The translations under genes and the position numbers were made by a program. A DNA stretch of 64,000 nucleotides from Pseudomonadota bacterium (GTDB lineage Bacteria; Bdellovibrionota; Bdellovibrionia; Bdellovibrionales; Bdellovibrionaceae). The notes under the pieces are model-generated. The model made no database searches and was not told the DNA's origin. It saw only the letters and a list, made by a program, of their open reading frames with translations. The stretch spans positions 32,001 to 96,000 of the forward strand of contig JBEGVH010000009.1 of NCBI GenBank assembly GCA_041178425.1, in the 5' to 3' direction. Within the stretch, counting starts at the first letter, position 1. Each line of letters opens with the position of its first letter. Shown here in pieces: positions 1 through 64,000 of the stretch.

Positions 1-316
1 GCGGGTGATCACCGTTTACGATAAGAACCAGACCATCAATGGTTTCGACTTGAGCGGCTTTAACTGCATCGGCAGTACCCATCGGCTGCGCTTGATCGTA
101 GCAATGAACAGGAAGAATATTTGCAACATTTTTGACCAAATTGCTTTGGTGGCCCACCACTAAACGAATATCTTCTGCTCCGCTTCCCATACAGGCATGA
201 ATGACTTTGTGAATCATCGGCACTCCGGCAACGGGGTGAAGCACTTTTGGTAGGGGTGAGGCCATTCGAGTGCCCTTACCGGCAGCCAAAATGATTGCAG
301 AAACCTTAGTACTCAT
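1..316 (-). CDS. glmU: GlmU-like UDP-GlcNAc pyrophosphorylase, N-terminal part (runs off window)
   Basis: Manual translation from ATG at 316: MSTKVSAIILAAGKGTRMASPLPKVLHPVAGVPMI, the LAAGKGTRM...PKVLH signature. C-terminal acetyltransferase domain not visible. Confidence 0.8.
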   Translation of the reverse strand, partial: MSTKVSAIILAAGKGTRMASPLPKVLHPVAGVPMIHKVIHACMGSGAEDIRLVVGHQSNLVKNVANILPVHCYDQAQPMGTADAVKAAQVETIDGLVLIVNGDHP

Positions 317-378
317 TTTTTTCTCCTAACAAAACCTGTGACTCTCGCCTTAACATCGAAGCATACTTATATCCAGAG

Positions 379-1089
379 ATGAACTCAAAAATTTATTTTA
401 ATCCTACATGGGCCAAAACTAGGCAAGGGCTAAATATTCCTCTTTGGAGTTCGCAAGCCCCAGAAACTCTGCATGGTCGTCAGGGGCGTAATCCTATTTT
501 GTTCATTGGTGGTGTTCATGGCGATGAACCCGAAGGCGTTTGGCTCGCCGAAGCTTTTTTGAATGCCATTCAGACTGAGTATCTGAAAAGGGCACACACG
601 ACCTCATCGACTTGGCCGGGGCGCAATTGGATTTTAATTCCATGCTTGAATCCCGAGGGCTATGAACGCCAAGAACGCACCAATTCGGCGGGCGTTGATC
701 TGAACCGAAATTTTCCTTCGACCGATTGGTCTCCCGAAGCAAAGGCGCCGCGATATAATCCTGGTGCTCAACCTGGCTCAGAGCCAGAGGTTCAAGCTAC
801 TATTCGCGCCATCAATCTTTTTAAGCCAGAGCTCATCATTCATTTTCATTCATGGCAGCCTTGTGTGGTTTACACAGGAAGCCCGGGGGCATCCGTGGCT
901 CGTCAAATCGGTGAGCACGCCGGTTACGAATACAGAGAAGACATCGGTTACCCTACTCCCGGGAGTCTTGGTCAGTATGGTTGGCTTAATCACAAAACTC
1001 CCGTGATCTGCATTGAAGAACGCGAGGGAACCGCTCGAGAGCTTATTTGGCCGCGTTTTGAATGGGCCCTCATGGACCTATTGAAATGA
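379..1089 (+). CDS. mpaA: Murein tripeptide amidase MpaA-like M14 zinc carboxypeptidase
   Basis: GGVHGDE, NPEG, NSAGVDLNRNFP, SEPE, HFHSW, IGYPTPGSLG motifs. Confidence 0.8.
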   Translation: MNSKIYFNPTWAKTRQGLNIPLWSSQAPETLHGRQGRNPILFIGGVHGDEPEGVWLAEAFLNAIQTEYLKRAHTTSSTWPGRNWILIPCLNPEGYERQERTNSAGVDLNRNFPSTDWSPEAKAPRYNPGAQPGSEPEVQATIRAINLFKPELIIHFHSWQPCVVYTGSPGASVARQIGEHAGYEYREDIGYPTPGSLGQYGWLNHKTPVICIEEREGTARELIWPRFEWALMDLLK

Positions 1090-1799
1090 ATCTACTCCCC
1101 ATTTCTTGGCAAGCCTGGATCTTTGATCTCGACGACACTCTTCTTGACACGTCTGGGCTCTTGGTTCCCGAAGCCATTCGTCGCGCCTGCGAATTCTTAG
1201 TCACACAAAAAATATTTACCTCTGTTGAAGAGGGACTAAACCGATGGACAGAGAGCCGCACCGGAGCCTATGGGGCTAATCTTTTTTATGAGATTATTCC
1301 TTTGATCGACGATCTCAGGCGAAAGCAACTCGCCGAACAAGCCTACCGAATTTTTCGATCTCCCCCAATTCCAAAGAACCTTGAACTGAGGCTTGGAGGA
1401 CGACAACTTTTAGAACTGGCGGCGATGCAATTCCCAGTTTTTTTAGTTACTCAGGGCGACATCGATGTGCAAATGAGTAAAGTCGAAGAATTAAGAATTA
1501 TTTCTTACTTTAAACATGTTTACTACATCGACCCCTTTGCTAACGAAAACAAACTCAAGGCTTTTAATGCGATTTTGTCTCAATGGCAATTTGATCCGAA
1601 GAGAGTTTTGTCGATTGGTAATCGTCTCGACAATGAAATCGAGTTTAGCAAAAGTCTTGGAATGAAAACCTGCTATGTGCGCCATGGAGAGCACGCTCAT
1701 GATCAGCCGCGTTTGGCGCTTCAGATTCCTGACTACGACATCGTCGAACTCTCAGAATTAAGAAAATTCTTAAGACTTTCATTAAACCTCGAAGGATAA
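1086..1799 (+). CDS. HAD-superfamily hydrolase
   Basis: FDLDDTLLD motif I, LVT motif II, IGNRLDNEI motif IV variant; ATGA overlap with mpaA stop. Confidence 0.8.
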   Translation: MNLLPISWQAWIFDLDDTLLDTSGLLVPEAIRRACEFLVTQKIFTSVEEGLNRWTESRTGAYGANLFYEIIPLIDDLRRKQLAEQAYRIFRSPPIPKNLELRLGGRQLLELAAMQFPVFLVTQGDIDVQMSKVEELRIISYFKHVYYIDPFANENKLKAFNAILSQWQFDPKRVLSIGNRLDNEIEFSKSLGMKTCYVRHGEHAHDQPRLALQIPDYDIVELSELRKFLRLSLNLEG

Positions 1800-1801
1800 T
1801 C

Positions 1802-3196
1802 ATGAACGAAATTATTCTCATTGGATGGAACGAAAAACCATGGTCTTTTGAGGCCACTTTGTTTAACAATGTCGAAGCCTTTCTAGGTCACAACAAAAAT
1901 GATGACTCTCGGTGCATTTTTATCGTGAAGTGCCCTTCAGAGATTGACCAGTTAAAATCGGTATTAGTTACTCTTTCTTCAAAACACGAACCCATTCTTC
2001 TCATTGGCATCGAGCATTACGCCACCCTTGATCTTGTTAAAATTAGTTCCCAATACCCTGTTGTCGCCATGCTAAACTCCTCAGATTGGGAACGAACCGA
2101 AGACCTACTCAACGCTCTTCTCTTAACTCGTCGCCTTGAGGAGCAAGAGTTAGCGCACCAAAAACTTTTGCGAGAAGAAGAATTTCGCCAAGAAAAGCAG
2201 TATGAGCAATTGTTGTTGAACCTCCGCGAACAACAATCCCTAATTACCGAAATTCAAAATCGGCTTTTAAACGGCCTCCAACAAGAAAAACTTTTGCACG
2301 ACACGCTTCTTATTATCATGACGAGCCAGGGTATTGGTGAAATTGAACTCCGACTAGAAGAAACCTTAGCCCCCCTCCTTGGCCCACTTCATTTACGCTT
2401 GATCCTCCATGATGGATCAAGCCATCCTCAATCGTGGGCTAATCCATCTATTGCCTTTGAGCTTCATGAACAAGAACAATCTCTTGGTCGCATGATTGTT
2501 ACTCCGACGGGAGGTCAGAATTTCGAGCGCAAGGAGCTTCTCATACTCGAAAACATTTCAGAAGCCATTGCTTTGCATATTCCGCGTTTTCTTGCTTTTG
2601 AAGCCAACGCGCTACTCGAAACAGAATGGCGAGCCACCTTCGACGCGATTCTTGACCCCGTCCTTCTAGTTAATGGCAGCTATATGGTGGTCGAAGCTAA
2701 CAAATCCGCTCGGGACCGCGCCGAAAAAAACAAAACGTCGACAAGCAAGCCGTGCTACGAGGTAATGTTTGGTCGTTCCCATCCCTGCATTTTCTGCCGT
2801 TTTGGAACAAAATCAAACCTCGAACCGAAATCCTCCGCACCTGCGGAGCAGTGGGAGATGAGCAGTCATGAGTTGAGGATAAAAAAATCGGCTGAGAAAA
2901 TTTACGTTCATTTGTATCGCAACAAATTTTCTCAAATCGAGCTAGAAACCCGAATTAGCGACTTCGCCAAAAACGCTGAGGTCGGCATTTTTAAATCGAG
3001 TCTTGCCCACGAACTGAATAATCCCATCGGCGGTCTTCTGACGTTGGCCCAGCTTCAAAAAATGGATCTTATTGCTGGCCATCCCCTTTTACCACTAGTC
3101 GAAGAAATAGAAAAACAGGCGCTCTTGTGCCGAGACCTTATTCTCGACCTTTTGCAGAGAGCGCGTAACGCGCCCACCCCCACCAAGGGCTCGTAG
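1802..3196 (+). CDS. Sensor protein with coiled coil, GAF-like, PAS and HisKA (H-box) domains but no HATPase domain
   Basis: EWRATFDAILDPVLLVN...ANKSA...CYEVMFGRSHPCIFC PAS; LAHELNNPIGG H-box; ORF ends ~60 aa later without N/G1/F/G2 boxes. Confidence 0.7.
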   Translation: MNEIILIGWNEKPWSFEATLFNNVEAFLGHNKNDDSRCIFIVKCPSEIDQLKSVLVTLSSKHEPILLIGIEHYATLDLVKISSQYPVVAMLNSSDWERTEDLLNALLLTRRLEEQELAHQKLLREEEFRQEKQYEQLLLNLREQQSLITEIQNRLLNGLQQEKLLHDTLLIIMTSQGIGEIELRLEETLAPLLGPLHLRLILHDGSSHPQSWANPSIAFELHEQEQSLGRMIVTPTGGQNFERKELLILENISEAIALHIPRFLAFEANALLETEWRATFDAILDPVLLVNGSYMVVEANKSARDRAEKNKTSTSKPCYEVMFGRSHPCIFCRFGTKSNLEPKSSAPAEQWEMSSHELRIKKSAEKIYVHLYRNKFSQIELETRISDFAKNAEVGIFKSSLAHELNNPIGGLLTLAQLQKMDLIAGHPLLPLVEEIEKQALLCRDLILDLLQRARNAPTPTKGS

Positions 3197-3404
3197 CCAA
3201 ACTTTAGTTTTAAATTGACTCACTGTTCTTTTTTGATTCGTGACTTAAATCGAGAACAAAGTGATTTGAATCAAAGTAAAACACTTCTCTCTTCCCAGAC
3301 GATGGCCTAATTCATTTGGTTGACCTGTGGGATTAAGGTCACTTTTGCCCAATCCACATTTTGCCAATTCCATGAATTTTCGATGATTTAAGTTACTTTA
3401 TCGC

Positions 3405-3432
3405 TAAAGTAAATCTCATAAAAAGCCGACAA
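3405..3432 (+). promoter_or_regulatory. Putative sigma-28 (FliA) promoter overlapping an 8-bp inverted repeat
   Basis: TAAAGTAA-N12-GCCGACAA vs consensus TAAA-N15/16-GCCGATAA; TTACTTTA-tcgc-TAAAGTAA IR at 3393-3412. Confidence 0.5.
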
Positions 3433-3440
3433 GATATTGA

Positions 3441-4664
3441 ATGAAAAGGATTTTCGGCTTTATAAATTTTATCTTCATAGTGACGAGCGTTCTGGTAGGA
3501 TGCTTCAAAGGAAACTATGATGGTGCTTCAACGGGTGAAGATTCTCCTGCTGTGGTCACGTTCGATGGTGCGCAGTCTGCCGAAAATATCAATGGCACAA
3601 CGATTCAACTTAATTGGAATTTATCCACCGACAAAACCATCGAAGAGTACCAAATATTTTCTGTGCAAACCGACAATTCTTTAAAACTCATTGGCGTAAC
3701 CTCCAGTGACACAAGCACCTACACCGTGACTGGTCTCACCGCCGGCTATTTGCAAAAGTACGTCGTCCGCGCTTATAGAAAATCTGGTACTATCGATACC
3801 AATCGAAAAATTGTATCAGCCCTCCCCTACGCAGGAATTAGCTCAGCAACGGTCATCGATCAAACCACCGTTGACCTTGCCTTCCCAGGTGCTGCCGATG
3901 CAGCCAACCTTCGCATTTTTTGCGCCACGGGTATTGCTGGCGCAATGACTCTAAGGCAACAGGTAAACTCATCAACATCAATCGTGCGATTGAGCAGCCT
4001 TACAACCGGTGAGCTTTACAGTTGCAAAGTGAAAGCGGTTTTGCCCGACGGCAGCGAAGATCAAAACACCACGGTGAAGAGTTTCATTCCTGACACCGTG
4101 ACTGATCCTTTTGGATTTAGTGGTCTTACCAGTGCCGTGAATAGCAACGGCACAACTATCCAGCTGACTTGGACACCAGCAACGCCCATCGCTGGAAAAA
4201 CAATTCAAGGGTATCGAGTGTATCAGGTCGATGGCGATAATGAACTTGATTTTGCCGATGTCACGCCAAGCAGTGCTTCTGGCTACCAAGCTATTGGCCT
4301 TACGCCAGGAACCAATTACCGATACATGGTCAGGGCCGTCGATTCCAACGGACTTCTCGATAGCAATCAAGTTTGGAAGTGGGCTTTCACTTATGCTGGA
4401 ATAACGTCGGCGAGCTCGCCCTCAGGAACGATTGCCAATCTGTTTTTCCCAACTGCCCCTTCCGCGACTCAATTAAATATTTATTGTTGGAAGGACTCCG
4501 ACCCAAGACCAACTATCCCAACAGCTTCTCTACCGGGGACCAGCAGTTCACATCAAGTCACAGGACTATTACCAAGTACCCGATACAAATGCGCCGTCCA
4601 AGCTGTCGGTGTTGGAGGAGAGGATGGTAACCCTGCCATCCAATTATTTACGACGCCCATGTGA
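3441..4664 (+). CDS. Fibronectin type III repeat lipoprotein
   Basis: Lipobox LVGC; four FN3-like units (IQLNW...Y.V.GL..G..Y.VRA) arranged as a duplicated pair. Confidence 0.75.
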   Translation: MKRIFGFINFIFIVTSVLVGCFKGNYDGASTGEDSPAVVTFDGAQSAENINGTTIQLNWNLSTDKTIEEYQIFSVQTDNSLKLIGVTSSDTSTYTVTGLTAGYLQKYVVRAYRKSGTIDTNRKIVSALPYAGISSATVIDQTTVDLAFPGAADAANLRIFCATGIAGAMTLRQQVNSSTSIVRLSSLTTGELYSCKVKAVLPDGSEDQNTTVKSFIPDTVTDPFGFSGLTSAVNSNGTTIQLTWTPATPIAGKTIQGYRVYQVDGDNELDFADVTPSSASGYQAIGLTPGTNYRYMVRAVDSNGLLDSNQVWKWAFTYAGITSASSPSGTIANLFFPTAPSATQLNIYCWKDSDPRPTIPTASLPGTSSSHQVTGLLPSTRYKCAVQAVGVGGEDGNPAIQLFTTPM

Positions 4665-4677
4665 TTAACCAGGAAGG

Positions 4678-7600
4678 ATGATTACTATGCGATGGTTTGA
4701 AAATTATTTGACACTGCTCTTGACCTCGATTCTCGCAATCTTGGCTCAACCACTCTTTGCAGCAGAAGAGGCCGTTCAATCCTTTAGTGTGAGCGGTACG
4801 CTTTACCAATCGGGATCAACCACTCCTCTTCACGACCCGGCTACCACCTTTAAAATACAAATCATTAGCCCCGACCGAGCATGCCTTCTTTACGAAGAGC
4901 AGCAAGTCGTTAATATTGGATCAACCGGCTACTTCAATATTCAAGTTGGTTCTGCAAGATCATCTAACAAAAGAACAGCAAACGATCCACGACACTCTAT
5001 GACACAGGTTTTTCAGAATGTCGGAATGATTTTTGCCAATAATGTGGGAGTCACTCAATGCCCGGGTGGACTTTATATTCCCAGTCCGGGAGACACTCGG
5101 TACGTTCGCCTCACAGTCACTCCGTCTTCCACCAATTCTCCTGACACTCTTTCGCCCGATATCGCTATTGGCTCGGTGACGTCTTCACTCGTTGCTCAAA
5201 GCGTTCAAGGCCTCGAGAGAAATAAAATCCTTCAGGTCAGAGAAAACAACTCTGTGTCTCTCACTCAAGGAAACCTCGAATGGCTATTTAATTCGACAAA
5301 CTTATCGAATCTACAAACTGTGCTTTCAGGTGGGCTTGTTTCAGCACCTGGCACCGGCGTGGCCCTTCCGCAATTTAATGGTGCTCCAGTAAACCTCAAC
5401 GAAGGCACGATCTGGTATGATACAAACGAAGACGTCATTAAATATTCCAAGGGCAGCTTGACCGCGCCCCTCACACTGGTGAACAGCACGTCGGGGACGA
5501 TCGGAGGATCGGTCGTGGTTGATACGACTGGTTATATAAGAACTTCCAATTACGTGAATGCAGGTTCTTTGTATTCGCCTTATATTTATGGAGGCTCTGC
5601 CCCTTCATCCAACCTCACAATAGATTCTACTTCCGACGCCACAAAAGGGAATATTATAATTGGCCCGACGACCAGCGCGGTTGGAATCGGCACGACGACG
5701 CCGACGGCAAAAGTCCATATCTCGGCGGGAGGCACCACACCCGGCAAAGCCCCGTTTAAGCTGACAAATGGTGGGCTGTTATCAACACCCGAAGCTGGTG
5801 CCATCGAGTACGATGGAACTAGTCTCTATTACACAGATACTTCAGGAACACCCGCTCGTCATACCCTGGCAACGGTTGCCGGAAGCGTTGCCAGTCTGCG
5901 AGGCGATGTGACAACTCTCGACGCCGCTGATCCTGCCCAACCAGGAACTTATAATGCGACGGTCGTGTCGGTCGGTGGATCATCGGCTACGCAAGTGAAT
6001 CAATCGCGCCTGGACACTGAGGCCGCCACGGCCAATAATAACGCAGAGACGATTGTAAAAAGAGATGCCTCAGGAAATGTGAGCGTCGGTGATTCTTCTC
6101 ACCGAAAAATCTATTTGAGAGATTCTGGTTCTAATACAGTTAGCTTAGAGGCCGCCTCAACGACTAGTTCTTACTCTTTAAAATGGCCCGCAGCGAAAGC
6201 AGATTCGACCAATAAAGTTCTGGCATCAGACACCGACGGTAATTTATCTTGGATTAACCTGGGTTCTGTCGATGGTAAAGTCAGCTTGACCTCCCAGGTA
6301 ATTGGCGTGTTGCCGATTGCCAATGGTGGTACGAACTCAGCTGTGGCTTTAAATAATAATCGTTTAATGTACTCCTCCGGTGGCGCCATTATTGAAATGG
6401 GCGAGTTGTCGACCGGTCAAATCGTTGTGGGAAAAACTGGAGACGCGCCCCAAATTAAAACTCTGAACGAAGATGTTGTTGTGGATGAAACAGGAAAAAC
6501 CACCATCAATAAGGTTAAAGGAACAACAGTAAGCGGTGTTGGATTACTTTCGGGCAATCTCCTGCAAAACACCTCTGCTAGTGCGATTGGTCTGAATAAC
6601 CTCCTTATTTCTAATGCCACAGGAGTTCAGGATTTTCCTGCCACAGGCGAAAAGGTGCTTCTCACAGTGGCAGGAATCCCAACTTGGACTGCGCAAAATG
6701 CCGATAGCTTTACCCAATATGTTCTATTAAATGGTCGAACCTCTGGCCAAACAATCAATGGGGGCGCTGATGCCAATGGCAATCTCACCCTAGAGTCTAC
6801 GAGCAACGGCACCAAAGGAAACATTCTTCTTTCGCCCAACGGGGGAAGCTCGGTGGCCGTTGGCACATCAACACCGCTCTCTAAGTTCTCTGTGGTAGGT
6901 GGTGCAATGAGTGCCGGGCCGCAAGGAACCAGCGCCGGTCAAGGTGGTGAGGTTCGTTTTTATGAACTCGGAGCTAACGGAAGCGACTATGTTGGATTTC
7001 GGGCGCCGGACGCTCTTGCGGGCACGAAAGTTTGGACTTTGCCGACAGCTGATGGAACTTCCGATCAAGTGCTTAAAACAGATGGTAGTGGTACGCTCAG
7101 TTGGTCCACTCTCAATACAGGACAAATAGGAACTGGTGCGGCAGACGCCACTAAATATCTTCGTGGCGACCGAGCATGGTCAGACTTTAATGCCGCAGCC
7201 ATTGGGTCTAATCTCACGGGCTACGCCACGGCATCGCCAGCATCAATCTCTTCAAGTGATTCCGTTCTCCAGGCCGTTCAAAAACTCGATGGGAACGATT
7301 CACTCTGGCTAAAAAAAGATGGCTCCCGCCCTCTCACAGGCAACTGGGACGCAGGCGCATTCAAAGCAACATTTAACAGTGTTCAGGTTGGATCTGCCGC
7401 CAACACGATCACAGGCCTCTCAACAATCGTTAACACTGGCACTCTCACCTTGCCAACGACTACAGATACGATCGTTGGTCGTGCGACCACCGACACTCTC
7501 ACGAATAAAACGCTCTCTGACTCAACCACAGTGGTGGCCAATGCGACGACACCCTCTAAACAACTAGCGTTTAGTTTGAGCAATCAATCCGAAAGCACCA

Positions 7601-10600
7601 CATTAACCATTTCGCCCACACAAAGCACAACTCAATCTTTGGCGATTCCTGATGTGCTTGGTAGCGATTCTTTTGTTACAAACAACACAACCGCCACACT
7701 CAAAGGAAAAACAATTAAGATCAGCGATAGCAACGTGATCGAAGGACTCACAAACTCTTCTATTAGCGACTCTGCTGCGATAGCTCGATCGAAGATGGCC
7801 GTCGATGCCAACAAAGGTGGTCTCGTCTATAACGACGCATCCACCGGCGCTCTCACAAGCCTCAATCCTGGGTCGGCTAATTATCCTTTATTGTCTGCAG
7901 GCACTAATGCCTCACCCGTCTGGTCGGGCATTAGTCTTGCCAATGACAACATTAAACTTCCACCTGGCAAGTCGATTAGTAATGATAGCGGCAACATGAG
8001 TATCTCGGCCGTGGGCGATATGACTGTCAACGCCAGCGGCGACACCACTGTGAAAGGCGCCAATACTTATATCGGTAACACATTGGCGGCTTCTGAAACC
8101 CGCATTTCTGGGGGAGCGAGTGGTGCCTCTTATCTTAAAATAAAATCAACGGGTGGTATTGAGTTCGCGGCCCCAAGTGGAATCACATCGGATGGGCCCC
8201 TCGGCCTAGGCACAACGTCACCAACGTCGATGCTCCATACGGTTGCAAGCGGGGCCAAGACTTCTGCTTACACAGGCAACTACCTTTCGAACACGGCCAC
8301 TTCAGGCACCGGATCCATTGCCAAGATTGGTCTCGATGTTCAATCGACTGGCACGTGGAATGGTGCTTCGGCGACGAACACTGGTCTTAATGTAAACGTA
8401 AGTGGCGGAACGACCAATTATGCTGCCACCTTCAATGGCGGCAATGTAGGTATCGGTACGACTTCGCCAACAGGCACGTTAGAGGTGAGCAGTACAAACA
8501 CAGGTTCGTCTAATTCTTATGGTGTGAAGATCACACCAACCTATAATCAAACGGGTTCAGCAGCTAATACTGACCTTTTAATCAATCGCACGCAGACAGC
8601 GGTTGGCAGTGGCACCCAAAATTTGATAGACGCGCAGGTCAATGGCACTTCAAAATTTAGCGTTGATAACGGTGGTAACGTAACAGTCGTTGGGGTGCTT
8701 ACTGCTGCGAATATTTCGGGTAATTCCTCCACCGCCACCAATTTATCGAACGGTTCACTAGGAGCAATTCCTTATCAAAGTGCTGCAAGCACTACGGCGA
8801 TGCTCACGGGCAACTCAACCACCACAAAAAAATACCTCACGCAAACGGGAACTGGGAGTGCTAGTGCAGCACCAGCTTGGAACACCATTGATACTGGTGA
8901 TATTACTTCGGGAATTTTGGGTGTTGACCGTGGCGGGACTGGCGTGGGCACCATCACTGGCATTATCAAGGGAAGTGGTACCTCGGCATTTACGGCGGCA
9001 ACGGCAGGAACTGACTACTCGGTGCCGGCCAATGTGGAATCATTTACAGGTGCGAAGACATTTGATAACGATAAAATTTTACTGAAAGGTAGCAGTTCAG
9101 GAACTACGACTTTCCATTCGAACAACTCAACTGCTACTAATTTCACTCTTAATTTTCCTGCCACTAATGATACCTTAGTGGCCAGAAATACGACGGACAC
9201 TTTAACCAATAAAACGCTCTCCGATTCAACAACCCGATTTGCTAACGTGACTGATGCCACAAAAAAATTAGCTTTTAGTTTGGGCGGACAAACAACCAAC
9301 ACCACACTTACGATCACGACCGCTCAGTCCACAGATCAATCACTATCCCTTCCAAATGTAGGAGCCAGTGATTCGATTGTTACCAACAATACGACCGCAA
9401 CCCTCAAAGGAAAAACCATTAATATTGGAGCTCCCGATAATAACGTTATCACTGGACTCACCGACTCGAGTATTAGCAACTCAGCCGCTATCGCTCGTTC
9501 AAAAATAGCAGCCGACACCAGCGTAAAAGGTGGATTAGTTTACAACGATGCCATTTCAGGAAGTCTTGCGAGCCTCACGCCAGGAACAGCTGGTTTACCA
9601 CTGATTTCGGGCGGTACTAGCACCGCTCCAGGCTGGTCGACCGTCAGTCTTGCAAGCGGCAATGTCACGCTCCCAGCGAGTGGCAACATCACCAACGTAA
9701 GCGGAAACATGAGCGTCTCGGCCGTTGGCAACCTCACCGTTACGGGTGGTGCAAGTGCGAATACCTATGTGGGCAACACAGGCTCAAACACCTATGTTGG
9801 CAACAGTACCGCGGGAACGACCATGATTTACGGTGGATCTTCATCCAGTATTCTGGTGGACTCTAGCGGTGTAACGATGACAGGTACCTCCATTAAAGCT
9901 CCGAACTTTATGCCAACGGGATCCACCAAACCCACCGATGGAATGTATCTTCCCGCTGCAAGCACTGTTGGTATTTCAGCGGGCAACACTTTGGCGGCTC
10001 AATTCACTTCAACAGGTTCGTCCTTCAGTGGAAGTGTGGGCATTGGCACCACAACTCCTGGCGCCTCGCTTGACATCACACCCGCTGCAAACACTATTGG
10101 ACTTCAAAGCACGGGCTATTCCCTCACGGGTGCCAACGCTCAGTCACTTGTGAATCTCTCTGGCACCTGGAACACCTCAGGCACACCGACCTTAATCAAA
10201 GCTAATGTGACGGACACTTTAAGCAATGCGAGCTCCCTCCTACTCGACTTGCAGGTGGGTGGTACTAGTATGTTTAAGGTGAATAAAGCAGGCAACTTGA
10301 CGAATACGGGATCTGTGACGGCGACGGGTGGCTTTTATGGGCCGCTAACGGGTAATGTGAGTGGTAATCTAACGGGCAATGTGATTGGTAATATTTCTGG
10401 CGCAACGGGAGTTTTTTCGACGTCGGTCACATCACCGCTGCTTCTTGGAGGAACAACAACAACCTCTTCGTTGACTTACAAAACCACTACGGCGGTGGGA
10501 ACTAGTGGAGCTGATCATATATTTCAAGTCGGCAACAACGGCGGTACCGAAGCCATGCGTATACTTAATTCTGGCAACGTGGGTATCGGCACAGCAACTC

Positions 10601-13600
10601 CTGGTACAGCCCTCGAAGTAAAAGGTTCAGTTCGAATCCAGAATTCAGCCACTGCTTATGTCACTTTCGCCTCCTCTTCATCAGCAGGCACCCCCACTTA
10701 TACTTGGCCGACGACGGGACAATCTTCGAATTATTTTTTGAAAACAGATGGGAGCGGTAACTTGAGTTGGGCGCAACCAAGTCTCTCTAATATGATCACA
10801 GGAACGCTCCCAGTGGGTAATGGCGGTACGGGTACGACCACGTTCACATCCAATGGTATTTTGTACGGCAACGGCGGCTCGGCGATTCAGGCCACCGCCG
10901 CTATGACAGATGGACAGTTCGTTGTTGGGAAAACTTCGAATGCTCCACAAATTGTTACCATGAGTGGCGATGCTACCGTTAGCAACTTAGGAGCTGTCAC
11001 AGTTCAAGGCCTCAGAGGCAAAACAGTCGATTCTACGTTGCCGACGACCAGTGGCCAAGTTCTCCGATACGATGGAACCAAGTGGGTTCCTAATTTTGTA
11101 TCGATGTTTGACCTTCGATCGACAGTGACGGGATCGGCAACATTTAATTCAGGCTCACAGGGATGTACTGCTGGCCAAACTCTAACCTGGACGTCTGCGA
11201 CGGATAATCTCAGTTGTACGACAATTGCCATAAATGATTCACAACTTAATTTTTCCGCCTCTCGCACAGCCAACACCTTCCTCGCAGCACCTAATGGAAG
11301 TGCAGGAGCTGCATCATTCAGAACGATCGCAACGGCCGATGTTCCTTGGGCGACACCTGGATCAATAGGATCAACAACCGCCGCGAGCGGTGCCTTTACA
11401 ACTCTCACAGCATCAGGGGCAACAACACTCACTAACAACACAGCCTCGACGAGTTCGAGCACGGGTGCACTTATCGTCACAGGTGGCTTGGGCGTGGGTG
11501 GCGCGATTTTTTCTGGAAGCACCATAGCAGCCACGGGCGCCATCACCTCTAACTCTAGTATTAGCAACACCATCACGACGGCTGCCAACTCGGGGGCCAA
11601 TTATAACTCACCAGCGCATAATTTTGTTGGTACCTACTGGAATGGCTCTGCCAGTGCAAACGACTCATGGTCAATTACAAACGTCTTGGGCACAGGAGCT
11701 AATCCTACGGCCACATTGACCTTGGTCCACACCGGATCGAGTGGCACAGCAACAGTGTCGACCCCCAACTTAACAGTTAGTGGTACCTTAACGAACACGG
11801 GCTCTTTTACGCAGGCGTCTTCCAACACCACCGGAAGTGCTAACGCAATAACTGCTAATTCTCTAACGAGCGGAAATATCCTCTCACTGTCTTCGACTTC
11901 GACAACTGCTGCAGCAGGAAACACCGGTTTGAACATTGCAATTTCTGGCACCAATGCCACCGCAGGGATTAGTCGTTACGGGCTGAAGTCAGTAATGACA
12001 TCGGCGGGAAGCACTAGCACCAACGTGGCCGGTTACTTTTCTGCGACTGGCGGTACGACCGCGAATTACGGCTTGATTGTAGAAAATGGGAATGTGGGAA
12101 TCGGAACGACAACTCCAAGTACCGCTCTCCAAGTAAACGGTACAGTGACAGCTACAAGCTTCGCCGGAAGCGGTGCGAGTTTGACTGGAATTACCGCCTC
12201 AACCAATGCCAATTTAACAGGCCCGATTACAAGCGTTGGTAATGCAACCTCGGTTGCTTCACAAACTGGTACCGGAACAAAATTTGTGATGGACACGAGC
12301 CCGACGCTAGTGACTCCGACTCTCGGTGTGGCATCAGCAACCTCCATAAATAAGGTTACCATAACAGCACCGGCCACAAGTGCCACACTGACGATTGCCA
12401 ATGGAAAGACACTTACCATCAATGACTCCCTAACCCTGACAAGCGGAACGCAAGGGGGAGTACCATACTATTCGTCGACTGGCGCACTTTCCTCGTCACT
12501 GGCGGGTACTTCTGGTCAATTATTGACATCCGCGGGAACTGGCGCAGCGCCAACTTGGATATCATCGGTTCCCATTGCGAATGGCGGTACCGGAGCAAGC
12601 ACACAACAGGCAGCGATCAATGCTTTAACTGGCATTCAAACATCCGGAAGATATTTAAGGAGTGATGGAACAAATGCGACACTTTCGGTTATTGCAGCTG
12701 CTGACCTGCCGACAGTTTACATCGGCACCACAGCGATTCCACTGAGCAGAGCCTCAGCCTCACAATCGTTGACAGGCATAAGTATTGACGGTTCAGCCGC
12801 GTCCTTCACGGGATCCTTGAGTGGTGATGTCACTGGAACACAAGCTGCCACGTCTATTGCTGCCACGACCGTTACTGGTAAGGCATTAACAAATTTTAGT
12901 TCGACCACTGGGACTGTGACGGCCTCAGATACGATTCTCTCAGCCATTAATAAATTGGTTGGGAATATGGCAACTTATGCCCCACTCGCAAGTCCAGGAC
13001 TTACGGGCACACCAACAGCTCCCACTGCTGCGGTCAATACAAATACAACTCAAATAGCAACTACCGCATTTGTTTTGGGACAAGCAGGAGCTGCAACACC
13101 AATCGTCAATGGCACGGCCGCCGTGGGTACGGCTACAAAGTTCTCGCGCGAGGATCATGTGCACCCAACAGACACGAGCCGTGCACCAACGGCAAATCCG
13201 ACATTTACTGGTAACGTAAACATGCCAGGCACTGGTATATGGAATTCCTCCGGAAATGTGGGGATAGGAACGACATCTCCTGTAGATAGACTCTCCTTCG
13301 GCACCCCGACAGCCTCAGCGACGACAGCTCTCGTCAATTTATCCAATACTGCTCTTGTAAGCGGTTCAGCCTCTGGAACTTACATAGGAGCGAACCCAGC
13401 TTCTGCTGGGGCCGATTTCATAAACTATCAGGTCGGCAATACATCGAAATTCAAAGTGGATTCCGCCGGAAACGTAACTGCTGTCGCCTTTCTTTATAGT
13501 TCTGATCGGCGACTCAAAACGAATATCAGTCAGATAGAAAACCCAATAGAGACAATTCTAAAGTTAAAGGGTGTAAACTTTATTTGGAAAGATTCAAAAA

Positions 13601-13920
13601 AGCCAGAAATGGGATTTATCGCTCAAGATGTTGAACGAGTGCTGCCAAATCTAGTTAAAACTGATGAGCAATCTGGATTCAAGAGCGTTCAATACGGCAA
13701 CCTTATTGCTCTTGCTATTGAGGGCATTAAGCAATTAAAGTCGACCATCGATACGATGTTTATTACTCAATCTCAACAGATGAGTTCAATCAAGCAAGAA
13801 AACAAAGAGCTTAAGGATCAAATGGAGAGATTAACGGAAGAGAATAAAACCAAGGAACAGGAACTTAAAGAACTGAAACTTCGCATGGACAAACTAGAAA
13901 AGGCCCTTCAAAAAAACTAA
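4678..13920 (+). CDS. Giant trimeric fibre adhesin (Bdellovibrio MAT-like) with C-terminal peptidase S74 intramolecular chaperone and coiled coil
   Basis: Signal peptide; Ser/Thr/Gly-rich mosaic; repeated GNVGIGTTxP and LPxANGGT motifs; phage-fibre motif SPGLTGTPTAPTA...TQIATTAFV; C-terminal YSSDRRLKTNI...GFIAQDVERVLP...SVQY followed by coiled coil. Confidence 0.85.
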   Translation: MITMRWFENYLTLLLTSILAILAQPLFAAEEAVQSFSVSGTLYQSGSTTPLHDPATTFKIQIISPDRACLLYEEQQVVNIGSTGYFNIQVGSARSSNKRTANDPRHSMTQVFQNVGMIFANNVGVTQCPGGLYIPSPGDTRYVRLTVTPSSTNSPDTLSPDIAIGSVTSSLVAQSVQGLERNKILQVRENNSVSLTQGNLEWLFNSTNLSNLQTVLSGGLVSAPGTGVALPQFNGAPVNLNEGTIWYDTNEDVIKYSKGSLTAPLTLVNSTSGTIGGSVVVDTTGYIRTSNYVNAGSLYSPYIYGGSAPSSNLTIDSTSDATKGNIIIGPTTSAVGIGTTTPTAKVHISAGGTTPGKAPFKLTNGGLLSTPEAGAIEYDGTSLYYTDTSGTPARHTLATVAGSVASLRGDVTTLDAADPAQPGTYNATVVSVGGSSATQVNQSRLDTEAATANNNAETIVKRDASGNVSVGDSSHRKIYLRDSGSNTVSLEAASTTSSYSLKWPAAKADSTNKVLASDTDGNLSWINLGSVDGKVSLTSQVIGVLPIANGGTNSAVALNNNRLMYSSGGAIIEMGELSTGQIVVGKTGDAPQIKTLNEDVVVDETGKTTINKVKGTTVSGVGLLSGNLLQNTSASAIGLNNLLISNATGVQDFPATGEKVLLTVAGIPTWTAQNADSFTQYVLLNGRTSGQTINGGADANGNLTLESTSNGTKGNILLSPNGGSSVAVGTSTPLSKFSVVGGAMSAGPQGTSAGQGGEVRFYELGANGSDYVGFRAPDALAGTKVWTLPTADGTSDQVLKTDGSGTLSWSTLNTGQIGTGAADATKYLRGDRAWSDFNAAAIGSNLTGYATASPASISSSDSVLQAVQKLDGNDSLWLKKDGSRPLTGNWDAGAFKATFNSVQVGSAANTITGLSTIVNTGTLTLPTTTDTIVGRATTDTLTNKTLSDSTTVVANATTPSKQLAFSLSNQSESTTLTISPTQSTTQSLAIPDVLGSDSFVTNNTTATLKGKTIKISDSNVIEGLTNSSISDSAAIARSKMAVDANKGGLVYNDASTGALTSLNPGSANYPLLSAGTNASPVWSGISLANDNIKLPPGKSISNDSGNMSISAVGDMTVNASGDTTVKGANTYIGNTLAASETRISGGASGASYLKIKSTGGIEFAAPSGITSDGPLGLGTTSPTSMLHTVASGAKTSAYTGNYLSNTATSGTGSIAKIGLDVQSTGTWNGASATNTGLNVNVSGGTTNYAATFNGGNVGIGTTSPTGTLEVSSTNTGSSNSYGVKITPTYNQTGSAANTDLLINRTQTAVGSGTQNLIDAQVNGTSKFSVDNGGNVTVVGVLTAANISGNSSTATNLSNGSLGAIPYQSAASTTAMLTGNSTTTKKYLTQTGTGSASAAPAWNTIDTGDITSGILGVDRGGTGVGTITGIIKGSGTSAFTAATAGTDYSVPANVESFTGAKTFDNDKILLKGSSSGTTTFHSNNSTATNFTLNFPATNDTLVARNTTDTLTNKTLSDSTTRFANVTDATKKLAFSLGGQTTNTTLTITTAQSTDQSLSLPNVGASDSIVTNNTTATLKGKTINIGAPDNNVITGLTDSSISNSAAIARSKIAADTSVKGGLVYNDAISGSLASLTPGTAGLPLISGGTSTAPGWSTVSLASGNVTLPASGNITNVSGNMSVSAVGNLTVTGGASANTYVGNTGSNTYVGNSTAGTTMIYGGSSSSILVDSSGVTMTGTSIKAPNFMPTGSTKPTDGMYLPAASTVGISAGNTLAAQFTSTGSSFSGSVGIGTTTPGASLDITPAANTIGLQSTGYSLTGANAQSLVNLSGTWNTSGTPTLIKANVTDTLSNASSLLLDLQVGGTSMFKVNKAGNLTNTGSVTATGGFYGPLTGNVSGNLTGNVIGNISGATGVFSTSVTSPLLLGGTTTTSSLTYKTTTAVGTSGADHIFQVGNNGGTEAMRILNSGNVGIGTATPGTALEVKGSVRIQNSATAYVTFASSSSAGTPTYTWPTTGQSSNYFLKTDGSGNLSWAQPSLSNMITGTLPVGNGGTGTTTFTSNGILYGNGGSAIQATAAMTDGQFVVGKTSNAPQIVTMSGDATVSNLGAVTVQGLRGKTVDSTLPTTSGQVLRYDGTKWVPNFVSMFDLRSTVTGSATFNSGSQGCTAGQTLTWTSATDNLSCTTIAINDSQLNFSASRTANTFLAAPNGSAGAASFRTIATADVPWATPGSIGSTTAASGAFTTLTASGATTLTNNTASTSSSTGALIVTGGLGVGGAIFSGSTIAATGAITSNSSISNTITTAANSGANYNSPAHNFVGTYWNGSASANDSWSITNVLGTGANPTATLTLVHTGSSGTATVSTPNLTVSGTLTNTGSFTQASSNTTGSANAITANSLTSGNILSLSSTSTTAAAGNTGLNIAISGTNATAGISRYGLKSVMTSAGSTSTNVAGYFSATGGTTANYGLIVENGNVGIGTTTPSTALQVNGTVTATSFAGSGASLTGITASTNANLTGPITSVGNATSVASQTGTGTKFVMDTSPTLVTPTLGVASATSINKVTITAPATSATLTIANGKTLTINDSLTLTSGTQGGVPYYSSTGALSSSLAGTSGQLLTSAGTGAAPTWISSVPIANGGTGASTQQAAINALTGIQTSGRYLRSDGTNATLSVIAAADLPTVYIGTTAIPLSRASASQSLTGISIDGSAASFTGSLSGDVTGTQAATSIAATTVTGKALTNFSSTTGTVTASDTILSAINKLVGNMATYAPLASPGLTGTPTAPTAAVNTNTTQIATTAFVLGQAGAATPIVNGTAAVGTATKFSREDHVHPTDTSRAPTANPTFTGNVNMPGTGIWNSSGNVGIGTTSPVDRLSFGTPTASATTALVNLSNTALVSGSASGTYIGANPASAGADFINYQVGNTSKFKVDSAGNVTAVAFLYSSDRRLKTNISQIENPIETILKLKGVNFIWKDSKKPEMGFIAQDVERVLPNLVKTDEQSGFKSVQYGNLIALAIEGIKQLKSTIDTMFITQSQQMSSIKQENKELKDQMERLTEENKTKEQELKELKLRMDKLEKALQKN

Positions 13921-13982
13921 GGGGGACGTAGTCCGAATTCCTACTTCGCAGTACATTGATATTCGGACTCTTCGGACGTCCC
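13921..13982. repeat. REP-like imperfect palindrome 5' of the RAYT gene
   Basis: GGGACGT(13923-29)+AGTCCGAAT(13930-38) pair with ATTCGGACT(13961-69) and ACGTCCC(13976-82); a GTAG tetranucleotide (13928-31) precedes the inner stem. Confidence 0.6.
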
Positions 13983-14035
13983 ATTGCTTTATATTCGAAT
14001 CCAGCTCGTCACACTTCTTGCTAAAATAGCAAAGC

Positions 14036-14800
14036 ATGAGAATAAAACGATCACAACAACTATGGCCCGACAATGGCACCGTCCATCTTTACTGGCGTTG
14101 CCATAATAAAGAATACTACTTAGAAAATAATTTTTTTAAAGACGTTTACATGTCTTGCCTGGAGAAGGGTCTGGAACATAGACCCTCAACTCACCTAACT
14201 AAACTTAAACAAAAGTGTAAGATACATGCCTACTGCGCCATGAGTAATCACTTTCATCAGGTGGCGAGCTATCGTGACGGTTCGACCCATCTATCGCTAT
14301 TTATGCGTCAGGCGCACGCCCTTTTCGGCATCAAGTATAACCGTGCTAAACGCCGGAGTGGAAAGGTTGCCGAAGGCCGCCCGAAGACACCGCTCATTCA
14401 GGATCCCCGCCATGAAATGCTTGTTCACTTTTACGTCGAGGCCAACCCCATTCGCGCTGGGTTCAGAAACATTGAGAATTTGAAATACTACCAATATTCA
14501 AGTTATGGTTTTTTTGCCTACGGGAGAAAAACAAAGTACACTCATCTATTAACTTTGCCTGATTGGTATATGAAACTAGGAAAAACATTAAAAGAACGGC
14601 AACAAAAATATAGAAAACTCTTTAGGCAATACCTAGGGGAGCATAGACCATCTTTTTCTTGCCGATTCAAACAAGCTTTTATTGGCGATGCGCAATGGAT
14701 ACTTATGTCGATGGTGCGACTTAAAAAAGATAATCGAGAATTTGAAAATGAAAGTTATAACATTCAAAGTGATCTGAGTATTCTAGGGAACACTGCCTGA
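14036..14800 (+). mobile_element. REP-associated tyrosine transposase (RAYT, IS200/Y1 HUH family)
   Basis: HLYWRCHNK N-terminus, HAYCAMSNHFH HUH motif, YVEANPIRAG catalytic Tyr motif, YQYSSY. Confidence 0.8.
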
Positions 14801-15030
14801 TTTCGTTATGACTCAAGTCTTTTGATCCCCCTTGGTTAAAATGGAGTCTCATATTGGGTCGTAATTTTTACCTCGATGGTAATTTCCACTGAGATACGCG
14901 ACCTCGGTGGTGCTCGATTCGTCCTCACGTGAGACACATGATAATTAAAACACCCTATCAACCTAAATTGTTGGCATAATTAGAGTTGAATAACGTTAAA
15001 ACTACCGTTTCCGTTTCTGTGGGGTTTAGA

Positions 15031-17778
15031 ATGTCACGTTTTATCACGTTGCCTGACTTTGCGAAGTTATCGAATTTGGCATTGGTTGTTTTTATTTTGA
15101 TTAATTCCGGATGTACCAAAATAGACTTCACCCAAGAACTTTCTAAATTGAGCGCCAATGCAGTGCCAACTGAAACGCCAAACCCAAACCAAACTTCACC
15201 TCCAATTGAAAATGAGGATACAAACAGCAAAGATGCCGTTTGCGGCGAAAGTCATTTAAAAGAACTTACGTCTGCCCCATCAGAAGCCATTAGCTTGTGT
15301 AGCAATGGTTCTCCCAGTGCTGTGACCGAAAATAATGAGAAGACCAAGTATATTTGGAACTGTAGCGGACTACCAAATGGACCCCTCGTTGAATGCTATG
15401 CCTTGATTTCTAATTCCTCTACAATGCCGCCACGACCAACTCCAAGCGCCTCTCCGACTCCAGACCCGGCTCTATTGGTTAATGGTTCTTGTGGTGGAAG
15501 TAACGGACAGTATTTGAGCTCCGTCCCCACAACTGGGCTTTGTGCAAGTGGCACCGCGAGTGCCGTTGATTCGACTGCAGGTATTGCAGTGGTCGGCGTG
15601 AGCACTACTAAAACATACAAATGGACCTGTAACGGCAGTGGTGGTGGTTCTAGTGCTACTTGCAGCGCCACCCAAAAATTAGCGCCTCTCTGTGGCTTGA
15701 GCAATGGTCAAAATGTTTCTACAACTCCCACCCGAGAACTATGCTCCCAGGGAACAGCGAGCGCCGTTACTCTCGGTTCAAACAAATACACCTGGAGTTG
15801 CTCGGTTACAAACGGACCCACTACTGAAAACTTAGTCTGCGCGGCTAACCAGGTTGTCAATGGGATCTGCGGAACTAGCAACGGAGCATTCACACCCTCC
15901 GCACCAACTACAAATCTTTGTGTCAGCGGAGCTCCGTCCCCAATTCTCACGAATTCAGCGGTATTTCCATCAAAGTATAATTGGAATTGTAACGGATTAA
16001 ATTCTGGCACAACGTCATCTTGTAGTGCTATTCAATCGATTGATCCGGCCTGCGGATCAAGCAATGCTCAAAACTTTGAGGCAAAACCTACAAGCAATCT
16101 CTGCGCTTCCGGACAGGCCAGTGAGGTCACCCTTTCGGATGGCAAATTCAAGTGGAGTTGCACCACAAATACAACGATTACCAACACCCAAATGTGCTCG
16201 GCAAATCAAGTGGTGAATGGCACTTGTGGTGCTAGTAACGGACAATATGTGAGCTCCGTCCCCACTACCGGGCTCTGCACGAGTGGTATCGCGAGCGCCG
16301 TTGATTTGCGCGTAGTTGCAACATTGATCCGTGTGAGCACTCCTAGTCAAATATACAACTGGACCTGTAACGGCAGCGGTGGTGGATCTAACGCTTCTTG
16401 TAGTGCCTCACAAAAATTAACTGCCCTCTGTGGCAAGAGTAACGGTCAAACTTTCCTTACCCCTCCTGTTAACGATCTTTGCTCTTCGGGAAACCAGGGA
16501 ACCGTTGCCACATCGGCCACGTCGTTCGACTGGACTTGTTCAGTAACCAATGGAACGTTAACCGAAATGGTTTCTTGTTCCGCGAAAAGACTGAATATTC
16601 CGGTTTGCGGGGCGTTTAAAGAAGTGAGTTTGGCGTCGCAGACGCTGCCGAGCTCCGTCCCCACGGGATTGGGAGAATTTGTCAGGTATTCGGGAGCGCC
16701 GATTGGTCAGCGATTTATCGTTCCGAAAGAATCTTGTGCCATCATTGAGGCACCGCGACTCCCCAACCTAATAGGCTTTCAGCAACTCTATTCGGTGGTG
16801 GTTGATGCTCCGTCGACTGATTATACCATCCAAGGTTTTTATGGCATCGAAGTTTTAAAAAACACTAAAACCGGTCAGATCATCACCGTACAACTTCCCC
16901 AACCCCCAGCAGGCCCCAACAATATGGGCATCACCGTGACCTTCACCAACGGAAGTATATCTCTCACCTCCCACCAAACCCCCATCACAACTGCGTGGAC
17001 CGCTTGGGTCACTCAAGGCGTCGCTTTCGGAGGCGATACCTCTTTGTGGAATAATCCCTCGAGCACGATGATCCCGGGCCTCATTCGCTCTGTCTCGGCT
17101 TTGAATCTGGGTTCCTATCTCACCGCGAACCCCTCTCTCCTCAACACGCAGGAAACCGCGAACAAGTATTCCTTCCCGTCGCCTTCAACACCGATCGCCC
17201 AATCGATCTGTCCGAATCCACGAATTCTTAATCTAGATTGGCAGGCTGCGTCCCCAACCACCGCTCAATCCAACGAACATCTTATTACCTTTGGGAACCC
17301 TCTAAAAAATACATTTATCATTGGCAACAGCTCTTGCCTAACCGTTGTTGCCCCACAACTCCCCTTTGATGGTTCGGGTTTTCAGCAACTCTATGCGGTA
17401 GCCCTCCATGGTTCCTCCTCGCAATACACCGTGAGCGGCTACCACGGCATGCTCGTTCTTACAAATATCTTTACCAACCAGCAAATTCACCTACAAATTG
17501 CAAGGCCACCGATCGGTCCTAATAACTATGGAATCAACATAAAATTCACGAATGGTAGCATTTCGCTTACCACTTGGAGAAATGAAACAACTTGGAAATC
17601 GTTTATCACTAGAGGCGTCCCTCTGAACGGCGACCTCTCCGCGTGGAACAACTCCGCAGCCCTCGAACTTCCGGCAACACCACCTCTGGGCACCCCATTG
17701 TCACTTTCCACTTACCTGGGTGCAAACCCCTCACTTCTCAATACGACGGATACGTCAAACATTTATAGTTTTCCTTAA
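15031..17778 (+). CDS. Cys-rich repeat surface lipoprotein with two C-terminal ~190-aa repeated domains
   Basis: Lipobox-like INSGC; seven 4-Cys repeats (CGxSNG...LCxxG...WxC...CSA); duplicated C-terminal domain (GFQQLY...GPNNxGI..FTNGSISLT...ANPSLLNT...YSFP). Confidence 0.7.
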   Translation: MSRFITLPDFAKLSNLALVVFILINSGCTKIDFTQELSKLSANAVPTETPNPNQTSPPIENEDTNSKDAVCGESHLKELTSAPSEAISLCSNGSPSAVTENNEKTKYIWNCSGLPNGPLVECYALISNSSTMPPRPTPSASPTPDPALLVNGSCGGSNGQYLSSVPTTGLCASGTASAVDSTAGIAVVGVSTTKTYKWTCNGSGGGSSATCSATQKLAPLCGLSNGQNVSTTPTRELCSQGTASAVTLGSNKYTWSCSVTNGPTTENLVCAANQVVNGICGTSNGAFTPSAPTTNLCVSGAPSPILTNSAVFPSKYNWNCNGLNSGTTSSCSAIQSIDPACGSSNAQNFEAKPTSNLCASGQASEVTLSDGKFKWSCTTNTTITNTQMCSANQVVNGTCGASNGQYVSSVPTTGLCTSGIASAVDLRVVATLIRVSTPSQIYNWTCNGSGGGSNASCSASQKLTALCGKSNGQTFLTPPVNDLCSSGNQGTVATSATSFDWTCSVTNGTLTEMVSCSAKRLNIPVCGAFKEVSLASQTLPSSVPTGLGEFVRYSGAPIGQRFIVPKESCAIIEAPRLPNLIGFQQLYSVVVDAPSTDYTIQGFYGIEVLKNTKTGQIITVQLPQPPAGPNNMGITVTFTNGSISLTSHQTPITTAWTAWVTQGVAFGGDTSLWNNPSSTMIPGLIRSVSALNLGSYLTANPSLLNTQETANKYSFPSPSTPIAQSICPNPRILNLDWQAASPTTAQSNEHLITFGNPLKNTFIIGNSSCLTVVAPQLPFDGSGFQQLYAVALHGSSSQYTVSGYHGMLVLTNIFTNQQIHLQIARPPIGPNNYGINIKFTNGSISLTTWRNETTWKSFITRGVPLNGDLSAWNNSAALELPATPPLGTPLSLSTYLGANPSLLNTTDTSNIYSFP

Positions 17779-17782
17779 ACTC

Positions 17783-17813
17783 AAAAAAAAAAGAGCCCTT
17801 CTTTGGAGGGCTC
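17783..17813 (-). terminator. Rho-independent terminator between convergent genes
   Basis: GAGCCCT-tctttgg-AGGGCTC stem preceded by an A10 run (U-tract on minus strand). Confidence 0.7.
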
Positions 17814-17844
17814 CCTGTCTGACGCTGACTAGATTTTTTAACAA

Positions 17845-18294
17845 TCACTCGCGGGGTGTCTCTTTTTCTTTGAGTGCTTTTTCAATTTTAGACGCTAAAT
17901 CTTCAAAGTAATCTCCCTTTCGCACCGAAAAAGACACCTGTTTGTCTGGCTCAATTTTAAGCTCATCCAAAATTTTCATCAACCGATAAATCGGACCCGC
18001 TATTTTGTTCGAAAAATAGATACCAAAAAGATAAAATATCACTCCCGCGATAGAGAAAGCCACCGACACCGAAACAATATACTTATTCCCTACCGATTCA
18101 ATAAAGCTATAGTAAACATGATCCGAGGGCAATTGAGCCTGCTCTCCCAAAGCTCTGAGTTCATTAAAATAATACATCGTATGCACAACAAAGACAGCAA
18201 TGAGCATAGCAAAGAGCGCCGTTAATCGGTTAATAAAATGGATTTGAAATTCTGGCAAAATGAGCCAACGCTTACGCAGGTTTACATTTTTCAT
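17845..18294 (-). CDS. Two-TM membrane protein with HAMP-like C-terminus
   Basis: Two hydrophobic helices then SNKIAGPIYRL...VRKGDYFEDLA. Confidence 0.6.
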   Translation of the reverse strand: MKNVNLRKRWLILPEFQIHFINRLTALFAMLIAVFVVHTMYYFNELRALGEQAQLPSDHVYYSFIESVGNKYIVSVSVAFSIAGVIFYLFGIYFSNKIAGPIYRLMKILDELKIEPDKQVSFSVRKGDYFEDLASKIEKALKEKETPRE

Positions 18295-19028
18295 TGAGGC
18301 CTCACGATCTCTCTAAATTCTTCAAACATCTTTTCTCGATACTGGGGATTGCGTTCACCATAAAAATCAATCATCGAAACTATCTCTGCCGAATCCATTC
18401 GTTGGCTAATGAATCGAACACACTCAATGTATTTTTGTTCATCATCGAGTCCGCCATGAGTCGCTAGCTTCATAAACGCGAAAGGAACAAGCATTTTTGC
18501 CTCGGCGCTTTGATCACGAGAAATCTTTAAATACAAATCTCTTTCTGCTGGATGAGCTTCTTTGAGGGGCGGCATTCTTTCTAGAATATAATGGATTTTC
18601 TCATACTTGAGAGGATCGCGACGACTATCTAGGAGAAAATAGGCGAGAGAATCAAAAATTTTTTCCGATTCTTTATCCATAACATCAAAATTTTTATCTA
18701 CCCACGAGCGAAATTCAAGCATATCGGCTTCGGAGGAAAGTTGAGCACTCAACTGATCAATGGCAACGAGCTCTTTGTCCTCTTGATGTGCTGACGACTT
18801 TGTATGAATAGCCTCAATTTTTTTTAAGGCAATTGCCATTTCTTTTGTTTTAAGAGATTCGATGATTCTATCGTTGGCCAAATCGATCCTTAGGGAGTTT
18901 GGTGGTTCAACGGCGACGATTTCAGGCTTACCCCTGACTTTTTTTTGACCCCAGAGGGATACGCGCAACAATCCGTAAAAACCAAAGCAGCAAATAAGAA
19001 TAACAATGAGAGCCTTCGGAATCGTCAC
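18291..19028 (-). CDS. Hypothetical membrane-anchored protein
   Basis: 245-aa ORF, N-terminal TM segment, RBS GAGGAG before GTG, 4-bp overlap with next gene. Confidence 0.55.
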   Translation of the reverse strand: MTIPKALIVILICCFGFYGLLRVSLWGQKKVRGKPEIVAVEPPNSLRIDLANDRIIESLKTKEMAIALKKIEAIHTKSSAHQEDKELVAIDQLSAQLSSEADMLEFRSWVDKNFDVMDKESEKIFDSLAYFLLDSRRDPLKYEKIHYILERMPPLKEAHPAERDLYLKISRDQSAEAKMLVPFAFMKLATHGGLDDEQKYIECVRFISQRMDSAEIVSMIDFYGERNPQYREKMFEEFREIVRPQ

Positions 19029-19132
19029 TCCCTCATCTTACACACTCACAGCACAAAAGAGGCCTCTGCTCTCTGCTTTTTCGACCTAGGTCCAGGTTGA
19101 TTCTCCCCACCAAACACGTTAAGGTCCGGCCC

Positions 19133-19981
19133 ATGCATAGAAAAAGACCGCCATCCAAACCCCAAGGCCTCATATACAAACCCAATTACGTGACTCGCGC
19201 ACACAAGCAAGAGTTACTAAAGTGGTTTTCTGAGTTGCATCCGATTTGGGAGAATCGCTATTCCGAAAGTAACCCTCCACCAGAGGGTACTGAGCAACGA
19301 CGCCTGCTCCGCCCAGTCTACTGGCTCGGAAACTGGCAATTCGCCTGCTTGAACTATTTTCATCCACCTAAAAATATTTATAATTGCTGTGTAGAGGCCG
19401 AGCCATTTCCTCCCGTACTACAGAGACTAGCAAATCAAATCGAAGAGGAAGTTCATTCTTTTTATCCCGATCGCGACATTCCCACCGGCTGGCACTTTAA
19501 CACGTGTTTAATTAATTTTTACGGACAATCCATCGATGCCAACAACAAAACCACCGACACCGCTCGTGTTGGTGAGCATAAGGATTTTGAACCCGGCCCA
19601 GTCGGCTCAGTGTCCTTTGGCGAACGTGCCCTTTTTCAATTTGTCGATTCAAATAATCGAGGCGCTCAGAGTGAAGTCGTTTTACAACAATGGCTCGATG
19701 ATTCTAGTTTACAAGTTTTTGGTGGTGATCGATTTAAGCGAAAGCTCTTTCACCGCGTACAACGGGTCGACCATAAAACGGGAGTTTTTCTAGAACCAAA
19801 AATAGATGGCTTCCAAACCCGTCGCATCAATCTCACATTTCGCTATGTTCCAAACGAGTTTATCGTTCCATACGAGAAGCTTCCCGAAAATTTACAGAGA
19901 GACATTCTCCCCTACGTAAAGGAACTCAGTCTACACGCCTCTTTTTTTAAGGAAGTTTTAGAACAGTATCAAGGTCAGTAG
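19133..19981 (+). CDS. AlkB-like 2OG-Fe(II) dioxygenase
   Basis: FNTCLINFY, GEHKD (HxD), SVSFG, FHRV, RRINLTFR motifs. Confidence 0.8.
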   Translation: MHRKRPPSKPQGLIYKPNYVTRAHKQELLKWFSELHPIWENRYSESNPPPEGTEQRRLLRPVYWLGNWQFACLNYFHPPKNIYNCCVEAEPFPPVLQRLANQIEEEVHSFYPDRDIPTGWHFNTCLINFYGQSIDANNKTTDTARVGEHKDFEPGPVGSVSFGERALFQFVDSNNRGAQSEVVLQQWLDDSSLQVFGGDRFKRKLFHRVQRVDHKTGVFLEPKIDGFQTRRINLTFRYVPNEFIVPYEKLPENLQRDILPYVKELSLHASFFKEVLEQYQGQ

Positions 19982-20044
19982 TTGACAGATGCTCAAGAGA
20001 AACATGGAATAGTCCCTGTGAACAAACCACAAGAGGAGATTTTC

Positions 20045-20605
20045 ATGAAACTAATCATTGCTAGTTTATTTATTGCACTCTCTGCCAATGCTGCAGAATC
20101 AACAATCACGTCCGCTCCATCAACACCAAAGCAAGCATGTGAACTGCTTGCTAAGGCCGCGACTGAAGATAACTTTAAGGCTTTTACTGATCTCACGGCT
20201 ATGCACACTTGCCCCATGCACCATAGCAAAAAAGATTGCACCGATGCGAACTGCCCTATGCACCACGATAAAAAAGATTGCACCGACAAAAACTGCCCTA
20301 TGCATAAAAAAGGCAAAGACTATAAGCACGCCGGCACATGCCCTCACCATGGCCATGGAAAAGGATCTGAAGAAGGTTTCCATAAAATGCATGAGAAAGA
20401 GATCGAGCGTTTAAAAGACCTCACTTGTAAAGAAGAAAAGATCGTTGGTGATCACGCATGGGTTGAGGCAGTCAGCAAAAACGAAAGCCGTCTAGTGCCT
20501 TTCAAAATGCAAGATGGTTCTTGGAAATTTGACATGCACACGTACCATTCTTTTTATCCTCACGCAAAAATGACCGAGACTGAAAAAACAGACAAAAAGA
20601 AATAG
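20045..20605 (+). CDS. Secreted His/Cys-rich putative metal-binding protein
   Basis: RBS GAGGAG, signal peptide, tandem CPMHHxKKDCTDxN repeats. Confidence 0.65.
   Translation: MKLIIASLFIALSANAAESTITSAPSTPKQACELLAKAATEDNFKAFTDLTAMHTCPMHHSKKDCTDANCPMHHDKKDCTDKNCPMHKKGKDYKHAGTCPHHGHGKGSEEGFHKMHEKEIERLKDLTCKEEKIVGDHAWVEAVSKNESRLVPFKMQDGSWKFDMHTYHSFYPHAKMTETEKTDKKK
20210..20305 (+). repeat. 42-bp intragenic tandem repeat (~2.3 copies)
   Basis: TGCCCYATGCAY starts at 20210, 20252, 20294; AAAAAAGATTGCACCGA repeated. Confidence 0.8.
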
Positions 20606-20614
20606 TTCTAATAT

Positions 20615-20654
20615 AAAAAGCCCCTCTCAAGTTCTGAGAGGGGCTTTTTTTTTT
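20615..20654. terminator. Bidirectional intrinsic terminator
   Basis: AAAAAGCCCCTCTCA-agttc-TGAGAGGGGCTTTTTTTTTT between convergent genes. Confidence 0.85.
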
Positions 20655-22692
20655 ACCAAATCACTACCCGTTCTTTTTCAGGAAGAAACATTTTATCTCC
20701 CTTTTTACATTGAAACGCTTCAACGAAGCCCGGCTGATGCTTGATAGGCTCATTGATTCGAGCCCATCCGGCCGAATGAGGATCCGTTTTTAATAATTTT
20801 TCCGCCATCTGTGGACGAATCACCCCACACCATAGGCGAGCATAGCTCACAAAAAATTTCTGCTTATCTTCCTTAGTCCCAACTCCATTGGGAAAGGCCG
20901 CCTGGTAGGCAAATGTTACACCAACAAGATCGGCCACGTTTTCGCCTAAAGTGAGTTTTCCGTTGTGTCCGATCTTAGCATATTGATCTACCAACTTCGT
21001 CGAGCGGCCCGAGAACTCACCGAGATCTTTCATCGTCATCCACTGTCGCAAGCGCCCCTTTTGATCATAGCGGGAGCCCATATCATCTATTCCATGGCCA
21101 AGCTCGTGACCGACAACTGCACCAACCGATCCAAGGTTTTCAATCTCACTTCCCTCGGCATCAAAAAAGGGAAACTGCAATATTCCCAAGGGCATCACAA
21201 ATTTATTCGCCGAAGGATCATAATAAGCATTGATCGTGAGAGGCCCCATATACCACTTGTCGCTATTCACCGGCTCGGCAATCGCCTTAATCATTTTTTT
21301 GTATTCAGCGGCGCCCAGCAACTCACCATTCTTAATGCGATTGTTCGCGCTGTATTTCACCACGGGATGAAAATCCCACTCTCTTTCGTTGAGGGGTTTT
21401 ACTAATTGCAGACGAGCTACCGACATTTTTTCTTTGGCTTCTTTTTTAGCTTCTATGCTCAACCATTTATTGCCTTCAACTCCGGCAACAATCGCTTGAC
21501 GGATTTTTTCTACCACCGTGCGGAATTTATCCTCGGGAAACTTAGGAAAAAGTCGCGGCATAAGAATTTCATCTAATTCTTTAGCAAAAGTTCCCATGAT
21601 CTCCATGGTACAGCGTTCTTCACGGACTGGTCGTTTTTCGGGCCCACCGAAAAACTTCCGGCGAAACTCAAACCCTTTTTGAAAAAAATCGGGGTACGCA
21701 TCATCCATAACCGAAGACCCCTCGGTGTAAAAAAAGTAATCTTTCAGTGAGGCTAATTTCTCTTCAACAAGATTTTCTTGATAAAACTTCATTGCTTCAG
21801 GAATCAAAAGACGAACTTTAGTTGTCGATGGCACTTGCTTAAATAGTGGCGCAAAGCCAACAGCAGGATAGTTTTTTAAAAAATCATCTTGAGTGACTTC
21901 TCGCTGTTCACTCCAACGCTGTCGTCGTACTTCGGGCTTGGGGTAAACCTTGATAAACTCTTTCTCAAGCGCAATAATGGCATCGGCCTTCTTCTCAGCT
22001 TCACTCGTTTCAGTTTTAACGTTCACAGTTTTGAAAAAATCAACAATGTGTTCGCGATAAGCTTTCATAAGTTCTGCATTTTCATAGTAACTATGATCCG
22101 GCAGATTCATGAATTTGATCCCTACATAAAGGTCATAAATAGTAGGGTCACCAGCGTTTTCAGCCTCGCCCACCTCGATAAGACTATCAATACCTTTCGC
22201 AAGATTACCAACCTGTGCATCCCTAAATTGGTCTACCGTTTTTAGAGATTTAATTTGTTTCGTTAACTCTCCGATTTTAGATTTCTCTGCTTTAGCCCCA
22301 CCTTTATCGTCCATGCAGGCCAAATAGTTATTTTTAAGCCCCTGGCCCCTAGCGGATAGCTTTTTTTCCTGCTTAATCTCTCTTAGAAACTTTCTTTTAT
22401 CGAGCAACAGACGCTCGGCCGAATCATTGAAGGCAAACGTGTGCTTACTTCGATCATCGCGCAGCTTAAAAGAACTCTCAACTTTCGAACAAACATAGTC
22501 ATGGAAATTTTCACAAGGATTCACACTGTCACTCAGTGGAAATTCTCTGCGTGTTGGAATATCACTCGACGATGGAGCTGATTGAACTGCCCCCTCTGTT
22601 CGTTTCTGTTCTACTGTTGATGATGGTGCAGAGCTCTGTGCGATTGCGATCATCGAAACTGAGGCTAAACCTATAATTGCTGTCCACTTCAT
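20653..22692 (-). CDS. M13 family (neprilysin/PepO) zinc metallopeptidase, secreted
   Basis: VNPCENFHDYVC, INAYY, GHELGH (HEXXH), GENVAD, DPHS motifs; signal peptide. Confidence 0.9.
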   Translation of the reverse strand: MKWTAIIGLASVSMIAIAQSSAPSSTVEQKRTEGAVQSAPSSSDIPTRREFPLSDSVNPCENFHDYVCSKVESSFKLRDDRSKHTFAFNDSAERLLLDKRKFLREIKQEKKLSARGQGLKNNYLACMDDKGGAKAEKSKIGELTKQIKSLKTVDQFRDAQVGNLAKGIDSLIEVGEAENAGDPTIYDLYVGIKFMNLPDHSYYENAELMKAYREHIVDFFKTVNVKTETSEAEKKADAIIALEKEFIKVYPKPEVRRQRWSEQREVTQDDFLKNYPAVGFAPLFKQVPSTTKVRLLIPEAMKFYQENLVEEKLASLKDYFFYTEGSSVMDDAYPDFFQKGFEFRRKFFGGPEKRPVREERCTMEIMGTFAKELDEILMPRLFPKFPEDKFRTVVEKIRQAIVAGVEGNKWLSIEAKKEAKEKMSVARLQLVKPLNEREWDFHPVVKYSANNRIKNGELLGAAEYKKMIKAIAEPVNSDKWYMGPLTINAYYDPSANKFVMPLGILQFPFFDAEGSEIENLGSVGAVVGHELGHGIDDMGSRYDQKGRLRQWMTMKDLGEFSGRSTKLVDQYAKIGHNGKLTLGENVADLVGVTFAYQAAFPNGVGTKEDKQKFFVSYARLWCGVIRPQMAEKLLKTDPHSAGWARINEPIKHQPGFVEAFQCKKGDKMFLPEKERVVIW

Positions 22693-22722
22693 TAATACCC
22701 CCTATTCGCAAGGTAGGTTATT

Positions 22723-24087
22723 TTAGAAGGGCATTCTTGTCATCAGGAACTTCATGTCATCATTCGTAAATGACAAACCTGCACCAATATAGTTCGAGTA
22801 TCCATTGTTTTTATTGAGAGCATCAAAGATACCCCCTGTCACATAGACCCCTTTGGCCACATGGTATGTTAAAGAGGTTCTCAGATTCATCTGAGTGAAT
22901 TGAAAGGCTTCGGTCGTAAACTGCAAACGATTTCGGAAAAATCGATAATCAAGTCCGACGCCCCCTGAGTTTTCGATAATCCCACCACGAACTGTAAAAT
23001 CATAAAAGTTTTTGGCAAAGAGAAGCGTCAACTTCATACGATCATAATTGGTTCGCCGTTCGTCAACCGTTAGATCACTTCCAGGATTCGAGGTGGATTG
23101 TGTTTTGGTACGAGAAACAACGCCAGTTGGATCATCAATGACCTGAATAAAATAGTAACGATCAAGCCCAGGTTGAACTTTTAAGCCAATATACGATTTC
23201 CACATTTGCTGACCAGCCAAATATTCGCTGCGAAAATCAACGGAGGTCTGAAGTTTACCCGCCACATCGAGCATATTGTTAATGCCCTCAACGGCTGAGT
23301 TGATTTCTTCGATTGTCTTATCGTCATTGATCAGTTTACCTAAAGTTCCCTGACCACTATTGATTTTATTTGTCACATCTTCGATATTTCTAAGAGCAAG
23401 ATCGAGTCGCGCCCAAGTTCTCTTTACGCCAGAATCGGCATTATTTAGTGTAGAATCTAAGGTTCTTGTGATCGAGTGCACTTCGGCAAGAATATCTGTA
23501 ACACGATTACGATTCTCATGGGTAATATTAGCTAGATCACCCGTAATTTTATCGATATTCTGAACGATACGACCTAATACGTGTTTATCGCTCCCCTCAT
23601 CCTGCACCGCCTCTTTAAGAGTAACAGCGACCATTTTGAGCGAAGTACCAATATCGGAAATCTGGCTCAACAAGCCATCCATCGATGCTTTGTCGTTAAC
23701 ATTAAGAATCTGCTCTCCGCTCGGCAACGCCGGATCTTCTGGAGACCCTGGTGAAATTTCGACGTACTTATCACCAAGAATGCCGTTAGCCTTAATTTCA
23801 ACGCGGGCCGATTGACGCAAATCAACTTCGTCGCGAACAATAATATCAATGCGTGCAATTCCTTGCGACAGTCGGATGTCTTTAATCACACCAATAGGGA
23901 TACCCGCCATCTTAATGGCGCTTTTTTTCACAAGCCCACTGGCATTAGGAGACAAAAACCAATATTTTTTCGCACCGCCAACGGTTGGATCTTCGCTCAC
24001 GCGCATCGACATCACCGCAATGAGTGCGGCAACGATAAGCACAAGCAGACCAACTTTAAATTCTGGCATCTGCGAGAGAGGTTTCAT
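22723..24087 (-). CDS. mlaD: MCE/MlaD family protein with long helical region and C-terminal beta-rich domain
   Basis: EFKVG TM, ASGLVKKSAIKMAGIPIGVI, GILGDKYVEISPG MCE motifs; GQGTLGKLIND. Confidence 0.85.
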   Translation of the reverse strand: MKPLSQMPEFKVGLLVLIVAALIAVMSMRVSEDPTVGGAKKYWFLSPNASGLVKKSAIKMAGIPIGVIKDIRLSQGIARIDIIVRDEVDLRQSARVEIKANGILGDKYVEISPGSPEDPALPSGEQILNVNDKASMDGLLSQISDIGTSLKMVAVTLKEAVQDEGSDKHVLGRIVQNIDKITGDLANITHENRNRVTDILAEVHSITRTLDSTLNNADSGVKRTWARLDLALRNIEDVTNKINSGQGTLGKLINDDKTIEEINSAVEGINNMLDVAGKLQTSVDFRSEYLAGQQMWKSYIGLKVQPGLDRYYFIQVIDDPTGVVSRTKTQSTSNPGSDLTVDERRTNYDRMKLTLLFAKNFYDFTVRGGIIENSGGVGLDYRFFRNRLQFTTEAFQFTQMNLRTSLTYHVAKGVYVTGGIFDALNKNNGYSNYIGAGLSFTNDDMKFLMTRMPF

Positions 24088-24860
24088 CCGTGTTTCATCC
24101 CTTTACTAACAAACTTTTTTACTAACTCTATATCGGTCTTAAGAAATTCTTCTGGAGTCCCGAATAACACACAACGTCCACTATCTAACATAGCGATATA
24201 GTCTCCAATTCTGAAGGCTGCACCCAAGTCGTGGGAAACAACCACTGACGTCATTCCTTTGCGACTTTTATGAGTGTCATAGATGAGATTATCCACCATC
24301 TCAGTCAAAATTGGATCAAGACCTGTCGTTGGTTCGTCATAAAACATTATTTCTGGATCGAGGGCCAGCGCACGGGCCAGTCCGGTTCGCTTCTGCATAC
24401 CACCACTGATTTGGTTAGGAAGCTTGTGAAAGTGTTTGGGATCAAGACCCACAAGATGCAATTTTTGTTTAGCGACTGAAATGATGGTGTCTTCACCATA
24501 CTCTCGCCGATGCTCCCAGAGCGGAAAACAAACATTTTCAAGAACCGTCATATCGTCAAAAAGAGCAGCGCCTTGAAATAAAACTCCAAAACGGCAACGG
24601 ATTCGAACGAGATCATCAACACTCATGCGGGTGATCTCTTCACCAAGAATTTTTAAAGACCCACTCGTGGGCCGATGCAAGCCGAGCATATGTTTAACGA
24701 GGACACTTTTACCCGTTCCCGAGTAGCCGATGATGACCGTCAGACTCCCCTTGGGAATATTGAGATTCATTCCGTTAACAACGAATTCTTTTCCATCGAA
24801 GGTTTTCTTCAGGTCAGTAATTTCGATGGCGTTTTCGTTCATTAAACTTTCAGGACTCAT
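24084..24860 (-). CDS. mlaF: MlaF-type ABC ATPase
   Basis: GYSGTGKS Walker A, LFQGAALFD, ISGGMQKR, YDEPTTGLDP. Confidence 0.9.
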   Translation of the reverse strand: MSPESLMNENAIEITDLKKTFDGKEFVVNGMNLNIPKGSLTVIIGYSGTGKSVLVKHMLGLHRPTSGSLKILGEEITRMSVDDLVRIRCRFGVLFQGAALFDDMTVLENVCFPLWEHRREYGEDTIISVAKQKLHLVGLDPKHFHKLPNQISGGMQKRTGLARALALDPEIMFYDEPTTGLDPILTEMVDNLIYDTHKSRKGMTSVVVSHDLGAAFRIGDYIAMLDSGRCVLFGTPEEFLKTDIELVKKFVSKGMKHG

Positions 24861-25681
24861 GTTTGTATCCCCGAGAGTCCGTAGTAAATACGAATTACGT
24901 TCGTTAAAAAATAATCCAAAATAATAATCATCACCATACTCTGAACAACACCCTGATTGGTTGCTTCACCAACTCCCTTGGCACCACCTGAAGTAAAAAA
25001 ACCTCGGTAACTACAAATGACGGCAAAAACCAAACCAAACACCGTTGATTTAAAAAGCCCCTCATTTATATGACGGGGATCGAGCATAAAAGCAATTTTT
25101 TCCCAAAAAATGGCTTCATCAAGATCAAGCAATCCAACACAAAGGATGTAGGTTCCAACCATGGCTACAAAATCAAATACGGCTGTCAAAAGTGGCATAC
25201 AAAAAACGGCTGCGTAAATTCGAGGAGCAATGAGGTATTGTCGAGTATTGATGCCCATCACATCGAGAGCGTCGATCTGTTCACTCACACGCATGGTGCC
25301 GAGGCGGGCTGCCATGGCACCACCCGCTCTGGCGGCAACAATCAAACCAGTTAAGACAGGCCCCAGCTCACGAGTGATACCAAGTGCCACCGTTGGACCA
25401 ACCATATTCACAGCATTGAAAAGCTTAAAACCAAGATAAATTTGAAACGAGAGTGCAAGCCCCGTAAAAAGACCGGTCAAAGTGATAATAAACACTGATT
25501 GATTACCAATGAATTCCATGTGGCGCATGAGTTCGTTGACTCGATAAGGACGCTGAACAGAAACTCTCATGGTACGATAGAAAAAGATGCCGATTTGGCC
25601 AACTTCTTTTACCAATCCCATAATCGGGTTCCACAAACCCAAGGCAACGCTGTCAATCCAGTCAGCTATCCTCTGTACCAC
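24857..25681 (-). CDS. mlaE: MlaE-type ABC permease
   Basis: RELGPVLTGLIVAARAG, GTMRVSEQIDAL, GGAKGVGEAT. Confidence 0.9.
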   Translation of the reverse strand: MVQRIADWIDSVALGLWNPIMGLVKEVGQIGIFFYRTMRVSVQRPYRVNELMRHMEFIGNQSVFIITLTGLFTGLALSFQIYLGFKLFNAVNMVGPTVALGITRELGPVLTGLIVAARAGGAMAARLGTMRVSEQIDALDVMGINTRQYLIAPRIYAAVFCMPLLTAVFDFVAMVGTYILCVGLLDLDEAIFWEKIAFMLDPRHINEGLFKSTVFGLVFAVICSYRGFFTSGGAKGVGEATNQGVVQSMVMIIILDYFLTNVIRIYYGLSGIQT

Positions 25682-25697
25682 CGGGTACCAATCCCTT

Positions 25698-26789
25698 TCA
25701 GCTGAGCACCATCCTTGGCACTCTCGATGTCAGTGCTGTCATTAGCTCATAGGTGATCGAACCTGCTGCCCTGGCAATCTGCTCGAGGGGAATATTGTTT
25801 CCCCACAATTCAACGTCATCGCCCTGGTCAGCACCTTCGACATCTGTGACATCTATCATAAGATAATCCATACAGACAGTTCCGACCAGCGGAACAACCT
25901 TACCTCTGACGAAAACCTGACCTTTGTTCGATAGTATACGGGGATAACCATCGGCATAACCAATAGGTAAAATGGCAATTTTAGAATCTCGCTGGGCCGT
26001 CCATGTGGCGTTGTAAGAGACCGTCCCACCCTTCTTTACATCGATGAGGTGAACAATTTTTGTTTTGAGTGTCATAACTGGCTTTAGTTTTTTTGTCGCA
26101 TCAGACACGACACCCGAGTACCCATACAACGAAAGCCCAGGTCGCGATCCGTAGGTAAACGGCAAGCGACCGCTCATTTGGTTTGCAAAAAATCCATCAG
26201 AATTAAAAATGTGTTTTTCTTGAACCTCTGGAAAATGCGACTCTATTCGCAAAAATTTTTGAATTTGCGACTCACTAAACCCATTTGAACTTCCGAGGTC
26301 ATCACCCTTGAGCAAGTGGGTACCTAAGGCCTGAATCCGCAATTGCGGAAAACGCCGAAGAGTTTCTTTCAACCATGTCACATCCGCTTCAGCGAAACCG
26401 AGGCGATTCATTCCCGTATCCCACTTAACGTGAATCTCCCCGGAAAATCCTTTTTGCCCTAGATTAAGCAAAAATTGTTTATCACTCGCCATTGGAATAA
26501 TACCAAGACTTTGGGCGATTGGTACATCTGAGGTAGAAAAAGGACCAAGCACGAGAATTGGGTCCTTATAACCAATCCGTCGGAGTTCTTCAGCCTCCTC
26601 GAGGAGAGCGACCGCCACTCGCTTCGCACCCATTTTTTGCAACTCTTGGGCAAAAGCAGCGACGCCATGCCCGTAAGCATTGGCTTTAATCACCGGAGTC
26701 AAAGAAGAACTTTTTTGGATGCCGCTCAAGACGGACCAATTATTGGCGAGAGCCTTCAAATCAATTTCTGCCACTGTAGGACGAGGCAC
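25698..26789 (-). CDS. alr: Alanine racemase
   Basis: VIKANAYGHG PLP lysine, DTGMNRLG, IGYADG, GTVCMD. Confidence 0.95.
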   Translation of the reverse strand: MPRPTVAEIDLKALANNWSVLSGIQKSSSLTPVIKANAYGHGVAAFAQELQKMGAKRVAVALLEEAEELRRIGYKDPILVLGPFSTSDVPIAQSLGIIPMASDKQFLLNLGQKGFSGEIHVKWDTGMNRLGFAEADVTWLKETLRRFPQLRIQALGTHLLKGDDLGSSNGFSESQIQKFLRIESHFPEVQEKHIFNSDGFFANQMSGRLPFTYGSRPGLSLYGYSGVVSDATKKLKPVMTLKTKIVHLIDVKKGGTVSYNATWTAQRDSKIAILPIGYADGYPRILSNKGQVFVRGKVVPLVGTVCMDYLMIDVTDVEGADQGDDVELWGNNIPLEQIARAAGSITYELMTALTSRVPRMVLS

Positions 26790-26794
26790 TTTAC

Positions 26795-28444
26795 TTACCC
26801 TTTACTATCGAATTCTAAAGATGGCGCAAACTTTACAACTTTAGTTTGACGAACCACGCGGGCAACCCCCACTCGATTCCCACCCTGACCCATGACTGTG
26901 GTCAAAGCCTGAAGCGATCCCTTCAATAGAGACTCTGGCGACGTCGCTAACTGAGGGTAAGCACTCACTCCAATGCTCACGGTAATGGCACCAGAGACTG
27001 GGGGAATGTCTACGCTCTCGAAAGCTTGCCGAATTCGTTCTGCCAAAATTGTAGCTTCTTGTGGCTTGAGATTGTTCGCAAGTAAAGTAAATTCGTTGAG
27101 CGCCGTACGATAAAAACCATCGCCAGATCGCGTAAATTTCTTGCCCGTCACAGCGAGAGCACGAATCACACTATTCACCGCCGTAGGACCGTATTTTTCT
27201 TCGATGTAATGAAGACGATCAATACTAATTCTCAAAATCGCCAAACCCATTTGGTTTCTTTGCAAGTGATCGATCCGATCATTCAGCACTTCGTGAAAAT
27301 CTTCGAAGGAATGGATGTGCTCCAAAACACCTTCGAGTTCTAGCTCCATTTGCTTTTTCAAAAAGGTGAATCGCTCGAAACTGACACGAAAGAGAGCAAA
27401 GCGGTTATTAAAATGGATGGTGTTAAACGGGTCTAAGGTATCGCCAAAAAAGACAAAAAGGCCATCCACGTCTTCTCGAACCATCAGAGGTTTCACATAA
27501 CAATCTTCAACCTTAAAAACATCTTGGAGTAGCTTGTTCAAACTACCGAAACCCCGTGGGGAGACCAGCAAATTCTGAGCCTCTAAAATTTCTTGGCTCG
27601 ACAAACGCACACCCGCCCCTTTTATAAGTTCTACGGGAATGCCACAACCATGGGTCGCAACTAACAGCTGAACCGGCTCTAAATACTTAAAGTAAAGAAC
27701 CTTGGCACCTTGTGAGCAATAATCTTCTAAGGAATGAAAGAAGACTTGTAACAGATCTTCTCGGTTTCGCGTATTTTCATACAACGTAAGTAAATTAGCG
27801 ATATCATCTTCAGCAGTGGACGTTGCTGGGGTGGGATTCGCGGTCTCCTCACCAGACAACAAAAAGATTGAATCACTCTCTTGTTCTTGCTTTTTAATGG
27901 CTTCAGACTCAACAAAGCCTTCGAGCATTGCTGCTGATCGCGCATCAATGAGCGGTTGATTCTCTTCAACTTCTCGAACTCGTGCCCTTAAAAGATCCGT
28001 TTGTTTTTTAAGTTCCTCAGAGTCTTGAACCAAATTTTTATTGAACAGTTTTAAAACCACTCGTTCAAGCGCATTATCAATAGACCACTCCACAAGACCA
28101 ACAAGGTGATCTTCTTGAGAGAGGTAATCAAGAACGCCGTAATCTCGATATTCACCAAACTTGTAACGAGAGAACGCCGAACCGATTAAAATAAAATGGG
28201 TTTGATTGGCAATTTCGAGGCATTCTGCCAAAAAATCATCAATCGCCCCAACAACCAGAGAAAGATCTACGATCACCAAGTGACTTGGACTTTTCTTAAA
28301 CTCCTCAAAAAATCGATCGGTGTTGGTCGAATGAAAAAGGCTGTGCCCTTTTTCCCGAAGATGAACCTTGATTTCTTGATAATCTTCTGAAAAAGGAACC
28401 AAAAAGTGCAAATCAAACTGTGATCGGTACTGGGTTAAATCCAC
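26795..28444 (-). CDS. Degenerate GGDEF-domain protein with N-terminal REC-like domain (CdgA-like c-di-GMP effector)
   Basis: SIDRLHYIEEKYG, RSGD (RxxD I-site) followed by ALNEF in place of GGDEF, ITVSIGVS, GGNRV. Confidence 0.7.
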   Translation of the reverse strand: MDLTQYRSQFDLHFLVPFSEDYQEIKVHLREKGHSLFHSTNTDRFFEEFKKSPSHLVIVDLSLVVGAIDDFLAECLEIANQTHFILIGSAFSRYKFGEYRDYGVLDYLSQEDHLVGLVEWSIDNALERVVLKLFNKNLVQDSEELKKQTDLLRARVREVEENQPLIDARSAAMLEGFVESEAIKKQEQESDSIFLLSGEETANPTPATSTAEDDIANLLTLYENTRNREDLLQVFFHSLEDYCSQGAKVLYFKYLEPVQLLVATHGCGIPVELIKGAGVRLSSQEILEAQNLLVSPRGFGSLNKLLQDVFKVEDCYVKPLMVREDVDGLFVFFGDTLDPFNTIHFNNRFALFRVSFERFTFLKKQMELELEGVLEHIHSFEDFHEVLNDRIDHLQRNQMGLAILRISIDRLHYIEEKYGPTAVNSVIRALAVTGKKFTRSGDGFYRTALNEFTLLANNLKPQEATILAERIRQAFESVDIPPVSGAITVSIGVSAYPQLATSPESLLKGSLQALTTVMGQGGNRVGVARVVRQTKVVKFAPSLEFDSKG

Positions 28445-30690
28445 TATAACCTCTCCTCCGGTCTGGGAATCTGTACTTTCATACTAGCAAGAGGTTCTTC
28501 TTTTTTCTTCAATCTTTTTACAGGACTAGAGGAAGGTGCAGACTCCACACTACGAATCACTTCTTGGGCGATCTGCTCAGCTCGACTTAAATCTTGAGAG
28601 GAGGAGCTCGTGGGCTTCGATTCGCTAAAACCAATGCGTCCAAACTGAAAATCGCCATCAGCATCATCTTCGTCATCAAAAAGCTCCATGGCGTTTGAAG
28701 AAGAACTACCAGAGAGAGCATCATCATTTCGCAGAGAGCTTGGAAACAGCGGACTTGTTGGTATAGCCAGCTCTTCTGTGTTTGTGGCACTCACCGCGCC
28801 CGTGCCAATCGGTGTCGTTAAAGGAGACATCTCAGGCTCCTCGAAAGCAGCAATCGCGAGAGCCTCCATACTTGGTGTCTTTAATTCACGAAGGGGGCGC
28901 GCCGTTTGGGAGCGATCACTGAGACTTTGCGCGATTTCCTGACTCATGGGAATCTTCAGGGTGATGCAAGTGCCTTCTCCCATTCGCGACTTTACTTGCA
29001 CGTCGGCCTTGTGCTGGCGAAACACACCAGCGGCCATGGCAAGTCCCAGTCCACGATGATCAATCGTTGATCGCGTTGTAAAAAAGGGCTCAAAAACTTT
29101 TTGAATATTCTCAGGAAGGATTCCTTCCCCAGTGTCTTCAATTTCAAGAACAATAGAACCATTTTGCGACCGAGCTCGCAGAGTCAGGTTTTTTCGAAGA
29201 TTCTTTTCCATTGCTTCGACGCTATTTCTTAGCACGGCTCCTAGCGCGGCTTTAAACTCATCGACATCACACTTGATATTGAGATCGGGTTGAATCTCGC
29301 GAATAATCTTAACGCCTCCTCGAAGAAAGGCGCCCTCAACGCTTCTGAGGGCTGATTCAACCAATTCAAAAAGAGGAATCGTTACTGAGGGCACTTGAGC
29401 TTGGCCGCTGTACTGCCCGATACGATCAAGAACATCTCGAGCGTTTCGAACTTCGGTTTCGATGGCTTGTAAGGATCCGCCCTGCGGATTTAACCGGGCA
29501 ATTTGAACATGACCAAGAACCGAAAGAAGCGGGGCTTTCAAGGCGGCTACCACTTTTTCTAAAACACGCAACGAAACCTGCGGTTCAGGAAGCTCCGTCC
29601 CCACCGATGTGGGAGAGTTGAACATCGAAAAGGGCCGCTGCGGAAGCGACGGAACTGGGGACGGAGCTCCTTTGGGCTGCTCCGCAATCACACCATTTTC
29701 AAACCCCACTTTTCTAGATTCAAACACTGGTTTTTCAACAACTTTTTCTACGACTCGTTCAACAATTCGCTCCACCGGCACTTCACGAATGACCACTTCT
29801 GGCTGTCCCAATTTTTGCAAAAGATGCTGAGCCAACCCACCACCCAGCAGGGACAGAGCCAAAATAATCAACAAACCTTGGCCATAAAACATCCAATCCG
29901 TCGTCACCCAAAGGTCTTTTCTCCACTGGCTCACGAGAATGAGCTTCGATGCCGGAATTTTAACAAAGAACGACAGAATATCCTCACCTCGGACATCCTT
30001 TGTTTTAATAGAACCAAAAAGATTCTTATCTTGTCGGATGAGATCATAAGACTTGTCACCGATCATCGAATTACCCAGGTATTCAGACACCGTATGCGCC
30101 AAGGTTAAGCCAGAGTCAGTTGTTAAAAAGGCATGAATCCCCTGGGACTTTAAGCGATCCACTAGATCTTGAAACATTCCTTGAGGCAAAATACCAACAA
30201 GACGAACGTTACTGACCTGGCCTGATCGTCGATCTTTCACTTTTGCCGGTATCGTTAAACTAGACCGAATTTCGCCCTCTGCCACTTGGCTGGCATAGTA
30301 CCCAACGCCTCCACCCTCGAGACCTTGGGTATTGAGCTTTTTCGCCCAAGCTTGTGAGAACTCGTCTTTCAATAAGCCATGGGTTTGTACTTTCCATAGA
30401 AAGTTTAACGAATGACTATCCATCGCTCCCACGGCTAAAAAAGGAGCCAAGGCTTTTTGAGCTTCTTCAAAAAGCCCAGCCTCCATCAAGGTGGCCACTC
30501 GACCCAACTGATTTTTCATTTTTTCTAAATCAGTACTTAACAAATCGCTCATTAAATCGAGTTGGCTTCGAGAATTTTCGGTTAACCAGTGAATACTGAC
30601 TTCTTTTTCTCGACGAACAAAAAGAATAATAGACAAGAGACCCGTCAACAAGATCGTCGCGACGAAAACACCTATAATTTGTTTCTTCAT
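28444..30690 (-). CDS. Membrane sensor histidine-kinase-like protein lacking the phospho-His (pseudokinase)
   Basis: Two TMs around a Cache-like periplasmic domain; H-box reads VVAALKAPL; intact NSVEAM, DTGEGI, FEPFFTT, GLGL boxes; acidic disordered tail. Confidence 0.75.
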   Translation of the reverse strand: MKKQIIGVFVATILLTGLLSIILFVRREKEVSIHWLTENSRSQLDLMSDLLSTDLEKMKNQLGRVATLMEAGLFEEAQKALAPFLAVGAMDSHSLNFLWKVQTHGLLKDEFSQAWAKKLNTQGLEGGGVGYYASQVAEGEIRSSLTIPAKVKDRRSGQVSNVRLVGILPQGMFQDLVDRLKSQGIHAFLTTDSGLTLAHTVSEYLGNSMIGDKSYDLIRQDKNLFGSIKTKDVRGEDILSFFVKIPASKLILVSQWRKDLWVTTDWMFYGQGLLIILALSLLGGGLAQHLLQKLGQPEVVIREVPVERIVERVVEKVVEKPVFESRKVGFENGVIAEQPKGAPSPVPSLPQRPFSMFNSPTSVGTELPEPQVSLRVLEKVVAALKAPLLSVLGHVQIARLNPQGGSLQAIETEVRNARDVLDRIGQYSGQAQVPSVTIPLFELVESALRSVEGAFLRGGVKIIREIQPDLNIKCDVDEFKAALGAVLRNSVEAMEKNLRKNLTLRARSQNGSIVLEIEDTGEGILPENIQKVFEPFFTTRSTIDHRGLGLAMAAGVFRQHKADVQVKSRMGEGTCITLKIPMSQEIAQSLSDRSQTARPLRELKTPSMEALAIAAFEEPEMSPLTTPIGTGAVSATNTEELAIPTSPLFPSSLRNDDALSGSSSSNAMELFDDEDDADGDFQFGRIGFSESKPTSSSSQDLSRAEQIAQEVIRSVESAPSSSPVKRLKKKEEPLASMKVQIPRPEERL

Positions 30691-30795
30691 CCGTGATTCC
30701 CTCAAAGGTAATTAACATCTTGCATCAATGCAAAATGAGGCTATCTAAAAGTATTGTTCCTGACGAAAGCCTAAGAATCAAGTATATTGGCGCTC

Positions 30796-32406
30796 ATGAA
30801 AACACATCGTTCTGATTTTTTGGTTATTGGCTCCGGTCTCGCAGGCTTATCCTTTGCGCTTAAGGTCGCCGACCATGGAAAAGTGAATCTCCTTTCGAAA
30901 ACACAACTTCCCGATACCAATTCCTCGATGGCCCAAGGAGGAATTGCCGCCGTGATGGGGCAAGATGATTCATTTGAAAGCCACGTTCGCGATACCCATA
31001 TTGCCGGAGCGGGACTGTGTCGAGATGAAGTGGTAAGAAATTTTGTTTCACAGGGACCGGCACGAATCCAAGACCTTCTCTCCTGGGGCGTTGAATTTGA
31101 CAAAGACCTCACACGCGAAGGCGGACATAGCTTTAGGCGCATTCTTCACCACGAAGATCAAACAGGAATGGCCATCCATAAACGTCTTCTTGAATTAGCC
31201 AAAGCCCATCCGAACATAGAAATATTTGAACACCACTTTGCCATAGACCTGATTCTCAATAAAAAAATTTGGCCCTACCAAATGGGACCGTTGTACTGCC
31301 TCGGTACTTACGCCCTTGAAACACAAACAAATGATGTGGCTAGTTTTTTAAGCCCGCACACGGTTCTTGCCACCGGAGGCGCTGGTAAATCTTATTTGTA
31401 TACATCGAATTGGGAAGGCGCCACCGGAGATGGGGTCGCTATGGCCTACCGAGCTGGGGCCCGAGTGGCCAACATGGAATTCATGCAATTCCACCCTACC
31501 TGCCTTTATCACCCAGAGGCGCGTAACTTCCTTTTAACTGAAGCTTTGCGTGGGGAAGGCGGAGAACTAATCAATAATAAGGGCGAAGCCTTTATGAAAA
31601 AGCAACACCCACTAGGAAGCCTTGCTCCGAGAGATATCGTTGCTCGAGGAATTGATGCCGAAATTAAACGATCCGGAGCCGAGTGCGTTTACCTCGATCT
31701 TCGCCACCACAAAAGGGAATTCCTACAACAGCGTTTTCCGATGATCTTTCAAAAGTGTCTCGACTACGGATGGGACATGAGTCAGACGCCAATCCCCGTA
31801 GTACCGGCTGCACACTTTCTTTGTGGAGGTGTGCTCACGGATCTAAATGGGCAAACCGACATCAACGGCCTTTGGGCCCTGGGAGAAAACGCCTGTACCG
31901 GCTTTCATGGAGCGAATCGGTTGGCGAGCAACTCACTTCTAGAATGTTTAACTACCGCCCACAATGCCTCCGAAAGTATCAAAGCCAATTCGGCAAAGTT
32001 GAAGGAGAAAACTCCCGAGGGTGTCGCCATTGATCAAATTCAAGTGCCCGAATGGATTCTCCCCAGCGAACAAAACCCCGATGAATTGGTTGTGATCTCG
32101 CACATGTGGGATGAAATTCGTCGCCTCATGTGGAATTACGTAGGAATTGTTCGTTCCAACAAACGGCTCGAACGTGCACAACACCGTCTCGAGAATATTC
32201 TAAACGAAGTGAGAGACTACTACTCGCACCTTCAACTTAGCTCCGATATTTTGGAGCTGAGAAACATTGCTATCGTCGCTGATCTCACCATTCGCTGCGC
32301 TCTCAAACGCAAAGAATCTCGGGGCATTCACTACACCATCGATTATCCTCCGCGAGCCGATCACGAGTTGCCGCCGAAAGATTCGATTCTGTTAAGAGGT
32401 CTCTAG
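30796..32406 (+). CDS. nadB: L-aspartate oxidase
   Basis: IGSGLAG, AQGGIAAV, REGGHS, QFHPT, LAPRDIVAR, HGANRLASNSLLE, ESRGIHY. Confidence 0.95.
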   Translation: MKTHRSDFLVIGSGLAGLSFALKVADHGKVNLLSKTQLPDTNSSMAQGGIAAVMGQDDSFESHVRDTHIAGAGLCRDEVVRNFVSQGPARIQDLLSWGVEFDKDLTREGGHSFRRILHHEDQTGMAIHKRLLELAKAHPNIEIFEHHFAIDLILNKKIWPYQMGPLYCLGTYALETQTNDVASFLSPHTVLATGGAGKSYLYTSNWEGATGDGVAMAYRAGARVANMEFMQFHPTCLYHPEARNFLLTEALRGEGGELINNKGEAFMKKQHPLGSLAPRDIVARGIDAEIKRSGAECVYLDLRHHKREFLQQRFPMIFQKCLDYGWDMSQTPIPVVPAAHFLCGGVLTDLNGQTDINGLWALGENACTGFHGANRLASNSLLECLTTAHNASESIKANSAKLKEKTPEGVAIDQIQVPEWILPSEQNPDELVVISHMWDEIRRLMWNYVGIVRSNKRLERAQHRLENILNEVRDYYSHLQLSSDILELRNIAIVADLTIRCALKRKESRGIHYTIDYPPRADHELPPKDSILLRGL

Positions 32407-32422
32407 ATATCTGCAATCGAAT

Positions 32423-33328
32423 TTATCGTTCAAAGATCACAAGAAAACGCGAAGCGGAGCAATAGCTGGCACTATAGGCTTGATTGGAATTGGCACAAAA
32501 ATCAGTCCCACTCGCATTATAGGCATTGTAATAGGGAAAATTACTAAAATTCGTCGCATCGGATCCTCCTATGCAAAGACCAAAACGACCATAGGACGAT
32601 GTTGTGGTTGACCAAATGTCGCAAGAATAACTTGAAAAATTATTATACCCATAGATGAGACTCGAGGCCGATGAGACTGTGCTGTTAGTGAGATTGGTGA
32701 TGGTTAAACTCACCGTAGCCTGTGTGACAGTGAAGGGATTAAAACCCGAGGGCTTTGTAAATTTGAAGCGACTATTAATCGGAGTGAAAGTCGTCGACTC
32801 AGAGGCATAAAAAACCATCACCTCGCTCGCCGAGCTATTGATGTTCTCACTCAAAAACTGACTCGCAGTTGTATACAAACTTGTATTGGCTGACCCCTTA
32901 AAATTGAGCGTCCACCCACCTCCATTGGTCGTCATATCACAAAAGGTTGAAAAGGCCGCGATCCCCCCGGGACCATCTGGATCAATCGTATAGTTTCCGC
33001 TGGTAGTTATTTTACCGTAATCAAGAAGGAGCTTGCAATTGGTCGCATTGGTCTCTGAGGTAGTAACATTGGCAGGCTTTTTCGTCAGAAATGCATTCCA
33101 CTCGGTCGCCGTTTTAGTTGGAACAAACAAATTGAGTCCAGAACTATTCACCACCTTATACCATTTGGCTGTACCAGCTCCTGCCCCTTCAAACACATAA
33201 ATCGTTTTTGTTACCCCGCTCGATAGACTATAGCCAGTCGTATAATCCTCAGCCTTGGCGATGTGGCTGAAGGCACTCAAGAAGCAAAGAATTTGAAAAA
33301 TAGTGTTACAAACAGCAACAAACTTCAT
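32423..33328 (-). CDS. Secreted protein with fibrinogen-like N-terminal subdomain
   Basis: Signal peptide; NCK...SGNYTIDPDG...FCDMTTNGGGWTL motif. Confidence 0.7.
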   Translation of the reverse strand: MKFVAVCNTIFQILCFLSAFSHIAKAEDYTTGYSLSSGVTKTIYVFEGAGAGTAKWYKVVNSSGLNLFVPTKTATEWNAFLTKKPANVTTSETNATNCKLLLDYGKITTSGNYTIDPDGPGGIAAFSTFCDMTTNGGGWTLNFKGSANTSLYTTASQFLSENINSSASEVMVFYASESTTFTPINSRFKFTKPSGFNPFTVTQATVSLTITNLTNSTVSSASSLIYGYNNFSSYSCDIWSTTTSSYGRFGLCIGGSDATNFSNFPYYNAYNASGTDFCANSNQAYSASYCSASRFLVIFER

Positions 33329-33578
33329 TCGAAAATTCTGATTTATTTGAGCATAGCTTAGCAAGTTAAATTCTTCGAACCGAAGCTCCCGAGGGCTTTT
33401 TGGGAACTCCATAAATTTTACTTATTTACAGCGGGGGCCAATTTTTGGCAACCGCGCTACCGAATCCAAAAATTCTTCTCAAATATATTCAATTTAGACA
33501 GCTCTCGATGGCACCTTTTGATGGCACGAAAACTGTATCGAGCGATGCACAACCTCGAAATAGCAAGGACCTTGACCC

Positions 33579-36404
33579 ATGACGAAATTAGGCCCAAAGA
33601 CCCTGCTCTACACTCGCGCCATCTTGCTGTGGGCTCTTTTTGTCTTGTCTTTTGCTTTCATAACAACCGAACCCGTTCAAGCCAGTCCCTATGCATTTGG
33701 AGGCGGTGCTTGTAAAACCCAAGGAACCTGGACCGAAAATGCTATCTCTGCCGCAAGAGATCTCAGCACCGTAGTGGAAGGTCTACGAAACGCTGAAGGC
33801 TGCGGACAACTCGCTCACGCTCTTGAAACCTACGTAAAAAGCTTAAACGACAATCTCCGCTCGGTCGAGGAGTACCAAACTCAAACGTCTCGAATGAGCA
33901 CAGTGCAAGATGAAATTGTCGCTTCTCGACAGTACGCCAAGCATCCCGAACTTGGTAGCATCGCTAGTCAATCGATGATTTCAGGAATCAACGAGCTGGC
34001 TGCGCTATCCGTTGGAGGCTCCGTTCAAGACAATAACCGAAGCGAAACCACCACAAGTAACAGCAGATCTTCTCTCCCCGATCTCGGATCTCGGGCTTTT
34101 CGCGTAGGAAAAACTGGTATCGCTCTCACCGACAAAATTTTAGATGCAATGACCGCCGAGGAGATGAAATGCCTTTCTTCTCCTAATCTGATGGGCCCCT
34201 TCTTTACGGCCATGGTACAGCTGAGTGCATCTCTTGTTAATTCCGGCCAAGATTTTTTTGGCAAAGACGTCAGCAGTTTAGTTAACAAAATAACGTCTCT
34301 CGCAAGAACAGTTCACTTCGATCGCATCAACAGAGATCTCAATTGGCTTAACTATCAAAACTCTATGTCGTGCCTGATCGACACTCTATCAGAGGGCTAT
34401 TGTTCAACACTTGATGCCCAAGTACTTTTTAATGAAGAAATGCAAAGAGCCAAACCTATTTCTTGGGCTTGGGACTCGGGCAATAGCTCCAAAGAATGGC
34501 GCGAAAATAAATCAACTCCTTCCGGCAACCCAGAGGCACTAAAGAACTCAATTTTCGAAGGCTACTACGTGCTCACTCAACAGTTACCTGTTGTGACCGC
34601 CTTTCTTGAAAGAATTCAGCGTGGAATCCCACCAAAGAATTATTCTGATGCCAATTTTCAAAATAAAATTCAATCGAATACATTTGGGTACTTTCTTAAT
34701 GAAAGAAACATCGTTGCCGAATGGAATGAGGCACGAACAACCATTACACAAATGACGAGCCTCGAAGCTCAGAAGTCGGCAATCGCCGATACTCTCAAAA
34801 AGCTCGCTCGACTTATCGTAACCCGAAGCGATGCTGAGAGTTCGGGCCTAAACTTTCTCGACCGAGTGACTAACCCTCGCAAAGTGATTTTTCAACTTAT
34901 GGGAAGAGAGATACCCCCAGAGGTTATTGGTAAAAATGGAATGCAGATCGGCCCCGAAAGCTGGCTCGATGTTAACTTTTCTCACTTTATTGGTGATCCT
35001 GGCGCTGCGATGGCGGAGATTTCTAAAAATCTCGATGCGCTTCTTGCGAGCGCCAACCAGGCCGCAGTGGAGTATTACAACTATTGGTTTATCGCAGACC
35101 AACCAGGCCTGATGATCGATTCACTCACGGGAATGACTTACAATATTCCTGAAGCTCTAACAGGGATCCGTGATTATTTAGTGCATTTCTCTAAACAAGA
35201 CTATGTCGATGCTGCTGTTCTGCCGGCCGTCTATGAGACCATCGAAAAAATTAATCGCATTCTGAGTCAATTTCAAAAACTAAGAGAAACTGGTCTCGAT
35301 CTTCAAAAAAAATATGGAGATCTTGATCAGTATCCCATCGAAAAACGACGAGAGCTCCTAGGCAAAGCAATTAATCAATACAAAGACCTCATCGAAATAT
35401 TCTATAACGAATTTATTATTTTAAAAGCTCGTTCGAGTTTTTTGGTCAATCGATTAACTAGTTTTGTGAAAATTGACTATCAAAAGCGACTTCGCCGCAA
35501 AAACTTCGACCCCGCCCAAGACAACGAAGTCTTGCGCGAAATATATTATGCTACCGGAGATCTCGTTTTTGAACGTATGCGGCTTATCTCTTCGAAAAAT
35601 CCAGCAGAGATTGACTCCGATCTTAATCTTGCACAAAGAACTTATTTACAATCCTTACGTTCACTCGAGGACCTCGTAAAGGATAGTTTTGCTGCCGCCA
35701 TTGCTCAGATGAAAATGGAAGTGGAAGGAGTTGATACAACCACCACGGGAATCTTCGAAGACAGTATCATTAGAGCCAATCGTGATTCTGATGCCAGTAC
35801 CGTAGCCCTATGGCAAGCGTGGCTCAGCGATCGGATTTACGATCATTTACCCACATTTCTAAAACCCATCGAAAAACGAACTTGGGATTATCGTGCAGCC
35901 GACAAAATTTACGGCACAGCCCGAATGTACCTTAATCCTGATCGCTATCCCGGAATGTACGCCCTTAACCCCGTAAGAATTTTCTCCAAGAGAGAAGCTC
36001 CTGGTGTGCAGGAAAATGCTAATGGCGCTATTCAAAAAACGTTATCTCTTTTTTGTATTCAATCGTTGGCTTTCCGCGATCAAGGCCCATTTGCACAGAT
36101 CTGCAAAGGGGTCGTATTAAAATCTCCGATCATCGACGATACCTTCAGATCGAAGAATCCTGACTTTCCCTATTTGAATTTTCTCGATGTGTCTTATGAG
36201 CAAATTCAAAATGCTTACCTCCAAACGATCGGCGACGCTAAAAAGAATCTTCCTCAGTTATTTCCAGACCTAAATGAGCCCATTGGGGATGCTAAGCTTC
36301 GTCGATCAAAGAATTTTGATGCCCGTGTCTGTGCTCTCCGCCAACGCAATCGAAACAACTACATCATGTACCTAACTCAAGGACAGTACGGAAACAGAAA
36401 TTAG
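33579..36404 (+). CDS. Large secreted hypothetical protein
   Basis: 941-aa ORF with signal peptide (PVQA), helical, paired Cys; no recognisable motif. Confidence 0.6.
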   Translation: MTKLGPKTLLYTRAILLWALFVLSFAFITTEPVQASPYAFGGGACKTQGTWTENAISAARDLSTVVEGLRNAEGCGQLAHALETYVKSLNDNLRSVEEYQTQTSRMSTVQDEIVASRQYAKHPELGSIASQSMISGINELAALSVGGSVQDNNRSETTTSNSRSSLPDLGSRAFRVGKTGIALTDKILDAMTAEEMKCLSSPNLMGPFFTAMVQLSASLVNSGQDFFGKDVSSLVNKITSLARTVHFDRINRDLNWLNYQNSMSCLIDTLSEGYCSTLDAQVLFNEEMQRAKPISWAWDSGNSSKEWRENKSTPSGNPEALKNSIFEGYYVLTQQLPVVTAFLERIQRGIPPKNYSDANFQNKIQSNTFGYFLNERNIVAEWNEARTTITQMTSLEAQKSAIADTLKKLARLIVTRSDAESSGLNFLDRVTNPRKVIFQLMGREIPPEVIGKNGMQIGPESWLDVNFSHFIGDPGAAMAEISKNLDALLASANQAAVEYYNYWFIADQPGLMIDSLTGMTYNIPEALTGIRDYLVHFSKQDYVDAAVLPAVYETIEKINRILSQFQKLRETGLDLQKKYGDLDQYPIEKRRELLGKAINQYKDLIEIFYNEFIILKARSSFLVNRLTSFVKIDYQKRLRRKNFDPAQDNEVLREIYYATGDLVFERMRLISSKNPAEIDSDLNLAQRTYLQSLRSLEDLVKDSFAAAIAQMKMEVEGVDTTTTGIFEDSIIRANRDSDASTVALWQAWLSDRIYDHLPTFLKPIEKRTWDYRAADKIYGTARMYLNPDRYPGMYALNPVRIFSKREAPGVQENANGAIQKTLSLFCIQSLAFRDQGPFAQICKGVVLKSPIIDDTFRSKNPDFPYLNFLDVSYEQIQNAYLQTIGDAKKNLPQLFPDLNEPIGDAKLRRSKNFDARVCALRQRNRNNYIMYLTQGQYGNRN

Positions 36405-36560
36405 GCGAACTTTTCCGTTAAAAACCGACGTTGGTCTAGATTGTCATTCCTTCGTCAACTTCCAACCACTTTTCGCCGATCTGGTAAGGGACTTTGTTGG
36501 AGGTATACAACGCATGGGAGATGTATGGTGAATTTCGATGAAGCCAAATCCAAAAGGCAA

Positions 36561-37043
36561 ATGCCCGTGGCCGATCCCAAACTTGATCTTATTTTTGAAC
36601 GCACTTCCAACCTTAGCGTTGAACAAGTGTGGAAGGGTTGGACTGATCCCGAAACCCTAATGAAGTGGTTCTGCCCTCGCCCATGGAAAGTCACCTCTTG
36701 CCGCACCGATTTGAGAGCCGGTGGAGAGTTTCACACCATCATGGAAGGTCCTAACGGTGAACGAAATATCGGTGATGGGTGTTACCTAGAGGTGGTCCCT
36801 TACAAAAAGCTTGTTTGGACCAATATGATGTCAAAAGACTATCGCCCAAACCCAGCGGACGTGATGGGTTTTCCCTTTGTCGTCACAGTTGAATTTGAGT
36901 CAGCACCTCAAGGTTCCATTTATCGGGCGACCGTTCAACACAGCGACTCTGAAGGGCGCAGCACCCACGAAAAAATGGGATTTCAAGAGGGCTGGGGCAT
37001 GGCTTTTAATCAGCTCATTGAGCACTACAGCTCTGTTAAATAA
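36561..37043 (+). CDS. SRPBCC/AHSA1-like (START-fold) protein
   Basis: VWKGWTDPETLMKWFCPRPW, DLRAGG, GCYLEVV, HEKMGFQEGWG. Confidence 0.85.
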   Translation: MPVADPKLDLIFERTSNLSVEQVWKGWTDPETLMKWFCPRPWKVTSCRTDLRAGGEFHTIMEGPNGERNIGDGCYLEVVPYKKLVWTNMMSKDYRPNPADVMGFPFVVTVEFESAPQGSIYRATVQHSDSEGRSTHEKMGFQEGWGMAFNQLIEHYSSVK

Positions 37044-37046
37044 AAT

Positions 37047-38231
37047 CTAGTTTTGCATTTGCTTTTTTAGTTGGAGCGCAGCCATGGCGTAGCCGCCATC
37101 GGCGCCATCAATAAAATGAATATGTCCGTTATTGCTAGGATCTTTAGCAACGCAGGTCATTAAGGCATGGGCACTTTTGTGCAATCCAAAAATGACTTTG
37201 TTCTCTCGATGCAAGGTTTCTAGAAGATGCCTGATTTGAATAATTTCTTCAGGAGAACAATCAAGCACCATTCTCAGCGTTTCATCAAACTTTTTAGAAT
37301 CCGAGTTGAGGATCACCTCTTTTTTATATTTCTCAGGTCTAAACGATCCTAATGGAAAATTAAAGTTCAAACTTAAATTGGCCACCAAACTCGAAACACA
37401 AGAGAAGAACCAGCGAAACACAAAATTACCACTCATTCGAAGCTTTGCTTCCGCTGTGACAGTGTGAGGCACCAAGGGCCAGGAGAGATTGTTCAAACTT
37501 ACGGGCGAAGCATTGGTAAAATTTTGATTTAGAATTTGTGATAACTGCGAAACAAGGTCTTTCAATATCTCGCCCTGTTGAGTGCTATCCCCTTTTGGCT
37601 TACACAAGACCGTTAGCATTTCTCCTCGTAGGGAGCGAAGAGGAGTTAATCGACAAGACAGACCATCCAGAGGATGTGTGGTCTTTTGATAAAGCTCATC
37701 TTCTGCCATCTCGATATGCTGAACGCGAGGATCATTCGACTTCATGAGATGCTCAGCAAACGACAAGCCACCCCCCCGAAACTGAGCAAGAGAGTGTTGA
37801 GGACTCAACTGAAACTTCGCAATAAAGACGTCCTGCTGCATTTCATTTAACAAAGAAAGGGGCACACTCGAGACTCTCAGATCGATGTTGAACTCCTCTT
37901 GAGCCATGCGTTTGAGTCGTCTCAACTCATCCAGAAGAGGAGCTAAGAGGGTGTTTGGCACTAAGAGGGTGGCGCCATCTCCACCAAACACAAAGGGGAC
38001 TTCGGTCGACCCAGCCACATTGATAAAAGCGGTTATGGTGGCAGCCCCAATGAGATTCACGTTTTTGTATTGACCACTTTGAATAGCCTTGGTGGAACCC
38101 TTGATATCCGAAAGCACGAGCGTCCAATCAGAGGGCACCTTTGCAAACATTTGTGATTCACTGACCGCCGAAAAATTATCGAAGGCCGGGAGATTGAGGT
38201 AAAATAAAAACTCAAGCTTGTGGTCTGGCAC
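37047..38231 (-). CDS. DUF3095-like protein
   Basis: DIKGSTKAI..GQYKNVN, FVFGGDGA, GLSCR, KFDETLRMVLDC, HIHFIDGADGGYAMAA. Confidence 0.75.
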   Translation of the reverse strand: MPDHKLEFLFYLNLPAFDNFSAVSESQMFAKVPSDWTLVLSDIKGSTKAIQSGQYKNVNLIGAATITAFINVAGSTEVPFVFGGDGATLLVPNTLLAPLLDELRRLKRMAQEEFNIDLRVSSVPLSLLNEMQQDVFIAKFQLSPQHSLAQFRGGGLSFAEHLMKSNDPRVQHIEMAEDELYQKTTHPLDGLSCRLTPLRSLRGEMLTVLCKPKGDSTQQGEILKDLVSQLSQILNQNFTNASPVSLNNLSWPLVPHTVTAEAKLRMSGNFVFRWFFSCVSSLVANLSLNFNFPLGSFRPEKYKKEVILNSDSKKFDETLRMVLDCSPEEIIQIRHLLETLHRENKVIFGLHKSAHALMTCVAKDPSNNGHIHFIDGADGGYAMAALQLKKQMQN

Positions 38232-38295
38232 TCATTGCCCCCTTCTCTTCAAAACTCTATTTTAGGCAGACTGCACCTAAATTCAACTCCAAAAG

Positions 38296-38311
38296 TGGTG
38301 CACCTCTTGCA
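38296..38311 (+). promoter_or_regulatory. Putative sigma-54 promoter
   Basis: TGGTGCACCTCTTGCA has GG-N10-GC spacing, ~65 bp upstream of ORF 38377. Confidence 0.45.
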
Positions 38312-38376
38312 ACGAGTGATAAATCCGAACGGTTTAGTTCCCAGGAACTATGGCCCTTTCGTTTTGAGGTAAAATA

Positions 38377-39531
38377 ATGTCGAAAAATTCGTCAGCGGGG
38401 CCCAAAATGCAGTTGAGAGAAAACACCATGGTCATTTTGAGCCTAGCAGGCCTCATCCTTGGAGGAAGTGTCCCCGCTGCGGCGAATCCCCTAGCGGTCG
38501 ATCGTTGTCAAACATCTCTTCAGTTCAATGACAACAAAAAGAGTGATCCAAGTGAGCCATTTCCGACCAATCCGCGCCTGAGTGTTCTTCTTGAAAATGG
38601 CGATGCTTTTAGTAAAGATGGAATTTCTCCTTTTTTTTATGGTTCGAGCTTTCGCCAACAATTTGAAATCGCTCAAAAACAATTGAGAATTCTCGGGGTT
38701 GAATTTGAAATTGAACAATCGAATGGGATTATCGAAAAGCTCCTCAAAAAACCAAAACTTATCATCAGGGCCAGCAAAAACGGAAGCCAGCTCAATCAAC
38801 TAGCCTTTGCCTTAAAAAAATCTCTTGGTGTTAGCCTTATTTACAAACCCCACGATTTGGGAAACACGGTCGCAGCCTACTATTTGGATTTTACCAAAGA
38901 GATCTGCCTTTCTCACAACAACATTATGTCGGGCAAACTCGATATCACCACCTTTCACGAAATCAGGCATGCGGCGCTCTCCTCAAAACTCGCAAGAGGC
39001 AACCCAACACTTTACGAAGGCAACTACCACAACTCAGGCAAAGTAAACAAAGATGATACCTATGGTAGCTATCTTTCGTTTCAAGAAATTTCGACCTACA
39101 GCCAAGATGCTAAATACGCTCACCGAGCCGTCTATGATCCATCAGCCGATAAACTGAGTGATGCCGACTACCGAACACTGGCTAGAAATGCAGGCTATGA
39201 AATCAGACATGCGGGCCTCATTATCAAAAAAGCGCAAGAGCACATTCAAGAGGCCCTCCATCTCGTCAATTCCGGAAAAGGCACCATTCACCTTGTTGAT
39301 TCGAATGACCGATTTCTCGTTTTGGAACTGATAATGAACGATGACGTCAGATTCGATTTTGCCATTCCATTGGAGGCACCCATCAACGAGATGTCGTCAC
39401 CACTGAGAGAATTATTAAGTCAACACATCAGAAAACTCGACAACTTGGCAGGAGAAAAACGAGATTACGTTCGAGAGCTCTATAAAGACCTCATCGATGA
39501 TGGACTGATAAAAATAAAAAAGAAGGAATGA
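38377..39531 (+). CDS. Secreted hypothetical protein with HEXXH motif
   Basis: Signal-like segment; TFHEIRHA plus downstream QEISTY (gluzincin-like third ligand). Confidence 0.55.
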   Translation: MSKNSSAGPKMQLRENTMVILSLAGLILGGSVPAAANPLAVDRCQTSLQFNDNKKSDPSEPFPTNPRLSVLLENGDAFSKDGISPFFYGSSFRQQFEIAQKQLRILGVEFEIEQSNGIIEKLLKKPKLIIRASKNGSQLNQLAFALKKSLGVSLIYKPHDLGNTVAAYYLDFTKEICLSHNNIMSGKLDITTFHEIRHAALSSKLARGNPTLYEGNYHNSGKVNKDDTYGSYLSFQEISTYSQDAKYAHRAVYDPSADKLSDADYRTLARNAGYEIRHAGLIIKKAQEHIQEALHLVNSGKGTIHLVDSNDRFLVLELIMNDDVRFDFAIPLEAPINEMSSPLRELLSQHIRKLDNLAGEKRDYVRELYKDLIDDGLIKIKKKE

Positions 39532-39567
39532 GTCACCTTTAATCAAAAAACTTAAGGGCCTAATGTT

Positions 39568-39876
39568 TTATTTTTTATCAGAGTATTTCGCTTCGAGATA
39601 ATCGATTATAATCTTTTGATCGCCTTCCGAAATAGGCGCACCATAGGATTGAACCATTTTATGCACGGTTTTCTCCCACCCAGCTCGATTCATCACCGGA
39701 GCATTTGTTTTGATATACTCTAAACTGTGGCAAATAATACAATAGGCAGCAACCTTTTCACCGCCCACTCCCTCTAATAATGGTTCCAACGGAGGATTTT
39801 TAACCTCCCCCGCCCACAAGAAAATGGTCTGTCCGCAAACCAAAAAAAGTGCAATAAAACTCATTTTTTTCATCAT
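39568..39876 (-). CDS. sorB: Monoheme cytochrome c, SorB-like subunit of sulfite dehydrogenase
   Basis: CIICH, W.KTV.KM..YGAPI....IIDYL pattern; directly downstream of sulfite-oxidase-family gene. Confidence 0.8.
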   Translation of the reverse strand: MMKKMSFIALFLVCGQTIFLWAGEVKNPPLEPLLEGVGGEKVAAYCIICHSLEYIKTNAPVMNRAGWEKTVHKMVQSYGAPISEGDQKIIIDYLEAKYSDKK

Positions 39877-39887
39877 ACAAGCTCCCA

Positions 39888-41081
39888 TCACTCGCCAACG
39901 ACTTGAATAGACTGGATCGCGTTATTATGGTATCCCGAAGGGTTGTGGACGGGACTCGTCGGTTGATTTTCTCCAGCGTCGTTCGTCGCTCTGGCCATAA
40001 CTTGATATTCGCTGCCTTTGTTGGGCGAAAATTTAAATGAAAAAGGGCGCCACGAATATTTACCTGGCTGCTCTCCCAATGTCGCCAAACTCCAATTTTT
40101 TCCAGCATCAATAGAAACTTCTACTTTTTGAATTCCATGACCACCATCCCAAGCAAATCCTTGGACACTGAATTCACTGCCACTCTTCAACTTCGCACCC
40201 TCTTTGAGATTGGTAATGAGTGAATTAATGAGTAACGATGAGATTGGAACCGATTTTTCATCTTCCTGCGAAGCAAAGCCTTTCTCCACCGTTGGAAACT
40301 TTCCTTTTTCAATCCGATAAGCTTTCTTCATCCAAAAATTATCTGAAGGCTTCGTTAGCGCTTCAATCGAAACCACCTCCTTAACCCAGTAACTCGCCAC
40401 CCAACCAGGAACGATGAGCCTCACCGGAAACCCATTACCCTTGGGCAGAGGTGCACCATTCAGCTCATAGGCAAGCAAGGTAGAGTCATCCATAGCTCTC
40501 TCGATTGGTATACTCTTCACGAAATCGGGGGTTCCCGGCAAGGTTGGAAAATCAGCACCGTTAAAAGCAATCTCGATAGTCTTTGGATTTATTCCTGCCC
40601 GCTGCAATACTTCTTTTAACCGAACGCCTCTCCACAAACCATTTCCAATGGCACCCTTACCCCACTGCACCCCTGGCACCCTTGGGTTAAACTCAGAACG
40701 GCGATTGCCTGCACACATTGACACCGCAGAAACCTCAACAGCAGTAAAGTCTTTCTTTAGTTTCGCCAAACTTAATTTGAATGGCTTTTCGAAACCCTCA
40801 CCATGAATTGAAATTTCCCATTTTTTTTCTACGACTTCTGTTGAATTGGGAAGATGACTGCGAACAAAGAATTTGTTGTTTGGTGTGTAGAGTGTATTGA
40901 GCTCTTCAATCGGTGTTTCGTAGTTGTGGGGGCGATCCGTCTGACGAATTAGGTCTGTTTCAAGATTTTTCTTGGGGGAGACAGCCTTCGAACCAGCAAC
41001 ACTCAATTCAGCCAAGCCTAAACAATTAAATGCTATTAAAAACAAATAACAAAAGTGGGATCCAAAGCTAAATAACTTCAT
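39888..41081 (-). CDS. sorA: Sulfite oxidase family molybdoenzyme, SorA-like
   Basis: ETP, FFVRSH, CAGNRR (Mo-ligating Cys), GFPVRLIVPGW...WVK, dimerisation domain, NPSGYHNN. Confidence 0.85.
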   Translation of the reverse strand: MKLFSFGSHFCYLFLIAFNCLGLAELSVAGSKAVSPKKNLETDLIRQTDRPHNYETPIEELNTLYTPNNKFFVRSHLPNSTEVVEKKWEISIHGEGFEKPFKLSLAKLKKDFTAVEVSAVSMCAGNRRSEFNPRVPGVQWGKGAIGNGLWRGVRLKEVLQRAGINPKTIEIAFNGADFPTLPGTPDFVKSIPIERAMDDSTLLAYELNGAPLPKGNGFPVRLIVPGWVASYWVKEVVSIEALTKPSDNFWMKKAYRIEKGKFPTVEKGFASQEDEKSVPISSLLINSLITNLKEGAKLKSGSEFSVQGFAWDGGHGIQKVEVSIDAGKNWSLATLGEQPGKYSWRPFSFKFSPNKGSEYQVMARATNDAGENQPTSPVHNPSGYHNNAIQSIQVVGE

Positions 41082-41433
41082 TTTATCCTCTGTGATGTTT
41101 TCTTAGAACCTTTTCGTTCATTGACTCTGAAACTATAGTAATGAAAGAGCCTTCGTCCAGCACAAAACGTGGTCCTCAATGAAGGTCTAACTCGATGAGG
41201 GGCCGATCAACTGAAGTCAACTCTTCTTCTCAAAATACAACATCTGGTTCCGAGACAGTGACCCCCTTTAACCATTTTAACTTTGACCGCCGGAACACGA
41301 ATCAACTAACCTTTAGTGGAAGCTAGGGTGCATTTACAATTGAGACACCATAGTTAGATAAAGTAAACGATGTGCTGGGACATGGTTTCCCATTCGGTAC
41401 TGGCTAAAATAAAACATGAGAAGGAGTTCATAA

Positions 41434-42393
41434 ATGAAACAACTTAGAGCAAACATCAGGCATTTAGTCGCAATTTCATTATTTACCCTCAGCGCCGTAA
41501 CCACCCAGGCCGCCGACGAGTTCTTCATAACCGCTGAGGAGGCACAAAAATTACCCGCCGAATCAGTTCGTTTTGTTTATGCTGACTCTGAGAAAGACTT
41601 CGAAAAAGGCCATATTCCTAATTCAGTCGTCGCTTATGCCCACGATCTGAATTATCTCGATGACGTAAACAAGTGTAAAGGGCTTCCAATGTGCGAACCC
41701 ACAGCCGCGGCCTTCATTGGAAAGACTCTTGGCATTGATAACAAAACAAAGGTTGTTGTGTATGATTCTGGCGCTGGGGTAAATGCCTCTGGAGCTTGGT
41801 TCTTCATTACCCTTTACGGCCATCCCGATGTAAAAATTCTTGATGGAGGCCTTGCCAACTGGAAAGACAAAAAGTTCGCCGTAGAAACGGGTCATGGCAG
41901 CAAAGTAGCTGAAAAAACTTTTACCCCATCGATTAAAGCCGACATGTATGCCACTCGCGATGAAGTAGAAAAAGCGACTAAGGACTCTGCGCACTATTTA
42001 ATTCTCGACTCTCGACACAATCTAGACGAATACACAGGAAAACAATTATTAAGCGGCCTGACAGCTCCGGGAAAAGAGTCTACAGTTTCTCGCGGGGGCT
42101 TTATTCCAACAGCGGTTTTTTCTCCTTGGAAAAAGTATGCTGGCAATCCCAATGGCGACGCAGGCAAACCTACACTCAAAGGCAGCGACGATATCAACAA
42201 GCAATTAGAAAAACTTAAGAAGAACGGCTACGATCAAAATAAGACGGTCATCACTTACTGCCACGTTGGGCTTGGTCGCGGTTCATTCCAATATTTAGCG
42301 CTTTTACGAGCCGGCCATAAAAATGCAAAATTATATACGGGGTCTTGGCAAGACTGGGGCAACTCAAGCCTCCCGCTAGGAAAACAAGAGTAA
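41434..42393 (+). CDS. Exported tandem-domain rhodanese/thiosulfate sulfurtransferase
   Basis: Signal peptide; GHIPNS, VVYD, LDGGLANW, active-site loop TYCHVGLGRG, LYTGSWQDW. Confidence 0.85.
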   Translation: MKQLRANIRHLVAISLFTLSAVTTQAADEFFITAEEAQKLPAESVRFVYADSEKDFEKGHIPNSVVAYAHDLNYLDDVNKCKGLPMCEPTAAAFIGKTLGIDNKTKVVVYDSGAGVNASGAWFFITLYGHPDVKILDGGLANWKDKKFAVETGHGSKVAEKTFTPSIKADMYATRDEVEKATKDSAHYLILDSRHNLDEYTGKQLLSGLTAPGKESTVSRGGFIPTAVFSPWKKYAGNPNGDAGKPTLKGSDDINKQLEKLKKNGYDQNKTVITYCHVGLGRGSFQYLALLRAGHKNAKLYTGSWQDWGNSSLPLGKQE

Positions 42394-42429
42394 AAATTAA
42401 TTATTTTTTTCAACGACCAAGGAGGGAAC

Positions 42430-43557
42430 ATGTGGTTAGCGGCATTTAAAGGAGCATTAACGGGCCTTCTTTTTGGAATGGTTCTTTATAAAGTTGGTGC
42501 TTCTCGCTACTCGAGAGTCATGGGAATGTTGACAGTGAGAGACACTAAAGTAATGAAGTTTACCTTCGTGACGATTGCCACAGCTTCTTTTATCTACGGA
42601 CTAGCAGACATTTTTGGGTTTGCAGAATCTTGGCATCTCGTACCTCGAATCATGCCCTACATGGGAGCTTCGCACATCATCGGCGGCGTTCTCTTTGGCG
42701 CAACCCTCGGATGGGTTGGTTTTTGCCCGGGCACATGTTGGGCTAAGGCAGGAGGAATGGGAGGAGATAAAAAATTTACGGCCCTCTCTTCGATCCTTGG
42801 TCTTTTGGCAGGGATTCTCATTTACAACTTCTTCAAAGAATCCATGATGAGCAATGGAATTATCGCTACCGAGCAAAAACCCCTTACACTCCATGGTGTC
42901 CTAGGCCTTTCTTATGGGGCCGCAGCAATCACTTTTGGAGCGATTTTTCTTTTGATTGCAGTGCTTATTGACCGCGGTACCACCGAAAAGTTTTTTACCC
43001 CATCCATTCAACCAAAAGCTATTATTGATTGGATCAGAGGTGAGTGGAGCTGGATGGCTTCGGGAGTTCTTGCTGGAATTCTTATTACTGCCGCAACGAT
43101 GCAAGATGGGTATTTGGGATTTTCTGGAGCACTCCTTGCTCTTGTTGGCTGGTTTTCCCATCTAGTTGGTTTTCCTATTGCTTCAGTTCCTGTGATAAAT
43201 CAGGACATTCTTTGGCGTGCTTTTTTGATTATTGGCGTTTTTCCAGGAGGACTATTAGCCAGGGCCATCTCTACTAAGTCCTTTGCCGAGGTCAATTTTA
43301 AAGGCCACAAAGTTTTCTCTCTCCCTGCGATTATAAAATCTTTCGTTGGCGGAATTGGACTCTCGCTCGGCGCCATGATCGGAGGCGGATGCACAACGGG
43401 CGCTTACCTAGCCGCATGGCCCACCCTTTCGGTGGGTAGCCTTTTAATGGGAGCCACTTTTTTTGCTTCATCCATGATCGTTGCAAATTCCCTTCTCTGG
43501 TTAAGAAAAATCAATATTGGTGACATTCAGAACCTAGGCGACAAGGTTTGCGACTAA
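42430..43557 (+). CDS. YeeE/YedE family sulfur-compound (thiosulfate) transporter, two-repeat form
   Basis: Multi-TM; GGVLFG...GFCPGT and GAMIGGGCTTG Cys motifs. Confidence 0.85.
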   Translation: MWLAAFKGALTGLLFGMVLYKVGASRYSRVMGMLTVRDTKVMKFTFVTIATASFIYGLADIFGFAESWHLVPRIMPYMGASHIIGGVLFGATLGWVGFCPGTCWAKAGGMGGDKKFTALSSILGLLAGILIYNFFKESMMSNGIIATEQKPLTLHGVLGLSYGAAAITFGAIFLLIAVLIDRGTTEKFFTPSIQPKAIIDWIRGEWSWMASGVLAGILITAATMQDGYLGFSGALLALVGWFSHLVGFPIASVPVINQDILWRAFLIIGVFPGGLLARAISTKSFAEVNFKGHKVFSLPAIIKSFVGGIGLSLGAMIGGGCTTGAYLAAWPTLSVGSLLMGATFFASSMIVANSLLWLRKINIGDIQNLGDKVCD

Positions 43558-43572
43558 TTAAAGGAAACAGAC

Positions 43573-43701
43573 ATGACAAAAACAACACGACTCGTTTTTA
43601 TTATAGCCATACTTTTAATGCTCGGAAGCTTTATTCATCTTAAAAAAAGCAACAGCGAGCTGGCTCAAACTATTTCTCAACAAAGTCAGGTGGGCCAATG
43701 A
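43573..43701 (+). CDS. Small 42-aa single-TM protein (absent from the ORF track)
   Basis: RBS AAGGA at 43561-65; MTKTTRLVFIIAILLMLGSFIHLKKSNSELAQTISQQSQVGQ; its TGA overlaps the next ATG (ATGA). Confidence 0.6.
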   Translation: MTKTTRLVFIIAILLMLGSFIHLKKSNSELAQTISQQSQVGQ

Positions 43702-44162
43702 ATTCTAAAATCGAACTGGGTGCTTATTTTACCACTATCCTAGTGCTGGCGGGCCTTCTCTTTCAAGAAGGACAAAAACGAGTCGATTTACAATCTCAAA
43801 TTTCAATCCCTCCCCAAGAGCTCTATAAAAAGTTAAGCAACTCACAAACAAAACTGCAGATCATCGACATTCGTTCTGATCAATCTTCCTATGAAGATGC
43901 ACATGTTCCCGGCGCTATCCCCCTCTATAATTGTGATTTCTTAAAAGGCAACGAGTCGACGACCAAAAATATTTTCACCTTCGCACCAACAATTATTGTT
44001 TCTGAAAATGGCGATGAAAATGTTTTCAGAGACTGCGCCAAAAACTTTACCCAAGCCAGAAACCTCGCAGGTGGTATGGCTGCATGGAGTGAAGAGGGAC
44101 TACCTGAGGATTCAAGCGAATACTCCCCACCAAAACTTTCAGGTGGCGGTGGTTGCCTCTAA
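43698..44162 (+). CDS. Membrane-anchored single-domain rhodanese-like protein with C-terminal GGGGCL tail
   Basis: N-terminal TM; IIDIR...YEDAHVPGAI, NLAGGMAAW; catalytic loop reads IIVSENG (no Cys). Confidence 0.75.
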   Translation: MNSKIELGAYFTTILVLAGLLFQEGQKRVDLQSQISIPPQELYKKLSNSQTKLQIIDIRSDQSSYEDAHVPGAIPLYNCDFLKGNESTTKNIFTFAPTIIVSENGDENVFRDCAKNFTQARNLAGGMAAWSEEGLPEDSSEYSPPKLSGGGGCL

Positions 44163-44230
44163 AGAATGATTTACATTTAAAATAAATCCGGTTTACCCTA
44201 AGAGGGACTCATAAGCGAAACGGAGTTCCT

Positions 44231-47146
44231 ATGACGGTATCCAGAAGAGATCTATTAAAAGCTGCAGCTCTGGGAAGTGTTGCGATCGGTAGTAACACTT
44301 TAGCCAAAAATGCCTTTACTGAGCCAATTCCTCAAAAAGAAGCAAAAGATATTCCGGTTATCGTTGAAGATCCAAGAGCCTCCTACCTGAACACAAAATC
44401 GATTGAAGATATGTACCGTCGAGAGTTTGCAGAAACCTTTGGCGAAAAAAAAGACCATGGCTATGCCTATCACTGTGTGAATTGCCAAGGGAACTGTGCT
44501 TGGCAAGTATGGACTAAAGACGGAAAGGTAACCCGCGAAAACCAATCCGCCAGCTACCCACAAATTGCACCCAATATTCCCGATTATAATCCACGAGGGT
44601 GCAACAAAGGCGTTCAGCATTCCCAAATTATGTATGAACAAGACCGCTTGCTTTACCCCATGAAAAGAGTTGGGCCACGAGGTGAAGGGAAATGGAAAAG
44701 AATTTCTTGGGATGAAGCTATTACTGAGGTCAGTGAAAACCTCTACAATACCATGCAAGAAAAAGGGCCTGCTGGAAACTATATACATATCGGAGCAGGT
44801 GTTCTTACGGAAGGGCGCGCCGCCTCCGTAAAACGCCTTGGAACTCTTCTGGGCGCGGTGAGACCCTACATCGCTTCCTACGTTGGAGATATGTTTCCTG
44901 GAGTTTCAACTGTTTATGGAGAAGGCAATATAGGCTGCACCTATGATTTTATCTTCAAAACCAATGTGGCTATTTTTTGGGGATGCAACCCCAATACCTC
45001 TCGCATTCCCGATGCCCATTTTCTTTGGGAAGGAAAATACAACGGCTCCAAAATTGTGGTTATTTCACCCGAATACAACTCTACAGCGATTCATGCCGAC
45101 TTGTGGGTTCCAATTAAGCCAGGCTACGATGGCCATCTTGCAATGGCAGTTCTAAACGAAATCGTTTTCAAAAAAATGTACAACGAATCGTTTGTCAAAG
45201 AATTCACCGACCTTCCTCTCCTCGTTCGCAAGGATAACAAAGAGCTTGTTCGTTTTGCAGAAATCGATACCAAAGATTCGAATTTCGATAGCAAATCTTC
45301 AGAAAAACTTCTCAAAAAAATTCTTAAGCGGGAATTAAAAGAACACGAAGTTTTCTTAGCTTGGAATCAAAAAACCAATAAAATGACGGTGCTTCCGGGC
45401 TCTGAAGGAAGTCCAGTTGAAACACTCCGCCTCAAAGACCGAGGATGGAACATCAACCCTGCCCTTTCTGGAACCTGGAAGATCAAACTAAAAGACGGCC
45501 ACACCGTCGAAGTGACTACGGTGTTTGATCTTTTCAAACAAGAACTCAAAAAATTTGATCCACTCCGCATGCACGCAGTCACAGGCGTTCATCCAACGAT
45601 CGTTAGCGAACTGGCCCGCGACATGATTGTTCCTAAAAACACCTTAGTGACAATGGGGTTTTCACTCGGAAAGTATTTTAATGGCATGCTCATCCAAAGA
45701 GCTATCTCCGCCCTAACGGCGATTAGCGGTCGACTTGGCGAATCTGGCGGCCTAAACACCGAAAATGAATGGAACATCACTGGGCTTTCTGGCCTCTCTG
45801 GATTTGAAGGCAAATACCAGCATCGGTTTGCTTCTGGATTTGTGAGCGAGTACATGCTCGGTGACAATTTAAATGACTACGATCATCTCTACGCAGAAGC
45901 TGAAATTAAAGAGAGCACTGGACTCGGTAAAAAACAGTATCGAGAGAAAATTGAGAAAATAGTCAAAGACGGCGCCAACGATGAGGGATTTAAAAACGGC
46001 AAGCCTTATTGGACGACCATGGAAACCTTTTTGTTGTTCGCCGATGCGCGCTTTCGACGAAACAAAGGAAGCTACAAAGAAGCGTTCCTTAAAAAAGCTA
46101 AGTTTATTGCCTATGGCGATTACAGAATGTCTGATTTTTGTAACTACGCCGACATTTTACTCCCCTGCAAATCCCACTATGAGGTATGGGACATTAGAAC
46201 AAATCCGGGCTATCACCGTTTTGCTAATATTGCCTACCCTCCTGCAAACTTGAAAAATGTGGGAGAAGCTAAGTCCGAATGGGAGATCTCGACTCTTATC
46301 GCAGAAAAAATTCAAGACATCGCCCTGAAAAAATACAAATCTTCAGGTGATAAAAAAGCGATTCACGTGCCCGACACAACACACACTCAAACTGGGTTTC
46401 GTGCCCTCGACGAGGTCGTCAATGAGTTTACCATCGGAGGCAAAGTCCGATCAGACAAAGATGCTGTGGAGTACATGCTCGAGCACGTGGATCAGTTCAA
46501 GCCTAATTCGACAAAAACCATGTATGAGCGTGGAGGCTTTTTGGTTCTCAATGATAAAGCCGGAAAAAGCTCGCCACTCTACTCAAATAAGCCCTACAAT
46601 ACGTTTGAAAGTAACAAGCTCTTGTACCAACCTTTTGAAACGCTCACCGGACGACTCACCTTCTACGTTGATCATCACTTGTGGATTGAAACAGGGGCTC
46701 ACATACCGACAGCACGCAATCCGATCCGGCCCAAAAAGTTTCCGTTTGTACTGATGACACCACACGCACGATGGTCAATTCACTCAACCTATAAAACTTC
46801 TAAGATCCTCCAGCGACTGCAACGAGGTAAACCTTATATCATGATCAATCCTAAGGTTGCGGAGGCAAAAGGAATCAAGGACGGCGATGAGGTTAAAATG
46901 TTTAATGACCTTGGCGAAACGTTCCTCATGGCAAAAATAACTCCTTCGGCTCCTGAGCATTCTCTCGTGATGGAACACGGATGGGAACCCTTCATGTACA
47001 AGAATAAGGTTGGGCATAACGCGCTTGTGGGCGATATGATAAATTTGCTCGAACTCAGTGATGGATGGGGTCACCTTAAATTTGGAACGAACTGGGATGG
47101 AAACCAACACGCTTATGAAACCACAGTAGATATTGTGAAAGCTTAG
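44231..47146 (+). CDS. Tat-exported type II DMSO-reductase-family Mo-bisMGD catalytic (alpha) subunit (NarG/SerA/PcrA/DdhA/EbdA-like), substrate unknown
   Basis: SRRDLLK Tat signal; HCVNCQGNC...PRGCNKG FS0 motif; YVGDMFPG likely Asp Mo ligand; TPHARWSIHS; C-terminal molybdopterin dinucleotide-binding domain. Confidence 0.9.
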   Translation: MTVSRRDLLKAAALGSVAIGSNTLAKNAFTEPIPQKEAKDIPVIVEDPRASYLNTKSIEDMYRREFAETFGEKKDHGYAYHCVNCQGNCAWQVWTKDGKVTRENQSASYPQIAPNIPDYNPRGCNKGVQHSQIMYEQDRLLYPMKRVGPRGEGKWKRISWDEAITEVSENLYNTMQEKGPAGNYIHIGAGVLTEGRAASVKRLGTLLGAVRPYIASYVGDMFPGVSTVYGEGNIGCTYDFIFKTNVAIFWGCNPNTSRIPDAHFLWEGKYNGSKIVVISPEYNSTAIHADLWVPIKPGYDGHLAMAVLNEIVFKKMYNESFVKEFTDLPLLVRKDNKELVRFAEIDTKDSNFDSKSSEKLLKKILKRELKEHEVFLAWNQKTNKMTVLPGSEGSPVETLRLKDRGWNINPALSGTWKIKLKDGHTVEVTTVFDLFKQELKKFDPLRMHAVTGVHPTIVSELARDMIVPKNTLVTMGFSLGKYFNGMLIQRAISALTAISGRLGESGGLNTENEWNITGLSGLSGFEGKYQHRFASGFVSEYMLGDNLNDYDHLYAEAEIKESTGLGKKQYREKIEKIVKDGANDEGFKNGKPYWTTMETFLLFADARFRRNKGSYKEAFLKKAKFIAYGDYRMSDFCNYADILLPCKSHYEVWDIRTNPGYHRFANIAYPPANLKNVGEAKSEWEISTLIAEKIQDIALKKYKSSGDKKAIHVPDTTHTQTGFRALDEVVNEFTIGGKVRSDKDAVEYMLEHVDQFKPNSTKTMYERGGFLVLNDKAGKSSPLYSNKPYNTFESNKLLYQPFETLTGRLTFYVDHHLWIETGAHIPTARNPIRPKKFPFVLMTPHARWSIHSTYKTSKILQRLQRGKPYIMINPKVAEAKGIKDGDEVKMFNDLGETFLMAKITPSAPEHSLVMEHGWEPFMYKNKVGHNALVGDMINLLELSDGWGHLKFGTNWDGNQHAYETTVDIVKA

Positions 47147-47169
47147 ATTTTTAAGGATAGGAAATCGAT

Positions 47170-48165
47170 ATGTCAAAACGTCAACTCGCAATGGTTATGG
47201 ATTTAAATAAATGTATCGGCTGCCAGACCTGCACGGTCGCTTGCAAAACCCAGTGGACCAATCGCAATGGTCGCGAATACATGTATTGGAACAATGTCGA
47301 AACAAAACCTGGACCAGGTTATCCGAAAAAGTGGGAAGACATGGGCGGTGGTTTTGATTCCTCAGGTAATCTTTTAGAAGGCGAAGTTCCTGGGCTCACA
47401 AAAGACTATGGAGTGCCCTGGGATTTTAACTATGATGAAATTGCAAGTGGTGTTCCTTTAGTTTCGACCTCCGAACCAAAAGTTGGGCCTAACTGGGATG
47501 AAGACGCCGGTTTAGGAGATTTTCCAAATTCATATTATTTTTATTTACCTAGAATCTGCAACCACTGCTCGAATCCAGGATGTCTTTCAGCCTGTCCCCG
47601 TGGAGCTATTTTTAAAAGAGATCAAGATGGCATTGTTCTCGTTGATCATGATCGATGTGAAGGACTTAAATATTGCATCGCTGGCTGCCCTTACAAGAAA
47701 ATTTATTTTAACCCGAAGCTCTTTAAATCAGAGAAATGTATTATGTGCTTTCCAAGAATCGAGAAGGGTCTCCCTCCTGCGTGCGCTCAACAGTGTGTCG
47801 GTCGTATTCGATTTGTTGGCTACCTAGATGACCTTGAGGGCCAAGTTTATAAATTGGTTCACCAATACAAAGTCGCCCTCCCTCTTCATTCGGAATATGG
47901 AACTCAACCTAATGTGTTTTATGTGCCACCATTGAGCGGGCCAAAAAAGTTCGACAAAACCGGAAAACAAATCGAAGGTAGCGACAGAATTCCTCTGGAA
48001 TACCTCGAAAGCCTTTTTGGCAAAGAGGTATCGAGCGCTTTAAAGACACTAGAAATCGAGCGCCAAAAAAAGAAAGAGGGCAAACCCTCCGAGCTTATGG
48101 ATCTTCTGATTGCCTATAAACATTCAGAAATGTTTCGCATCAAGCCGGAGGCAAAAAATGCATAA
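47170..48165 (+). CDS. Fe-S beta subunit (NarH/SerB/EbdB-like)
   Basis: DLNKCIGCQTCTVACK, CNHCSNPGCLSACP, CEGLKYCIAGCPY (3Fe-4S type), CIMC...CAQQCVGRIR. Confidence 0.92.
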   Translation: MSKRQLAMVMDLNKCIGCQTCTVACKTQWTNRNGREYMYWNNVETKPGPGYPKKWEDMGGGFDSSGNLLEGEVPGLTKDYGVPWDFNYDEIASGVPLVSTSEPKVGPNWDEDAGLGDFPNSYYFYLPRICNHCSNPGCLSACPRGAIFKRDQDGIVLVDHDRCEGLKYCIAGCPYKKIYFNPKLFKSEKCIMCFPRIEKGLPPACAQQCVGRIRFVGYLDDLEGQVYKLVHQYKVALPLHSEYGTQPNVFYVPPLSGPKKFDKTGKQIEGSDRIPLEYLESLFGKEVSSALKTLEIERQKKKEGKPSELMDLLIAYKHSEMFRIKPEAKNA

Positions 48166-49324
48166 ACCCTCAACTCCTCTTTTATCGATCCTAAGTACAA
48201 CGATCGTTTTGTTATCTATTCCGACAATGGCTAATGAAACTTTTGATGACTTAGTGATACCTAGCAAATCTAGTTTTTGGAGCATCCCCCTCGACGCCCA
48301 AAGTACAAAATGGGCTGATATAAAGGGTAAAAACATTTCATTAGCTCCTCAAATGACGGTTCTTTTAAATGATAAGGAAGCTAATAAGGCCATTAAGTCC
48401 AATCATAAAAAAGAATTGGTCGTTAAAGCGATGACCAACAGCAAAGATATTGGTCTTTACCTCGAATGGAGTGATGAGAGCCTCAACCAAGCGACTACAA
48501 AAGAAACAAAAAGCTTTGGAGATTCTGTTGCTATTGAGATCCCACTTAAGTTTGGAAAAGGCGAAAGGCTCCCGTACATCGGCATGGGCGACGAAAAAGC
48601 CTATGTGGAAGTCGACATGGCCAGATCGGCAGAAGGAAAAGTAATTAAAAGCCATTTTGTCGGCGCTGGCTTCGGCTCTCTAACTCGTCGTCAAGCCACA
48701 AACCATGATATGAGTCTCACCTATGATTCAAACAAAAAATTATGGCGAGCGGTTATTATTCGCCCAATTATGAACGAGAAGAATAGAGAGATTGAAGGAT
48801 TGTTGCCGATTGCCTTTGCTCTTTGGAATGGCGCCAACAATGAGCGCGGCGGTAACAAATACCTATCAGGCTGGCACTTTATCAAACTTGAAAAATACAA
48901 GGTCTCTGAACAGTATCAAAATGAGATGAGCTTTGGCTATGGAGCTAAGACCATAGGAGATATAGAGCTTGGCAAACAAATATTCAACTCAACTTGCATT
49001 GGCTGCCACCGTAGCAATGATATGAAGATTGCCCCTGAAGGTCTAGCTCCGAACCTGATGGGAATAGGCAGTATTGCCTCATTTTCTTACCTTCGTGACT
49101 CAATTGTAGATCCTAATCAGGTTGTCATTCGCCAACTCAATATAAACAGACACTATAACAAATCAGAAAAGCCTGACCAATTTAAAGCCTACCCCAACAA
49201 TGACGCATTTATGTGGTATACTAAAGACGAGAAAGGAAACAAAGTTTCAAAAATGCCCAGCTTTCAGGGGTTGCCCCCTGAATCGATCAACAACCTCGTG
49301 GCATATTTGAAAAGTCTAAAGTAG
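48158..49324 (+). CDS. Gamma subunit: EbdC/SerC-like heme-b DOMON domain fused to C-terminal cytochrome c
   Basis: Signal peptide; LEWSD, PYIGMG and ERGGNK (Met/Lys ligands as in EbdC); CIGCH...KMP heme-c domain. Confidence 0.8.
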   Translation: MHKPSTPLLSILSTTIVLLSIPTMANETFDDLVIPSKSSFWSIPLDAQSTKWADIKGKNISLAPQMTVLLNDKEANKAIKSNHKKELVVKAMTNSKDIGLYLEWSDESLNQATTKETKSFGDSVAIEIPLKFGKGERLPYIGMGDEKAYVEVDMARSAEGKVIKSHFVGAGFGSLTRRQATNHDMSLTYDSNKKLWRAVIIRPIMNEKNREIEGLLPIAFALWNGANNERGGNKYLSGWHFIKLEKYKVSEQYQNEMSFGYGAKTIGDIELGKQIFNSTCIGCHRSNDMKIAPEGLAPNLMGIGSIASFSYLRDSIVDPNQVVIRQLNINRHYNKSEKPDQFKAYPNNDAFMWYTKDEKGNKVSKMPSFQGLPPESINNLVAYLKSLK

Positions 49325-49332
49325 GAGTGCTT

Positions 49333-49755
49333 ATGAAATTTTTTAAGATCTATGCCCTTTCTGCCCTTTTCCTCTTCGGTAACCAATCCGCCATGGCGGC
49401 CAAAATCGGAGAAGAAGTAGAACTCACCAGTGGCGCCGTTACAGCCTTAAGCTGCGCAAAACGCGCGCTTGCTGAGAACAACCTAGATCTCCTCTCTAGC
49501 TGCCCTCTCTCCGAAGTATCCTCGGGCTATGTTGTTTTCGATGTTGCCGAAAAGGCCATTTATCAAATATCAGAAAAAAATGTTTTTCTTTTTGAACTCG
49601 AAAGAGCCTTCGGCGGTGGAAGCATTGATTTCACCGGCAAGGTAGCCAAAGTGATTAAATCGAAAAAAGACCAGCTCGAAATCAACGTCGTCGATGTGAG
49701 TGAATACTCTATTACTCAAAAAGCGAAGCCAGGCTCTTTTAAAGGCTGTCTGTAA
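49333..49755 (+). CDS. Small exported hypothetical protein with C-terminal KGCL
   Basis: RBS AGGAG, signal peptide (SAMA), two internal Cys, last gene of the oxidoreductase operon. Confidence 0.65.
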   Translation: MKFFKIYALSALFLFGNQSAMAAKIGEEVELTSGAVTALSCAKRALAENNLDLLSSCPLSEVSSGYVVFDVAEKAIYQISEKNVFLFELERAFGGGSIDFTGKVAKVIKSKKDQLEINVVDVSEYSITQKAKPGSFKGCL

Positions 49756-50611
49756 ACTCCGTTTGTTGGTCTTCGGAAACCTTGAATTTTCCTTGGGCCA
49801 ATAATCTATCGATAATAACGCTAAAGTATTGTTTTTGATCGCTAGTGCCAGAAGTTGTAATTGGAACTCCCAAGTCTGAAGCCTCTCTTATTTGAACATC
49901 TAAAGGAATTTGGCCAAGAAAAGGAATTTCATACTGCTCAGCCAAAAGCAATCCGCCCATCTCACCAAACAGAAAATGTTTCTGCTTCGTAGTAGGATCC
50001 TCAAAATAGCTCATATTTTCGATGATTCCACCAATGGGGGCATTGATTTCTTGAAGCATACGAATGGCCCGTCGAACATCATCGGTAGCCACAGTTTGAG
50101 GGGTAGTTACTACAATTGACGATGTCACGTGGAGTTCTTGGAAAATCGTCAACTGACTATCGCCCGTCCCTGGCGGCATATCGATCACTAAAAAATCAAG
50201 TGCGCCCCAAGCAACGTCGTCAAGGAGTTGAATCATAGCACTTGTGGCAACCGACGATCGCCACATCAATGGCGTATCAGGTTTTGGTGTCGTTAAGCCT
50301 GGACTCATAATCTTAAGCCCAAAATTTTCAGAAGGAACTATCTTATTATCATTATTCCAGTGAAGCCGCTCGTTCTCAACCTGCAACATTCGGGGAACAC
50401 TCGGTCCATAAACATCGGCATCTAGTATTCCAACGGTAAAATCTCTTTGAGCCAATGCACTTGCCAAATGAACTGCAACGGTTGACTTGCCCACCCCGCC
50501 TTTTCCGCTGGTAACAATAACCACATTTTTTGCGTAGGGAGCACGATTATTTGGTTTTTGAGTGCTGCCAAAGGGAACTTTATTTTTCATTGAAGCGTTA
50601 TTTAATGCCAT
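49739..50611 (-). CDS. mrp: Mrp/ApbC (NBP35) Fe-S cluster carrier ATPase
   Basis: SGKGGVGKST, DADVYGPS, DMPPGTGD, VTTPQ, IIENMS. Confidence 0.9.
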   Translation of the reverse strand: MALNNASMKNKVPFGSTQKPNNRAPYAKNVVIVTSGKGGVGKSTVAVHLASALAQRDFTVGILDADVYGPSVPRMLQVENERLHWNNDNKIVPSENFGLKIMSPGLTTPKPDTPLMWRSSVATSAMIQLLDDVAWGALDFLVIDMPPGTGDSQLTIFQELHVTSSIVVTTPQTVATDDVRRAIRMLQEINAPIGGIIENMSYFEDPTTKQKHFLFGEMGGLLLAEQYEIPFLGQIPLDVQIREASDLGVPITTSGTSDQKQYFSVIIDRLLAQGKFKVSEDQQTEFTDSL

Positions 50612-50667
50612 AAACCAAAGGTATTAACGATATCGCCATCGTGCAAGTAAATCTGTAGGTATTTTTT

Positions 50668-51759
50668 CTACGACACGCTCTCAATACCGCCCACCAAAGA
50701 AAATATCGGAGCCCCCTTATAATCTTGTAACAACTCTAAAGCTTGCAGTGATCGAACCCCTTTTTGACAATACAAAACAATTTTCTTTTCGATGGGACCA
50801 AAACGATGTCCATTGATTAAATCAGAAAGTGGCCAATGAAGAGCTCCGTCTAAATGCCCCCGCTCCCACTCAGACTGCTCACGCACATCGACCAGAGTGA
50901 CTTGATTTTTTTTTAGCCAAATTTGAACTTCACTCCAACTCACCTCTGAGGCACGCGAACAAATGGGCAAACTGAATTGAACCGGTATTTCATTGCCTTC
51001 TCGACTACAACACACACAGGTTTTATTCTTCTTAACCTGTAATTTTAGGGTGTCTAATTCATCCATCTGAAAAAAAACAATTCTACCCAAGGGGGGATAC
51101 AGGGCATGGGCAGGATCACCCCCTGAAATAATCCATTTAAGAACGAGAGAAGCCTGTGCCGTACCAATCATGCCCACCAGAGGCCCCAAAACTCCAGACG
51201 CTGAACAATTTTTTATTAGAGCCCGTGGTTCCTCAGGTAAAAAACAACGGTAACACGGCCCCTGTGAGCTATGAAATAAACCAAACTGACCTTCGAAGCG
51301 ATCAACTGCGCCATAAATCATAGGTTTTTTGAGCTTGTGCGAAATGGCGGCAATTAAAAACTTTGTACTGAAATTATCACTTCCGTCGATGATAATATCA
51401 TAATTAGAAACGATATCTTCTGCATTTTCAGAATTTAAATTTTCTTGGTAAATATTTATTTTACAATCGGAGTTGATCTTTTTTAGTTGTCTCTCTGCAA
51501 CGTTCACTTTCGGCAAGCCCTCATCGGAAGGAGAGAACAATATTTGCCTTTGCAGATTAGTCATCGAAACTGTATCGGAATCAATCAGACCAAGAGTTCC
51601 AATTCCTGCGGCAGTGAGATAAAGTGCGGCTGGTGTGCCTAAACCTCCAACACCCACTATTAGCACCTTCGCGCTCCGAATCTTTTGTTGCCCCTCTATC
51701 CCCACAAAATCCAAACTTTCATGCCGTAAGTAACGGTTATGCTGAATCTGTTGTAGCAT
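50668..51759 (-). CDS. moeB: MoeB/MoeZ-type adenylyltransferase with C-terminal rhodanese domain
   Basis: GVGGLG, NLQRQ, DGSDNF, CYRC, CVCC; rhodanese VDVRE...GHLDGA...LYCQKGVRS. Confidence 0.9.
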   Translation of the reverse strand: MLQQIQHNRYLRHESLDFVGIEGQQKIRSAKVLIVGVGGLGTPAALYLTAAGIGTLGLIDSDTVSMTNLQRQILFSPSDEGLPKVNVAERQLKKINSDCKINIYQENLNSENAEDIVSNYDIIIDGSDNFSTKFLIAAISHKLKKPMIYGAVDRFEGQFGLFHSSQGPCYRCFLPEEPRALIKNCSASGVLGPLVGMIGTAQASLVLKWIISGGDPAHALYPPLGRIVFFQMDELDTLKLQVKKNKTCVCCSREGNEIPVQFSLPICSRASEVSWSEVQIWLKKNQVTLVDVREQSEWERGHLDGALHWPLSDLINGHRFGPIEKKIVLYCQKGVRSLQALELLQDYKGAPIFSLVGGIESVS

Positions 51760-52142
51760 TATGATTTCCCTTCGATGTGTAAGGGCTTCGATTTAATACT
51801 AAACGAATCCACTTCGAGATGAACTTCATGAAGATCGTCTACCCCAGAAAAATCAGTTTTAAATATTCGCGTGAGTTCTTTTTTAATTCTACCCTCTCGG
51901 GCACTAGTGGCTAATTCAGCAGCCGCAGGTCTAGGAAAACGAACCAATAAGGTCATCTTTCGATCGCTCATTTGAGTGATGAAATCAAATTTTTCACCCA
52001 GCTCAATTCGCAATTCAATACTATGCGCTTCTATAGAACCAAAAGAAACTTTTTGGCAATAGGAACCGTTTGTCAGAAACATTTCGAATTCTTCGATTTG
52101 AAAACGAATTCTAATATCTCTACCTTCAAATCGAACATTCAT
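51759..52142 (-). CDS. Hypothetical protein within the Moco operon
   Basis: 127-aa ORF overlapping both neighbours (translationally coupled). Confidence 0.55.
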   Translation of the reverse strand: MNVRFEGRDIRIRFQIEEFEMFLTNGSYCQKVSFGSIEAHSIELRIELGEKFDFITQMSDRKMTLLVRFPRPAAAELATSAREGRIKKELTRIFKTDFSGVDDLHEVHLEVDSFSIKSKPLHIEGKS

Positions 52143-52777
52143 ATTAACTCCAAATCTGATGGCGTATTACAATTGACAAAACAGCGATCATCAATCAACG
52201 GAAAGAGACGAGTTTTTGAGCGCTCTATCAAATTTAGAAAACTTCTACTCTTTTTTGAAAGCTGAAGTAACTCTTCTATATTTTCAACAACGGAAGGACT
52301 CGCTCTCAAGAGAATCGGAAAAACTTTTCCCTCAAAACAAAGAATTTCAGTCTCATCATCGTCCCTTCGTTGATTCACTAGATCGTACAAAAAATGCGGT
52401 TCCATCAGCGGCATATCAACTGGCATCACCAAAAGCCAAGCATCATTAATCCCTTTTTCGAGGAGCGATCGAATAACCGAGTAGAGCCCTCCGAGGGGCC
52501 CTAATCCTGGACTGATATCGGCGATACCGTCGTAGCCCTCAATCGTACCACTTAGCATTACTGAATAATTCTCAGTAACAAACTCACGGAGCATCCCAAG
52601 CGAACGATCGATCCATTTTTGACCGTCTTTTAATAAAAATCGCTTATCTTGCCCCATCCTCCGAGATTCACCCCCAGCAAGAACAACTGGTATTAGAGGT
52701 GCGCAGCACAAGAATGTTTTATCTCCTGCGTTTTCTCTTTGTGCCGATGCTGACATAATGCATGTCCCTTGAGCCAT
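52139..52777 (-). CDS. mobA: Molybdenum cofactor guanylyltransferase
   Basis: VLAGGESRRMGQDK, GPLGGL, PVDMP, NCNTPSD; exact start uncertain. Confidence 0.85.
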   Translation of the reverse strand: MAQGTCIMSASAQRENAGDKTFLCCAPLIPVVLAGGESRRMGQDKRFLLKDGQKWIDRSLGMLREFVTENYSVMLSGTIEGYDGIADISPGLGPLGGLYSVIRSLLEKGINDAWLLVMPVDMPLMEPHFLYDLVNQRRDDDETEILCFEGKVFPILLRASPSVVENIEELLQLSKKSRSFLNLIERSKTRLFPLIDDRCFVNCNTPSDLELI

Positions 52778-53193
52778 TCTGTTTCTCCGTCTTCATAGTG
52801 TTCTTTCTTCCAAATGGGGGCTCGAATTTTAATTTGCTCAATAATGAATCGCGAGGCCATGTAAGACTCATCCCGATGAAGTGAGCTTACACCAATGCCA
52901 ACACTCACCTCACCTACTGCTAACTGACCGACTCGATGCTGTACATAAATTCTAAGATCTTTACCCCAATGATCCTGAGCCTCTCTTGCAATTTCACGCA
53001 AAATTTTCTCTCCCAAGGGGGCGTAGGCATCGTAGCTCACAGCCATCACGGTCTTGCCTAAATTTACCTCTCTCACCGCGCCAAAAAAATAATTTTGAGC
53101 TCCATGCTGCATTTGCTGAGTGAACTGAAAGATGGCTTCAGGATCGAGTGGTCCCTCTGCTATACAACAAAAAACTTCACCGTATTCAGACAT
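52693..53193 (-). CDS. moaE: Molybdopterin synthase catalytic subunit
   Basis: FFGAVRE, YDAY, HRVGQL.VGE, HRDE, APIWKKEHY. Confidence 0.92.
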   Translation of the reverse strand: MSEYGEVFCCIAEGPLDPEAIFQFTQQMQHGAQNYFFGAVREVNLGKTVMAVSYDAYAPLGEKILREIAREAQDHWGKDLRIYVQHRVGQLAVGEVSVGIGVSSLHRDESYMASRFIIEQIKIRAPIWKKEHYEDGETEWLKGHALCQHRHKEKTQEIKHSCAAHL

Positions 53194-53194
53194 A

Positions 53195-53458
53195 CTACCC
53201 TCCACAGACGGGTGGAAGAATTGCAATTTCGCCACCTGGCACAACTAAGTCATGAGATGAATAAATTGACTCATCATTCGCGATAGCAGAGTCCAGAACC
53301 AGTTGATCGTCTTCAAATTGAGGATTCCTTTTTCGGAGAGCCTGACCAATTAACTGTTTTACCTCGCCGACAGTAATCTCGGAAGAGTGATCTATAACGA
53401 TATGTGTGTCATTTCCAACATACTTTCGAAAGGCCCCAAATAAACGAACTCTAGTCAT
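53195..53458 (-). CDS. moaD: Molybdopterin synthase sulfur carrier
   Basis: Ubiquitin-like, ends EIAILPPVCGG. Confidence 0.9.
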   Translation of the reverse strand: MTRVRLFGAFRKYVGNDTHIVIDHSSEITVGEVKQLIGQALRKRNPQFEDDQLVLDSAIANDESIYSSHDLVVPGGEIAILPPVCGG

Positions 53459-53459
53459 T

Positions 53460-54722
53460 TTAAATTCCCCTCTCTATTTCAAAATACTCAACCATAGCAC
53501 CAGAATCAGTGACATTGCCAAACTCAGGTAAAATAACCCAAGCATTCGCTTCGCTAAAGTTTCCAACAAGGTATGAACCCTGCTGTGGAACAATCTCTGC
53601 AACACACTCCGCCTCTTCCTGAGTCACTCGCGCCTTGTAAAAGCAGGTCAACCCTTTTGGCTTTTTCATATCAAACCTGACTTTTGCCGTTCGTTTTTCT
53701 CTCTGAGTTCTGCCGAAACGCTCATTCAAATAGGGCCGAACAAAAAACTCAAGAGCCACTGCCGTACTCACAGGATTTCCTGGCATTCCAAAGACGGGAA
53801 TCGAAGAGCCCTTTTCCTGCAAAAAAATCTCTGCAAATAGTAATGGTTTAGCGGGTCTAATTGCCACTTTATGAAAATGAATAGTGGCCTTCAAATCCTT
53901 AAGAGCGGGCACAATAAAATCATATTTTCCCATCGAGACCGCGCCCGTAGTTAGAATAAGATCAACACCACTCACTAACACCCGTTTGAAAAGTTCAATA
54001 TAGGCTTGAGGTTCATCTGGGACCAGACCATAATTGATGACTTCGCATCCCAGGTTTTGGAGCTTAGATTCTAGATAGGGACCCGTGCAATTACGTATTT
54101 TTCCATGCGGCATTTGAGACTCTCTAAAATCAACAAGCTCAGAACCGGTCGACAGAATAGCGATACGAGGCTTTCTACAAACAGGAGCCTGGGTAATTCC
54201 GCAGGCAGCCAATGGCAAAATCATATCGATTCGAAAAACAGAACCCTTAGTTAAAAGTTTTTGCCCGATTTTCATATCGCTACCCGCTGGCCTGATATTT
54301 TCCAGTGGCGCGACTGCTCGGTGAATCCGAATCCAGTCTTTACCATTGGCTCGGAAACGCTCCACCTCTTCAATTTTTACCACGGCGTTAAAAGGAGAGG
54401 GAGGCACAGGCGCACCCGTCATGATTTCGAAAGCGCCTCGGTGAGAAGAAGACCCGTTAAGTCCAGTGTCTCCTGCTGCAATTTCCCCAATCACTTCGAG
54501 TTCAACAGGCGCATCAGAGGCTGCCAGAAGTGTATCGCTCGCATTGATTGCAAAACCATCCATAGCCGAATTATCAAACGATGGAACCAGGGTCTCACTG
54601 TGAATGTCCTGAGCTAGGATACGGCCTACGGCCATCGACAAATCAACCCACTCTAATGATAGATCCCCCAGAATCCTAGCCCGCTCTCTAATTGTGGTTA
54701 AGGCCTCATCGTATGAAATCAA
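53460..54722 (-). CDS. moeA: Molybdopterin molybdotransferase
   Basis: PSFDNSAMDGFA, IMTGAPVP, STGSEL, TTGAVSMGKYD, GMPGNPVS. Confidence 0.95.
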   Translation of the reverse strand: MISYDEALTTIRERARILGDLSLEWVDLSMAVGRILAQDIHSETLVPSFDNSAMDGFAINASDTLLAASDAPVELEVIGEIAAGDTGLNGSSSHRGAFEIMTGAPVPPSPFNAVVKIEEVERFRANGKDWIRIHRAVAPLENIRPAGSDMKIGQKLLTKGSVFRIDMILPLAACGITQAPVCRKPRIAILSTGSELVDFRESQMPHGKIRNCTGPYLESKLQNLGCEVINYGLVPDEPQAYIELFKRVLVSGVDLILTTGAVSMGKYDFIVPALKDLKATIHFHKVAIRPAKPLLFAEIFLQEKGSSIPVFGMPGNPVSTAVALEFFVRPYLNERFGRTQREKRTAKVRFDMKKPKGLTCFYKARVTQEEAECVAEIVPQQGSYLVGNFSEANAWVILPEFGNVTDSGAMVEYFEIERGI

Positions 54723-55809
54723 AATGAAACTCCTTATGCCGAAGCAAATGAATTATACCAAAGACTAAAAACACCCAGAGAAGATTTTTTGTCAGTAAAA
54801 CTACGGCCACTGTTGCAAAGAGATACCATCGCCCCCCTGCCTCTTTCCAACTCTGATTGGCCAGAGTGACATGGAAACAACCTACTGTGGCTAACAACAC
54901 CACGAGCAAAAATGCAGGAATGACAACACCTGTATTGGAAATTAAAAACGAAAGAACGATGAGGAGTAAACCAAAGAAAGCCGTCGATGACCAATGTCGG
55001 GCCCCAGAACGGTAATGAGCTGTTAGTCCCCCAGAACCATGACAAAAAGGCATTCCCCCAAACGCGGCGACGACTAGGTTTCCTAATCCGATCACTCCCA
55101 AAAGCTGACGAAACGTCAATTTGCTAGACTGATTTGGAAAAAGCCGGTCGCAAATAATCTTTGTAGACAGCACTGAATTTCCCATGGTCAAAAAGATTTG
55201 TGGAAGTATCAACCCGATGACCATGCCCCAACGCACATCACTCTGAGATACACCCACACTCGCTCCCAAGACTTCACCCTCAGTCCCATTCACCAGACCA
55301 ATAAAAAAGGCAATGGTAGCACTCAGGCCTAGAAGGGGAACACCACGCCACTCCGATCTCCAAAGAAGAGCACTAACGAAAACAAAACAAAGAGCAATTT
55401 CTAATGGAGGAAGGCTCGCTTTTGATGCTGATTGAACGGATTGCAGAATTAACAATACGCCTAAGCCCACTTGGAGTTGGTGAATCAATATCAGCGGAAC
55501 TTTACTGAGGATTGAATCAATTTTTTTACCCTTAAACAACAGCAGTATACAAAAAAAACCTATCCCTGCACCTGCCCAGCGAATTTCAGCAAAAGAGGCT
55601 CCAATAGCCACTGCTGCCATTGCCACTGACTTGAGTGGCTGAACTGGCATAGGCACCCGATAGTACAAGGCTGAGAACACATAAATAAAACCCGTAGAAA
55701 TTAAAAGGGGCGCCATAGATACATGAGCCTTTGAACTCAATAAGACCAAAATTGGAAACAAAATAGCCGCATCCCCAAAAGCACCAAAAAAATTACTTAC
55801 CAGCTTCAT
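54706..55809 (-). CDS. MOT1-type putative molybdate/sulfate transporter
   Basis: GAFGD, PMPVQPLK, LPQ..LT.GNS, GGMPFCHGSGGL.AHYRSGAR motifs; embedded in Moco operon. Confidence 0.8.
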   Translation of the reverse strand: MKLVSNFFGAFGDAAILFPILVLLSSKAHVSMAPLLISTGFIYVFSALYYRVPMPVQPLKSVAMAAVAIGASFAEIRWAGAGIGFFCILLLFKGKKIDSILSKVPLILIHQLQVGLGVLLILQSVQSASKASLPPLEIALCFVFVSALLWRSEWRGVPLLGLSATIAFFIGLVNGTEGEVLGASVGVSQSDVRWGMVIGLILPQIFLTMGNSVLSTKIICDRLFPNQSSKLTFRQLLGVIGLGNLVVAAFGGMPFCHGSGGLTAHYRSGARHWSSTAFFGLLLIVLSFLISNTGVVIPAFLLVVLLATVGCFHVTLANQSWKEAGGRWYLFATVAVVLLTKNLLWVFLVFGIIHLLRHKEFHFDFIR

Positions 55810-56842
55810 GACCCTCTCCGCGAATCATCTTGAGAGCATGCGGTATCAACTCACTGAGAACTTGCATCCCCTCTTTGACGGCCTTTGGGCTCCCAGGCAG
55901 ACAAACAACTATTGTTTGGCCTACCTGTATTGCAACAGATCGACTCAACCACGCATTTTTAGTAAACTGCGAACCATAGCTTCTTAATCGCTCTCCGATG
56001 CCGGGAATAATCCGACCATTCATTGTCTCTGCTAAAGTATTTAGTGCTTCCGGAGTCACATCACGAGGCGACAAACCGGTGCCACCGGTCGTAATTATTA
56101 AATTGGGTTGAACTTTTTGAATCCATGCTTTGAGAGTTTCATTTATAGCGCTCACATTATCGGGAACGATTCCGTGGCTTAGGAGTTTGGAGTTGCGCTC
56201 AATGAGCCAGTCATGAATGACTGGCCCAGATCGATCTTCGTACTGGCCACGGGCTGCCCGATCACTAACAGTTAATGCACAGACTTGGATTTCGGCCCAG
56301 GCCTGATCGCCCACCAAATCCGTTTTTTTTATCAACCCACCGACTTCGCCTGCAGCAGAAGGCAAGGAGGGATTGTTCCACACCCCCGACTTACCCCCCT
56401 GCTTGAACTCGAGTTGAACATCACCAATTCGCAAAACTGGATCAACACCCTTGGCGAGATCATAGATGCAAAGAAGGGCTGCTGTCGCGCCACAAAGAGC
56501 CTCCATTTCAACACCGGTTTTACCAACCGTCTGGGCTTCACAAGAGACTTTTATTCGATTATTTTCTTCAAACTCAGTCCATACTCTGACCGACGACAGA
56601 TCGAGCGGATGGCAGAGCGGCAAAAGGTCGATGGTTCGTTTGGCAGCCTGAATACCCGCCACCTCGCAAAGCACAAGAACATCGCCTTTTGGCAGGCGAC
56701 GCTCTTTAATCAATTGAAGAGTTTCGGGCTGAGCGTAAAAAAATCCGCTGGCCCGGGCAATACGATGGGTTTCCCCCTTAGCCGAGATATCAATCATTCG
56801 AAAATTAGCCACCGATTTCGGCGAAATTGGCTGTTGTTCCAT
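55793..56842 (-). CDS. moaC: MoaC-MoaB/MogA fusion
   Basis: MIDIS.K, LPLCHP, TGVEMEAL, K.GGKSG then TVSDR...DRSGP, TTGGTGLSPRDVTPEA, LPGSPKAV. Confidence 0.92.
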   Translation of the reverse strand: MEQQPISPKSVANFRMIDISAKGETHRIARASGFFYAQPETLQLIKERRLPKGDVLVLCEVAGIQAAKRTIDLLPLCHPLDLSSVRVWTEFEENNRIKVSCEAQTVGKTGVEMEALCGATAALLCIYDLAKGVDPVLRIGDVQLEFKQGGKSGVWNNPSLPSAAGEVGGLIKKTDLVGDQAWAEIQVCALTVSDRAARGQYEDRSGPVIHDWLIERNSKLLSHGIVPDNVSAINETLKAWIQKVQPNLIITTGGTGLSPRDVTPEALNTLAETMNGRIIPGIGERLRSYGSQFTKNAWLSRSVAIQVGQTIVVCLPGSPKAVKEGMQVLSELIPHALKMIRGEGHEAGK

Positions 56843-57791
56843 AAATTCCTTTTTGCAATTGATGGGATATTTTTTTGTTAACCATAAGTTCTTTTATCAC
56901 ATTGGGAAGATCTCTCATTTGCTCGTCGCTTTGAAGCCACGGGCGAAGATCAAGATCTCCATCTCCAAACAAACAGAGGCGTAATTTTCCGCGGGCAGAA
57001 ACCCGCAAGCGATTGCAAGAATGGCAAAAATCGTTAGAGTACGGTGCAATCAAACCAATCGAACCCTGAAATTCTGGGTGCACAAAAACATCGGCAGGGC
57101 CATCTTGAAGTCCTCTCTCGATGGACTCCCAACCACGCCGAAACAACTCTTCCCTAACGACTCCCGTCGATAAATGTCGGTCGGCAAAAAAATCCAAATT
57201 ATCTCCCGTCTTCATCAATTCGATAAACCGTATACTAATCTGACGATTTTTTGCGTAATTGAGGAAAGCCCCAACTTCAGAATCATTGAGTCCTTTTAAA
57301 AGAACAACATTCACTTTGATTTTTGTGAAACCAATGACCAAGGCATCATCAATACAATCGATGATTTGATGAAATAGCGGTGATCCTGTAATTTTGGCAA
57401 AACTTTCATTTTTCAAACTATCAAGACTTATATTTAAAGCCGACAAACCAGCTTTTTTTAAATCAGGCAAGAGCGACCTTAAGCGAAAGGCATTCGTTGT
57501 AAGCGCTATATTTTTGATGTTTTTTTGGGACGAAATTGTTTCGATAATTTCTAAAATATCTTTTCGAAGAGTTGGTTCTCCTCCAGTAATGCGAACTTTC
57601 TGAAAACCCAAAGATGAAAAACCATGAACCAAACGACGAATTTCTTCCAGACTCATTTCATTGGCAGTCTCGCATGGATTCTTCTTGTATCCATTAGGCA
57701 AGCAATAGGAACAGCGAAAATTACAACGATCGGTCACCGACAGTCGCAAGTATTTAAATGTTCGCCCGAATGAATCCCTTAACTCGCCCAT
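56805..57791 (-). CDS. moaA: GTP 3',8-cyclase (radical SAM)
   Basis: LRLSVTDRCNFRCSYC, TGGEP, FCHSCNRLR...LCLF, C-terminal IGG. Confidence 0.96.
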   Translation of the reverse strand: MGELRDSFGRTFKYLRLSVTDRCNFRCSYCLPNGYKKNPCETANEMSLEEIRRLVHGFSSLGFQKVRITGGEPTLRKDILEIIETISSQKNIKNIALTTNAFRLRSLLPDLKKAGLSALNISLDSLKNESFAKITGSPLFHQIIDCIDDALVIGFTKIKVNVVLLKGLNDSEVGAFLNYAKNRQISIRFIELMKTGDNLDFFADRHLSTGVVREELFRRGWESIERGLQDGPADVFVHPEFQGSIGLIAPYSNDFCHSCNRLRVSARGKLRLCLFGDGDLDLRPWLQSDEQMRDLPNVIKELMVNKKISHQLQKGIYGTTANFAEIGG

Positions 57792-57920
57792 GATTCCCCT
57801 TGTAGAGTGTTAGGAATTTCAATTTCTCAAAATTCCCTGGTAGCCAAAACATTTTGACCACGACATCAACCGCTTATTAATTTTCAAATTAACTTAGCCG
57901 ATGATGCTCGGAGACCTTTT
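57792..57920 (-). promoter_or_regulatory. Moco riboswitch (molybdenum cofactor RNA motif) in the moaA leader
   Basis: Minus strand: CTCCGAGC-ATCATCGG-CTAAG-TTAATTT GAAA ATTAA-TAAGCGG-TTGATG; stem GTGGTCAAAA/TTTTGGCTAC; CAGGG-AATTTTGA GAAA TTGAAATT-CCT; then SD AAGGGG. Same order of elements as the E. coli moaA leader. Confidence 0.75.
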
Positions 57921-58051
57921 TCTTAAAATAAACAACTGTTATAGTAGCCAGCAATAAAAGAGCTTCGCAAGATTTTTCTCCTGTCCTTTTTTGACTCAGT
58001 TTGCCGAGGGAATAAGCCTATAGAAAGGGCCACATCAAACATCTGAACTTG

Positions 58052-59098
58052 CTATTTTAGCGCCTCTCTGATGATGGCAGAAGCTTGATCCATCGCCCAT
58101 ACCACCAAAGCAATAACAAGCACAATGGTGCCGACCTCGTTCCACATGGCTTGCCCCTGGTACTTTAACAACATAGTACCAATGCCCCCACCTCCCACAA
58201 ATCCAATAATCGTAGCCATCCTCACGTTGGTGTCCCAGCGGTAAACAGTAAACGAAATAAACGGCAAAACCACTTGTGGAACAATCGCAAACCATATGGT
58301 TTGAAGATGACTCGCTCCCGTCGATAAAATGCCGTCGATCGGCTCCTCGCTCACCGATTCAACCATTTCAGAGTACTGTTTTGCCAAAGAGGCTACCGAA
58401 TGAATCATCAGCGCCAACATTCCCGCAAAAGGACCAATCCCCACCCAAACAGAAAAGATTATAGCCCAGATCAGAGCCTCAACCGACCGAATGAAGTTAA
58501 GCAAGGTTCTCAAAATAAAATAAATTGAGCGGGCCACCGGATGCCGCATAATATTTTTGGCACATAAAAAACTCAATACGAAGGCCAATGGAATCGCAAA
58601 TATCGTAGCAACAAAAGCCATAAAAATCGTCACTAATACGTTGTAAATAGCTTGTGGTAATAATCTCCAGTTCGGTTGAAAGAGCGCCACGAAAAGATTG
58701 AAAGCTCCTTTCAACCCTCTTTCATCGAAAATTTCCCATAAGGTGGCTTTTGTGACAATAAGACCAACACCTGCTGCAACCACCAGGGTGACCACAGACT
58801 GGATTCCCCAAAACGACCGCCAAAACGGAAGAGGGCCTGATTGAGCAGAAGAGCTAGGCACTGCAAACAAAATTCGCCCAAGGGTGGAAATTTGTTTTCC
58901 TTCAAACAAAACACCAACTCCAAAACCAACGAGGGTCAAAAAAAGACCCGACCAACTTATCAGCGACACATAGGTCATAAAGAATTCCTCATCGGTGCCC
59001 CCAAGACCCAAAAAAATCGCCAACCCCAAGAAGGAGAGATTAAGAGCATCAAAAAGTAAAATTTGGTAATTTCTTTCCCACATAAAAACTCCCAACAA
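58052..59098 (-). CDS. phnE: Phosphonate/phosphite ABC permease
   Basis: VGIGPFAGMLAL.IHS, AIVPQV, YRWDTNVR.ATIIGFVGGGGIG. Confidence 0.88.
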   Translation of the reverse strand: MLGVFMWERNYQILLFDALNLSFLGLAIFLGLGGTDEEFFMTYVSLISWSGLFLTLVGFGVGVLFEGKQISTLGRILFAVPSSSAQSGPLPFWRSFWGIQSVVTLVVAAGVGLIVTKATLWEIFDERGLKGAFNLFVALFQPNWRLLPQAIYNVLVTIFMAFVATIFAIPLAFVLSFLCAKNIMRHPVARSIYFILRTLLNFIRSVEALIWAIIFSVWVGIGPFAGMLALMIHSVASLAKQYSEMVESVSEEPIDGILSTGASHLQTIWFAIVPQVVLPFISFTVYRWDTNVRMATIIGFVGGGGIGTMLLKYQGQAMWNEVGTIVLVIALVVWAMDQASAIIREALK

Positions 59099-59106
59099 GA
59101 AAACAG

Positions 59107-59886
59107 CTAGTGCACTTGAACATCTCTCGCCCCTTCACCGTAGATCTTCTCAAACCACTTTTCGTCGATGGCCTGTGGCAAACCATCATAGACGATCACG
59201 CCGTCTTTGAGAGCTATTACTCGATCGGCGTATTCCCGCACTAAACTCAAAAAATGTAGGTTACAGACAATCGTGATACCTAATTCTTTATTGATAAACT
59301 TGAGATGCTCCATCACCGTATGACAAGTGGCTGGGTCTAAGCTAGCCACGGGCTCGTCAGCCAAAATAATCTTTGGGTCTTGTGATAAAACGCGAGCAAT
59401 GGCAACCCTTTGCTGTTGCCCACCCGACAAGCTATCAACTCTTAAATAGGCTTTATCAGCAATACCCACCAACCTGAGATATTCATGAGCTTTCGACACT
59501 TCTCTTTTGTTAAAAAGGCCACACACGCTCCGAAAAAAAGACAAATAAGCCAATCGCCCCATGAGAACATTTTTAATCACCGTAAATCGAGGCACTAGAT
59601 TAAAATGCTGAAAGATCATCCCGATCTGACGGCGCAAATCTCTCACGGCAGGTCCTTTCAACGTCGTGACATCGGTGGTTCCGTTAAACACGATGACGCC
59701 GCTCGAGGGATCCAGTAGCCGATTCAAGCATTTTAAAAGAGTCGACTTCCCCGATCCCGATAAACCAATGACAACCAAAAACTCCCCCTCATAAACGTCA
59801 AAACTTAACCCCCTCAACGCTCTAACGCCATTTGGAAATATTTTTGTAAGATCTCGAACAGACAAAATCACTCTACTGCTTTTCAT
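59107..59886 (-). CDS. phnC: Phosphonate ABC ATPase
   Basis: GLSGSGKST, LSGGQQQRVAIAR, ADEPVASLDP, CNLH. Confidence 0.9.
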   Translation of the reverse strand: MKSSRVILSVRDLTKIFPNGVRALRGLSFDVYEGEFLVVIGLSGSGKSTLLKCLNRLLDPSSGVIVFNGTTDVTTLKGPAVRDLRRQIGMIFQHFNLVPRFTVIKNVLMGRLAYLSFFRSVCGLFNKREVSKAHEYLRLVGIADKAYLRVDSLSGGQQQRVAIARVLSQDPKIILADEPVASLDPATCHTVMEHLKFINKELGITIVCNLHFLSLVREYADRVIALKDGVIVYDGLPQAIDEKWFEKIYGEGARDVQVH

Positions 59887-59891
59887 GACGT

Positions 59892-60794
59892 TTACTTTTC
59901 CATAACTTGGGCAGAAATCTTACCCAACTCAAAAACTGATTGATAATCGCTATCTGAAGCTTCTCTCAAATCATCAACACCATAAATTATTTTAAAGGCC
60001 TCTCGACCCTCGCTGGTTTTTATATAATTTAAAAAAGCCTTTACAATGGTTTGCTTAAAGCCTTCGGGAAGGCTCGCTCTAAAAACTATTGGATCGTTGG
60101 GAATAGGTTCGGATAATGCAATAATACGAACCTTTTGTTCTACATCGGGATACTGAGTTAATACTAAACGACGGGCGTCTTCAATTTTGCCATTGAATGC
60201 AGGTGTGTGAAATGTTGCACCAGCATCCACTTGATCGTTATAAACCATCGAAACCACATTATCGTGCTTCATCGCAAAAACCACTTCTCCTGGCACGATG
60301 CCTCGATCTCGGAGCATTTTTAAAGGCAACAAGTAGCCCGACGCTGAGGAGGGATCAACAAAAGCGACTTTTTTTCCGCGAAGATCTTCAAGTGTTTTTA
60401 TTTTGCTCTCCGTTCGCGCCAAGAACTGAGATTGATAAGTGTTGCTTCCGTGCCTCAGCACCATGAGCCTCGCCTCTGCGCCGTACTTTGAATGAGCTTT
60501 AAAATATCCAAAAGAATTAAGAGCCGCTACATCTGCTCGATCGGTACCAAAAGCCTCAACCACGGCAATATAATTCTGAGGAATTGAAACCTCGAATTTA
60601 TAGCCCGTCTCATGCTCGAGAAACGCTTTAATTTTTTTTGAAGAATCCTCGATCACCTTAACATCAACAGAGGGCACAAAAAAAAGTTTGATGGGATTTT
60701 CACTGCTACCACTTTCGGCTCGTTTTTTTGTGCAACCATTCAAAGAAAAGACTATGGCGAAAACTATTATCGTTGTAAAAAATCGATCACCCAT
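59892..60794 (-). CDS. phnD: Phosphate/phosphite/phosphonate-binding lipoprotein
   Basis: Lipobox LNGC; AFVDPSSASGYLLP, HDNVV, IPNDP. Confidence 0.85.
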   Translation of the reverse strand: MGDRFFTTIIVFAIVFSLNGCTKKRAESGSSENPIKLFFVPSVDVKVIEDSSKKIKAFLEHETGYKFEVSIPQNYIAVVEAFGTDRADVAALNSFGYFKAHSKYGAEARLMVLRHGSNTYQSQFLARTESKIKTLEDLRGKKVAFVDPSSASGYLLPLKMLRDRGIVPGEVVFAMKHDNVVSMVYNDQVDAGATFHTPAFNGKIEDARRLVLTQYPDVEQKVRIIALSEPIPNDPIVFRASLPEGFKQTIVKAFLNYIKTSEGREAFKIIYGVDDLREASDSDYQSVFELGKISAQVMEK

Positions 60795-60901
60795 AGAGCC
60801 CCCTTAGAAATCGTTTTAACAAGGGGACTCGAGGACTCCAAGGCGCCGACAATTTTTGTCTCGAGCAGGGAGAGCTTTGCTGCGCCGAGCACAGAGGACG
60901 C

Positions 60902-61477
60902 TTAGGGGCACTTGTTTTGTAAAGTGGCCAATTTTTGTTCGACGCTCGGCCACGCCAGTAATAATGACGCCAAGATTAAAGAGTGAGTCAATTCGCCTCT
61001 CTGAATTTTTTCTCTCAACTCTTCGAGGCTCACTAAATCAATTTCCATGTCTTCAAACTCATCCCAATCAGGCTCAGAAACTCGCTCACAATTGGTAAAT
61101 ACGTAGGTGAAAAGTCGATTGCTTTGAAGTGCAGGATTAGGAAAGTGATCCATCGCAAAAATTGTCTCACCAGCGGAAAACCCAGTCTCCTCAAGGAGTT
61201 CGCGGCGCGCCGCCACTTCAGGATTTGCATCGGCGCGATCAATCGCTCCTCCTGGAATTTCAATTGTCACTATTTTTGCAGCGTGCCTATATTGACGCAC
61301 TAATATTATTTTTCCGTCTTTGGTAATCGCCACCACATTCACCCAATCTCGCACATCGAGGATGTAATAATTTGGCATTATGCGCCCATTTTCGACCTCA
61401 CAAACCTCTTTACGAAAATTGGCATAATTAGATTGAAAGAGCGTAAGCGACTCAAGTGTTTTCCATTTTTTCATCAT
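60902..61477 (-). CDS. Nudix hydrolase (ADP-ribose pyrophosphatase-like)
   Basis: LVRQYRH, EIPGG...AARRELLEETG Nudix box. Confidence 0.9.
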   Translation of the reverse strand: MMKKWKTLESLTLFQSNYANFRKEVCEVENGRIMPNYYILDVRDWVNVVAITKDGKIILVRQYRHAAKIVTIEIPGGAIDRADANPEVAARRELLEETGFSAGETIFAMDHFPNPALQSNRLFTYVFTNCERVSEPDWDEFEDMEIDLVSLEELREKIQRGELTHSLILASLLLAWPSVEQKLATLQNKCP

Positions 61478-61659
61478 TTCCCCTCTGAAAACTGAAAAGA
61501 TCTCTGAATTATAGACAATTGATTAAAATGATTCTATCTAGAATTTAACGAATCTTCAGTAAATAAGGATTGGACTCAAGACAGGTTTCTTTTGTACCAT
61601 AAAAGATAACGCTCAAAATCAGGACGAGCAGAAACATTTTTTTGAGGAATGTAGGACTT

Positions 61660-62880
61660 ATGAAAAAGAAATTTTTATTAGGACTACTCATCGCTTTTGT
61701 CGGCATTGTTACCTTCAAATCTCAGGCGCCGCAAGAGATGAGTCCCTTAATAGACTCTGAAAATATTGATGCAAACTCTGAGTTTCCGTACTCAGTAAAA
61801 AAGAATGCAACGCTTTCAACCGAACTTATGTCCCATGGCTTTACGGGTCAAGATGTTCAACAAATCCTTAAGCTTTCTAAACCCCATTTTAATCTTGCGA
61901 AACTCCCTCAGGGATTAAGATACCGCTTAATGTACTCTCCGAGCCCTATTCTTTCTTGGGGCTCTATCGAGTTTCAACTTTCAAAAACGAAAAGCTTATT
62001 GTTTACCTCTGTCGAAAAAAATGTGTGGTCGGTAAAACTAAATGAGAAAAAAGTAGAAGTCCGGCTCGTTCACTTTATGGGAAATGTTCGCAGTTCACTT
62101 TGGGAGTCTGCTCGTCTCGCCAAGATGAGCCCGGCTTTAATTGCACAACTCACTGATATTTTTAGTTGGGATCTTGATTTTTCACGTCAAGTCACCGAGG
62201 CGGATTCATGGCGCCTCACCGTGGAGCAACTCACCTCGAATGGTCGTGTGATTGGTTGGGGTCGTATCATTGCGGCCGATTACAATAACAATGGCAAAAG
62301 CTACCATGCCTTTTATTACGACAAGCCTGGCCGTCTAAGTGGTTATTTTGATCTACAGGGTCGATCATTGGCGAGAAGTTTTTTGCGAGCACCTATTGAG
62401 TTTGCGCGCATTTCTTCTGGATTTAGTTTGCGTCGGTTTCATCCAAAGTTAAAAATCTTTCGCCCCCACTTAGGCGTTGATTATGCCGCTCCACGAGGAA
62501 CACCTGTTCGTGCCCTAGGCGATGGAGTGATTGCTCAAGCCAATTACTCAGCCAGTGGTGGCAATACCGTCGCTCTTGTTCATAACAACGGAACATTCAA
62601 AACGCGCTATCTACACCTCAATGGCTTTGCCCCAAGGATCCGAACTGGAAGCCATGTAAAGCAAGGGCAAGTGATTGGCTATGTGGGATCGACAGGTCTT
62701 TCTACGGGCCCTCATTTGCATTTTGAGTTTTATAAAAACAATCGCTACGTCGACCCTTTAAGAGTTGAACTTCCTGCCAGCGAGAGCATTCCCAGCGACC
62801 TTCTCGCTGAATTCGAAGTGCAATCCGCGCTCAGATTGAATGATCTTCCCCCGTTCCCTCGAACCGTTGCTAGCAACTAG
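61660..62880 (+). CDS. M23 peptidoglycan endopeptidase (MepM/Csd3-like)
   Basis: HLGVDYAAP, YLHL, GSTGLSTGPHLHFE. Confidence 0.9.
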   Translation: MKKKFLLGLLIAFVGIVTFKSQAPQEMSPLIDSENIDANSEFPYSVKKNATLSTELMSHGFTGQDVQQILKLSKPHFNLAKLPQGLRYRLMYSPSPILSWGSIEFQLSKTKSLLFTSVEKNVWSVKLNEKKVEVRLVHFMGNVRSSLWESARLAKMSPALIAQLTDIFSWDLDFSRQVTEADSWRLTVEQLTSNGRVIGWGRIIAADYNNNGKSYHAFYYDKPGRLSGYFDLQGRSLARSFLRAPIEFARISSGFSLRRFHPKLKIFRPHLGVDYAAPRGTPVRALGDGVIAQANYSASGGNTVALVHNNGTFKTRYLHLNGFAPRIRTGSHVKQGQVIGYVGSTGLSTGPHLHFEFYKNNRYVDPLRVELPASESIPSDLLAEFEVQSALRLNDLPPFPRTVASN

Positions 62881-62885
62881 TCACC

Positions 62886-63650
62886 ATGCTTTTTGTTGTT
62901 TCTACCCCTATTGGCGACCTCAAAGATATTAGCCTTCGCGCCCTTGATGTGCTTGCGGAGGCAGACATTGTCATTGGTGAAGAACGTCGCGAGGCTTCAA
63001 CACTTCTGAAGCGACTTAAAATCATAGAAAAACCACTTTATCTTTTGAATGAGCACTCCACCGAGGAGGACCTAAGAGAATTGACAGAGCTTTGTAAACA
63101 AAAAAAAGTGGCCCTCATCTCTGATTGCGGAACACCTTCGTTTTACGATCCAGGTTTTCAACTGGTACATAAATGCAGGCAAAATCAAATTCCTGTCACA
63201 TCCGTGCCCGGAGCTTCAAGCTTAATGACCCTCTTGAGTTTGGTATCAGAAAAGATACCCCAATTTTATTTTGCAGGTTTTCTCTCTGCCGACAACGAAG
63301 CTCGCACACTCCAATTAAAATCCCTCGTCACCAAGCGAGAACCCGTTGTTTTAATGGACACCCCTTACCGGCTTCATAAGCTCCTGGCGGAACTAAAAGA
63401 CTTTTGTGCCCATCGCAAGGTGCTGTTAGGCCTTGATCTTACACAATCTACCGAGCTCACGCTCGAGGGGCGAGCCGAAGACCTTCTCGCGGTTCTTGCA
63501 TCACGCAACATTGAAAAAGCCGAATTTATTCTCCTACTTTATGCCAGTGACACAAAGACTTTCAATAATGAATCTCGTTCTTCTTTTTCTAAAAAGGCCG
63601 GGCCTTACCAAAAAACACTTAACAAAAATAAAAATTACCGACGCCGCTAA
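62886..63650 (+). CDS. rsmI: 16S rRNA C1402 2'-O-methyltransferase
   Basis: VSTPIGDLKDISLRA, LISDCGTP..DPG, PGASS, FAGFL, TPYRL. Confidence 0.85.
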   Translation: MLFVVSTPIGDLKDISLRALDVLAEADIVIGEERREASTLLKRLKIIEKPLYLLNEHSTEEDLRELTELCKQKKVALISDCGTPSFYDPGFQLVHKCRQNQIPVTSVPGASSLMTLLSLVSEKIPQFYFAGFLSADNEARTLQLKSLVTKREPVVLMDTPYRLHKLLAELKDFCAHRKVLLGLDLTQSTELTLEGRAEDLLAVLASRNIEKAEFILLLYASDTKTFNNESRSSFSKKAGPYQKTLNKNKNYRRR

Positions 63651-63742
63651 ACGAAAAGTTCAAACTACTTTGACAGACCCGATTGTATTCGGCCAAATAA
63701 AACTATTCAAAACCGTCGAACCTCAATTTAGGATTTTTTTTG

Positions 63743-64000
63743 GTGCAAAATCTACCCATCGACCAGTTTCTCTCCGAGATCTCTTCGAACCTTAAACAGG
63801 TCGATAATCTCGTGCTGATTGCTTCACCTGGAGCGGGTAAAACAACGAGAGTACCGCCAGAGCTGGTCAATCTCACTCCAAAAAAAATTCTTATGCTCCA
63901 ACCGCGGAGAATTGCCGCACGTGCCTCAGCCGAAAGAATTGCCAAAGAGAATCATTGGCGACTGGGCGAATACATTGGATACCGAGTTCGGTTTGAAGAT
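63743..64000 (+). CDS. hrpB: ATP-dependent helicase HrpB, N-terminal part (runs off window)
   Basis: Manual translation from GTG 63743: MQNLPID...ASPGAGKTTRVP...QPRRIAARASAERIA...GYRVRFED. Confidence 0.85.
   Translation, partial: MQNLPIDQFLSEISSNLKQVDNLVLIASPGAGKTTRVPPELVNLTPKKILMLQPRRIAARASAERIAKENHWRLGEYIGYRVRFED

What the first reader, a model, noticed from the sequence alone, without database searches (positions are those of the whole stretch)
39568..57920. Self-sufficient ~18 kb molybdenum/sulfur-relay island in an apparent predatory bacterium
Seen: divergent sorAB versus an operon of exported rhodanese, YeeE/YedE, a small TM protein, an anchored rhodanese, DMSO-reductase type II alpha/beta/gamma and a small exported protein. 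Converging on it are mrp/apbC and a riboswitch-led moaA-moaCB-MOT1-moeA-moaD-moaE-mobA-orf-moeB operon. Known: SorAB oxidises sulfite in the periplasm; rhodaneses split thiosulfate into sulfite plus enzyme-bound sulfane; YeeE moves thiosulfate; MobA makes the MGD needed by DMSOR enzymes; ApbC delivers Fe-S. No soxABXYZ, dsr, tsdA or nitrate/nitrite transporter genes are in the window. Inference: a Sox-independent periplasmic thiosulfate/sulfane (or selenium oxyanion) pathway in which rhodaneses feed sulfite to SorAB and carrier-bound sulfur to the uncharacterised type II Mo enzyme. That would be an unexpected energy or detoxification module in a Bdellovibrionota-like host.
Basis: partly seen in the sequence, partly recalled or inferred. 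Interest (0 to 1): 0.88.

Follow-up and report, generated by a model that had tools for sequence, protein, structure and literature searches.

The report
Strain-variable sulfur-oxidation island in predator
An 18.5-kb block of genes, present in some strains of a Bdellovibrio-like bacterium and missing in another, encodes an uncharacterised molybdenum enzyme with its own small cysteine-tailed partner protein, and probably represents an undescribed way for bacteria to oxidise sulfur for energy.

Summary
All genes are real. The island is a true accessory unit: a contig of a near-identical strain joins window 39529 to 58059 without it. The catalytic subunit occurs in 2 of 390 genomes of the host's class (Bdellovibrionales by inference). 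Its core (rhodanese, YeeE, microprotein, degenerate rhodanese, alpha/beta/gamma+cytochrome c, small protein) is intact in 28 of 28 fully flanked loci; sorAB and the Moco operon are optional add-ons. The small OB-fold protein is predicted to dock on the Mo subunit (0.77, controls 0.00), its tail root beside a funnel residue. The enzyme forms its own branch beside chlorate reductase, outside Nar. It is in 42 of 50 Hydrogenothermaceae (SoxB 34 of 50, SoxC 0 of 50) and in none of 128 other Aquificota. This genome has SQR and persulfide dioxygenase but no Sox. Best reading (0.6): periplasmic oxidation of carrier-bound sulfane sulfur, a convergent SoxYZ/SoxCD analogue. No activity or expression is shown. 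The scan found this module before on other DNA; I found no paper on it.

The parts
39530..58058 (.). The island as a unit: present in G000, absent from an island-free allele; lies between the stop codons of two convergent genes
   Evidence: joint 39529-58059 in run X5; one 27.7-kb contig spans it in X1; no terminal repeat, tRNA or integrase seen
39568..39891 (-). sorB-like monoheme cytochrome c
   Evidence: NF052246 71.7 bits, below cut-off 93; CxxCH
39888..41081 (-). sorA-like sulfite dehydrogenase, Mo subunit
   Evidence: best PDB match SorA 2blf, E 2e-86; NF052245 384 bits, below cut-off 600
41434..42393 (+). Exported tandem rhodanese; catalytic Cys276 in loop CHVGLG, Asp in the first domain
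   Evidence: Cys276 62 of 62
42430..43557 (+). YeeE/YedE sulfur transporter
   Evidence: PF04143; Cys99 65 of 66, Cys103 59 of 66, Cys321 66 of 66
43573..43701 (+). 42-aa single-TM microprotein, conserved in position
   Evidence: counterpart in 59 of 65 loci that have rhd2
43698..44162 (+). Membrane-anchored degenerate rhodanese with C-terminal GGCL cysteine arm (Cys153)
   Evidence: tail in 65 of 65; alignment A2
44231..47146 (+). Tat-exported type II Mo-bisPGD catalytic subunit; FS0 His81/Cys85/Cys89/Cys124, Mo ligand Asp220
   Evidence: (each 50 of 50), tree
47170..48165 (+). Fe-S beta subunit
   Evidence: TIGR03478 522 bits, over cut-off
48110..49324 (+). gamma: EbdC-type heme b domain fused to class I cytochrome c (probable ATG start 48158)
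   Evidence: PF09459 + PF00034; conserved Met159, Lys250, CxxCH, Met382
49327..49755 (+). Small exported OB-like barrel with flexible FKGCL arm (Cys141); predicted partner of alpha; proposed sulfur carrier
   Evidence: tail 56 of 56; model pLDDT 86.9; OB-fold matches Z up to 6.6; complex 0.77 vs best control 0.00
49739..50611 (-). mrp/apbC Fe-S carrier
   Evidence: PF10609; beside the module in 28 of 67 loci
50668..51759 (-). moeB with rhodanese domain
51759..52142 (-). 127-aa ORF, weak DUF7009; same position in congener G001
52139..52777 (-). mobA
52693..53244 (-). moaE
53195..53458 (-). moaD
53460..54722 (-). moeA
54706..55809 (-). MOT1 molybdate transporter
   Evidence: PF16983
55793..56842 (-). 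moaC-moaB fusion
   Evidence: NF002947 over cut-off
56805..57791 (-). moaA
   Evidence: TIGR02666 over cut-off
57779..57925 (-). Moco riboswitch
   Evidence: RF01055, E 3e-11

Best explanation
The core module is a periplasmic system that oxidises protein-bound sulfane sulfur. Inferred steps: (1) the exported rhodanese (Cys276) takes a sulfane atom from thiosulfate or polysulfide, releasing sulfite; (2) the sulfur moves onto C-terminal cysteine arms: the anchored degenerate rhodanese (with the microprotein) links this pool to the YeeE channel, and the small OB-fold protein carries it; (3) the OB protein docks on the Mo subunit and swings its arm into the funnel, where the Mo-bisPGD/Asp site adds oxygen from water, giving sulfite or an S-sulfonate; (4) electrons pass FS0, beta clusters, heme b, fused heme c to the host's aa3/cbb3 oxidases; (5) SorAB oxidises the sulfite to sulfate. 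In this genome it would finish what the SQR/persulfide dioxygenase operon starts, as an optional energy or detoxification trait. The Moco operon and mrp make the unit portable into a host with no other Mo enzyme. Shown: genes, conservation, island polymorphism, distribution. Predicted: folds and docking. Inferred: substrate, direction, products.
For: Seven core genes together in 28 of 28 loci passing the flank filter. Cys arms invariant: 56 of 56 and 65 of 65; SoxY ends in a similar GGCG arm. Docking score 0.77, best control 0.00, runs agree in at least 72% of contacts, partner pLDDT at least 81; this mark was reached by 116 of 157 solved and 2 of 215 mismatched pairs; tail residues 135-136 are in the interface, as are alpha 504/515/517, next to Trp514, which aligns with PcrA Trp461. 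A sister clade at 38% identity keeps a rhodanese (19 of 22 loci), YeeE (11 of 22), ArsR and a homologous Cys-tailed protein. Neighbours: ArsR-rhodanese in 20 of 67 loci, persulfide dioxygenase-like in 6, COX1 in 10. Hydrogenothermaceae: alpha 42 of 50, SoxB 34 of 50, SoxC 0 of 50 over cut-off; alpha in 0 of 128 other Aquificota; the sHdr table of PMC11094781 lists Aquificaceae 27 times, Hydrogenothermaceae never. Module 12-20 kb from soxXYZAB in two genomes. Cytochrome c exit and oxidases in the host.
Against: No activity, expression or persulfidation data. No type II enzyme is known to me to act on a protein-bound substrate (recalled). The tip of the arm (137-142, with Cys141) is not among the confidently placed residues, and the job used trimmed chains and my own alignments. 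One of six sister-clade homologues lacks the terminal Cys (L115). sorA is adjacent in only 14 of 67 loci. The nearest characterised relative is a reductase (ClrA, 35%). PMC10762115 calls the Sox pathway of most Hydrogenothermaceae isolates 'full'. The lineage counts are not phylogenetically independent. 2 of 5 carriers tested had no match to the G000 SQR. No TusA partner for YeeE in this genome.
Confidence: 0.6

Rival explanations
1. The enzyme oxidises a free sulfur compound (sulfite, thiosulfate, DMS or methanethiol) like DdhABC, and the small protein is a fixed fourth subunit, gate or redox regulator, not a shuttle.
For: Same alpha-beta-gamma architecture as soluble dehydrogenases; the confident, large predicted interface could be a stable subunit; branch sister to the Clr group.
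Against: Does not explain the obligatory rhodanese, YeeE and second Cys arm; SorAB beside it would be redundant for sulfite.
Confidence: 0.14
2. The module runs reductively or as one branch of disproportionation of thiosulfate, tetrathionate or polysulfide.
For: A second unclassified Mo enzyme (weak PhsA/DmsA hits) with an NrfD-type anchor follows in 18 of 67 loci; rhodaneses and SorAB rise during disproportionation in Sulfurovum (PMC13609358 passages).
Against: The His/Met heme c and Met/Lys heme b exit implies high potential, too high to reduce sulfur or thiosulfate (potentials recalled); no quinol-oxidising subunit in the core; host has oxygen reductases.
Confidence: 0.11
3. It is a selenate/selenite (or tellurite) reductase with a selenium-trafficking relay.
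For: Nearest characterised branch is the Clr group, to which SerA belongs (recalled; tree); YedE-like proteins can move selenium (PMC11582611 passage); weak ExtH hit for the rhodanese (51 bits, cut-off 200).
Against: Neighbours are sulfur genes (sorAB, persulfide dioxygenase, DsrE, SQR-like, sox cluster); near-core in sulfur chemolithotrophs.
Confidence: 0.1
4. It is a periplasmic nitrate or (per)chlorate reductase.
For: Best PDB match is PcrA; 35% identity to ClrA; host congeners carry Nar-type operons with Moco cassettes.
Against: Outside the Nar clade; PcrA Phe164/Tyr165 are Ile214/Ala215; no chlorite dismutase or NarJ hit in 67 loci or the genome; three carrier genomes checked have bona fide NapA.
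Confidence: 0.05

Closest known systems
Soluble periplasmic type II DMSO-reductase-family complexes: ClrABDC (nearest in my tree), SerABDC, DdhABDC, EbdABC, PcrAB
   Same: Tat-exported Mo-bisPGD subunit with Asp ligand and His/3Cys FS0, four-cluster beta, EbdC-type heme b gamma
   Different: 35% identity at most to those I could compare; no delta chaperone; gamma fused to cytochrome c; always with rhodanese, YeeE and two Cys-arm proteins; a small OB-fold partner predicted on the catalytic subunit
SoxYZ with SoxCD sulfane dehydrogenase
   Same: Periplasmic, Cys on a flexible C-terminal arm, Mo enzyme wired to cytochrome c (proposed working principle)
   Different: No homology seen: carrier is an OB-like barrel, enzyme is Mo-bisPGD not sulfite-oxidase type; no SoxY, SoxB or SoxA in this genome
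SorAB sulfite:cytochrome c oxidoreductase (PDB 2blf)
   Same: sorA/sorB pair, E 2e-86
   Different: Below the NCBIfam equivalog cut-offs; optional neighbour of the module
YeeE/SoxT/TsuA transporters with TusA-like partners; YTD cluster
   Same: YeeE with conserved cysteines
   Different: No TusA/YeeD in the genome; partners appear to be periplasmic
Heterotrophic SQR-rhodanese-persulfide dioxygenase pathway
   Same: Present elsewhere in this genome (C13:55069-59297)
   Different: Separate locus; would supply, not replace, the island's substrates

Membership tests
Type II DMSO reductase family | Asp ligand to Mo | tested here: met
   Asp220 aligns with PcrA Asp170, 50 of 50
Type II DMSO reductase family | FS0 His-Cys-Cys-Cys motif and Tat signal | tested here: met
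   His81/Cys85/Cys89/Cys124; SRRDLLK
Type II DMSO reductase family | beta Fe-S and heme b gamma subunits | tested here: met
   TIGR03478 over cut-off; PF09459 over cut-off; alpha 795 bits is under the TIGR03479 cut-off of 985
ClrABDC chlorate reductase | Alpha inside the Clr clade | tested here: not met
   35% identity; separate starred branch, sister to the Clr group
ClrABDC / PcrAB | Chlorite dismutase and delta chaperone linked | tested here: not met
   No Cld hit in 67 loci or genome; ClrD/TorD/NarJ queries found nothing in the genome
NarGH nitrate reductase | Alpha inside the Nar clade; TIGR01580 cut-off | tested here: not met
   219 bits vs 1084; tree
SerABDC, DdhABDC, PcrA | Alpha inside their clades | tested here: inconclusive
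EbdABC | NF042978 cut-off | tested here: not met
   354 bits vs 2000
Sox system | SoxY, SoxB, SoxA genes | tested here: not met
   Not found in G000; SoxB 0 of 42 non-Aquificota carriers
Sox system (works like) | Carrier with C-terminal Cys arm loaded with sulfur | not testable with these tools
   Arm is invariant; loading needs mass spectrometry
SoxY fold | Structural likeness of the small protein to SoxY | tested here: inconclusive
   Listed matches are OB-type barrels, best Z 6.6, rmsd 3.4, 81 aligned; SoxY not among listed rows
Catalytic rhodanese (41434-42393) | Active-site Cys in the C-terminal domain | tested here: met
   Cys276 aligns with YC of 3hwi, 62 of 62
Catalytic rhodanese (43698-44162) | Active-site Cys loop | tested here: not met
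   Loop reads TIIVSENG; only Cys79, Cys113, Cys153 invariant
SorAB | NCBIfam equivalog cut-offs | tested here: inconclusive
   Best hits are SorA/SorB but under cut-off; best PDB match 2blf
Integrative mobile element | Integrase, tRNA site or terminal repeats | tested here: not met

The most novel reading that the evidence does not exclude
This is a fourth route for oxidising sulfane sulfur, beside SoxCD, reverse Dsr and sHdr: a Mo-bisPGD enzyme working on a persulfide held on the swinging arm of an OB-fold carrier. It would fill the SoxCD gap in Hydrogenothermaceae and, packaged with SorAB and Moco genes, let predatory Bdellovibrionota and Myxococcota gain or lose lithoheterotrophy as one cassette.
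Probability: 0.45. Interest if true: 0.93.

Novelty: new variant of a known kind. Interest (0 to 1): 0.82.

Why it matters
The truncated Sox system needs SoxCD, rDsr or sHdr to finish thiosulfate oxidation (PMC13500833 passage). Hydrogenothermaceae, common sulfur oxidisers of hot springs and vents, have SoxB but no SoxC over cut-off and are absent from a published sHdr table; this module is near-core there and absent from other Aquificota, so it is a named, testable candidate for the missing step, in culturable organisms. It would also reassign many genes labelled as nitrate-reductase-like and add predators to the sulfur cycle. The island-free allele gives a natural with/without pair in one species.

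Tried and rejected
GC, GC3 and codon scores: island like the genome, so no donor signal. Repeats, tRNA, promoter and terminator scans: nothing above chance. ESM Atlas: only hypothetical clusters for the small protein; Foldseek: no match at E 0.001. My recollection that 'RhL' was a rhodanese-linked clade was wrong: it is resorcinol hydroxylase. I first labelled the downstream second Mo enzyme 'Ttr-like'; NCBIfam gave only weak DmsA/PhsA hits, label dropped. The CCG-domain search for sHdr was unspecific (50 of 50); the HdrB-like gene examined sits beside a fumarate-reductase Fe-S gene. No RNA holder listed: no statement on expression. Cluster look-ups gave no taxon names. The alpha model (pLDDT 77.8) gave no coordinates to inspect and was not used. 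Two Sulfurovum papers and one Dissulfuribacter paper did not describe this module in the passages seen. Exclusivity of linked sorA (14 loci) and the second Mo enzyme (18 loci), overlap 0, Fisher p 0.014: kept as a hint only, since loci are truncated and related. Alpha and SoxB co-absence in Hydrogenothermaceae is confounded by small incomplete genomes. Sister-clade neighbourhoods were read in full for 7 of 22 loci.
Full report
OBSERVATION. Pfam and NCBIfam support sorA/sorB, a tandem rhodanese, YeeE, a single rhodanese domain, type II alpha, beta, gamma, mrp and the Moco operon; Rfam finds the Moco riboswitch. tblastn against the whole genome (3.06 Mb, 100% complete) finds no second copy of the Mo enzymes or Moco genes; only paralogues of mrp and moeB and a beta-like domain that belongs to an alternative-complex-III-like cluster (the ACIII label is my reading).

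HOST. EF-Tu is 85% identical to that of the genome behind L001 (title Bdellovibrionales), 81% to a Bacteriovorax-titled genome, 80% to a Myxococcota. The one other class member with the alpha gene, G328, is 'same order' and its match coincides with L001. So the host is Bdellovibrionales by inference. Predation itself was not tested; two unchecked scan notes on this genome point the same way. DNA holders are freshwater metagenomes.

IT IS AN ISLAND. Alpha was found in 0 of 60 relatives and 2 of 390 class genomes including this one. In congeners G001-G003 phnE has other neighbours. Laying four runs on 38500-58400 showed one 27.7-kb contig spanning the stretch (X1, possibly the source) and, in X5, a 5540-bp contig that joins 39529 to 58059, with 42 differences over the left flank and none over 342 bases of the right. 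Short low-depth X5 contigs also fall inside the island, so both forms may coexist there. This rests on one contig in one run. Both flanking genes keep a stop codon in either allele. No integrase, tRNA or terminal repeat was seen, so exchange by recombination in the flanks is my inference; gain versus loss in that strain cannot be told. GC and codon use match the genome, fitting a related donor: three Bdellovibrionota-titled loci carry the module, two with Moco genes and sorAB nearby in different orders. The Moco operon is a separate cassette: same order in G001 (MoaA 69%) beside anaerobic genes, without the module; moaA matched 41 of 390 class genomes.

CONSERVED CORE. The GTDB scan confirmed 318 stretches and returned the best 67 loci: by title 16 Aquificota, 3 Bdellovibrionota, 43 Myxococcota or deltaproteobacteria, 5 other. 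YeeE and the anchored rhodanese hit 65 of 67, beta 64, rhodanese 61, gamma 58, small protein 56, mrp 28, sorA 14. All 28 loci passing a flank filter have all seven core genes (the filter drops truncated loci and some with a second Mo enzyme). The microprotein has a counterpart in 59 of 65. The small protein ends FKGCL in 56 of 56 and the anchored rhodanese GGCL in 65 of 65. The latter lacks a catalytic-loop Cys. The lead to look at these tails came from earlier scan notes; the counts are mine. The small protein folds as an OB-like barrel with a low-confidence tail.

PARTNER. Alpha 76-958 with small protein 26-142, each as an alignment, scored 0.77 against a best control of 0.00; runs agree in at least 72% of contacts, partner pLDDT at least 81; 116 of 157 solved complexes and 2 of 215 mismatched pairs reach the mark, roughly so with own alignments. 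This supports binding but does not show it. I found no solved homologue of the small protein, so memory of a like complex is unlikely. The interface includes small-protein 135-136 and alpha 515/517. Alpha Trp514 aligns with PcrA Trp461, and Ile214/Ala215 replace Phe164/Tyr165; that these PcrA residues line the substrate tunnel is recalled, the paper was not held. The Cys tip is not confidently placed.

PHYLOGENY. In a 27-row tree (chosen from 67 candidates; 49-row quick tree) the module alphas form a 100/99 clade, nested with P0138/P0140, P0139 and P0142, sister to the ClrA group (100/100) and apart from Nar and Ebd-like rows. SerA, DdhA and PcrA themselves were not in the tree. The P0139 clade (38%) keeps rhodanese (19 of 22 loci), YeeE (11 of 22), ArsR, and a small protein ending in Cys-Leu in 5 of 6 aligned, homologous to ours (hhalign 95.8%, E 7.6e-9), with DsrE and SQR-like genes in one locus. 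ClrA and haloarchaeal Nar loci have none of these. The sulfur relay is therefore older than this clade.

METABOLIC CONTEXT. G000 has crp-rhodanese-two YeeE halves-SQR-persulfide dioxygenase on C13 (the SQR is under the cut-off of its best model, the YeeE halves are my reading of the sequence), cbb3 and a second heme-copper oxidase, and no SoxY, SoxB, SoxA/TsdA or TusA. The SQR matched 7 of 40 relatives, 3 of 4 congeners, and 3 of 5 other carriers, only one strongly. SoxB: 0 of 42 non-Aquificota carriers. In the family of G065 (Sulfurihydrogenibium): alpha 42 of 50, SoxB over cut-off 34 of 50, SoxC over cut-off 0 of 50, with 20 sub-cut-off hits scoring like the window's SorA. The phylum search found the same 42 among 178. 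NapA is present in the three carriers scanned.

MECHANISM AND ODDS. Carrier-bound sulfane oxidation feeding cytochrome c, with SorAB finishing: 0.6. Free-substrate dehydrogenase with a fixed subunit 0.14; reductive or disproportionating sulfur chemistry 0.11; selenium 0.10; nitrate/chlorate 0.05. Direction rests on the cytochrome c exit and recalled potentials.

LITERATURE. Nine searches found no description of this module; most subscription journals are not held. Seen as passages only: PMC10100899, PMC10045233, PMC13609358, PMC11582611, PMC13500833, PMC4220137, PMC11094781 (plus a search of its supplementary table), PMC10762115, PMC12345210, PMC13490349. PMC12345210 reports all 37 binned SorA in Myxococcota genomes, in line with the carriers here. 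PMC10762115 speaks of a full Sox pathway in Hydrogenothermaceae isolates, which my SoxC scan does not bear out; its supplementary note was not read and may bear on this. Eight earlier scan notes describe the same or related modules on other DNA; they are not independent support, and one is marked as partly fallen.

VERDICT. A real, strain-variable island carrying an uncharacterised, widely conserved Mo-enzyme system with a predicted cysteine-arm partner. New here: exact island limits and an empty allele, the predicted docking, the SoxCD/sHdr-complementary distribution in Aquificota, and the SQR/PDO context. Function remains inferred.

Noticed in passing
G000:C13:55069-59297 (L126:7070-11298): crp-like regulator, rhodanese, two short YeeE halves, SQR and persulfide dioxygenase in one operon: heterotrophic sulfide oxidation in a Bdellovibrionales genome; SQR in 3 of 4 congeners.
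   Followed up: partly
window 38377-39531: Exported 384-aa protein of no family at the left border; about 4% divergent between strains while the island is nearly invariant; one paralogue on the same contig.
   Followed up: partly
L044:15150-19346, L140:14123-19589 and 16 more loci: A second, unclassified 1070-1100-aa Tat Mo enzyme with Fe-S, NrfD-type and TorD-type genes follows the module in 18 of 67 loci, never together with linked sorA.
   Followed up: partly
L104-L125: Sister clade couples alpha/beta to different membrane modules (cytochrome bd-I-like plus cytochrome c; Rieske/cytochrome b plus multiheme-EB_dh fusion).
   Followed up: partly
L098-L100 (G001, G002): Congeners carry Nar-type operons with their own Moco cassette and TauE, and anaerobic ribonucleotide reductases: anaerobic capacity in Bdellovibrionales relatives.
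   Followed up: no
G435:C1:1314396-1317116, G430:C31, G438:C7, G395:C3: Alpha gene interrupted by stops or split in a few Hydrogenothermaceae genomes; pseudogenes or sequencing errors.
   Followed up: no
window 44474-44476 (alpha Cys82): Extra cysteine inside the FS0 motif (HCVNC), 50 of 50 in alignment A4; role unknown.
   Followed up: no
window 4678-13920: 3080-aa ORF, not annotated here.
   Followed up: no
window 33579-36404: 941-aa exported protein with no Pfam or NCBIfam hit; orthologues in 2 of 4 congeners.
   Followed up: partly
window 58052-60794: phnDCE-type ABC transporter at the right border, present in all 4 congeners (phnD), so not part of the island.
   Followed up: yes
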